From NCBI GenBank assembly GCA_903928275.1, contig CAIYQJ010000206.1, positions 1 to 33,831 of the forward strand: 33,831 bases of DNA, given 5' to 3'. Below, piece by piece: positions 1 through 33,831 of the stretch (position 1 is its first letter; each line of letters begins with the position of its first letter). This stretch comes from an uncultured Chloroflexota bacterium. GTDB taxonomy: Bacteria > Chloroflexota > Limnocylindria > Limnocylindrales > CSP1-4. Below the pieces are notes generated by a model, which did no database searches, was not told the DNA's origin, and saw only the letters and a program-made list of their open reading frames with translations. The position numbers were made by a program, and so were the translations under genes.

Positions 1-553
1 AGACGAACGTGTTGCCACACATCAGCGCGAGCGGGTCGATCCACATCGGGACCATCACCGGGAAGGTGAACGGCGTGATCCCGGCTGCGACGCCGAGCGG
101 CTGGCGGAGCGTGCGGGCGTCGACGCGGGTCGACACGTTCGGCGTGTTCATGCCGGCGAGCTGGGACGGCAGGCCGCAGGCGAACTCGACCGTCTCAAGG
201 CCGCGCATGACCTCCGCGAGAGCATCCGGGAACGTCTTGCCGTGGTCGCGGGTGATCAGCCGGGCCATCTCCTCGCGGTGCCGGTAGACCAGCTCACGGT
301 AGGCGAAGAAGATCCCGCTGCGGGCGATGAGCGGGGTGTCGCGCCAGGCCGGGAAGGCGGCCTTCGCGGCTGCGACGGCACGCCCCACCTCCGCCGCACC
401 GCCCCGGGGAACACGGGCGATGACCGATCCGGTGGCGGGGTTGTAGACGGGACCGGTCTCCTCGGGCAGCACCTCGACGGCCGCGCCGTCGATCCAATGG
501 GAGAAGATCGGCGGGGTCGCCGACGCGGTCGCGCTCGTGATCTGCGTCGCCAT
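1..553 (-). CDS. mmsA: CoA-acylating methylmalonate/malonate-semialdehyde dehydrogenase (ALDH family), 5' part only; runs off the window edge
   Basis: Not in the ORF track because there is no stop in the window. My translation from ATG 553 (AGGAGG RBS upstream): MATQITSATASATPPIFSHWIDG...VYNPATG...AFPAWRDTP...HGKTFPDA..EVMRGLETVEFACG...RQPLGVAAGITPFTFPVMVPMW...CGNTFV, typical of MmsA/IolA. Confidence 0.85.
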   Translation of the reverse strand, partial: MATQITSATASATPPIFSHWIDGAAVEVLPEETGPVYNPATGSVIARVPRGGAAEVGRAVAAAKAAFPAWRDTPLIARSGIFFAYRELVYRHREEMARLITRDHGKTFPDALAEVMRGLETVEFACGLPSQLAGMNTPNVSTRVDARTLRQPLGVAAGITPFTFPVMVPMWIDPLALMCGNTFV

Positions 554-596
554 GGTGGTTCCTCCTGGGGCCGGATCGGTGATCGTCGGGTCGTGG

Positions 597-1691
597 TTAG
601 GCGGGTCGCACGTCGGGGTTCGGCAGGACGATGTCCCGGACGACGCCCTCCACGTCGTGGAACGCCTTGATGAAGCCGCGCAGCGTGCGTGCCGTGGCGC
701 CGAACGCATCGAACTCGGCGGGCATCATGCCGTCGGGCTCGTACGCGCGGCGGAAGTCGGGGATGGCCTGGAGCTCTGCGACGATCGCCGGAGCGACCGG
801 GATGGCCATGCGCGCGGTGGGCTCCAGCCCGCTCGCGTTGAACCGGAGCTGCCAGGCGTGGGGGATCGTCATGCTGACCTCGCCGCCCACGAGCTCGGTC
901 CAGTGGAGATGGTGCCGGAAGGCGGCGGCGAGCAACCGGCTCCGTAAGCCGCGCTCGCGGAAGATCCCGTAGGCGCGCTTGAACGTGGCGATGCCGGCCC
1001 AGTCCAGGGTGCCCGGCGTCACCGACAGCAGGTCGCGCTCGGCGACGACCTTCAGCCAGTCGTCGAGGCGACCGATCATGAGCGCGACGGTCGGGGCGAG
1101 ACGGCCGGCCTCGCCACCCGCCGCCGCGAGTCGGACGAGGCCGCGCTCGATCGCCTCGGCGGCCGCGACGGCCTGCGGGACGCTGAAGCAGACGGTGGCG
1201 TTGACGTTGACGCCGAGCGCCGTGGCTTCCTCCATCGCGAGGACGCCGGCCGCGGTGACCGGGAACTTCACCTGGATGTTCGGCGCCAGGCGGGACAGCC
1301 CCACCCCCTGCGCCACCATCCGCTCGGCGTTCGGGTAGTTCGCCGGGTCCACCTGGAGCGATTGCCAGCCCTTGCGCCCGCCGCTCGCCGCGTGGATGCC
1401 CGCGAGGAGCTCGGCGCCACGGACGCCCATCTCTCCGACCACGGCCCACGCGATATCGACCTCGGTCCAGGTGGGGTTCGCCGCGGCCAGCTCGCGGACG
1501 CGCGGCACCCAGTACGCCCGGTCGCTCGTGATGACCTCGAGCACGATCGGGGGGTTCGACGTGGCGCCCACGGCGCCCCGCTCGATCGCGTACGCGAGCT
1601 CCGACACCGAGCAGGAATCGTTCCAGCAGTCGGTCGGGCCCAGCAGGGCGGTCCGCGTCAGCGGGCTGTCGATCAGCGTGGTCGGAGTCAT
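597..1691 (-). CDS. Transaldolase-family (class I Schiff-base aldolase) protein, paralog 1, 364 aa
   Basis: Motifs WNDS, GATSNP, QVKFP (Schiff-base Lys), NVNATVCFS and GRLDDW. Start placed at ATG 1691 (MTPTTL) because it matches the length of paralog 2. Confidence 0.9.
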   Translation of the reverse strand: MTPTTLIDSPLTRTALLGPTDCWNDSCSVSELAYAIERGAVGATSNPPIVLEVITSDRAYWVPRVRELAAANPTWTEVDIAWAVVGEMGVRGAELLAGIHAASGGRKGWQSLQVDPANYPNAERMVAQGVGLSRLAPNIQVKFPVTAAGVLAMEEATALGVNVNATVCFSVPQAVAAAEAIERGLVRLAAAGGEAGRLAPTVALMIGRLDDWLKVVAERDLLSVTPGTLDWAGIATFKRAYGIFRERGLRSRLLAAAFRHHLHWTELVGGEVSMTIPHAWQLRFNASGLEPTARMAIPVAPAIVAELQAIPDFRRAYEPDGMMPAEFDAFGATARTLRGFIKAFHDVEGVVRDIVLPNPDVRPA

Positions 1692-1750
1692 CGGGGCGGA
1701 CCTCAGGTGGGAGGCGCGGCGACGCCCGCGCCGGCTGCCACGTCGGCGAC

Positions 1751-1803
1751 TATCTAGATAATCGATAATCGATGAAAGTGCCGAACGGCCCTTGTCCGGA
1801 CAA
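1751..1803. promoter_or_regulatory. Divergent promoter/operator region with palindromes (candidate GntR operators)
   Basis: AT-rich island in GC-rich DNA: perfect palindrome TATCTAGATA (1751-1760), tandem ATCGAT (1761-1766, 1768-1773), GATAAT -10-like hexamers, and perfect palindrome TTGTCCGGACAA (1792-1803). It lies between divergent genes. Confidence 0.6.
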
Positions 1804-1901
1804 CGCCGGGACTCGACCTTGACCCCGGCGCCTCGCGGGCGGGAGAGGGGCCGGCGTGTCGACCAGGTCGGTCGTGCGCACACGGGGGAATGAGGTGTTC
1901 C

Positions 1902-2513
1902 GTGGCGGAAACAAAGAACACGATCCCGCTGTGGCTGGCGGTGGCGATCACGGTCTGCGTCAGCCTGCCGTTCAGCATCTGGCTCGGCCGGTACGCCCTG
2001 CCGATCTGGGCCGCGTTCATCGTGTGGGCCGAGTACTTCGCCCTGGGCGCCAAGCCCTCGGCGCTCAAGATCATGGTCCCGGCCTACTTCCTCGGCGTCG
2101 TGGCGGCCACCGTCATCATGACCGCGTACATGCTCCTCGCGCAGGCCCTCGGCAAGGGCGCCATCGTGACGATGGGCGACTGGTCCTTCACGTACAACGA
2201 CGCCGCCCTGTTCATCACGTGCTTCGTCGGGTTCTGTTTCTTCATCTACGCGATGAAGTGGTTCCCCGTCACGCAGACCGGGACGCTCCCGTTCTTCAAC
2301 GGCATCTCGATGATGCTCGCCGTCTTCTTCACCGGAGCGTTCATCAAGGCCGCGCCCGAAGGCATCGACGCGAACCTGCTGCCGCTCGTCGCCGGCGTCG
2401 GCGCGATGCTGGCCGGGCTCCTCGGCGCGTTCCTGGGCTGGTTCAATGTCGTGATCCTCTTCCCGCGCCCGGTCAAGGGAGCCGCGGAGGTGCGCTCGAC
2501 GGCCGTCGCCTGA
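1902..2513 (+). CDS. DUF1097-like integral membrane protein (putative permease)
   Basis: GTG 1902 after a GAGGTG RBS; about 6 hydrophobic segments; the W-A-A-F-I-V-W-A-E-Y-F pattern resembles DUF1097/YcdZ. Confidence 0.7.
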   Translation: MAETKNTIPLWLAVAITVCVSLPFSIWLGRYALPIWAAFIVWAEYFALGAKPSALKIMVPAYFLGVVAATVIMTAYMLLAQALGKGAIVTMGDWSFTYNDAALFITCFVGFCFFIYAMKWFPVTQTGTLPFFNGISMMLAVFFTGAFIKAAPEGIDANLLPLVAGVGAMLAGLLGAFLGWFNVVILFPRPVKGAAEVRSTAVA

Positions 2514-2593
2514 ACGGCGGCCGGCCCGACGTCATCCGCCGGCGCGCGCGGCGGGACATATCGAGACCGGGGCCGACCCGGAGGAGTGACTAC

Positions 2594-4351
2594 GTGGCAC
2601 TTGCGTTGAACGAAGAGATCCTCGGCCAGTTCCTGGGAGACGAGTCGTTTCCCGTCGAGTGGTCGTCCGAGACCGAGAAGCAGCTCTTCTGGGTCTACGA
2701 CGACCTCCACTGCCCCAAGCCGCTGAGCCCGATGTACGAGGATATCGGCGGCTGGTGGCTCTCCTGCGACCACATGTTCCGGCGCTTCGGCACGCCGTTC
2801 GCGACGGACTGGATCTACAAGAACGTCAATGGCTACCTGTACACGGCCGCGATCCCGGCCATGGCCGGCCTGGAGGTCGTGACCCAGGAGTACGACCTCG
2901 CGACCCGGCCGATCGTCCCGCAGGACGACGCGTACGTCGGGAAGATCGGCGCGTACCTGGGCACCGTCCTGCCCGTCTACGGCCTCAGGTTCACGGACTG
3001 GTGGCGGACCCGCTTCGTCCCCGAGATGCAGCGGAACTTCGACTACATCGAGGGGATGCTGGACCAGCGGGACCAGCTCTCCCTGGCCGAGGTGGCCGTC
3101 CTCCTCGAGGACGCCATCGACATGCACGACCGCCACTGGAAGATCCACTGGATGCTGAACTTCGCGCAGCTCAGCGCGACGCTGAACCTCCGGGCGGTCA
3201 TGGAGAAGACCCACGGCAAGGTGGACGAGGTCCTCCTGGGCCGGCTCCAGAGCTCGGCGGACGACCGGAACTGGGACAAGATCCGCGCCCTGTGGGAGAT
3301 GAAGGAAGAGGTGAAGGCCGACCCGGTCCTCGCCGCCGCCTTCGCCGCCCCGGCCGCGACCGAGATCCTGCCGGCGCTCCAGGCCAGCGAGCGCGGCCGC
3401 CACTTCATCGACGAGCGGATCGTGCCCTACCAGATGGAGTTCGGCTGGCACGCCGTCTGGAGCCACGAGTTCATCTTCCCGAGCTTCCGGGAAGACATGA
3501 TCCCGGTCGTCCAGCTCGTCCGCGACCAGTACGCGTCGGACTACGACTACCCCGCGAAGATCGCGGCGCTGCGTGCGGACATCGACGCCGCCGCGGCCGA
3601 GATCCTCGAGGGACTCTCCGGCGAGGCGCTCGAGGAGATGCGCGCCGCCAACGAGATCAACCTCAAGATGGCACCGCTCACCCCGGACCACCACTTCTAC
3701 ATCGACCAGGGCGCCAACGCCCACGTCCGCCTCGTCCTGATCGCCGTCGGCGAGAAGCTCGTGGAGAGGGGTGTCCTCGACGCCCCGGACGACGTCATCC
3801 TGTTCCGGTACAACGAGCTCCGGGAGTTCATCGGCGACCCGAAGTCCGAGGCGAACCCGGCCGGCATGGACGGGCGCGCGATCGTCGCGGCCGCCCGGGC
3901 CAGGCGCGCGGCAGCGGAGCTGATCCATCCGCGCGACTGGGTCGGCTCCGTCACCGCGAGCCAGCTCGCATTCCCGTACCTCAACCTGTGGGGCTTCCCC
4001 GACAAGTTCACGCGCTCGCAGCTGAAGGTCCACGGCCAGGTCAGCGGCATCGCCGGGTCGCCGGGCGTCGTCGAGGGCGTGGCGCGCGTCGTCATGTCCG
4101 AGGCCGAGTTCGACAGCCTCATGGAAGGCGAGATCCTCGTCTGCCAGATGACCAACCCGGCCTGGCAGGTCCTCTACGGCAAGATCAGTGCGGTCGTGAC
4201 CGATGCGGGCGGGACCGTCTCCCATCCCGCCGTGCTCGCCCGCGAGTACGGCATCCCGGCGGTCGTCGGCACGTCCGTCGGCACGTCGACCATCAAGACC
4301 GGCGACCGCCTCCGCGTGGACGGCACCACCGGTCTCGTCGAGATCCTGTAG
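2594..4351 (+). CDS. PEP-utilizing-enzyme family protein: large substrate-binding domain plus C-terminal phospho-His swivel domain (rifampin phosphotransferase / phenylphosphate synthase alpha-like), no ATP-grasp domain, 585 aa
   Basis: GTG 2594 after a GGAGGAG RBS. C-terminus GIAGSPGVVEGVARVV...GEILVCQMTNPAW...VTDAGGTVSHPAVLAREYGIPAVVG...GDRLRVDGTTG is the mobile His domain (His544, codon 4223-4225). Confidence 0.85.
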   Translation: MALALNEEILGQFLGDESFPVEWSSETEKQLFWVYDDLHCPKPLSPMYEDIGGWWLSCDHMFRRFGTPFATDWIYKNVNGYLYTAAIPAMAGLEVVTQEYDLATRPIVPQDDAYVGKIGAYLGTVLPVYGLRFTDWWRTRFVPEMQRNFDYIEGMLDQRDQLSLAEVAVLLEDAIDMHDRHWKIHWMLNFAQLSATLNLRAVMEKTHGKVDEVLLGRLQSSADDRNWDKIRALWEMKEEVKADPVLAAAFAAPAATEILPALQASERGRHFIDERIVPYQMEFGWHAVWSHEFIFPSFREDMIPVVQLVRDQYASDYDYPAKIAALRADIDAAAAEILEGLSGEALEEMRAANEINLKMAPLTPDHHFYIDQGANAHVRLVLIAVGEKLVERGVLDAPDDVILFRYNELREFIGDPKSEANPAGMDGRAIVAAARARRAAAELIHPRDWVGSVTASQLAFPYLNLWGFPDKFTRSQLKVHGQVSGIAGSPGVVEGVARVVMSEAEFDSLMEGEILVCQMTNPAWQVLYGKISAVVTDAGGTVSHPAVLAREYGIPAVVGTSVGTSTIKTGDRLRVDGTTGLVEIL

Positions 4352-4356
4352 GCCAG

Positions 4357-4388
4357 GAGCCGGCGGCCGCTCCGGCGGCCGCCGGCTC
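4357..4388. other. Intercistronic perfect hairpin (14-bp stem, 4-nt loop); probable mRNA stabiliser or attenuator
   Basis: GAGCCGGCGGCCGC-TCCG-GCGGCCGCCGGCTC directly after the stop at 4351; no U-tract follows. Confidence 0.65.
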
Positions 4389-4415
4389 GCAGTCTTCGGA
4401 GACACCCGACACACC

Positions 4416-5201
4416 ATGACCTCGATCACGCGCAGCGTCCTCAGCGACCAGGTGAAGGATCACCTCCTCCAGGCGATCCTCTCCGGTCTCTTCCCGCCGG
4501 GGTCCCGGATCGTCGAGACGCGGATCGCCCGCGAGCTCGGCGTCAGCCAGGCCCCGGTCCGGGAGGCGCTGCGCGACCTCGAGGCGATCGGTGTCGTGGA
4601 GATCACCGCGTTCCAGGGAGCCCGCGTCCGCCAGCCGGCCACCGCCGAGCTGGCCGAGGCCTACGGGATCCGGGCGGAGCTCGAGTCGCTCGGAGCGCGG
4701 CAGGCCGTGCCCAACCTCACCGATGTCGATGTCGAGGAGCTCCAGTCCTACATCGATGACATGCAGCGGGCGGCCTCCGCGGGTGACTGGATGGCGCAGG
4801 CGCACGTGGATGCCGCCTTCCACGCTCGCCTCATCGAGATCGCCGCGAACGCGACTCTCGAGCGGGTCTGGCGGTACCTCGAACCCACGTCACGCACCTA
4901 CATCACGGTCATCACCCACCGGATCGATCCCGCGGAGTCGGCGACCCTGCACCAGCCGATCCTCGACGCGTTGAGCCGGCGGGATGCGGACGCGGCGACC
5001 GACGCCGTGCGCCGCCATTTCGCGATCGCCGGAGAGATGTTCGCCGGCCTCTTCGACGGCGGACCCCGGATCGGAGACGGCGCCCGTGTCGGGCCCGCCG
5101 ACGGCGAGGACGCCCATCCGCACGAGCATCCGCGCCCTGCGCGCGGGCGCCTCGAGCGACCCGCGGGCGGGACGCGCCGCCGCAGTCAGGAGCACGCATG
5201 A
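4416..5201 (+). CDS. GntR family (FadR/FCD subfamily) transcriptional regulator
   Basis: ATG 4416; wHTH LSDQVKDHLLQAILSG.FPPGSRIVE..IARELGVSQAPVREALRDLEAIG; FCD motifs DAAFHARL...N and H.PILDAL; stop overlaps the next ATG (ATGA). Confidence 0.93.
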   Translation: MTSITRSVLSDQVKDHLLQAILSGLFPPGSRIVETRIARELGVSQAPVREALRDLEAIGVVEITAFQGARVRQPATAELAEAYGIRAELESLGARQAVPNLTDVDVEELQSYIDDMQRAASAGDWMAQAHVDAAFHARLIEIAANATLERVWRYLEPTSRTYITVITHRIDPAESATLHQPILDALSRRDADAATDAVRRHFAIAGEMFAGLFDGGPRIGDGARVGPADGEDAHPHEHPRPARGRLERPAGGTRRRSQEHA

Positions 5202-6085
5202 ACGAGCAGCCGCAGCTGTCCGAGGAGTTCTCCGCTGGCGCGGCCCACCTCCGCGTGGACGTCCATGGGGGCGAGCCCCGCGACCACGTCCTCGACGACC
5301 TGAGCTTCCTCAACTACCGACTCGCCGACGTCCGCATCTCGCCCGAGGTCACGCTGGCGGACCCGGACATCATCTGGAACCGGGACGGCGAGAAGGCGGT
5401 CACCTACGACGGCCGCACGGTGACGTTCACCGGCCCCTGGCCGGCCGGGCCGATCCAGAAGGTCATCGTCGCCGTGCTCGCATTGCGGATGGAGGCCGTG
5501 GGCCTGCACCCGTCCCACAGCGCGGCCGTGAACTACCGCGGGAAGACGTTCCTGTTCCTCGGCGGCGAATCCAACCACGGCAAGAGCATGGGCCTCATCG
5601 AGGCCGGGGTCCGCGGCGCGCTCCAGGTCGCGTCGGAGACCACGATCATCTCGGACGACGGCAGGGCGGTCGCGGGCTCCGCGGACACCTTCCTCGTGAA
5701 GCGCACCGAGGGCACGGAGCGGTCCGACAAGGCGGCCCCGAACAAGGGCGTGGAGAAGTTCTGGGGCGAGATGCCGACCTGGGGCCGGTATGCCGGCACA
5801 CCGAACATCGACCTCGTGATCGTCCCGGCGATCGACGGCAACTTCGACCCGGCGACGAACGAGCTCATCCCGTTCGAGCGCCAGTTCCAGATGCTCCACT
5901 CGCTCCAGAACTACTTCCTCACCAACGAGCTCCTCGCCCCGGGCTTCGTCATGCCGATGGTGGACGACGACACGCTCCGCGCGAAGCGTGCGATCTTCGT
6001 GGACCGCTTCTGCGAGCGGCCGTTCTACTTCATCCGCGCTGCGACCCCCCAGGTCCTCCTGGACGAGGTCGACAGGATCCTGTAG
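5198..6085 (+). CDS. Hypothetical P-loop protein, HPr-kinase-like
   Basis: LHPSHSAAVNYRGKTFLFLGGESNHGKS gives an HPrK-like H..AV...G..lf.G plus Walker A (GxxxxGKS); AGGAG RBS; codon bias fits a real gene. Confidence 0.65.
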   Translation: MNEQPQLSEEFSAGAAHLRVDVHGGEPRDHVLDDLSFLNYRLADVRISPEVTLADPDIIWNRDGEKAVTYDGRTVTFTGPWPAGPIQKVIVAVLALRMEAVGLHPSHSAAVNYRGKTFLFLGGESNHGKSMGLIEAGVRGALQVASETTIISDDGRAVAGSADTFLVKRTEGTERSDKAAPNKGVEKFWGEMPTWGRYAGTPNIDLVIVPAIDGNFDPATNELIPFERQFQMLHSLQNYFLTNELLAPGFVMPMVDDDTLRAKRAIFVDRFCERPFYFIRAATPQVLLDEVDRIL

Positions 6086-6105
6086 AGACAGGAGGCGCCG
6101 GAGCC

Positions 6106-6972
6106 ATGCACACGTTCGCCTACGTCCGGCCGACGACGGTCGCCGAGGCCGTCGCCATCCTCGACGCCGGTGGTCGCGACGCGCGCGTCCTTGCCGGCGG
6201 CACGGACCTCGTGATCCGGCTGCGCGACGGCTCGGCGACGCCGACGACCGTCATCGACCTCAAGCGGATCGCCGACCTGCGGCCGGGCGTCCGCGAGGAG
6301 GGCGGCCGGCTCACGATCTCCGCCACGACGGTCATGACCGACGTGGCGGCCGATCCGCTCGTGCGACGCCACTTCCCGGCGCTCGCCGAGGCGGCGGCGG
6401 TCGTCGGCTCGGTCCAGATCCGGAACCGGGCCACGCTCGGCGGCAACGTCTGCAACGCGTCGCCGGCCGCCGACACCGCCACGCCGCTGCTCGTCTTCGA
6501 CGCCACGGTCGTCGCCGAAGGGCCGGGCGGGACGCGGCGCATCGCGATCGACGACTTCTTCGTGCGCTCGGGCGTGACAACCCTTCAACGAGGCGAGCTC
6601 GTCACGGCGATCGAGCTGCCGATCCCGGCCGTTGCGACCGGCTCCGCGCACGTGCGGCGAACGCGCCGACGCGGCCACGACCTCGCGTCGGTGACCCTGT
6701 CCGTCCGCGTGGACGCCTTGGGCGTGACCCGTTTCGCCTACGGCAGCGTGGGCCCGCGCCCCGTGCTCGCCGTGGACGACACCGGCGTGCTCGCGGACCC
6801 GGCCGTTCCGGCCGAGGCGAGGTCCGCGATCCTCGAACGGATGTTCGCGGACGCCAGCCCGTCCCCGCGCTCGATGCGGGCGAGCCCCGCGTACCGCCTG
6901 GCCATGCTCCGCGTCCTCGGCGCCCGGGCGCTCCGCAGCGCGATCGAGCAGCTGGCGGCAGGGAGCGACTGA
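6106..6972 (+). CDS. Xanthine dehydrogenase family FAD-binding (medium) subunit
   Basis: ATG 6106 after an AGGAGG RBS; FAYVRPTT, LAGGTDL, VGSVQIRNRATLGGNVCNASPAAD. Confidence 0.92.
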   Translation: MHTFAYVRPTTVAEAVAILDAGGRDARVLAGGTDLVIRLRDGSATPTTVIDLKRIADLRPGVREEGGRLTISATTVMTDVAADPLVRRHFPALAEAAAVVGSVQIRNRATLGGNVCNASPAADTATPLLVFDATVVAEGPGGTRRIAIDDFFVRSGVTTLQRGELVTAIELPIPAVATGSAHVRRTRRRGHDLASVTLSVRVDALGVTRFAYGSVGPRPVLAVDDTGVLADPAVPAEARSAILERMFADASPSPRSMRASPAYRLAMLRVLGARALRSAIEQLAAGSD

Positions 6973-6973
6973 C

Positions 6974-7453
6974 ATGGCCGAGACCCATCGCATCGAGGTC
7001 ACCGTCAACGGGCTTCCGCGGATGCTCGAGGTGCCCCCGCACCACACGCTCCTCGACGTCCTGCGCGACGACCTTCGGCTCACGGGCGCCAAGGAGTGCT
7101 GCCTCGTCGGCGAGTGCGGTGCCTGCACGGTGATCGTGGACGGGCGCACGGTGGACTCCTGCCTCGTCCTCGCGGTCGAGGCCGACGGTTGCGAGATCAC
7201 GACGGTCGAGGGGCTCGCCCAGGACGGGAGCCTGGACCCGCTCCAGCGCGCGTTCCTCGACGAGGGCGCCGCGCAGTGCGGGTTCTGCATCCCCGGCCAG
7301 CTGATGGCCGCCCATGCGCTGCTGGCCGGGAACCCGCACCCGACCGTGGCGGAGATCCAGGAGGGCCTCGCGGGCAACCTGTGTCGCTGCGGGAGCTACC
7401 TCCAGATCACCGACGCGGTCCTCGCGACCGCCGCCGAGGGGACCCGGCGATGA
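6974..7453 (+). CDS. Xanthine dehydrogenase family 2x[2Fe-2S] (small) subunit
   Basis: C..GECGACTV...DSC, QCGFC.PG, GNLCRC. Confidence 0.95.
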   Translation: MAETHRIEVTVNGLPRMLEVPPHHTLLDVLRDDLRLTGAKECCLVGECGACTVIVDGRTVDSCLVLAVEADGCEITTVEGLAQDGSLDPLQRAFLDEGAAQCGFCIPGQLMAAHALLAGNPHPTVAEIQEGLAGNLCRCGSYLQITDAVLATAAEGTRR

Positions 7454-9696
7454 GCGCGACGATCATCGGGACGTCGCCGAACCGGGTCGGCGGCATCGGC
7501 CGGGTCACCGGCAGCCAGCAGTACGTCGCGGACCTCCGGCTGGCCGACGTCCTCGAGGCGCGGCTCGTCACCCTCGACTGCGCGCGGGCCCGGATCATCT
7601 CCATCGACGCGAGCGCCGCACTCGCGCTCCCGGGCGTCCGGCTCGTCATGACCGCCGCCGACCTGCCCCAGCCGGTGCCGCGCTTCGGGCCGCAGCTCGA
7701 GGACCGCCCCGTCATCGCCGTCGGCGAGACGAAGTACCACGGCGACCCCGTGGCGATCGTCGCTGCCGAGACGAAGGACGCGGCGGACGCGGCGGCCGCG
7801 CTCGTCCGCGTCGAGTACGAGGAGCTGCCCGCGGTCTTCACGCTCGCGGCGGCGCTCGATCCCGCCGCGCCGCTCGTGCAGGACCCGGCGCTCCGGCCCG
7901 GCGACCGGCTCGCATCGACCAACGTGCTGCGCGAGCACCCCATCGGCTGGGGCGACGTGGATGCCGCGGTGGCGGACGTCGTCGTCGAGCACACGTACAC
8001 CTTCCCGATGGTGACCCACTTCGCGATCGAGCCGCACGCGTACATCGCGGCGCCGGACGGCGACGGCATCGCCGTGTGGAGCACGATCCAGCATCCGAAC
8101 TGGCTCCAGAAGGTGATCGCGAAGGTCCTGGGCATGCCGCTCGCGAAGGTGCGGGTCTTCGCCCCGGATCCCGGCGGCGGCTTCGGCGGCAAGCAGCACG
8201 CCAAGTACGAGCCCCTCGTCGCGCTCGCCGCGATACGGGCCGGTCGCCCGGTGCGCCTCGTCCTCAGTCTCGAAGAGACCTTCCAGGCGGTCCGCCGGGC
8301 ATCGTGCGAGGTCCGGGTCCGGACCGGCGTGAACCGTGACGGCGCCCTCGTCTTCGAGGACATCGCGGCCGACTACCTCATCGGCGCCTACGCGGACATC
8401 GCGGACCGGGTGGTGGGCAAGGGCAGCTACCCGGCCGCCGGGCCGTACACGGTGCCCAACGTCCGGATCCTCGCCCGGAGCGTGCTCTCGCACACGGTGC
8501 CGTCGACCGCGTTCCGCGGCTTCGGCAACCCGCAGGTCAACTGGGCGGTGGAGTCCAACCTCGACGAGGCCGCGCTGGCGATCGGGATGGACCGCCTCGA
8601 GATCCGCCTGCGGAACATCGCGCACAGGGGCGACGCCTTCATCCCGTTCGACACGCCGGCTGACGGCGAATGGTCGCAGACCGTGACGCGCGCGGCCGAG
8701 CTGATCGGCTGGGGTTCGCCGCTGCCGCCGGGCCGCGGCCGCGGGATCGCGCTGGGCATCAAGTCGGGTCCCACAACGGGCCTCTCGTACTCCACGGTCC
8801 GCCTGCTCGGCGACGGGAGCGTCATCGTGTTCGCGGGGACGTCCGACATGGGCCAGGGAGCCCGCACCGTCTTCGCGCAGATCGCCGCGCAGGAGCTGGG
8901 CGCGCCCCTCGACTGGGTCACCGTCGTCATGGGCGACACGGCGATCGTGCCCTACGACCAGCAGACGTCGGCGAGCCGCTCCACGGTCCTCATGGGCAAC
9001 TCGGTGCTCATGGCCTGTCGGTCGATCCAGGCGCAGCTGCGGACGATGGCCGCCCGTCTGCACGCCGTGGACGAGGCGCTGGTCGGGGTGGACCGCGGAG
9101 TCGTGCACCTGCCGGATCGCGACCTCTCCGTCATCGACGTGCTCAAGCCCGGGCTGGGCCGGCTCGGCGGAGAGCTGACCGGCAACGGCGAGGTCCGCAA
9201 GGACGCGGACCCCTCGCATCCACTGTCCGGCGCACCCGCCTTCTTCGAGTTCAACTGCACCGCGATCGAGGCCGAGGTGGACCGCGAGACCGGCGACGTC
9301 ACGATCGTCCGGCACGTCACAGTGTCGGACGTCGGCAGGGCGCTCAACCCGCTCCAGGTCCGCACGCAGGACGAGGGCGCCGCGATCCAGGGCCTCGGGC
9401 ACACGCTCATGGAGCACTACATCTTCGACGAGGTGGGGCGGATCCGGAACCTCGGCGCGATCGACTACCGGATCCCGACGAGCATGGACCTGCCCCTCGA
9501 CCTGGTCAGCGAGACGATCGAGAACGCCGACGGCCCGGGGCCGTACGGCTCAAAGGGCATGAGCGAGGGCGCGCTCCTGTGCGTCGCGGCGGCCGTGGGC
9601 GCTGCGGTCCGCGAAGCGATCAGGGTGCCGATCCGCGACCTTCCACTGACGCCCGAGCGCGTCTGGCGGGCCCTGCAGGAGCGGGAGACCGCGTGA
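7450..9696 (+). CDS. Xanthine dehydrogenase family molybdopterin-binding (large) subunit
   Basis: ATG 7450 overlaps the upstream stop (ATGA); PGGGFGGK, AFRGFG, DMGQG, SASRS, GPYGSKGMSE. Confidence 0.93.
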   Translation: MSATIIGTSPNRVGGIGRVTGSQQYVADLRLADVLEARLVTLDCARARIISIDASAALALPGVRLVMTAADLPQPVPRFGPQLEDRPVIAVGETKYHGDPVAIVAAETKDAADAAAALVRVEYEELPAVFTLAAALDPAAPLVQDPALRPGDRLASTNVLREHPIGWGDVDAAVADVVVEHTYTFPMVTHFAIEPHAYIAAPDGDGIAVWSTIQHPNWLQKVIAKVLGMPLAKVRVFAPDPGGGFGGKQHAKYEPLVALAAIRAGRPVRLVLSLEETFQAVRRASCEVRVRTGVNRDGALVFEDIAADYLIGAYADIADRVVGKGSYPAAGPYTVPNVRILARSVLSHTVPSTAFRGFGNPQVNWAVESNLDEAALAIGMDRLEIRLRNIAHRGDAFIPFDTPADGEWSQTVTRAAELIGWGSPLPPGRGRGIALGIKSGPTTGLSYSTVRLLGDGSVIVFAGTSDMGQGARTVFAQIAAQELGAPLDWVTVVMGDTAIVPYDQQTSASRSTVLMGNSVLMACRSIQAQLRTMAARLHAVDEALVGVDRGVVHLPDRDLSVIDVLKPGLGRLGGELTGNGEVRKDADPSHPLSGAPAFFEFNCTAIEAEVDRETGDVTIVRHVTVSDVGRALNPLQVRTQDEGAAIQGLGHTLMEHYIFDEVGRIRNLGAIDYRIPTSMDLPLDLVSETIENADGPGPYGSKGMSEGALLCVAAAVGAAVREAIRVPIRDLPLTPERVWRALQERETA

Positions 9697-9715
9697 GCCA
9701 CCTGGAGGAGGCGCG

Positions 9716-10606
9716 ATGACCATGCCGTCCGACATCGGGCCGATCGGCGGGCTGCCGCCCGAGCAGGTGGTGCGAGCGGCCGGCCTCGTCCGCACCGGCC
9801 GGATGATCTCCCTGGCCGCCACGCGCTATCCCGGGATGCCGCTGTTCCCCGGCCACCCGCCGTTCCAGGTCCTCAACTACCGGACGCCGCGCGGGATCCG
9901 GGTGGCCGGCGCGCAGCCGTGGGGTCCGATCAACGACGTCTTCCTCGGCTACATGGCCGAGTACGTCATGGCGACGTCGCACTCGGGCGCGCACATGGAT
10001 GCCCTGGCGCACATGACGATCGGCGAGGACATGCACTGGTACGGCGGCGGCAACGCCGACGCGCACCTGTCGGACTTCGGGCCGCTGCACCTGGACGCCT
10101 CCACGATGCCGCCGTTCTTCACGCGGGGCGTCCTGATCGACGCTGCCGGCCACCGCGGCGTGGACTGCCTGCCGGCGGGCTCGCCGATCGACGCCGCCGA
10201 GATGGACGCGATCTGCGCGGCGCAGGGCGTGACGGTCGGGAGATGGGACGTCGTCGTCATCCGCACCGGCTATGCCGGGCTCTACCCGGACGCCGAGCGG
10301 ATGGCCGCGCACAGGACGCCGGGGCCGGACATCTCGGCCGCGCGCTGGCTCCTCGAGCGCGGCGTCGTTGCGACCGGGACCGACACCGAGACCTACGAGG
10401 TCCAACCCGCGCCGGATCCCGGTCCGGAGGGCAACCCGCAGCCCGTGCATGCCGCCCTCCTCATCGAGAACGGCGTCTACGTCATGGAGAGCCTCGACAT
10501 GGAGGAGCTCGCCCGCGAGCGCGCCTACGAGTTCCTGTTCGTGGCCCTCCCCGTGAAGATCCGCGGGGCGACCGGCTCGATGGTCGATCCCGTGGCCGTC
10601 ATCTGA
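9716..10606 (+). CDS. Cyclase family (kynurenine formamidase / isatin hydrolase-like) metal-dependent amidohydrolase
   Basis: HSGAHMDALAH metal motif, RGVLID, IRTG, G.DT, PVH..LL...G.Y.ME, GATGS.V.P; GGAGG RBS. Confidence 0.9.
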   Translation: MTMPSDIGPIGGLPPEQVVRAAGLVRTGRMISLAATRYPGMPLFPGHPPFQVLNYRTPRGIRVAGAQPWGPINDVFLGYMAEYVMATSHSGAHMDALAHMTIGEDMHWYGGGNADAHLSDFGPLHLDASTMPPFFTRGVLIDAAGHRGVDCLPAGSPIDAAEMDAICAAQGVTVGRWDVVVIRTGYAGLYPDAERMAAHRTPGPDISAARWLLERGVVATGTDTETYEVQPAPDPGPEGNPQPVHAALLIENGVYVMESLDMEELARERAYEFLFVALPVKIRGATGSMVDPVAVI

Positions 10607-10709
10607 CCGGCTGGTCACCACCGCGCCCCGACCTCCGGGACAACCAGTCGGCGCCTACCCCGCGTCGCAGGCCCCGCATCGCCATCCATCGCACGCCGAG
10701 GAAGCACAC

Positions 10710-11921
10710 ATGGCCGGTACGATCCTCATCATCGGGACGCTCGACACGAAGGCGGTCGAGTTCGCCTACATCCGCGACCTGATCGCGGCGCGCGGCCACG
10801 CCACGATCCTGCTCGATGCCGGCGTCGATGAGCCGCGGCTGACCCCGGACGTCGGCGCCGCTCGGGTCGCGACGGCGGGCGGGAGCTCGATCGAGGCGCT
10901 CCGCGCGGCCCACGACCGCGCCACCGCCCTCGAGGTCATGTGCGCGGGCGTCCGCGTCGTGGCCATCGAGCTGCTCGCCGAGGGCAGGTTCGACGGCGTG
11001 ATCAGCCTAGGGGGCTCCGGCGGCACCGCGATCGCCACGTCCGCGATGAAGGTGCTGCCGGTCGGCATGCCGAAGGTCATGGTGTCGACCATGGCCTCGG
11101 GCGACGTCTCCGCGTACGTGGACGTGAAGGACATCACGATGATGTACTCCGTCGTCGACGTCGCCGGGCTCAACCGCCTCTCCCGGCGGATCCTTGCGAA
11201 CGCGGCGGGCGCGGTGTGCGGGATGGTCGAGCAGGAGATCCCGCCGGCCGAGGACCACCCGCTCCTGGCCGCCACGATGTTCGGCGTCACGACGCCGTGC
11301 GTCACCCGCGTCCGCGAGACGCTCGAGGCGGCCGGCTACGAGGTCCTCGTCTTCCATGCTGTGGGCAGCGGCGGTCGCGCGATGGAGGCCCTCATCGCCG
11401 ACGGCTTCATCGCCGGCGTCGCGGACGTCACGACGACGGAGTGGTGCGACGAGCTCATCGGGGGCGTCCTGTCCGCCGGGCCGGATCGCCTCGATGCGGC
11501 GGCCCGGGCGGGCATCCCGCAGGTCGTGTCGGTCGGCGCGCTCGACATGGCGAACTTCGGTGCGATCGACACGGTCCCGGTGAAGTTCGCGGACCGCGAG
11601 CTCTACAGGCACAACCCCCAGGTCACCCTGATGCGCACGACACCCGCGGAGAACGCCGAGCTCGGGCGCATCGTCGCGACGAAGCTCAACGCCTCGACCG
11701 GCCCCACCGTGCTCTTCCTGCCGCTGCGGGGCGTGAGCATGATCGACGCCGAAGGGATGCCGTTCTGGTCGCCCGAAGCGGACGCCGCCCTGTTCGACGC
11801 CATCCGGACGACCGTCGATCCGGCCAGGGTCGAGCTCGTGGAGCTCGACATGCACGTCAACGACCCGGCGTTCGCCGACGCGATGACCGATCGCCTTCTG
11901 GCGATGCTGACCGCGCGCTGA
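10710..11921 (+). CDS. Tm-1-like ATP-binding domain protein (UPF0261)
   Basis: [75 protein letters not shown]. Confidence 0.92.
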
Positions 11922-11956
11922 TCCACCGTCCTGTCACAGACGAAGGAGATCGAGCC

Positions 11957-12793
11957 ATGCCGTTCATCCCGCGCGCCGAGGTCACCCGGCGGCTCCGCGC
12001 CCAGATCGAGGCAGGCGTCCCGATCGTCGGTTGCGGCGCCGGCACCGGCATCTCGGCCAAGATGGCGGAGGCCGGCGGGGCCGACCTGATGATCATCTAC
12101 AACTCCGGGCGCTATCGGATGGCGGGCCGCGGCTCGCTCGCCGGGCTCCTGGCCTACGGCGACGCCAACGGGATCGTCGTCGAGATGGCCTCCGAGGTGC
12201 TGCCCGTCGTGAAGGACACGCCGGTCCTCGCCGGCATCAACGGGACCGACCCGTTCCGCCTCATGCGGGTCTTCCTCCGCCAGCTCAAGGAGATGGGGTT
12301 CGACGGGGTCCAGAACTTCCCCACCGTCGGCCTCATCGACGGCGACTTCCGGAAGAACATCGAAGCCACCGGGATGGGCTACGACAGGGAGATCGAGGCG
12401 ATCCACATCGCCTCCGAGCTCGACATGTTCTGCTCGCCGTACGTCTTCGACCCCGACCAGGCGACCGAGATGGCCAGGGCCGGTGCGGACCAGCTGGTGG
12501 CCCACGTCGGACTGACGACCGCGGGCTCCATCGGCGCAGGCGTCGCGTTCACCCTCGACCAGGCGATCGACAAGGTGATGGCGATCGCCGAGGCGGGCCG
12601 CAGGGTCCGCAAGGACATGATCGTCATCTGCCACGGCGGTCCGTTCGACGAGCCCGAACAGGTCGGCAAGGCGCTCCTGCGGATGCCCGGCGTGAACGGC
12701 TTCTTCGGCGCGTCGAGCATCGAGCGGCTCCCCACCGAGCGCGCCATCCGCGGCCAGGTCCAGGAGTTCAAGAAGCTCGCCATCGCGCGCTGA
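11957..12793 (+). CDS. Phosphoenolpyruvate-hydrolase-like TIM-barrel protein (homolog of the Tm-1 C-terminal domain)
   Basis: ATG 11957 after an AAGGAG RBS; [64 protein letters not shown]. Confidence 0.92.
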
Positions 12794-12920
12794 TGGCGGC
12801 GCGGCGGGGCGGCGTCGTTCGGGCGGCCCGAGTGTTCCGGGTCGTATCCTTCCACTTCGACGCCGTCCCGGCCGCCACCGACCGTCCCCCGCGGCCACGC
12901 CGCTGACTGACAGGACCGCC

Positions 12921-13868
12921 ATGGCCGCACTCTACGTCCCGCCGATCCAGATCCCGGACGGGTTCACGGTCTGGTCCGCAACCGACTGGCACGGGCAGCT
13001 GCGCGCTGCCGACCGGCTCCTCCATGCCGCGGGCCTGACAGACGGCGCGGACCGCTGGACGGCGCCGCCTGCGACGGCGCTCGTCGTGACCGGCGACGTG
13101 GTCGATCGGGGGCCCGACACCGTGGGGCTCGTCCGTCGGCTGGCGTCGCTTCGCGCGCAGGCGACCCTCGCCGGCGGGTGCGTGGCACTCCTGTGGGGCA
13201 ACCACGAGGCCCAGGTCCTCGGCGGTCTCGGCGGCGACGCGCGGATCTTCCGGGCGCTCATGACGTTCGGCGGCGGGGCGACGCTCCTGTCCGTCGGGAT
13301 GCGGCCCGACGAGTGGGAGGGCCGGTCGCCCGCCGCGATCGCCGCCCGGGTGGACGAGCTGGCTCCCGACCTCCTGCCCACGCTGTGGACCTTCGCGCCG
13401 TACGCGCGCTGGCGGGACGTCCTGTTCGTCCACGGGGGTCCGGTCCCCTTCTGTGAGCTCGACCGGTTCGAGCGCAGCGTCGACCGGCTGTGGATCCGCG
13501 ACGCGTTCTTCGCTTCGCCCGACCCCTTCCCGTCGGCCGCCGCGTGGACGTCGTACCGGAAGGCCGGCCTGGGCCAGGTCGTGTTCGGTCACACGCCGGT
13601 GGAGCGGCCCACGTGGAGCCACGCCGGACGCGCGCTCAACCTCGATACGTGGCGTGGCCAGCACGTCACGCTGGCGCGCCTCGGGATGGGGCAGGAGCTC
13701 CGCGAGGCGGTCTTCCTCGCGGAGCCGGCCGAGCCGCGCGCGATGGCCGATGCGCCGGTCACGTCCGAGGAGATCCGCCTGTTCGACACCGACCTCCCGG
13801 CTATCGTCGACGCATGGGTGGCCGGCGAGCGGCGATCCCCGGATGTCCCGGGACACAATGGAACATGA
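12921..13868 (+). CDS. Calcineurin-like metallophosphoesterase (PPP/ApaH-like)
   Basis: DWHG, GDVVDRG, GNHE, VHGG, FGHTP and LDT motifs. Confidence 0.88.
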   Translation: MAALYVPPIQIPDGFTVWSATDWHGQLRAADRLLHAAGLTDGADRWTAPPATALVVTGDVVDRGPDTVGLVRRLASLRAQATLAGGCVALLWGNHEAQVLGGLGGDARIFRALMTFGGGATLLSVGMRPDEWEGRSPAAIAARVDELAPDLLPTLWTFAPYARWRDVLFVHGGPVPFCELDRFERSVDRLWIRDAFFASPDPFPSAAAWTSYRKAGLGQVVFGHTPVERPTWSHAGRALNLDTWRGQHVTLARLGMGQELREAVFLAEPAEPRAMADAPVTSEEIRLFDTDLPAIVDAWVAGERRSPDVPGHNGT

Positions 13869-13878
13869 GGCGAGACGC

Positions 13879-14973
13879 GTGAGCACCACCGATCCGATCA
13901 GTCCCCTGCTCCGGATGACGCGCGAGACGCCCACCGGCTACTGGAACGATTCGTGCGCGGTGGACGAGCTGGCGTACGCGGTCGCGCGCGGCGCGACGGG
14001 CGCGACGTCGAACCCGAGCATCGTCCTCGATGTCATGAAGAGCGAGCGAGCCCACTGGGTCCCGCGTGTCCGCGACCTCGCGGCGGAGAACCCGACATGG
14101 ACCGAGGTGGAGCTCACCTGGGCGATCATCGAGGAGATGGCGGTCCGAGGGGCCGCCGTGCTCGAGCCGGTCTTCGTGGCGAACGGCGGGCGGCGCGGCC
14201 GCCTCTCGCTCCAGACGAACCCGGCGAACCATCGCGACCCCGCCCGGATGGTGGAGCAGGGCGTCCGCTTCGCGGGCCTCGCCCCGAACATGCAGGTGAA
14301 GTTCCCGGCGACCGCGGCGGGCATCGCCGCGATCGAGGAAGCGACCTTCCGCGGCGTGAACATCAACGCGACGGTGAGCTTCACCGTCCCCCAGGCGCTC
14401 GCCGCGGCCGAGGCGGTGGAGCGGGGCCTGGGCCGTCGCGCCGCGGCCGGCGAGGACGTCTCGTCGATGACGCCGATCGTCACGATCATGGTCGGACGGC
14501 TCGACGACTGGATGAAGGTCCTCGTCGAGCGTGATGGCCTCGCCGTCGATCCCGACGCGACGAACTGGGCGGGCATCGCGGCCTTCAAGCGCGCCTACGG
14601 GATCTTCCGCGAGCGCGGCTATCGGTCCCGGCTGCTCGCGGCCGCGTATCGCCATCGCCTCCACTGGACCGAGCTCGTCGGGGGCGAGGTCTCGATGACG
14701 CTCCCCTACGCGTGGCAGGTCCGCTTCAACGCGAGCGGCATCGCGCCGGAGCCGCGGATGGACATCCCGGTGGACCCCGCCTTCCTCGACGACCTCCTGG
14801 AGCGGATCCCGGACTTCCGCCGCGCCTACGAGCCCGCCGGGATGACGCCGGACGAATTCGAGGGCTTCGGGGCGTCGGCGCGCACCCTGCGCGCGTTCAT
14901 CAGGTCCTACCACGACCTCCAGGCCGCCATCCGCGACATCTCCCTGCCCGACCCTGACGCGCGGCCCGCCTGA
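13879..14973 (+). CDS. Transaldolase-family protein, paralog 2, 364 aa
   Basis: GTG 13879 (alternative ATG 13858); WNDS, GATSNP, QVKFP, NINATVSFT, GRLDDW; colinear with paralog 1. Confidence 0.9.
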   Translation: MSTTDPISPLLRMTRETPTGYWNDSCAVDELAYAVARGATGATSNPSIVLDVMKSERAHWVPRVRDLAAENPTWTEVELTWAIIEEMAVRGAAVLEPVFVANGGRRGRLSLQTNPANHRDPARMVEQGVRFAGLAPNMQVKFPATAAGIAAIEEATFRGVNINATVSFTVPQALAAAEAVERGLGRRAAAGEDVSSMTPIVTIMVGRLDDWMKVLVERDGLAVDPDATNWAGIAAFKRAYGIFRERGYRSRLLAAAYRHRLHWTELVGGEVSMTLPYAWQVRFNASGIAPEPRMDIPVDPAFLDDLLERIPDFRRAYEPAGMTPDEFEGFGASARTLRAFIRSYHDLQAAIRDISLPDPDARPA

Positions 14974-14978
14974 CGCGC

Positions 14979-15007
14979 GGTCCGCTTCCGTGACTGGTCC
15001 GCTTCCG
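14979..15007. repeat. 12-bp direct repeat GGTCCGCTTCCG x2 between convergent genes
   Basis: Copies at 14979-14990 and 14996-15007, each preceded by TGAC within 1-4 nt. Confidence 0.7.
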
Positions 15008-15008
15008 C

Positions 15009-16166
15009 CTACCGCAGCGCCGCGCGCATCGCGAGGATGTTCGCGGCGGGGACGTTCGGCTGGATGTTGTGGACCGCGGCGAAGACGAAACCGCCGCCGG
15101 GGGCGAGGTCGCGGGCCCGCCGGCCCACCTCGGCCCGGACCTCGGACGGGCTGCCCGAGCCGAGCACGCGCTGCGTGTCGACGCCGCCTCCCCAGAAGAC
15201 GATGTCGCGCCCGAACTCGCGCTTGAGCTCCGCGGTGTCCATGCCCGCAGCCGAGACCTGGACCGGGTTGAGGATGTCCACGCCGATCTCGATGAGGTCC
15301 GGGATCAGCTCCCGCACGGCACCGCACGTGTGGAAGAACACCTTCGCGTCCGTGTGCGCGTGAAGGTAGGCGAACAGCTCGCGATGGAGGGGCTTCACGA
15401 GCTCGCGGTAGGTCGCCGGCGCGAAGAGCGTCCGGTCCTGGCCGCCGAGGTCATCGGCCTCGCCCACCACGTCCACGCTACCGTCGACGAGGGGCAGCAC
15501 CCGGGACCAGTAGGCGAGCTTCACCTCGAGGATCCGCTCCATGATCCGGCGCGCGAGGGAGGGATCTGCGGCGAGGTCCATGTACCCGTCCTCGAACCCG
15601 CGGAGCTTGAACAGCCCTTCGGTGAGGCCGCCGGAGATCGACCCGACCTGGACGGCCCGGCCCTCCTCCTCGACGTATCGGCGCGCCTCCTCGCCCATCC
15701 CGGCGAACCTCGCAGGATCGGCCGCGTCCGGCCAGGCGTACGCGTCCACCGCCGCGAGGTCGATGGTGCCGCCGAGCGGTGGCGCGAAGCTGTCGTAGTA
15801 GAGACCCGACTCGAGCGGCATCCGCCGTCCCACGCCCCACTCGTCCACGAACGTCCGGTACGCCGCGTCCTCGTGGAACACCCGGTGGTAGGTCGAGGCG
15901 CCGCGGGGTGCCACGTAGCGGACGTCGGCTCCGAGAGCATCGAGGACGTCGAGCTCCACGTCCGCGAGCTGCTGGGTGATGTCCACCACGCGCGGCTCGC
16001 GTGGCTCCAGGCCGAGCGCGTCCCGCAGGCGCGCGTATGCGCGGACGTGGATCCCGGTGACGCGGGTCCCGCCGAGGTCGAACGGGATCCGATCCGGCTC
16101 GCGATGCGAGATCGTCGCGCGGACACGATCGCGCGACGCGCGCGGGACCACGGGCACGTGCTCCAC
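15009..16166 (-). CDS. Uroporphyrinogen decarboxylase / MtaA-CmuA methyltransferase superfamily protein
   Basis: SRDRV...HREPDRIPFDLG, DEWG, DDLGGQ, FFHTCG, D.LNPVQ, FWGGGVDTQ, PGGGFVFAAVHNIQ. Start uncertain (GTG 16166, 16157 or 16151). Confidence 0.85.
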   Translation of the reverse strand: MEHVPVVPRASRDRVRATISHREPDRIPFDLGGTRVTGIHVRAYARLRDALGLEPREPRVVDITQQLADVELDVLDALGADVRYVAPRGASTYHRVFHEDAAYRTFVDEWGVGRRMPLESGLYYDSFAPPLGGTIDLAAVDAYAWPDAADPARFAGMGEEARRYVEEEGRAVQVGSISGGLTEGLFKLRGFEDGYMDLAADPSLARRIMERILEVKLAYWSRVLPLVDGSVDVVGEADDLGGQDRTLFAPATYRELVKPLHRELFAYLHAHTDAKVFFHTCGAVRELIPDLIEIGVDILNPVQVSAAGMDTAELKREFGRDIVFWGGGVDTQRVLGSGSPSEVRAEVGRRARDLAPGGGFVFAAVHNIQPNVPAANILAMRAALR

Positions 16167-16183
16167 GGGTGCGGCGCCGGGGG

Positions 16184-17041
16184 TCAGTAGCCGACCGAAG
16201 GCAGGTACGCGCCTTCGGGCTGCTGATAGAGGCCGATCGTCATCATGTTCGTGACGAAGAAGACGCGCAGCCCGTTGGCGAGACACCACCGGAAAAGGTC
16301 GCCGTTGGCCAGTGGGACGAGGAACCCCGGCGTCCCGTAGTCGTCCGACGCGCAGATGAGCGCCCGCAGGTCGTCGTTCGTCTCGGCGACGGAGTGCGCG
16401 AAGTAGCCGATCCTCGTCGTGTAGCCGGTGATGCGGCCCAGCCGCTCCACGACCCGCGCATCGCCGCTCTCGATCGCCTCGCGCAGCTCGCCGGACCGGC
16501 TGTGGCCGTGGACACGGGTGCACAGCGCGTCGCACACGGCCTGGTCCGCCGTCACGGCAGGCCGGACCGCATAGCCCGGCATCGCCCGGCGGATGGGCTC
16601 ACCGTGCATCGCGGCGAACGATCCCCGGACATCCATCCCGAGCCTGGCGTAGAGGCCGAGAGAGCGGTTGTGGTAGGCGATCTGCAACAGCCGGACGCCG
16701 GGGGCGCGCTGCTGGCGCGCGCGCTCGAGGACCGCCTCCATGAGCATGCGGCCCGCACGCATGTCCTGCGCCGCGGGGTCGACGCTGATGGGGCCGATCG
16801 CCGAGATCGTGCCGCGCTCGTCGAGGAAGTTGCTGCCGATGATCCGCCCGTCCGACTCGGCGACCACGGCGTGGATCCGCGGGTGGTCGATGAGCCAGCG
16901 GATCGGCTCGGACGCCGCCGCGACCGTCGGGAAGTCGTGCGGGAAGCCGTGACGATCCGCGAGCGTCGCGAACGCCTCGTAGCAGATGCGCCCGGCCTCC
17001 ACCCAGTCGCCGTGCACCGCCTCGCGCACCCTGACGTCCAT
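16184..17041 (-). CDS. GNAT family N-acetyltransferase (two-domain)
   Basis: ATG 17041 overlaps the AraC stop (TGATG); motif A IGPISVDPAAQDMRAGRMLM and N.RSLGLYARLG. Confidence 0.85.
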   Translation of the reverse strand: MDVRVREAVHGDWVEAGRICYEAFATLADRHGFPHDFPTVAAASEPIRWLIDHPRIHAVVAESDGRIIGSNFLDERGTISAIGPISVDPAAQDMRAGRMLMEAVLERARQQRAPGVRLLQIAYHNRSLGLYARLGMDVRGSFAAMHGEPIRRAMPGYAVRPAVTADQAVCDALCTRVHGHSRSGELREAIESGDARVVERLGRITGYTTRIGYFAHSVAETNDDLRALICASDDYGTPGFLVPLANGDLFRWCLANGLRVFFVTNMMTIGLYQQPEGAYLPSVGY

Positions 17042-17961
17042 CAGCCCTCTCCGATCGGCCCGCCGGGAGCCCCAGCGGGAACGGCCTCGCCGCCGGTCGG
17101 CGTGTAGTACCGACGGTACTCCCCCGGCGACATCGCGCAGGAGCGGTAGAAGACCTTGTAGAACTGGTGCAGGTTGGTGTAGCTCACCGCCGACGCGATC
17201 TCGGCCACGGAGAGCTCCGTTCCGAGCAGGAGGCGCTTCGCCTCCGAGACCCGGACCTGCGTGACGTACTCCTTGAAGCTCACGCCCGTGACGTCCTTGA
17301 AGACGTGCCGGACCCGGGACGGGCTCACGTGGACGATCCCCGCGACGTCGTCGAGCGTGATGCTCTCGGCCCGGTGGTGATCCACGTACGCGAGCACGGG
17401 CCTGATCTGCTCGCGCCGATCGGCCGCCGCCCGGGCCGATCCCGCCGCGCCTCCTGCGCCGCGGCTCCGGTTGACGAGCGCCAGCGCGAGGCGGAGCGTC
17501 GCGTCGGCCAGGTGGCGCTCGGCGGGGTCGTGCCGCTCCCAGATGGCCTGGAGCTCGTGGAGGACGGGAGCGACCTCCGCGGCGAGCGCCGACGAGCCGC
17601 GGATCCGCGGCGACGCCGTCCTCTCGTCGACGCGGAACGGCGCGAGGTACCCCAGGTCGAGCTCGCGGCAGCCCGGACCGGAGATGAGCTCCGGCCGGAA
17701 GAGCACGAGCAGCAGCCGCAGCGACATCCCCGGGTCCGCGAGCGCCACGTGCGGCTGCGAGTTGTCGATGAAGAAGATGTCGCCGACCTCCGCCGCCAGC
17801 GCCCTGCGGCCGAACAGGAAGGCACCGCGTCCCTCGAGGACGACGGCGATCTCGAGGTGGTCGTGCCAGTGCATGCGATCGGCATCGCCACGGCTCGCGT
17901 ACTCGATGACCGCGAGGGGGAAGTCGGGCTCCAGGTCCTGCTGCCAGACGTAGACGGCCAT
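17041..17961 (-). CDS. AraC family transcriptional regulator (cupin domain + HTH)
   Basis: HWHDHLEI cupin, SQPH, C-terminal FKDVTGVSFKEYV...R...AKRLL...LSVAEIA..V.Y....F...F....MSPGEYR. Alternative upstream starts at 18003 and 18057. Confidence 0.92.
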   Translation of the reverse strand: MAVYVWQQDLEPDFPLAVIEYASRGDADRMHWHDHLEIAVVLEGRGAFLFGRRALAAEVGDIFFIDNSQPHVALADPGMSLRLLLVLFRPELISGPGCRELDLGYLAPFRVDERTASPRIRGSSALAAEVAPVLHELQAIWERHDPAERHLADATLRLALALVNRSRGAGGAAGSARAAADRREQIRPVLAYVDHHRAESITLDDVAGIVHVSPSRVRHVFKDVTGVSFKEYVTQVRVSEAKRLLLGTELSVAEIASAVSYTNLHQFYKVFYRSCAMSPGEYRRYYTPTGGEAVPAGAPGGPIGEG

Positions 17962-18040
17962 CCGTGCACGGTGCGGCCCGCCAGCCGGATCGGACAGGGC
18001 CATGTGGAACGAATGGCGCACGGCGGTCGGGTCGGGCAGC

Positions 18041-18074
18041 CGGTTCTGCCATTTCATCGACCCGGTCTGGCATT
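18041..18074 (+). promoter_or_regulatory. Candidate AraC binding site: direct repeat TCTG(C/G)CATT with 21-bp period
   Basis: TCTGCCATT at 18045-18053 and TCTGGCATT at 18066-18074, plus an inverted core AATGGC at 18012-18017, in the araC/OYE divergent spacer. Confidence 0.5.
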
Positions 18075-18144
18075 GCCCGGACGCGCCCGCCCGGGCAGGA
18101 TCGACGTCTCGAGATCCGCCCTCGTCACCAGGAGAGATCCGGCC

Positions 18145-20316
18145 ATGCCGTTCCCGCACCTGTTCAGCCCGCTCCAGCTCGGCAACATCGAGCTTCCCAA
18201 CCGCATCGTCCACGTGCCGACGGACATCAGCTCGTCGCACGCCGACGGCGAGGTGAGCGAGCGGGACATCGCGCATCACGGCGACATCGCGCGCGGTGGA
18301 ACCGGCTTCGTCATCGTTGGGGCGACCACACCGGACATGAAGACGGGGCGCCCGACGGTGACGTGCCTCGTCGCGGACGGCGACAACTACGTCCCGGGCC
18401 TCGCGCGCCTCGCCGAGAGCATGCACCGCTACGGCGCGAAGTGCGCCGTCCAGCTCCAGCACCCGGGACGCCAGTGCGCGATCCCGCGCTACAACACCCT
18501 GGGCGCCACGGACCGCGTCCTCAAGCTGCCCTGGTCGGCGGGCCACGAGATCGTCTACGAGAACGCGGAGGAGAAGGGCAAGGAGATCCGGGAGGCATCG
18601 ATCGCCGAGATCCTCGAGCTCGTCGACCTCTTCAGCGAGGCCGCCTGGCGGGTGAAGCAGGCCGGCTTCGACGCCGTGGAGCTGCACGCCGCGCACGGGT
18701 ACCTCCTGTCGGAGTTCATGAGCCCGTTCCTCAACATGCGGACGGACCGGTTCGGCGGCAGCTTCGAGAACCGGATGCGGTTCCCGCTCGCCGTCGTCGG
18801 CTCGATCCAGAAGAAGTGCGGCAGGAGCTTCCCGGTCCTCGTCCGGTACTCGTTCGACGAGTGGTACGCCGGCGGCCGCGGGGCCGAGGAGGGCGTCGAG
18901 ATCGCGCGCGTGCTCGAGCGGGCCGGATGCGCGGCCGTCGACCTCTCGATGGGGATGCAGGAGAGCCCGGGCGCCGGGTTCGACCCCATGCAGTACCCCC
19001 AGGGCTGGGCGACGTACGCGGCCGAGGCCGTGAAGCAGGCGATCCGCATCCCGGTCATCACGAGCCACTCGCTCCGCGATCCCGAGTACTGCGAGCAGAT
19101 CATCGCGGAAGGGAAGACCGACCTCGTGGGGCTGGCCCGACAGCTCCTGGCAGACCCGTACTGGCCGGTGAAGGCGCAGTACGGCAAGGTGAAGTCCATC
19201 CGGCGCTGCATCTCCTGCCTCGGCGGCTGCTGGCAGGAGTCGCTCATGGCCAAGCACGAGATCGCCTGCTCCATCAACGCGGCGTGCGGCAACCGCGCGT
19301 ACGCGGACATGCGGCGGACGACGAAGCCCGTGAACGTGGCGGTCGTCGGCGGCGGCCCCGCCGGCATGGAGGCGGCCCGCATCGCCACGGAACGCGGCCA
19401 CCGCGTGACCCTGTTCGAGAAGGACGCCGAGCTCGGCGGCGCCATGCTCTACGTCTGCCTGGTCCCCGGCAAGGAGAAGATGCGCTGGTACCTGGACTGG
19501 ATCCGGGACCAGCTGCTCGACCTGGACGTGGACATCCGCCTGAACCACGCGCCCACCGTCGACGAGCTGCGCGGGTTCGACCTCGTCCTCAACGCGACCG
19601 GGGCCTGGTCGTTCGTGCCCGAGGTCGCCGGGGACGCCTCGCGCGTCGTGCCCTTCGAGGAGGCGATGGCCTGCCCCAAGGTAGCGTGCGAGTGCCATCC
19701 GGGCGGCCGGAAGATGCGCAAGCTCGGCGCCCGCGTGCTGCTCTGGGGCGACAGCTACGCGGCGACGGACACCGCCGCGTTCCTGGCGGACATCGGGAAG
19801 CAGGTCACGATCGTGACCGAGAACCGCGAGTTCGCCGCGGACTGCGAGGTCATCCACATGTACGTCCTGCGCAAGCGCTTCGCGCAGGGCGACGCCGAGG
19901 TCCTCCACTCGCGGCCGTACCGGCACCCGGTCACGGTCATCACGAGCACGACGGTGGCCGAGATCCGGGCCGGGGAGGTCGTCCTGCAGGGCGCGGACTT
20001 CGAGCGGACGACGCTCGAGGTCGACGACGTCGTGACGTGCCACACGCGGCCGGACGCGGCCCTCTTCGAGGAGCTGCGCGCGGCCGGCGTGCGCGTGCTC
20101 AACGTGGGCGACTCGCTGCGACCCAGGAACCTGTACCACGCGGTGAAGGAGGGCTCGGCGTTCGGGCTGGCCGTGGACGAGAACCTGCTGTTCAACCCGA
20201 ACGGCGCGATCCTCGACGACCTGCCGATGGACGTCCTCGCCCAGCTCACCCGTGACGAGGGGCCTTCGTACACCGCCGAGCGCATGAAGGAGCTCATGGC
20301 CTCGGCCTCCCGGTAG
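18145..20316 (+). CDS. NADH:flavin oxidoreductase, OYE family with [4Fe-4S] and FAD domains (2,4-dienoyl-CoA/enoate reductase-like), 723 aa
   Basis: ATG 18145 after an AGGAG RBS; LFSPLQLGNIELPNRIV, QLQHPGR, AGFDAVELHAAHGYLLSEF.SP..N.RTD.FGGS.ENR.RF, CISCLGGC-x-C cluster motif, VVGGGPAGMEAA. Confidence 0.92.
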   Translation: MPFPHLFSPLQLGNIELPNRIVHVPTDISSSHADGEVSERDIAHHGDIARGGTGFVIVGATTPDMKTGRPTVTCLVADGDNYVPGLARLAESMHRYGAKCAVQLQHPGRQCAIPRYNTLGATDRVLKLPWSAGHEIVYENAEEKGKEIREASIAEILELVDLFSEAAWRVKQAGFDAVELHAAHGYLLSEFMSPFLNMRTDRFGGSFENRMRFPLAVVGSIQKKCGRSFPVLVRYSFDEWYAGGRGAEEGVEIARVLERAGCAAVDLSMGMQESPGAGFDPMQYPQGWATYAAEAVKQAIRIPVITSHSLRDPEYCEQIIAEGKTDLVGLARQLLADPYWPVKAQYGKVKSIRRCISCLGGCWQESLMAKHEIACSINAACGNRAYADMRRTTKPVNVAVVGGGPAGMEAARIATERGHRVTLFEKDAELGGAMLYVCLVPGKEKMRWYLDWIRDQLLDLDVDIRLNHAPTVDELRGFDLVLNATGAWSFVPEVAGDASRVVPFEEAMACPKVACECHPGGRKMRKLGARVLLWGDSYAATDTAAFLADIGKQVTIVTENREFAADCEVIHMYVLRKRFAQGDAEVLHSRPYRHPVTVITSTTVAEIRAGEVVLQGADFERTTLEVDDVVTCHTRPDAALFEELRAAGVRVLNVGDSLRPRNLYHAVKEGSAFGLAVDENLLFNPNGAILDDLPMDVLAQLTRDEGPSYTAERMKELMASASR

Positions 20317-20323
20317 ACGCGAA

Positions 20324-20392
20324 GGCGGCCGGATGCCCCCCCGGCCGCCCGAGCCCGCGAACGAGCCGGCGTCGACTGACGCCGGCTCGTTC
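20324..20392. terminator. Tandem hairpins between convergent OYE and nagA genes (bidirectional terminator)
   Basis: GGCGGCCGG..CCGGCCGCC (20324-20349) and a perfect 15-bp stem GAACGAGCCGGCGTC-GACT-GACGCCGGCTCGTTC (20359-20392). Confidence 0.75.
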
Positions 20393-20397
20393 CAACC

Positions 20398-21510
20398 TCA
20401 GCCCGGGATGCGCCATGCCCCGTCGCGCGCGACGCGCACGACCCGGAGGTCGTTGTCGAGCTCGACGAGGTCCGCGCGCTGACCCACTGCCAGGCGGCCA
20501 CGGTCCGTCACGCCGATGAGCGCGAGCGGGTTCCGCGTCGCCGCCGCGACGGCCGCCGGCAGCGGGAGGCCCGCCAGGAAGAGGTTCCGGACCTCCAGGT
20601 CGAGCGCGGTCACGCTCCCGGCGAGCGTCTGCGTCCCCGCCAGGGTCGCCCGGTCGCCGCGCACCTCGACCGCGAGCCCGCCGAGGCTCCCGTCGCCGTC
20701 CCCGGTCCCCGCGAGGTACATCGCGTCGCTCACGAGCACGAGCCGATCGGCCGGCTTGGTGCGGACGATGATCGGCCATAGAGCCGGATGGACGTGGTGG
20801 CCGTCCGCGACGAGCTCCACGTATGCATCGTCCTCGGTCAGCGCCGCCACCGCGAGCCCCGGGGTGCGATGGTCCACGCCGGTCATCGCGTTGAACACGT
20901 GCGTGGTGGACCGCGCGCCGGCGGAGTACCCAGCCCGTCCCTGCTCGACCGTGGCCACCGAGTGCCCGAGCGCGACCGCCACATCGCTCTCCGCGAGCCA
21001 GGCGATCAGGTCGAGCGCGCCGTCCAGCTCGGGCGCGATCGTCGTCGTCCGCAGGCCCGCCAGGAGCGGTGCCAGCTCAACACGGTCCACCGAGGCCGGC
21101 GTGACGATGAAGTCGGGGTTCTGCGCGCCCTTGCGGTCCGGGGAGATGAACGGGCCCTCGAGCGAGAACCCGAGAGGCTCGGCCCCGTCCACCGGGGCCT
21201 CCGGCATCCACGCGCGCACCCGGTCGGCGAAGTCGCGGAGCGTCCCGAGGCCGGCGGTGACCGCCGTCGGGAGGAACGAGGTCACGCCGCGGCGGAGGAG
21301 CGCGCGCGCCATCCCGTCGAGGTCGGCCCGGGTCCCCATCGCGTCGTGGCCGCCCCAGCCGTGGACGTGGACGTCGACGAACCCGGGTGTCACGAGCGGC
21401 CCGCCGATCTCGGCGACGTCCGTGTCAACGGCCGCGATCACGCCGTCCTCGATGTGCAGCCGCCCGGGGACGATGGCGTCGTCGAGAACCAGCCTTCCGC
21501 GCACGATCAT
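20398..21510 (-). CDS. nagA: N-acetylglucosamine-6-phosphate deacetylase
   Basis: PGFVDVHVHG, LEGPFIS...KGAQ, APE, GHS, THVFNAM, DGHHVHP, VSDAM, LAGS. Confidence 0.9.
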   Translation of the reverse strand: MIVRGRLVLDDAIVPGRLHIEDGVIAAVDTDVAEIGGPLVTPGFVDVHVHGWGGHDAMGTRADLDGMARALLRRGVTSFLPTAVTAGLGTLRDFADRVRAWMPEAPVDGAEPLGFSLEGPFISPDRKGAQNPDFIVTPASVDRVELAPLLAGLRTTTIAPELDGALDLIAWLAESDVAVALGHSVATVEQGRAGYSAGARSTTHVFNAMTGVDHRTPGLAVAALTEDDAYVELVADGHHVHPALWPIIVRTKPADRLVLVSDAMYLAGTGDGDGSLGGLAVEVRGDRATLAGTQTLAGSVTALDLEVRNLFLAGLPLPAAVAAATRNPLALIGVTDRGRLAVGQRADLVELDNDLRVVRVARDGAWRIPG

Positions 21511-21553
21511 CGAGGTCGCTCCTTTCGTCGGGTGCCCGGCGCCGATGCACCGC

Positions 21554-23017
21554 TCACGCCGGGATCCCTGGAAGCCCCGCCGCCGCGACGGCCTGCCCGT
21601 GCCGCTTGTCGCGTTCGGACGCCGTGTGGAACGTGATCCGCTCCGCGGTCGCCGGCTCTTCCGCGCGGAGCACCTCCCGCGCGCCGTCGCTGACGAGGTC
21701 GCCGCCCCGGCCGGTCATCACGCGGCCGAGGAGGAGGATGTGCTCGATCTCGTAGAAGTCGGCGTAATGGAGGATCCCGTAGCCGAGGTAGGTCCCGATC
21801 GTCCGGTAGACGTCGGCCGCCCGCGGATCGTCGTCGGCCATCCGCTCCTGGAGGAACACCAGCCGCTCCGGGAGGGCCTCGGGCGCATCGCCCGCGAGCC
21901 CGGCCGGACCGAGGAGCCGGCCCGTCGCCTGCTGCGAGAAGTACAGGGCGCCACAGCCCCGGTCGCCCGACCATTCGTCGACCGGAGCGTCGGGCGCATG
22001 GTCCACCGGGGCGAACGCGAGCTCGTTGAGCCAGGATGTGAGGTGCCCCTCGCGGGTCACGTACCCGGCGGCCTCGCTCGAGCCCATCGCGATCCCGAGG
22101 AGCGCGCCCGCGCCGGCCTGGAGCGATCCGGCGAGGGCGGTGACGTCGCCATCGTTCGCGACGACGAGCGGGACGTCGCCCCAGGCGTGGCGGATCTCGG
22201 CGAACATCCCGCGGACCCGTGTCTCGAACAGGTCGCGCGGGACCGATCGGAAGAGCGACGCGGCGCGGACCTCGTCCCCCACGTAGACGCCGGCCGCGCT
22301 CCCGCCGATCGCGTCGACGCGCGGGAGGTGGGCCGCCGCCGCCCGGAGCGACGCCATGATCTCGTCGACGTGCCACTGCGGGTCGGCGTGGCGCGCCGGG
22401 TCCCACGCGACCTCCTCGCTGAAGACGACCTCGCCATCGATGACCGCCGCGACCTTCCGGTCGCTGGCCCCGAGGTCGAAGCCGATCCGGCAGCCGTCCC
22501 GATGGCCGCCGGCCGAGGCCCTCGCCTCCGGCGCGGTCGGGAACGCCGACCGGGGCGTCCGGACGACCGCGAACCCGCGGCCGTAGAACTCGTCCTCGAG
22601 CCGGGCGTCGAACATCCCCGTCGGCGTCTCCGCGTAGTGACGGACGAGCGCCTCGAGGAGCGCGGCGGGACCGTCGACGTGGACGCGGTGGCCGCCCCGC
22701 GCCCACAGCATGAACTTGAGGAGCCGCTCGCAGTCGCGGTACGACGCGGCAGATCCCGGGTGACCCTGGGGGAAGACGATCGTCTCCCGCAGCGAGGCCG
22801 ACCCGTCGGGCTGCTCCACGGCGAGGGCGACGGGAACGCCGACGCCCGACCGACGGACCCGCCGGGCCATCGCGCGCCGCGCGAGGAAGGCGGGGGTGAA
22901 CCCGGGGTCGAGGACCGGGCGGATCCGCGGGGCACGGTCCGCCGGAGGCTCATCGTCGCGGCCCGGGGCGTCGCCGCCGTCCTGGTCGCCGTCGCGGCCC
23001 GGGGCGTCGCTGCTCAC
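21554..23017 (-). CDS. Atypical long ROK-family protein (487 aa) with an extra N-terminal domain
   Basis: GTG 23017 overlaps the upstream stop (GTGA); ROK motifs IGFDLGASD, ANDGDVTAL, GIAMGSSEAAG, NELAF; lacks the CxCGxxGCxE zinc motif. Confidence 0.75.
   Translation of the reverse strand: MSSDAPGRDGDQDGGDAPGRDDEPPADRAPRIRPVLDPGFTPAFLARRAMARRVRRSGVGVPVALAVEQPDGSASLRETIVFPQGHPGSAASYRDCERLLKFMLWARGGHRVHVDGPAALLEALVRHYAETPTGMFDARLEDEFYGRGFAVVRTPRSAFPTAPEARASAGGHRDGCRIGFDLGASDRKVAAVIDGEVVFSEEVAWDPARHADPQWHVDEIMASLRAAAAHLPRVDAIGGSAAGVYVGDEVRAASLFRSVPRDLFETRVRGMFAEIRHAWGDVPLVVANDGDVTALAGSLQAGAGALLGIAMGSSEAAGYVTREGHLTSWLNELAFAPVDHAPDAPVDEWSGDRGCGALYFSQQATGRLLGPAGLAGDAPEALPERLVFLQERMADDDPRAADVYRTIGTYLGYGILHYADFYEIEHILLLGRVMTGRGGDLVSDGAREVLRAEEPATAERITFHTASERDKRHGQAVAAAGLPGIPA
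22954..23010. repeat. 21-bp direct repeat with 36-bp period (encodes DAPGRD x2 at the N-terminus of the long ROK)
   Basis: CGTCGCGGCCCGGGGCGTCGC at 22954-22974 and 22990-23010. Confidence 0.8.
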
Positions 23018-23982
23018 CGGCCGGTCGTCGTCGCGGCGAGCCGCTCGGCCCCGTGGACCGCCGCGCCGTACGCGCCCGCCCAGATCCCGAGCTCGGCCGG
23101 CACGATCGTCACCGCGTCGAGCGAGGTCATCGTGGCGCGCCGTGCGATCTCGGCGCGGATCGGCGCGAAGAGCAGCTCGCCGGCCGCCGCGACGCCACCA
23201 CCGAGCACGATCACGTCCGGCGAGATCGCGTTGATCATGTTCGCGATCCCGATGCCGAGGTAGCGGCCCACGTCGGCGAGCCCTCGGAGCGCTCGCGCGT
23301 CGCCCGCCTGGGCGGCGTTGACGGCCTCCTCGGCGGTGGCCGTCCCGCAGGCGGCCGCGACCTGGTCGGCCCGGGCGTACGCCTCGACGCATCCGCGGTT
23401 CCCGCAGCCGCACCACGGCCCGTCCGGGTCGATCGTCTGGTGGCCGATCTCGCCGGCCGTGCCGTCGTGGCCAATCACGACGTGGTCGTCGACGACGATC
23501 ACCCCGCCGACACCCGTCCCGAGCGTGAGCCCGATCATCGACGAGGCGCCTCGCGCCGACCCGAGCCGGAGCTCGGCAAGGCCGAAGGCGCGGGCGTCGT
23601 TGACGAGGAAGGCCGGGACGCCCGTGGCCGCGGAGACGGGCGCTGCGACCGGGCGGCCCGCCCATGGCCCCGGGACGTTCGGGAGGAAGCGCGTCGCGCC
23701 GGTCGCGGGATCGTACAGGCCCGGGACGCCGATCCCGATGCTCGCGACCGGCCCGCAGCCGGCGATCGCCGTCGCCGCCAGCTCGCCGAGCTGCGCGACG
23801 ATGGCGTCCGGCACGGCGTCACGGTCCGCGTCGATGCGCGTGGGCACCCGGTCACGCGCGACCATCGCCCAGGCGCCATCGGCGTGCTCGAGGACGGACC
23901 ACTTGAGGTTCGTGCCGCCGAGGTCCAGGCCGAGATGGCGGACCCTCGGCGCGGCGGGGCCCGTCACGTCGTCCATCGTCAC
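23014..23982 (-). CDS. ROK family sugar kinase (glucokinase / GlcNAc kinase-like)
   Basis: GLDLGGTN, GIGVPG, NDARA..LAE, TLGTGVGG, AGEIGH, CGCGNRGCVE. Start GTG 23982 or ATG 23976. Confidence 0.9.
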   Translation of the reverse strand: MTMDDVTGPAAPRVRHLGLDLGGTNLKWSVLEHADGAWAMVARDRVPTRIDADRDAVPDAIVAQLGELAATAIAGCGPVASIGIGVPGLYDPATGATRFLPNVPGPWAGRPVAAPVSAATGVPAFLVNDARAFGLAELRLGSARGASSMIGLTLGTGVGGVIVVDDHVVIGHDGTAGEIGHQTIDPDGPWCGCGNRGCVEAYARADQVAAACGTATAEEAVNAAQAGDARALRGLADVGRYLGIGIANMINAISPDVIVLGGGVAAAGELLFAPIRAEIARRATMTSLDAVTIVPAELGIWAGAYGAAVHGAERLAATTTGR

Positions 23983-23992
23983 CCGCGCACGC

Positions 23993-24991
23993 TCAGGTCT
24001 GGTCCGTCACGCGGGTGTACGCGGCCGCGACGGCGACGATGATCGCGCCGAACAGGACCTGGCGGACGGCCTCCGGGTAGCCGAGCGAGGTGAGCAGCGA
24101 GGAGATGACCGTGAGGATCAGCACCCCGACGATCGTCCCGCCGAAGCCGCCCCTTCCGCCCATGATCGATGTCCCGCCGATGACGGCGGCTGCCACGGAC
24201 GGCAGGACCGCCGAGTCGACGAGCGAGACGCTCGCGACGTTCGTGTAGCCGGCGTACAGGAACCCGGCGATCGCGGCGAGGAGCGCCGAGATGATGTAGA
24301 GGACGACGAGGACCTGCCACGACCGGGCGCCGGACAGGCGCGCCGCGACAGGGTTGTCCCCGACCGCGTAGAGGAGCCGGCCGTAGCCGGTGCGCCGCAG
24401 GCCGACGAGGATGACGATCGCGAGGGGGATGAAGACGATGAGGCTGTACGGGAGGACCTCCGCGAACACGTCGGATCCCAACGTGCGGATCGCCGGGGGC
24501 ACGCCAGACGAGGTCTGGACGGTCTGGATCTGCCAGAAGTTCGCCGCCCCGAGGACGACCAGGCTCATGCCCAGGGTCATGATCAGCGGGTGGACCTTGA
24601 AGACGCCGACGCCGATCCCGTTGACGAGCCCGGCGATCAGGGCGCAGATGAGGGCGACGACGATCGCCGCCGGGAGCCCGATGCTCAGGACGAGCGAGAT
24701 GACGACGAACCCGGCCATCGAGGCGACGGCGCCGACCGAGAGGTCGATGCCCCCGGTGAGCATGGTGAGCGTCTGGCACGCAGCGAGGATCGCGAGGGGC
24801 ACGGCGGCGCGGAGCATGATCCCGACCCACTCGGTCCCGACGACGCCCGGCCGCACGATGTCGCTCACGATGACCAGGACGAGGAGCAGCGCGAGCAGCG
24901 GGATCATCGGCCGGTCGCGGAACAGGCTCCGCCACGCGGCGGCGGTGAGCCAGCGGTTCCGCGAGGGGCCGGTCGTCGCGATCCCGCTCAT
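23993..24991 (-). CDS. Sugar ABC transporter permease (RbsC-like) 2
   Basis: ATG 24991; TGGIDLSVG, P LIMTLG, GRLLYAVGDNPVAARLSG, AAVIGGTSIMGGRG. Confidence 0.92.
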   Translation of the reverse strand: MSGIATTGPSRNRWLTAAAWRSLFRDRPMIPLLALLLVLVIVSDIVRPGVVGTEWVGIMLRAAVPLAILAACQTLTMLTGGIDLSVGAVASMAGFVVISLVLSIGLPAAIVVALICALIAGLVNGIGVGVFKVHPLIMTLGMSLVVLGAANFWQIQTVQTSSGVPPAIRTLGSDVFAEVLPYSLIVFIPLAIVILVGLRRTGYGRLLYAVGDNPVAARLSGARSWQVLVVLYIISALLAAIAGFLYAGYTNVASVSLVDSAVLPSVAAAVIGGTSIMGGRGGFGGTIVGVLILTVISSLLTSLGYPEAVRQVLFGAIIVAVAAAYTRVTDQT

Positions 24992-25992
24992 GCCCGGCCT
25001 CGCCGGATCTGGATGAGGCTGCCGATCATGACGACTCCGATGAGGATGACGCCCTGGAAGACCGTGGCCAGGTTCGAGTCGATCGAGAGGAACGTCATGT
25101 CCGTCCGGATGATCTGGAGGATGACGACCGCGACGATGGGGCCGAAGACGCCTCCCCGGCCGCCCGCGAGGCTCACCCCGCCGAGGACGACGGCCGCGAC
25201 GCTCATGAGGGTGTAGGGCCCCGGGACCGGGGTCCCGATCCCGGTGCTCGCCGTGACGGACAGGCCGGCGAGGGCGGCGAAGAAGCCCATGAGCATGTAC
25301 GCGAGGATCCGCGTCCGCCCGACCGCGACCCCGCTGCGGAAGGCCGCAAGCCGGTTGCTCCCGATCGCGTAGAGCGAGAGGCCGAAGCGCGTCCGGCGGA
25401 CCGGGAGCCAGACGACCGCGACGACGAGGATGAGGGCGACGGCCGCCTTCGGGACCCACTCGCTGCCGAACGACCCGGACACGAGCTCCATGAGCCATTT
25501 CGCCGAGCCGCCACCGGGCGTCGCGATCACGAGGAGGGCGCAGCCGGCCCACACGAACGACATGGCGAGCGTGACGACGATATCCGGGACGCGGGTGAAG
25601 ACGATGAGGCTGCCGTTGATGGCTCCGAGCACCAGGCCCAGCACGAGGCAGGCGAGGACGGCGACGACGCCGAACTGCTCGGACTGGTTGGCCATGAGGA
25701 CGGCGCCGACGACGTTGACGAGCGCCATGATCGAACCGATCGAGAGGTCGATCCCGCCCGACATGACCACGATCGCCTGCGCGACGGCCGCGAGGGCCAG
25801 CGGGAGGACCGAGATCGCCAGGCCCTGGACGCCGGTCACGCCGTACCTGGGCTGGATGAACTTCGTGAAGACAAGGAGCGCGGCGAGGAGCACGACCAGG
25901 CCGAGCATCCAGGAGTTGCGGCGCAGCCAGGAGGCCAGCGCGTCGGCGGGGCGGGCGCGGACGGCGCCCACGGGGGCGGCGGTCGCGCTCAT
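24988..25992 (-). CDS. Sugar ABC transporter permease (RbsC-like) 1
   Basis: SGGIDLSIG, PDIVVTL, YAIGSN..AA.RSG, AAVVLGGVSLAGGRG. Confidence 0.92.
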   Translation of the reverse strand: MSATAAPVGAVRARPADALASWLRRNSWMLGLVVLLAALLVFTKFIQPRYGVTGVQGLAISVLPLALAAVAQAIVVMSGGIDLSIGSIMALVNVVGAVLMANQSEQFGVVAVLACLVLGLVLGAINGSLIVFTRVPDIVVTLAMSFVWAGCALLVIATPGGGSAKWLMELVSGSFGSEWVPKAAVALILVVAVVWLPVRRTRFGLSLYAIGSNRLAAFRSGVAVGRTRILAYMLMGFFAALAGLSVTASTGIGTPVPGPYTLMSVAAVVLGGVSLAGGRGGVFGPIVAVVILQIIRTDMTFLSIDSNLATVFQGVILIGVVMIGSLIQIRRGRA

Positions 25993-27653
25993 GGGGCGTC
26001 CTCCGGCGCATCGCCGCCCGCGGGCGGCGCCGAGGCGGATGACGGGCCGCCGACCGCGGATGTGGCCGCAGCCGCGATCGACGCGGCCACGGCCGCATCC
26101 GCCGCCGTCCCGGTCGCGACGGCCTCGGCGGCGACGACCTCCGGCATCTCGACGTCGGCGCGGAGGTTGTAGGCCGCCCGCAGGAGGGTGGGCTCGTCGG
26201 CGTCGGCCGCCGCGATCTCGGCGACCACGCGGCCGCCGAAGATGACGATCGCGCGGTCGCAGACGAGCTGGACCTCCTTCAGCTCCGACGTGTACAGCAG
26301 GACGGCGGCACCCGCCTCCGCGAGATCACGGAGCAGCACGTAGATCTGGCTCTTCGTCCTGATGTCGATCCCGCGCGTGGGATCGAAGCAGAGCATGGTC
26401 TTGACGCCGCCGGCCACCCAGCGCGCGATCGTCACCTTCTGCTGGTTGCCGCCGGAGAGCCGCCGGACCTCGCCGTGCGCGCGCGTGTCGATCTGCAGCG
26501 TGGCGATCGCCGTGTCGACTTTGCGGTTCTCCTCGCCGGCGTCGATCAGCCCCCACGCGCGGAGCCGCGTGATGAAGGGCAGCGCGATGTTCTCACGCAC
26601 GGAGCGCTGCATGAGGAGCGCCTCGGCGCGGTCTGCCGCGATGTACACGAGGCCGGCCCGGATCGCGTCTGCCGGGTGGCGGAACGACGCGGCATTCCCA
26701 TCCACGAGCAGCTCGCCGCCGCTCGGGCGCTCGGACCCGGCGAGCACGTCGAAGAGCTCGTCCTGTCCCTGGCCCTCGAGGGCCACGACGCCAAGGACCT
26801 CGCCCGCGAACAGCTCGAAGCTCGCGTCGTGGAGCCTGGCGCCGGACGCGAGCGAGCGCGCCGCGACCCGGGGCTTCACGTCGGCCACGCGCGCGCGCGC
26901 GGCCCCGGCGGCACCGGTCCGTGCCGCGATCCCCGACGCGGCCTCGCCGAGCATGTGCTCGACGATCTGCTGCTCGGAGCCCTCGGTCACGTCCACGACG
27001 CCGACCGTCTCGCCCTCGCGGAGCACGGTCGCGCGGTCGCAGACCGCGGCGATCTCGATCAGGCGATGCGAGATGAAGATGACGGAGCTGTCGCCGCCGC
27101 GGCGCCGGCCGACGACCTCCAGGACCCGCTCCGTGAGGTTCGCGGGGAGCGCGGCGGTCATCTCGTCGAGCATGAGCACGTCCGGCTCGCTGGCCAGGGC
27201 ACGGGCGAGGTCCACGATCCGGAGCGAGGCCAGCGGCACGTGCCGCGCCATGCTCGACAGGTCGAGGCCCTCGAGACCGAGCTGGGCCAGCCAGTGGCGG
27301 AACGGCTCGATCGGCGTCTCGGTGAGGCGGAGGTTGGAGCGGATGTCCAGGTCCGGGATGAGCGCCGGCTCCTGGTAGACCGAGACCAGGCCGCCGTGGC
27401 GGGCCTCCGCGGGAGAGTGGACCGTGCGCTCGCGGCCGCGGACGGCGATGGTGCCGCCATCGGGCCGGACGGCGCCGGTCAGGATCTTGACGAGGGTGCT
27501 CTTGCCGGCGCCGTTGGCGCCCATGAGGGCGTGGACCTCGCCGGGGCGGACTGCCAGGGATGCGTCCTTGAGCGCGACCACGGCGCCGTACGTCTTCGAG
27601 ATGCCCGATGCCTCGAGCAGGAGGCCGGTGGCGGTGCTGGCGATTGAGGTCAT
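25989..27653 (-). CDS. Sugar ABC transporter ATP-binding protein (RbsA-like, tandem NBD)
   Basis: GANGAGKST, LDEMT and ISH in NBD1; LSGGNQQKV and DPTRGID in NBD2; Ala-rich tail. Confidence 0.93.
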   Translation of the reverse strand: MTSIASTATGLLLEASGISKTYGAVVALKDASLAVRPGEVHALMGANGAGKSTLVKILTGAVRPDGGTIAVRGRERTVHSPAEARHGGLVSVYQEPALIPDLDIRSNLRLTETPIEPFRHWLAQLGLEGLDLSSMARHVPLASLRIVDLARALASEPDVLMLDEMTAALPANLTERVLEVVGRRRGGDSSVIFISHRLIEIAAVCDRATVLREGETVGVVDVTEGSEQQIVEHMLGEAASGIAARTGAAGAARARVADVKPRVAARSLASGARLHDASFELFAGEVLGVVALEGQGQDELFDVLAGSERPSGGELLVDGNAASFRHPADAIRAGLVYIAADRAEALLMQRSVRENIALPFITRLRAWGLIDAGEENRKVDTAIATLQIDTRAHGEVRRLSGGNQQKVTIARWVAGGVKTMLCFDPTRGIDIRTKSQIYVLLRDLAEAGAAVLLYTSELKEVQLVCDRAIVIFGGRVVAEIAAADADEPTLLRAAYNLRADVEMPEVVAAEAVATGTAADAAVAASIAAAATSAVGGPSSASAPPAGGDAPEDAP

Positions 27654-27676
27654 CGGTCCTGTCGGTGGAGAGGGGG

Positions 27677-27710
27677 CGCGGGGGATGCCGGCGAGCCGGC
27701 ATCCCCCGCG
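27677..27710. other. Perfect intercistronic hairpin downstream of the substrate-binding protein gene (mRNA stabiliser / partial terminator)
   Basis: CGCGGGGGATGCCGGC-GA-GCCGGCATCCCCCGCG, the usual position for boosting SBP over ATPase and permease. Confidence 0.75.
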
Positions 27711-27731
27711 TTGGTCACGCGCGGGTGAGGT

Positions 27732-28946
27732 CTACTCGCCGGGGCCCTTGCAGGCGACGGCCTGTGCAGGGGTGAAGGTGGTCCAGTCCGGGATCTGGAT
27801 GCCGAGCGGCCACGTGGGGTTGAGCCCCGGGACCGTCTGCCAGGAGGTGAGCGTCGCCTTGCCGGCGTCCGTCACGTTCTCGGCGAGGATCGGCTTCAGG
27901 AGGATGGTGTTGGGCTGGCTGGCGGTCGGGTCGGCCGTGGGGGTCTGGCCGTTGAGGAGCTTGAGCGCCATGTTGACGCCCGCGCCGCCGACGGCGGCGG
28001 TGTTCGTGACCGCGGCGCCCTTGAGGCCCGGGTAGTTGGTCGGATCGAGGAGCTGCTTGACGAAGGCGCCCAGGTCGGCGCCGACGATCGGCACGTACTT
28101 CTTGCCCGAGGCCTTGATCGCGTCGACGATCATGGAGTCCATGCCGGACGTCCAGATGCCCTGGGTGTTGTCGTACTGGCCGCTGGCGATCCAGTCGTTG
28201 ATGAGCTTGGTGGCGGTGGCCGGATCCCAGCCGGTGGCGACGCCGTCGGCGTTCGGGAGGACCTTGATGCCCGGGTACTCGGCGAGGGCCTTCTTGAAGC
28301 CCTTGTCGCGGTCCGTGTCGGCCGGGTGGCCGGCGAGCCCGCGCATGTAGTAGACGTTGCCCTTGCCGCCCATCTGCTCGAACAGCCACTTGGCGCCCAG
28401 GTACGCGTACTCGATCTGGTTGTTGTACAGGTTCCAGGTGTTCGGGTCGGTCACGTACGCGTCGACCGCGATGGTCTTGATCCCGGCGGCGGCCGCCTCG
28501 GCGAGGGCGGGGTTGAGGGCCTTCGGATCGTTCGGGTTGAAGACGATCGCGTTCACGCCCTTGGCGATGAGGTCGCGGATGTCCTGGAGCTGGCCGGCCG
28601 CGTCCGTGTTGCGGCTGGTCATCGTGAGGCCGGAGACCTGGCCGGACGCGAGAGCCTCTGCCTTCGCGGTGCACATCTGCTCTTCGCGGAAGCCGTTGCC
28701 GACGCCGCCGCCGTTGGAGTACCCGATGGTGAACATCGCCGCCGCGGACGGGGCCGCAGTCGCGGGCGCCGCGGTGACGGGGGCCGCGGTGACGGGGGCC
28801 GCAGTGACGGGGGCCGCAGTGGCAGGCGCCGCGGTGGCCGGGGCCGGAGTGGCCGGGGCCGTCGTCGCGGAGCTGCTGCACGCGGCAACGAGGACCGCGA
28901 TCGCGCCGATGGCGATCAGGCCTCGAGCCTTACCCAGGTGCTTCAT
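27732..28946 (-). CDS. Sugar ABC transporter substrate-binding lipoprotein (periplasmic binding protein type I)
   Basis: ATG 28946 after a GAGGAG RBS; signal peptide with lipobox VAAC; Ala/Pro/Thr linker; IGYSN..GNGFRE, QLQDIRDLIAKGVNAIV. Confidence 0.92.
   Translation of the reverse strand: MKHLGKARGLIAIGAIAVLVAACSSSATTAPATPAPATAAPATAAPVTAAPVTAAPVTAAPATAAPSAAAMFTIGYSNGGGVGNGFREEQMCTAKAEALASGQVSGLTMTSRNTDAAGQLQDIRDLIAKGVNAIVFNPNDPKALNPALAEAAAAGIKTIAVDAYVTDPNTWNLYNNQIEYAYLGAKWLFEQMGGKGNVYYMRGLAGHPADTDRDKGFKKALAEYPGIKVLPNADGVATGWDPATATKLINDWIASGQYDNTQGIWTSGMDSMIVDAIKASGKKYVPIVGADLGAFVKQLLDPTNYPGLKGAAVTNTAAVGGAGVNMALKLLNGQTPTADPTASQPNTILLKPILAENVTDAGKATLTSWQTVPGLNPTWPLGIQIPDWTTFTPAQAVACKGPGE
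28749..28859 (-). repeat. Imperfect 15-bp tandem repeat (about 7 units) encoding an AP(A/V)TA linker
   Basis: APATP-APATA-APATA-APVTA-APVTA-APVTA-APATA-AP directly after the lipobox Cys. Confidence 0.85.
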
Positions 28947-29037
28947 GAACTCGTCTCCTCTTGTGCGCCGATCGCCCACTCCCCCCGGGAGCGCCGGTCA
29001 AGCATTGCCGTATCGAAACCGCTCGGTCCTCGCTTCG

Positions 29038-29835
29038 TCATCCTCCTCCTGACTGGTCGATCGCACGGGCGAGTCGTCGCGAGTGCTCTCGGTAGGCTTC
29101 GTCGAACAGCGCCCGGGACCGCTCGGCCCCCACCGCGCTCGCGCGAGCGAGCACCGGGGGCATCGCTCCCTCCTTCACGAGCAGCTCCGCGGTCCGGACT
29201 TTGATGGCATTGACGATGGCAACGGCTCCGACGGTGGAACCCGGCCCCACCGGGGTGTCGAGCCCGGCGAGCGTGACCATGGCGTCCGCGGCGGGGCTGC
29301 AGACGTCGAGGACGAGGTCGGCCACCTCGAGGAGCCTCTGGCCGGCAGCGGGCTCCGGCTCCGCCGAAAGCGATTGTGCCACCGAGGTGACCGCGATGAC
29401 ACGTAGCCCGCGTGCGCTGGCGCCCCGGGCCATCTCCACGGGCACGGCCGTCAGGCCGCTGGCGGAGAAGATCATCATCACGTCGTGCGCCCCGAACCGG
29501 AAGTTCGACAGGATCACCTCCGCGAGCCCCGGCACGCGCTCGATGAACATCGCCTGGCGCTGGCCGTTCGTCCCCACGACCTGCGTGTGGAACGTCATCG
29601 ACAGCTCGACGATGGGGTTGAACCCCGGGTAGGACCCGTAGCGCGGGAACATCTCCTCGACCGGGATGCGGGAGTGCCCGGTCCCGAAGAGGTGGACGAG
29701 GCCGTCCGCGGCGATCGCCTCGGCGCACCAGCGGCTGGCGGTCTCGATCCCCTCGGCCTGCGACTCGGCGACGCGCGCGAGGACCATGGCAGCTTCATGC
29801 AGCCAGGTCCCGGCGGCCGTCGAGGTCGCTGTCAC
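29038..29835 (-). CDS. SIS-domain sugar-phosphate isomerase-like protein (UPF0309-like)
   Basis: VHLFGTGHS..PVEE.FPR.G, IFSASG, VIAVTS, PVGPGST; GTG start overlaps the upstream stop. Confidence 0.85.
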   Translation of the reverse strand: MTATSTAAGTWLHEAAMVLARVAESQAEGIETASRWCAEAIAADGLVHLFGTGHSRIPVEEMFPRYGSYPGFNPIVELSMTFHTQVVGTNGQRQAMFIERVPGLAEVILSNFRFGAHDVMMIFSASGLTAVPVEMARGASARGLRVIAVTSVAQSLSAEPEPAAGQRLLEVADLVLDVCSPAADAMVTLAGLDTPVGPGSTVGAVAIVNAIKVRTAELLVKEGAMPPVLARASAVGAERSRALFDEAYREHSRRLARAIDQSGGG

Positions 29836-30893
29836 GACGCGGCGGCCCGCGGGGTGTCGTCGGGGACGATGGCCTCCCAGTGCCCGCTCCGGATGGAGCG
29901 GTACGCCGCGTCGAGGATCGCGTTCACGACGTAGCCGTCGCGGAACGTCTCGCGCGGCTCACGTCCGTCGCGGAAGGCCGAGACCACGTCGGCCATCATG
30001 AGGTCGTGGCCGTGGACGCGGACCTCGTCCGGCACGGGGAAGACCCAGCCGGTCTCCGCGTCCGCCTTCTCGACGAGGTATCCGGCGGGCCGCTCGATGA
30101 AGGCCTTCAGCGAGCCCACGGCAAGGTCCTCGACCATCCGCCCGGCGTCGCCATAGACCTCGAAGCGACCCTCGAGCCCACCCTTCGACGACCACGAGAC
30201 GTCGCAGGTGGCCGCCCGGCCGTCCTCGAACCGGACGACCATGATCGCGTTGTCCTCGCCCGTGGTCTTCGCGCCGTGGACGAGGGTGTCGCCCCAGGCG
30301 AAGGCGTCGCGGGCCGCGAGGTCCTTGCCGAAGAGGTAGCGGGCGCACTCGATCCCGTGCGAGGCCATGTCGAGGAGCGCCCCGCCGCCCGCCAGCTCCG
30401 CGTCCCAGAAGTGCGATGCGTGCGGGCCGCTGTGGCCCTCCCGCGCGCGGAACGTGGTGACGCGGCCGATCGCGCCCGCCTCGATCATCTCGCGCATCCG
30501 GATCATGTCCGGGTTGAACACGATGTTCTCGAGGTACGCGTGGAAGACGCCCGCGTCCGTCACCGCGCGCAGCATGTCCGACGCCTCGTCCGCGGTGCGG
30601 CCGAGCGGCTTCGTGCAGGCGACGGCCTTGCCGGCGGCCGCGGCGGCGAGGACCGCCTCGCGGTGGAGGTGGTTCGGCAGAGAGACGACGACGAGGTCCA
30701 CGTCGGGGTCCGCGCAGACCTCCGCGACCGACGCGTACGGACGGGAGTCGAAGCGGGCGGCGAACGCTGCGCGTCGCGTCGCGTCCATGTCGCAGTGCGC
30801 GACGACCCGAGCCCCGGGGACGTAGCGCATGCCGAGCGCGTGGAACTCGCCGATGAAGCCCGCGCCGAGCATCCCCACGCCGACGTCCCGCAT
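29832..30893 (-). CDS. Gfo/Idh/MocA family NAD(P)-dependent oxidoreductase 2
   Basis: ATG 30893; GMLGAGFIG, PNHLH, CTKPLG (variant of CEKP), GGGALLDMASH, GEDNA. Confidence 0.9.
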   Translation of the reverse strand: MRDVGVGMLGAGFIGEFHALGMRYVPGARVVAHCDMDATRRAAFAARFDSRPYASVAEVCADPDVDLVVVSLPNHLHREAVLAAAAAGKAVACTKPLGRTADEASDMLRAVTDAGVFHAYLENIVFNPDMIRMREMIEAGAIGRVTTFRAREGHSGPHASHFWDAELAGGGALLDMASHGIECARYLFGKDLAARDAFAWGDTLVHGAKTTGEDNAIMVVRFEDGRAATCDVSWSSKGGLEGRFEVYGDAGRMVEDLAVGSLKAFIERPAGYLVEKADAETGWVFPVPDEVRVHGHDLMMADVVSAFRDGREPRETFRDGYVVNAILDAAYRSIRSGHWEAIVPDDTPRAAAS

Positions 30894-31633
30894 CAGTAGC
30901 CGCCCGTCTCGGCCGTGGCGGCGGCAGCGGCGGCGGTCCCCGCCTTGCGGGCGCGGAAGTCGAGGATGATCGTCTCGGTCGCCGTGGCCCCGATCCGCGT
31001 CACGCCGAGGTCCATGACCGCGAGCAGCGCGTCCAGGGTGCGGACGCCGCCCGCTGCCTTGACGCCGATGTACGGCGGGGTGTTCGCCCGCATGAGGCGC
31101 AGGTCGTCGTGCGTGGCCCCGGACGGCGCGAAGCCCGTGCTCGTCTTGACGAAGTCGCCGCCGGCGACCGTCGTGAGGTGGCATGCGCGGATCTTCTCGT
31201 CGTCGGTGAGATACGCGTTCTCGAAGATCACCTTGACGATGGCGCCGGCCGCATGTCCGACCTCGACCACCGCGCGGATGTCGGACTCCACGTCCGCGTC
31301 GCGGCCCGACTTCAGCGCCGCGATCTGGATCACCATGTCGAGCTCGGTGGCCCCGTCGGCGAGGGCTTGCCTGGCCTCGAAGACCTTCGTCTCGGTCCGG
31401 TGGTTGCCGTGCGGGAAGCCGACGGTCGTCCCCACGGCCACATCCGTGCCGGCGAGGATGGCCTTCGCCCGCCGCACGTCCGCGGGCCGGCAGCAGACGG
31501 ACGCGACGTCGTACTTCGCCGCCAGCCGGCAGCCGTCCTCGACGAACGCGTCGTCGAGCTCGGGCCGGAGGAGCGAGTGGTCGATCGTCTTCGCGATGTC
31601 GCGCTCGGTGAGGTCGTCGATGGAGAGTGTCAT
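30893..31633 (-). CDS. deoC: Deoxyribose-phosphate aldolase
   Basis: IDHSLLRP, VGFPHG, GATELDMV, KVIFE, FVKTSTGF, GVKAAGGVR, RIGAT. Confidence 0.92.
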   Translation of the reverse strand: MTLSIDDLTERDIAKTIDHSLLRPELDDAFVEDGCRLAAKYDVASVCCRPADVRRAKAILAGTDVAVGTTVGFPHGNHRTETKVFEARQALADGATELDMVIQIAALKSGRDADVESDIRAVVEVGHAAGAIVKVIFENAYLTDDEKIRACHLTTVAGGDFVKTSTGFAPSGATHDDLRLMRANTPPYIGVKAAGGVRTLDALLAVMDLGVTRIGATATETIILDFRARKAGTAAAAAATAETGGY

Positions 31634-31654
31634 GGGAGCTCCTGCGCGGGTGCG

Positions 31655-32569
31655 CTACTTGCAGTACGGCCGGAGCACGTCCCTGGCGATCAGGAAGCCC
31701 TGCTTGACCTTCTCGTCCGTGCCCTCGAACCGCCGGTCCTCGTGCTCGATGATGCAGTCGCCCGCGAACCCGGAACGGTACAGCTCGCTGAAGACGACGG
31801 ACCAGTCGACGTCGCCGAGACCCGGGATCCGCGGGATCTGCCAGCCCATGCCCATCGAGAAGACGCCGCGCTCGTAGAGGCCGTCCGCGTCGATCATGAG
31901 GTCCTTGGCCTGGAAGTGGAGGACATGCGGCCCGAACTCCTTGAGGAAGCGGCGCATGTCGATCATCTGGAGCACGAGGTGGCTGGGGTCGAAGTTGAGC
32001 CCGATGGTGCCGCCCCACTCCTCCAGGATCCGGCGCCACATCCGCGGCGTCGTGGCGATGTTGTGCCCGCCCGGCCACTCGTCGTCGCTGAAGAGCATCG
32101 GGCAGTTCTCGAGCGTGATCATCCGGCCGTGGTCGCCGGCGAACCGGACGATGTCCGGCCAGACGCGGAGCGCCTCTTCCCAGTTCTGGTCCTGGGTCCT
32201 GGACGCGTCGCCGCCCATGAACGTGTTGACCAGCGGGACGTCCATCTTCTCGGCTGCTGTGATCACGTGCTTCAGGTGGCCGATCACCTGCTCCCGGTGC
32301 GCCGGATCCGGGTGCAGCGGGTTCGGGTAGAAGCCGAGGCCGGAGATCGACAACCCCTTCGACGCGAGCTCCTCGCGGATCTCCGTCGCCCGGGAGGCCG
32401 AGAGGTTCGCGACGTCGATGTGGCTCGTCCCGGCGTACCGGCGGGTGGGGCCGGCCGCCTGCGGCCAGCAGGCGATCTCGAGGACCTCGAAGCCCGCGCC
32501 GACGGCCCAGTCCGCGACCTCGGTGAGCGGCGTGGCGGGGAACGGGGCGGTCAGGAAGCCGAGCTTCAT
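31655..32569 (-). CDS. Sugar-phosphate isomerase/epimerase family (xylose-isomerase-like / AP-endonuclease-2 TIM barrel)
   Basis: ATG 32569 after a GGAGGAG RBS; metal motifs LENCP, FDPSH, HFQAKD, PGLGDVDW, IEHED. Confidence 0.88.
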   Translation of the reverse strand: MKLGFLTAPFPATPLTEVADWAVGAGFEVLEIACWPQAAGPTRRYAGTSHIDVANLSASRATEIREELASKGLSISGLGFYPNPLHPDPAHREQVIGHLKHVITAAEKMDVPLVNTFMGGDASRTQDQNWEEALRVWPDIVRFAGDHGRMITLENCPMLFSDDEWPGGHNIATTPRMWRRILEEWGGTIGLNFDPSHLVLQMIDMRRFLKEFGPHVLHFQAKDLMIDADGLYERGVFSMGMGWQIPRIPGLGDVDWSVVFSELYRSGFAGDCIIEHEDRRFEGTDEKVKQGFLIARDVLRPYCK

Positions 32570-32612
32570 CGCGGCAGCTCCTCCGGTGCGCATGGATCGG
32601 GGTGACGGGTGG

Positions 32613-33773
32613 TCATCTGGGACGGGCCACGTCGACCCAGCGGCCGGTCCGGGAGCTCTGCAGGACGGCGTCGCCGACCAGCATCTCCTCGTGACCGTCG
32701 GCGAAGGAAGCGTAGCGCCGGTCCGGCGATGGCCTCCCGGCGGCGACGTCATCGTAGACCGCGGTGAAGACGGCACCGAACGTGTCGGCGAAGCCCTCCA
32801 CGTGCCCGCCGGGAAGGCGCGCGGCCGCGATCCCGTCGGCGTTCATGAGCGCTGGGTTCCGGAGCAGGAGCTCGTTGGGCCGGTCACGGTGGCCGATCCA
32901 CAGCTGGTCGGGCTGCTCGGAGTCCCACGCGACCGCCGAGGCGGAGCCGTCGACCTGGTACGCGAGGCTGTTCTTGCGGCCGGGGCTCAGCTGCGAGATC
33001 GCCACGCTGCCGCGCGCGCCGCCCCCGAAGCGCAGGAGGATCGTGGCCGCGTCCTCCGTGTGGATCTCGACGGGAACGGCGCCGGTCGCCCGCTCGGTGC
33101 TGAAGGTGATGACGGGGCCGGCCGGCTTCAGACGGACGGGGATGAACGTCGTGAGGTCGGCCATGACCGACTCGACCCGCAACCCGGTCACGAAGCTCGT
33201 GAGGTCGAGCCAGTGGGAGCCGATGTCCCCGACCGCCCGGAGCACGCCGCCCTGGTCCTTCTCGAGGCGCCAGTTCCAGTCGGTGTCGTACAGGAGCCAG
33301 TCCTGGAAGTAGCGGCCGGTGACCAGGCGGACGTCCCCGATCCCGCCGTCGCGGACGAGGGAGGCCACGTGCTGGTTGAGCGGGTAGAACCGGATGTTGA
33401 AGTTCACCGCGTTCACGAGGCCCGACGCTGCAGCGAGGGCGACGAGCTCCGCCGACTCGTCGGAGGTCATCGCGAGAGGCTTCTCGCACACGACGTGGCG
33501 ACCAGCGGCGAGGATCGCCTTGACCTGCGGGTGGTGGAGCTCGTTGGGGGAGGTGACGTGGACGACCTGCACGGCATCGTCGGCGAGGAGCTCGGCGAGG
33601 TCCGTGTAGGCCCTGGACAGGCCGAGAGCCGCGGCCCGCTGCGACCCGAGCTCCGGCGAGGACTCGAGGAGCCCGGTGACGCGGACGCCGATCCGGCGGA
33701 GCGCCTCGACGTGCACGGTCCCGATGAACCCACTGCCGATGACGGCGGTGCCGATCTCGTTACGTCGCGCCAT
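32613..33773 (-). CDS. Gfo/Idh/MocA family NAD(P)-dependent oxidoreductase 1
   Basis: ATG 33773 after GGAGG; [25 protein letters not shown]...[18 protein letters not shown]. Confidence 0.92.
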
Positions 33774-33831
33774 GGGCGGGGGCATCCTCCGGTCCGGGTC
33801 ATGTGGGCAGTGCACCGCTCATCCTACTTCG

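Follow-up and report, generated by a model that had tools for sequence, protein, structure and literature searches.

Two-component small-molecule dikinases such as HpeHI, CreHI and PpsAB phosphorylate phenols and carry a published swivel motif, T/SxxGGxxxH, and in PEPS and PPDK a regulatory Thr lies two residues ahead of the catalytic His, as set out in PMC12167813. MarK, a member of UPF0261, is described as a demonstrated ATP-dependent aromatic kinase (PMC12624787), and in plant Tm-1-like proteins UPF0261 is fused to a PEP_hydrolase-like barrel (PMC5028733). DPGC, a cyclase-family enzyme, opens a carbocyclic beta-diketone ring by C-C hydrolysis (PMC10470551), and in the 3hpd cluster of Ensifer the 3-hydroxypyridine dehydrogenase requires PEP-utilising and PPDK-like proteins (bioRxiv 10.1101/2020.01.08.898148).

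Here we compare these systems with a locus in an uncultured Chloroflexota genome. A catabolic island of ~27 kb, organised as two divergent operons, has its promoter and right half in the window (the whole stretch of 33,831 nucleotides analysed). It is centred on a phosphate-transfer module of unusual make-up, one member of which is an unnamed PEP-carboxykinase-like protein. The island totals ~25 genes for breakdown, about twice the size first reported, and is an accessory trait in Limnocylindria-type Chloroflexota, whose carriers are uncultured and come from lake and soil. As an earlier note on this DNA had proposed, no characterised pathway matching the island was found in the Pfam and NCBIfam family libraries or the literature searched.

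Extent of the island and its operator

Gene families in the window were assigned by Pfam and NCBIfam searches and start codons were inspected, and this bore out the families and the divergent promoter that the earlier note had described within 1-14973. On the reverse strand, the gene for TAL/FSA-family protein A (597..1691, ATG at 1691) is followed by the N-terminal part of an MMSDH-like aldehyde dehydrogenase (2..709), truncated at the window edge. The leftward operon had been thought to end with these two genes. We found that window positions 1-73 match the reverse complement of positions 1-73 of another contig of the same genome, C326, at 71 of 73 bases, that the dehydrogenase frame stays open through the join, its remainder occupying C326 1-1056 with the stop at 1056, and that contigs of three public runs read as C326 does at window positions 37 and 66. 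Downstream of the dehydrogenase, C326 carries at least eight more co-directional genes, its content including an SDR, an MBL protein, a 713-aa ATP-grasp/His dikinase, a cupin, a split transketolase and a Zn-ADH. On the basis of a 73-nt overlap with two mismatches, together with synteny, the leftward operon thus appears to extend onto C326.

All twelve rightward (forward-strand) genes previously counted were recovered, and their operon ends at 14973, since it is faced there by a convergent gene (15009-16535). Neighbouring genes overlap at 5198/5201, 7450/7453 and 13843/13868 and abut at 6972/6974; a further overlap claimed between the UPF0261 and PEP_hydrolase genes falls away, the sole in-frame start of the latter lying at 11957.

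Within the 198-nt divergent intergenic region lies a cluster-specific 18-bp palindromic operator (1755..1772) that occurs once in the 3.46-Mb genome, and whose 10-mer core is present there in two overlapping copies, both at the divergent promoter; a promoter scan of the same region returned a promoter-like site at 1735-1762. With up to three mismatches allowed, the operator is matched once in the window and nowhere on C326. The consensus from the relatives' loci is TCGATAATCGATTATCGA, and the core is found beside cluster genes in 131 copies over 71 of 80 loci, where ~0.17 would be expected. The gene for the GntR/FCD-family regulator (4416..5201; PF00392 and PF07729), once placed at the promoter, sits within the rightward operon and is kept in 78/80 loci. 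The palindrome is probably the site of this protein, the island's own GntR/FCD regulator.

Conservation in close and distant relatives

The claim that these genes co-occur in other genomes was upheld in the loci of 80 related genomes, in which the neighbourhood is kept while gene order is shuffled. The 295-aa P-loop protein P0001 (5198..6085, forward) is present in all 80, followed by the XDH-family FAD and FeS subunits (79 each), the PEP-utiliser mobile-domain protein P0002 (74; 2594..4351, forward), the Mo subunit (72), the cyclase-family hydrolase and the dikinase (58 each), the Zn-ADH (57), the SDR (46), TAL and UPF0261 (36 each), the cupin (28) and TK-N (27), although these counts overstate independence because the relatives compared are kin. 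The conserved dikinase, Zn-ADH, SDR, cupin and TK-N are, in the present genome, those on C326 adjoining the window. The metallophosphoesterase (5/80 loci, three of them at 36-38% identity) and DUF1097 (2/80 close loci) are not conserved parts of the island. P0001, P0002 and the Mo subunit occur together in 37 of 81 family genomes and are all absent from another 37; the remaining seven encode one or two of the three.

The variable gene order might be taken to indicate a mosaic of unrelated adjoining operons (a Mo dehydrogenase, a Tm-1-like pair and pentose-phosphate-type enzymes) sharing no pathway. UPF0261, PEP_hydrolase, phosphoesterase and second TAL genes lie downstream of the cyclase almost only here (UPF0261 in 2/80 loci), and the TAL and transketolase families also serve central metabolism. 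We nevertheless consider a mosaic very improbable: the neighbourhood is retained despite the shuffling, the phylogenetic profile is near perfect, one operator flanks kernel, TAL, cupin/TK, SDR and ABC operons alike in relatives, the genome separately encodes a canonical transaldolase (246 bits, against ~120 bits for the cluster copies), and contigs from public runs span 10339-12293 and 12814-14307. Synteny, phylogenetic profile and operator counts place the arrangement far from chance and point to one conserved, co-occurring, jointly regulated catabolic system.

A more distant set comprised 19 loci with P0001 homologues 34-46% identical, at 28-52% GC. Twelve of these have a P0002 homologue no more than 3.1 kb from P0001, and in nine the two are adjacent, with P0001 directly downstream. 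Cupin (10/19), PPDK_N (7/19) and UPF0261 (4/19) families also recur, and a stand-alone PpsB-like protein takes the place of the 713-aa dikinase. The oxidoreductases are a tungsten aldehyde oxidoreductase (AOR) in 11 loci and a DMSOR-type enzyme in two; no XDH relative was found in the 19. The presence of AOR might reflect a kernel that serves different pathways in different lineages.

The proposed phosphate-transfer module

P0002 has a PEP-utilizers domain at residues 511-580 (Pfam) and matches PRK08296, PigC, RedH and RPH across residues ~140-585 (NCBIfam). Its AF2 model (pLDDT 83.8) has rifampin phosphotransferase as best Foldseek match (E 3e-18, TMq 0.61-0.63, ~600 columns), and its swivel motif, T536..G539G540..H544, fits the published one. 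Like HpeH, PpsA and CreH, it would combine substrate binding with the swivel His. What had been called an orphan PEP-utiliser is assigned by fold and motif as the HpeH/PpsA-type component of a two-component small-molecule dikinase, of the group that includes HpeHI, CreHI and PpsAB (PMC12167813). We infer that its ATP-grasp donor is the 713-aa protein on C326, outside the window, which scores 515 bits with the short PPDK model PRK05878, above the NCBIfam threshold of 456, and carries the motif TSSGGLASH.

P0001, described earlier as HPrK-like, was matched by neither Pfam nor NCBIfam even at E 1; by fold, PEP-carboxykinase is the better match. Its AF2 model (pLDDT 88.2) retrieves ATP-PEPCK at E 3e-7 and HPrK/P at E 2e-4 in Foldseek, and over all its 295 residues it aligns with both PEPCK domains (Z 12.4, rmsd 4.7 Å, 248/295 residues aligned), whereas its coverage by HPrK/P is far smaller (TMq 0.24-0.29). 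Invariant residues include H107, G123-E-x-N-x-G-K129 and E147. On the strength of this model we describe P0001 as a predicted PEP-carboxykinase/HPrK-fold P-loop protein. HPrK/P acts on HPr, and PEP synthase and PPDK have regulatory proteins of their own. P0001 might likewise be a regulatory protein kinase/phosphorylase that turns the P0002 or dikinase swivel domain on and off, not a metabolic enzyme; HPrK/P is among its fold matches, its P-loop region G-E-S-x-x-G-K-S...E147 is much like the HPrK/P motif, and it lies directly downstream of P0002 in 9/19 distant loci. We think this unlikely, since, besides the PEPCK alignment, P0002 has Val542, and the dikinase an Ala, at the position of the regulatory Thr, neither T541 nor S543 occupies a conserved position in the P0002 alignment, and a Pfam Hpr_kinase_C search of the genome gave zero matches. 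Furthermore, P0001 is the best-conserved protein of the island (73-90% identity, against 50-64% for GntR).

The UPF0261 protein (10710..11921, forward; PF06792 and PF23189), MarK/Tm-1-like, matches Tm-1 at 291 bits and MarK (9mpy) at 244 bits. Its Lys14 aligns with K16 of the MarK ATP site, and it keeps two MarK substrate-site His residues (H216 and H301) but not MarK H348, F283 and I285. The view that UPF0261 lacks an assigned reaction is outdated by MarK (PMC12624787), and the island protein is predicted from its sequence to be a MarK/Tm-1-like ATP-dependent kinase. Its neighbour, a PEP_hydrolase-like TIM-barrel protein (11957..12793, forward; PF09370, 400 bits), matches Mll9387 (2p10) at E 8e-102. 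In 34 of the 36 relatives carrying UPF0261 the pair is found upstream, at just 48-60% identity, and could there be paralogous and serve a different function.

Predicted enzymes for oxidation, ring opening and chain cleavage

Three adjoining forward-strand genes encode an XDH-family FAD subunit (6106..6972; PF00941 and PF03450; 288 aa with one Cys), a 2x[2Fe-2S] subunit (6974..7453; PF01799 and PF00111) and a molybdopterin subunit (7450..9696; PF02738, PF20256 and PF01315). The last is under every NCBIfam cut-off, and among solved structures it is nearest to 4-hydroxybenzoyl-CoA reductase alpha (1rm6_A, 329 bits; quinoline 2-oxidoreductase reaches 235 bits). The cyclase-family metal-dependent hydrolase that follows (9716..10606, forward; PF04199, 84 bits) has the motif HSGAHMDALAH and, as its best PDB match, the uncharacterised 5ibz; it is a candidate ring-opening enzyme.

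On one reading the XDH-family enzyme, aided by the PEP-utiliser system, would hydroxylate an N-heteroaromatic substrate (such as a hydroxypyridine, pyridone or pterin-like compound), and the cyclase-family enzyme would then open the ring by amide hydrolysis. The three-subunit XDH-family oxidoreductase suits this, as do the isatin hydrolases, which hydrolyse amides and are the characterised cyclase-family PDB matches, and the 3hpd cluster, which also has a GntR gene (bioRxiv 10.1101/2020.01.08.898148). We rate such a substrate as rather improbable. The isatin hydrolase match is weak (E 2e-3), the substrate of the nearest solved Mo subunit is a phenolic CoA ester, not a heterocycle, and distant kernel loci have AOR or DMSOR-type enzymes in place of XDH. 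In addition, no amidase, deaminase, 2,5-dihydroxypyridine dioxygenase or SRPBCC subunit is present among the annotated cluster genes, and the island ADH and SDR resemble cyclitol/sugar-acid enzymes, with scores below curated cut-offs. The ordered route of the earlier note, from heterocycle hydroxylation to amide ring hydrolysis, finds no support in that form in the light of the carbocycle-opening cyclase homologues, the AOR/DMSOR enzymes, the cyclitol/sugar-acid resemblance of the dehydrogenases and the missing amidase and deaminase; a polyphenol or cyclitol-like carbocycle is favoured over an N-heterocycle.

TAL/FSA protein A (PF00923, 121 bits, well under the transaldolase NCBIfam cut-offs) and its paralogue B (13843..14973, forward; PF00923; 65-66% identity) conserve the Schiff-base lysine of the VKFP.T motif, in keeping with the Schiff-base chemistry proposed earlier; A has SLQV in place of the canonical SLEV, and is probably a Schiff-base aldolase. 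Phosphoester hydrolysis likewise agrees with the metallophosphoesterase (12921..13868, forward; PF00149), which keeps its metal motifs (DxH, GDxxD and GNHE). The part of the aldehyde dehydrogenase in the window matches Pfam Aldedh at 1.5e-39 and, being a partial protein, TIGR01722 MMSDH at 204 bits against a cut-off of 448.5, and its product is predicted to be CoA-acylating methylmalonate/malonate-semialdehyde dehydrogenase-like. The DUF1097-like membrane protein (1890..2513, forward) matches PF06496 at the borderline (24.7 bits; cut-off 24.6), has at least four hydrophobic segments and a 41%-identical homologue in the distant locus L103, and is a candidate transporter.

A proposed route and its precedent

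From the observed families, folds, motifs, synteny, co-occurrence and operator we infer reactions, their order and a class of substrate. The best reading, to which we give slightly better than even credence, is that the kernel and periphery break down a hydroxylated cyclic compound, starting with its phosphorylation, as follows. The 713-aa ATP-grasp and swivel-His dikinase would consume ATP and pass a phosphoryl group to His544 of P0002, which would phosphorylate a phenolic or enolic hydroxyl on a small cyclic substrate. The UPF0261 kinase and its TIM-barrel partner may then carry out a second ATP-dependent phosphorylation, and P0001 a further nucleotide-dependent phosphoryl transfer onto the phospho-intermediate. 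The XDH-family Mo enzyme would oxidise or hydroxylate the ring, or oxidise an aldehyde, and the cyclase-family hydrolase would open the ring. The open chain could be handled by the Zn-ADH, SDR, cupin, split transketolase and two FSA-like aldolases, with phosphoesterases removing phosphate and the MMSDH-type enzyme converting the end product, malonate or methylmalonate semialdehyde, to acyl-CoA. A precedent is offered by the 3hpd cluster, in which a Mo-hydroxylase depends on a PEP-utiliser pair.

Layout of the gene island and its continuation on a second contig

The stretch, with a G+C content of 71%, is contig C206 of a 3.46-Mb assembly (476 contigs, 92% complete), and its nearest protein relatives lie in MAGs of Candidatus Limnocylindrales, Chloroflexota and uncultured Chloroflexia. 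Most of it is covered by four lake-water DNA runs from one study, whose short, low-depth contigs bridge some of the junctions, with none spanning the whole stretch; many short contig joints (side 21) were taken as assembly-graph noise. Coding frames were picked by third-position GC and genes were named with Pfam and NCBIfam. All 14 genes claimed for this region (the island, 1-14973) in the earlier note are there, with the named families right: twelve run rightward from 1890 to 14973 and two run leftward, starting at 1691 and reaching the edge of the window, the two sets being separated by a divergent intergenic gap of 198 nt. Three gene junctions overlap and one abuts, and the gene after 14973 is convergent. 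The general proposal that these genes form an undescribed catabolic system is supported, with the layout confirmed and the island extended.

As judged from overlap and synteny rather than from a spanning read, the leftward operon very probably runs on for at least eight genes into C326, a second contig of the same genome. The reverse complement of C326 1-73 is identical to window 1-73 at 71 of 73 positions, the mismatches at 37 and 66 being the variant letters found over the left end of the window in the contigs of three public runs, and the aldehyde dehydrogenase frame stays open through the join to a stop at C326:1056. The island genes of C326, all on one strand, encode the C-terminal part of this aldehyde dehydrogenase (C326 1-1056), an SDR (1085-1936), a metallo-beta-lactamase-fold (MBL) protein (1954-2844), a 713-aa ATP-grasp/swivel-His protein that we call the dikinase (2899-5040), a cupin (5154-5522), the N and C halves of a transketolase (TK-N, 5500-6420; TK-C, 6417-7370) and a Zn-ADH (7367-8521). 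With the exception of an ABC transporter, all of the recurrent neighbours seen in relatives are found on C326 in the window's own genome. Further downstream, C326 8552-11960 encodes a CinA-like protein with a MoCF_biosynth domain, the genome's canonical transaldolase, which scores 246 bits, and a ComB-type 2-phosphosulfolactate phosphatase.

Synteny, co-occurrence and a shared operator

Window proteins were compared by tblastn with 80 loci from close relatives, some of them short, which had been fetched with the 295-aa PEPCK/HPrK-fold P-loop protein P0001 (5198-6085) as the best 80 of its family. Alongside P0001 itself (80/80), these loci encode the XDH FAD and FeS subunits (79 each), the GntR/FCD regulator (4416-5201; 78), the PEP-utiliser swivel-domain protein P0002 (2594-4351; 74), the Mo subunit (72) and the cyclase (58), followed by UPF0261 and TAL proteins (36 each), PEP_hydrolase (30), the aldehyde dehydrogenase (16), the phosphoesterase (5) and DUF1097 (2). 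Clustering of ORFs, together with Pfam, brought out further neighbours in the same 80 loci: a ~720-aa protein combining PPDK_N and PEP-utiliser domains (58), a Zn-ADH (57), an SDR (46), an ABC ATPase and a metallo-beta-lactamase-fold protein (31 each), a small cupin (28) and the N and C halves of a split transketolase (27 and 21), with branched-chain-type ABC permeases likewise recurring. Gene order varies among the relatives and the neighbourhood is kept; UPF0261 and PEP_hydrolase are mostly on the upstream side of P0002, with the ADH and dikinase on the downstream side of the cyclase.

Presence and absence were then scored in 81 family genomes (genome G000 included), which are kin, so that the counts are not independent events. 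P0001 was found in 37, and P0002 and the Mo subunit in 42 each, with both present in 37/37 of the P0001-bearing genomes. Another 37 genomes lack all three, and seven, in 220-420 contigs and 66-90% complete, have one or two. Because it is present in some family genomes and absent from others, the island is an accessory trait. Across a phylum sample of 401 genomes, P0001 had a strong match in 14 and a weak partial match in eight. The weak matches (genomes G143, G170, G188, G197, G214, G238, G318 and G382; E 1e-5 to 3e-4) all come from one other Chloroflexota genus and cover the P-loop region of P0001 (~residues 90-180) within open frames of 354-404 aa, whose products may be a remote sister family of P0001.

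The sole AT-rich spot in window 1-17200 is at 1740-1770, and its 10-mer core has two overlapping copies genome-wide, both at that spot. In the relatives the core is present in 131 copies, spread over 71 of the 80 loci, against ~0.17 predicted from base composition. Sites lie nearly all between cluster genes (TAL|UPF0261 17, ABC|other 12, TAL|P0002 11, cupin|P0002 8, and others), and their consensus is a perfect 18-bp palindrome, TCGATAATCGATTATCGA. The palindrome has one match in the window, at 1755-1772 with 2 mismatches, where it overlaps a promoter-like site, and none on C326 at up to 3 mismatches. The obvious binder of this predicted operator would be the dimeric GntR/FCD regulator. Synteny, presence/absence and the shared operator are three independent lines, which together indicate that the island is one system.

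P0002 resembles the substrate-binding component of phenol kinases

By Pfam, P0002 possesses a swivel domain at its C-terminus only; its first 480 residues gave no Pfam match at E <=1, and the protein falls under every NCBIfam cut-off. Residues ~140-585 match the PRK08296, PigC, RedH and rifampin-phosphotransferase models. In a Foldseek search with the AF2 model (pLDDT 83.8), rifampin phosphotransferase was the sole family to align over most of its length (E 3e-18, TMq 0.61-0.63, ~600 columns), and PEPS, PPDK and EI aligned with the swivel domain only. An assignment as PEP synthase was rejected, as PEPS, PPDK and EI match only the final ~100 residues. The swivel motif TDAGGTVSH (residues 536-544) fits T/SxxGGxxxH with its catalytic His, and T536, G539, G540 and H544 do not vary across 15 sequences, 4 of them distant. 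This architecture, an RPH-like substrate domain joined to a T/SxxGGxxxH swivel domain, is like that described for the substrate-binding component HpeH (Dexter et al., PMC12167813). HpeHI, CreHI and PpsAB are two-component phenol kinases whose phosphorylation of phenols is ATP-dependent, and HpeH, CreH and PpsA share ~45% pairwise identity (PMC12167813).

For the short PPDK model PRK05878 the dikinase exceeds the cut-off across residues 18-466, and it carries its own motif, TSSGGLASH. Its last 245 residues (C326 4303-5040), which gave no Pfam match at E <=1, stand in place of the PEP/pyruvate-binding barrel of true PPDK and PEPS. No stand-alone PPDK_N-only protein (~340-400 aa) was found in the genome, where PPDK_N is confined to open frames of 731 and 950 aa; such stand-alone forms do exist in distant loci.

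P0001 is a small PEPCK-fold protein

P0001 gave no Pfam match (E <=1) and no NCBIfam match. Its family comprises 177 representatives (E <=1e-3) among 1.84 billion, many of them fragments, and its relatives are labelled "hypothetical protein" in their source records. The automatic ESM Atlas name, "Phosphoenolpyruvate carboxykinase family protein", served as a lead only, not as evidence. The structural model (pLDDT 88.2) matches ATP-dependent PEP carboxykinases across both domains (Foldseek E 3e-7; VIA-align Z 12.4, rmsd 4.7 A over 248/295 residues), with residues 1-295 aligned to PEPCK chain residues ~92-452 or 111-463 at 12-16% identity. The alignment begins at PEPCK residue ~92-111, and the N-terminal substrate-binding part of PEPCK is missing: whereas ATP-dependent PEPCK has ~520-540 aa, P0001 has 295, with no counterpart to the ~110 residues at the start and the ~70 at the end of PEPCK. 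HPrK/P is matched over its kinase domain only (Foldseek 1ko7 E 2.4e-4, 1knx E 7e-4, 1kkl E 1.5e-3; TMq 0.24-0.29). At the profile level, PEPCK_ATP (PF01293) had no match in P0001 or anywhere in the genome, and Hpr_kinase_C (PF07475) had none in P0001 (E <=1) or in the whole genome (E 1e-3). P0001 shares with both PEPCK and HPrK/P the His...GxxxxGK[ST] arrangement, and H107, the P-loop G123-K129 (GESNHGKS; G123, E124, N126, G128 and K129) and E147 are invariant.

The likeness to HPrK/P could be read as a regulatory one, with P0001 acting as an HPrK-like regulator of the swivel domain. PEPS and PPDK carry a regulatory Thr at a defined position near the catalytic His (PMC12167813), but P0002 has Val at this position and the dikinase has Ala, the Ser/Thr adjoining the P0002 His is not conserved, and the entire P0001 follows PEPCK, beyond the kinase domain. 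The regulatory reading is weakened by these points. A complex prediction for P0002 with P0001, run without controls, scored 0.00 and was given no weight in either direction. Our literature search returned no paper linking a PEPCK- or HPrK-like protein with small-molecule dikinases.

The modelled PEPCK fold instead fits an enzyme working on a phospho-intermediate. This reading is consistent with the identity of P0001, 73-90% as compared with 50-64% for GntR, and with the absence of other carboxylases from the island. In its boldest form, drawn by analogy with PEPCK, P0001 would be an aryl- or enol-phosphate carboxykinase, which we consider a long shot. The HpeH-like dikinase would make a phenol or enol phosphate ester; the mini-PEPCK would then move the phosphate to ADP, and the freed phenolate or enolate would attack CO2, as when PEPCK converts PEP to oxaloacetate. 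If true, this would be a new ATP-recovering carboxylation of phenols or ketones, in which P0001 takes the place of the carboxylases, UbiD-type or biotin-dependent, that serve known phosphorylation-initiated pathways; it would also be widespread among freshwater and soil Chloroflexota and anaerobes.

A conserved unit in distant relatives

The best P0001 homologues in 19 distant metagenome loci have 34-46% identity and lie on DNA of 28-52% G+C. A P0002 homologue is found within 3.1 kb of P0001 in 12 of the 19, directly upstream of it in nine, and a cupin lies directly downstream in ten. These loci also encode a tungsten-type aldehyde:ferredoxin oxidoreductase (11/19), an isopropylmalate-synthase-like HMGL protein (8), a stand-alone PPDK_N protein (7), UPF0261 (4), a DMSO-reductase-type Mo enzyme with an FeS subunit (2) and a DUF1097 homologue (1). 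The three XDH subunit proteins, queried at E <=1e-8, matched in 0/19. Seven loci are without P0002: five are <=3.7 kb, a sixth is truncated at the relevant edge, and the seventh, L094 (8 kb), does not have the gene. The counts therefore define a conserved unit of P0002, P0001, cupin and ATP-grasp donor. By gene content, this unit is often found with UPF0261 and beside some Mo or W oxidoreductase, and the XDH-type enzyme is the version of the aerobic, high-GC lineage. A small PEPCK-fold family that is new to Pfam and NCBIfam is found here travelling with the dikinase across distant lineages.

In two distant metagenome regions, L092 (11074-13746) and L093 (2685-5372), a DMSO-reductase-family molybdopterin enzyme and a 4Fe-4S subunit directly follow the P0001 homologue. 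The DMSO-reductase family is the enzyme type of phenol transhydroxylases and hydroxylases.

The molybdenum enzyme and downstream enzymes

The nearest solved structure to the Mo subunit is the alpha subunit of 4-hydroxybenzoyl-CoA reductase (329 bits), followed by quinoline oxidoreductase (235 bits). Against the NCBIfam models of 4-hydroxybenzoyl-CoA reductase the scores are 429.5 bits for alpha (cut-off 994.55), 113.3 for beta (cut-off 404.55) and 161.3 for gamma (cut-off 257.8), and against those of xanthine dehydrogenase they are 416 for XdhA (cut-off 780), 185 for XdhB (cut-off 310) and 177 for XdhC (cut-off 217). With every score under its curated cut-off, true 4-hydroxybenzoyl-CoA reductase, xanthine dehydrogenase and CO dehydrogenase were rejected. 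The FAD (beta) subunit of 4-hydroxybenzoyl-CoA reductase has a Cys-rich [4Fe-4S] insertion; the island's FAD subunit, at 288 aa, has a single Cys and therefore lacks this extra cluster. In one relative (G410:C2:79933-82038), the match to the Mo-subunit orthologue runs through a single in-frame TGA, which could mean a pseudogene, an error or recoding.

The cyclase-family protein keeps the His/Asp metal motif. Besides amide hydrolases, this family includes dihydrophloroglucinol cyclohydrolase (DPGC), which opens a carbocyclic diketone ring (PMC10470551). The specific route that the earlier note had proposed, including hydroxylation of a heterocycle and amide ring opening, is not supported as stated. 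The Zn-ADH is nearest to models of scyllo-inosose 3-dehydrogenase and threonine dehydrogenase, all below cut-off (206.9 bits against 450 for the IolM model NF041097); IolM belongs to the Thermotoga-type inositol route. The SDR, likewise below cut-off, is nearest to gluconate-5-dehydrogenase and KduD in both PDB and NCBIfam, and with these as best matches its assignment as a phloroglucinol reductase was dropped. The aldehyde dehydrogenase is of the CoA-acylating MMSDH type, and the phosphoesterase has intact motifs.

The two TAL/FSA-family aldolase-like proteins (TAL; 597-1691 and 13843-14973) score at best 92.8 and 106.3 bits against transaldolase NCBIfam models, under the cut-off of 367. Both keep the Schiff-base Lys and have Gln where the genome's canonical transaldolase has Glu, the state seen in fructose-6-phosphate aldolase. 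Since they fall below the cut-off yet retain the Lys, we regard them as TAL/FSA-superfamily proteins of other specificity. Their genes are inverted paralogues (65-66% protein identity), and one contig from a public run links position 946 with 14620 on the opposite strand, between the two; this joint is probably an assembly-graph crossing at the shared stretch.

The UPF0261 protein matches both domains of its family over cut-off (N, PF06792, 210 bits; C, PF23189, 322 bits) as well as NF002674 (579 bits against 335). Like MarK and Tm-1 it has both domains, a natural ATP-site Lys (K14, equivalent to MarK K16 and Tm-1 K20) and two substrate-site His residues (H216 and H301, equivalent to MarK His219 and His304); at the positions of MarK H348, F283 and I285 it has I345, M280 and N282. 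It is nearer to Tm-1 (291 bits) than to MarK (244 bits). MarK of Novosphingobium aromaticivorans is described as phosphorylating acetovanillone and further aromatics at the expense of ATP (PMC12624787), and because this activity is known, UPF0261 is no longer a family without a reaction. The island protein is plausibly a kinase too, with a substrate that probably differs from that of MarK. Unlike MarK, it has a PEP_hydrolase-like barrel as its partner, which mirrors the plant Tm-1 fusion, so that the island is a defined bacterial setting for the poorly understood UPF0261/TIM-barrel (Tm-1-like) pair.

Taken as sequence families, these peripheral enzymes point to a hydroxylated ring that would be phosphorylated, oxidised and opened, followed by handling of keto- or hydroxy-acids to a C3 semialdehyde. 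A nitrogen heterocycle fits them less well, although the 3hpd precedent keeps this reading alive.

Genes beyond the island

Three genes next to the island, in 15009-21510, may belong to a separate demethylation or reduction system: a URO-D/MtaA-CmuA-like protein of <=508 aa matched in its C-terminal half only (15009-16535, minus strand), a 1049-aa Oxidored_FMN and Pyr_redox_2 protein with ~330 unassigned N-terminal residues (17167-20316, plus strand) and an amidohydrolase (20398-21510, minus strand). Only 2/80 relatives have a URO-D homologue close to the island. The minus-strand stretch 23014-33815 is a sugar-/cyclitol-type catabolic cluster encoding a ROK kinase, an ABC transporter (permease, ATPase and periplasmic binding protein), SIS_2, two GFO/IDH/MocA oxidoreductases, a DeoC/LacD aldolase and a xylose-isomerase-like TIM barrel; its inositol-like flavour sits by the IolM-like ADH of the island. 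Predicted ORFs of 399 aa (21507-22706) and 318 aa (23979-24935), both on the minus strand, gave no Pfam match.

Comparison with known pathways

To our knowledge, phosphorylation-initiated catabolism is represented by a handful of cases only (phenol, cresol, acetovanillone and 3-hydroxypyridine). Like the PpsAB (phenol), CreHI (4-cresol) and HpeHI/AcvAB (acetovanillone) systems (PMC12167813, PMC9618137), the island encodes an ATP-grasp donor, and it has phosphoesterases, as do the Cre, Acv and Hpe pathways. It departs from PpsAB, CreHI and HpeHI in that the donor is, in this lineage, part of a fusion protein with a swivel-His domain of its own and 245 unassigned residues at the C-terminus, and in that P0002 is accompanied by a PEPCK-fold protein and a cupin. 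In contrast to those pathways, the annotated island genes include no UbiD-type or biotin-dependent carboxylase and no P450.

The 3hpd cluster for 3-hydroxypyridine in Ensifer adhaerens HP1 likewise combines an XDH-family enzyme, a PEP-utilising protein, a PPDK-like protein and a GntR gene, and its hydroxylase is described as requiring the neighbouring PEP-utilising and PPDK-like proteins for activity in vivo (bioRxiv 10.1101/2020.01.08.898148). Neither a separate SRPBCC subunit, as in the four-component HpdA, nor maleamate-pathway genes were found in the window, on C326 or among the frequent neighbours. Conversely, the 3hpd genes, as described in the available text of that preprint, include no P0001, cyclase, UPF0261, TAL, TK or MMSDH.

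With the phloroglucinol pathway (PGR, DPGC), as described in PMC10470551, the island shares the combination of an SDR, a cyclase-family hydrolase, a class-I-type aldolase and a dehydrogenase of the malonate-semialdehyde type. A review reports an aldolase/MSDH variant of this pathway in Collinsella, with an aldolase of EC 4.1.2.4 (PMC13039779), whereas the island aldolase is of the TAL/FSA family. The island SDR is nearer to gluconate-5-dehydrogenase/KduD than to any phloroglucinol reductase, the island has no BKACE enzyme, and the phloroglucinol pathway, unlike the island, has no Mo enzyme and no kinases.

A term search of the main text of a 2026 Limnocylindria genomics paper returned nothing on the island. 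The island shows a phosphorylation-first logic in abundant uncultured lake and soil bacteria and ties it to a molybdenum enzyme and a ring hydrolase. The identity of its substrate would add a route by which hydroxylated rings of plant or humic origin are turned over in fresh water, and work on that substrate could also uncover a new phosphoryl-transfer or carboxylation reaction. Among known systems, we place the island as a variant of the phosphorylation-initiated catabolic systems joined by a new PEPCK-fold protein family.
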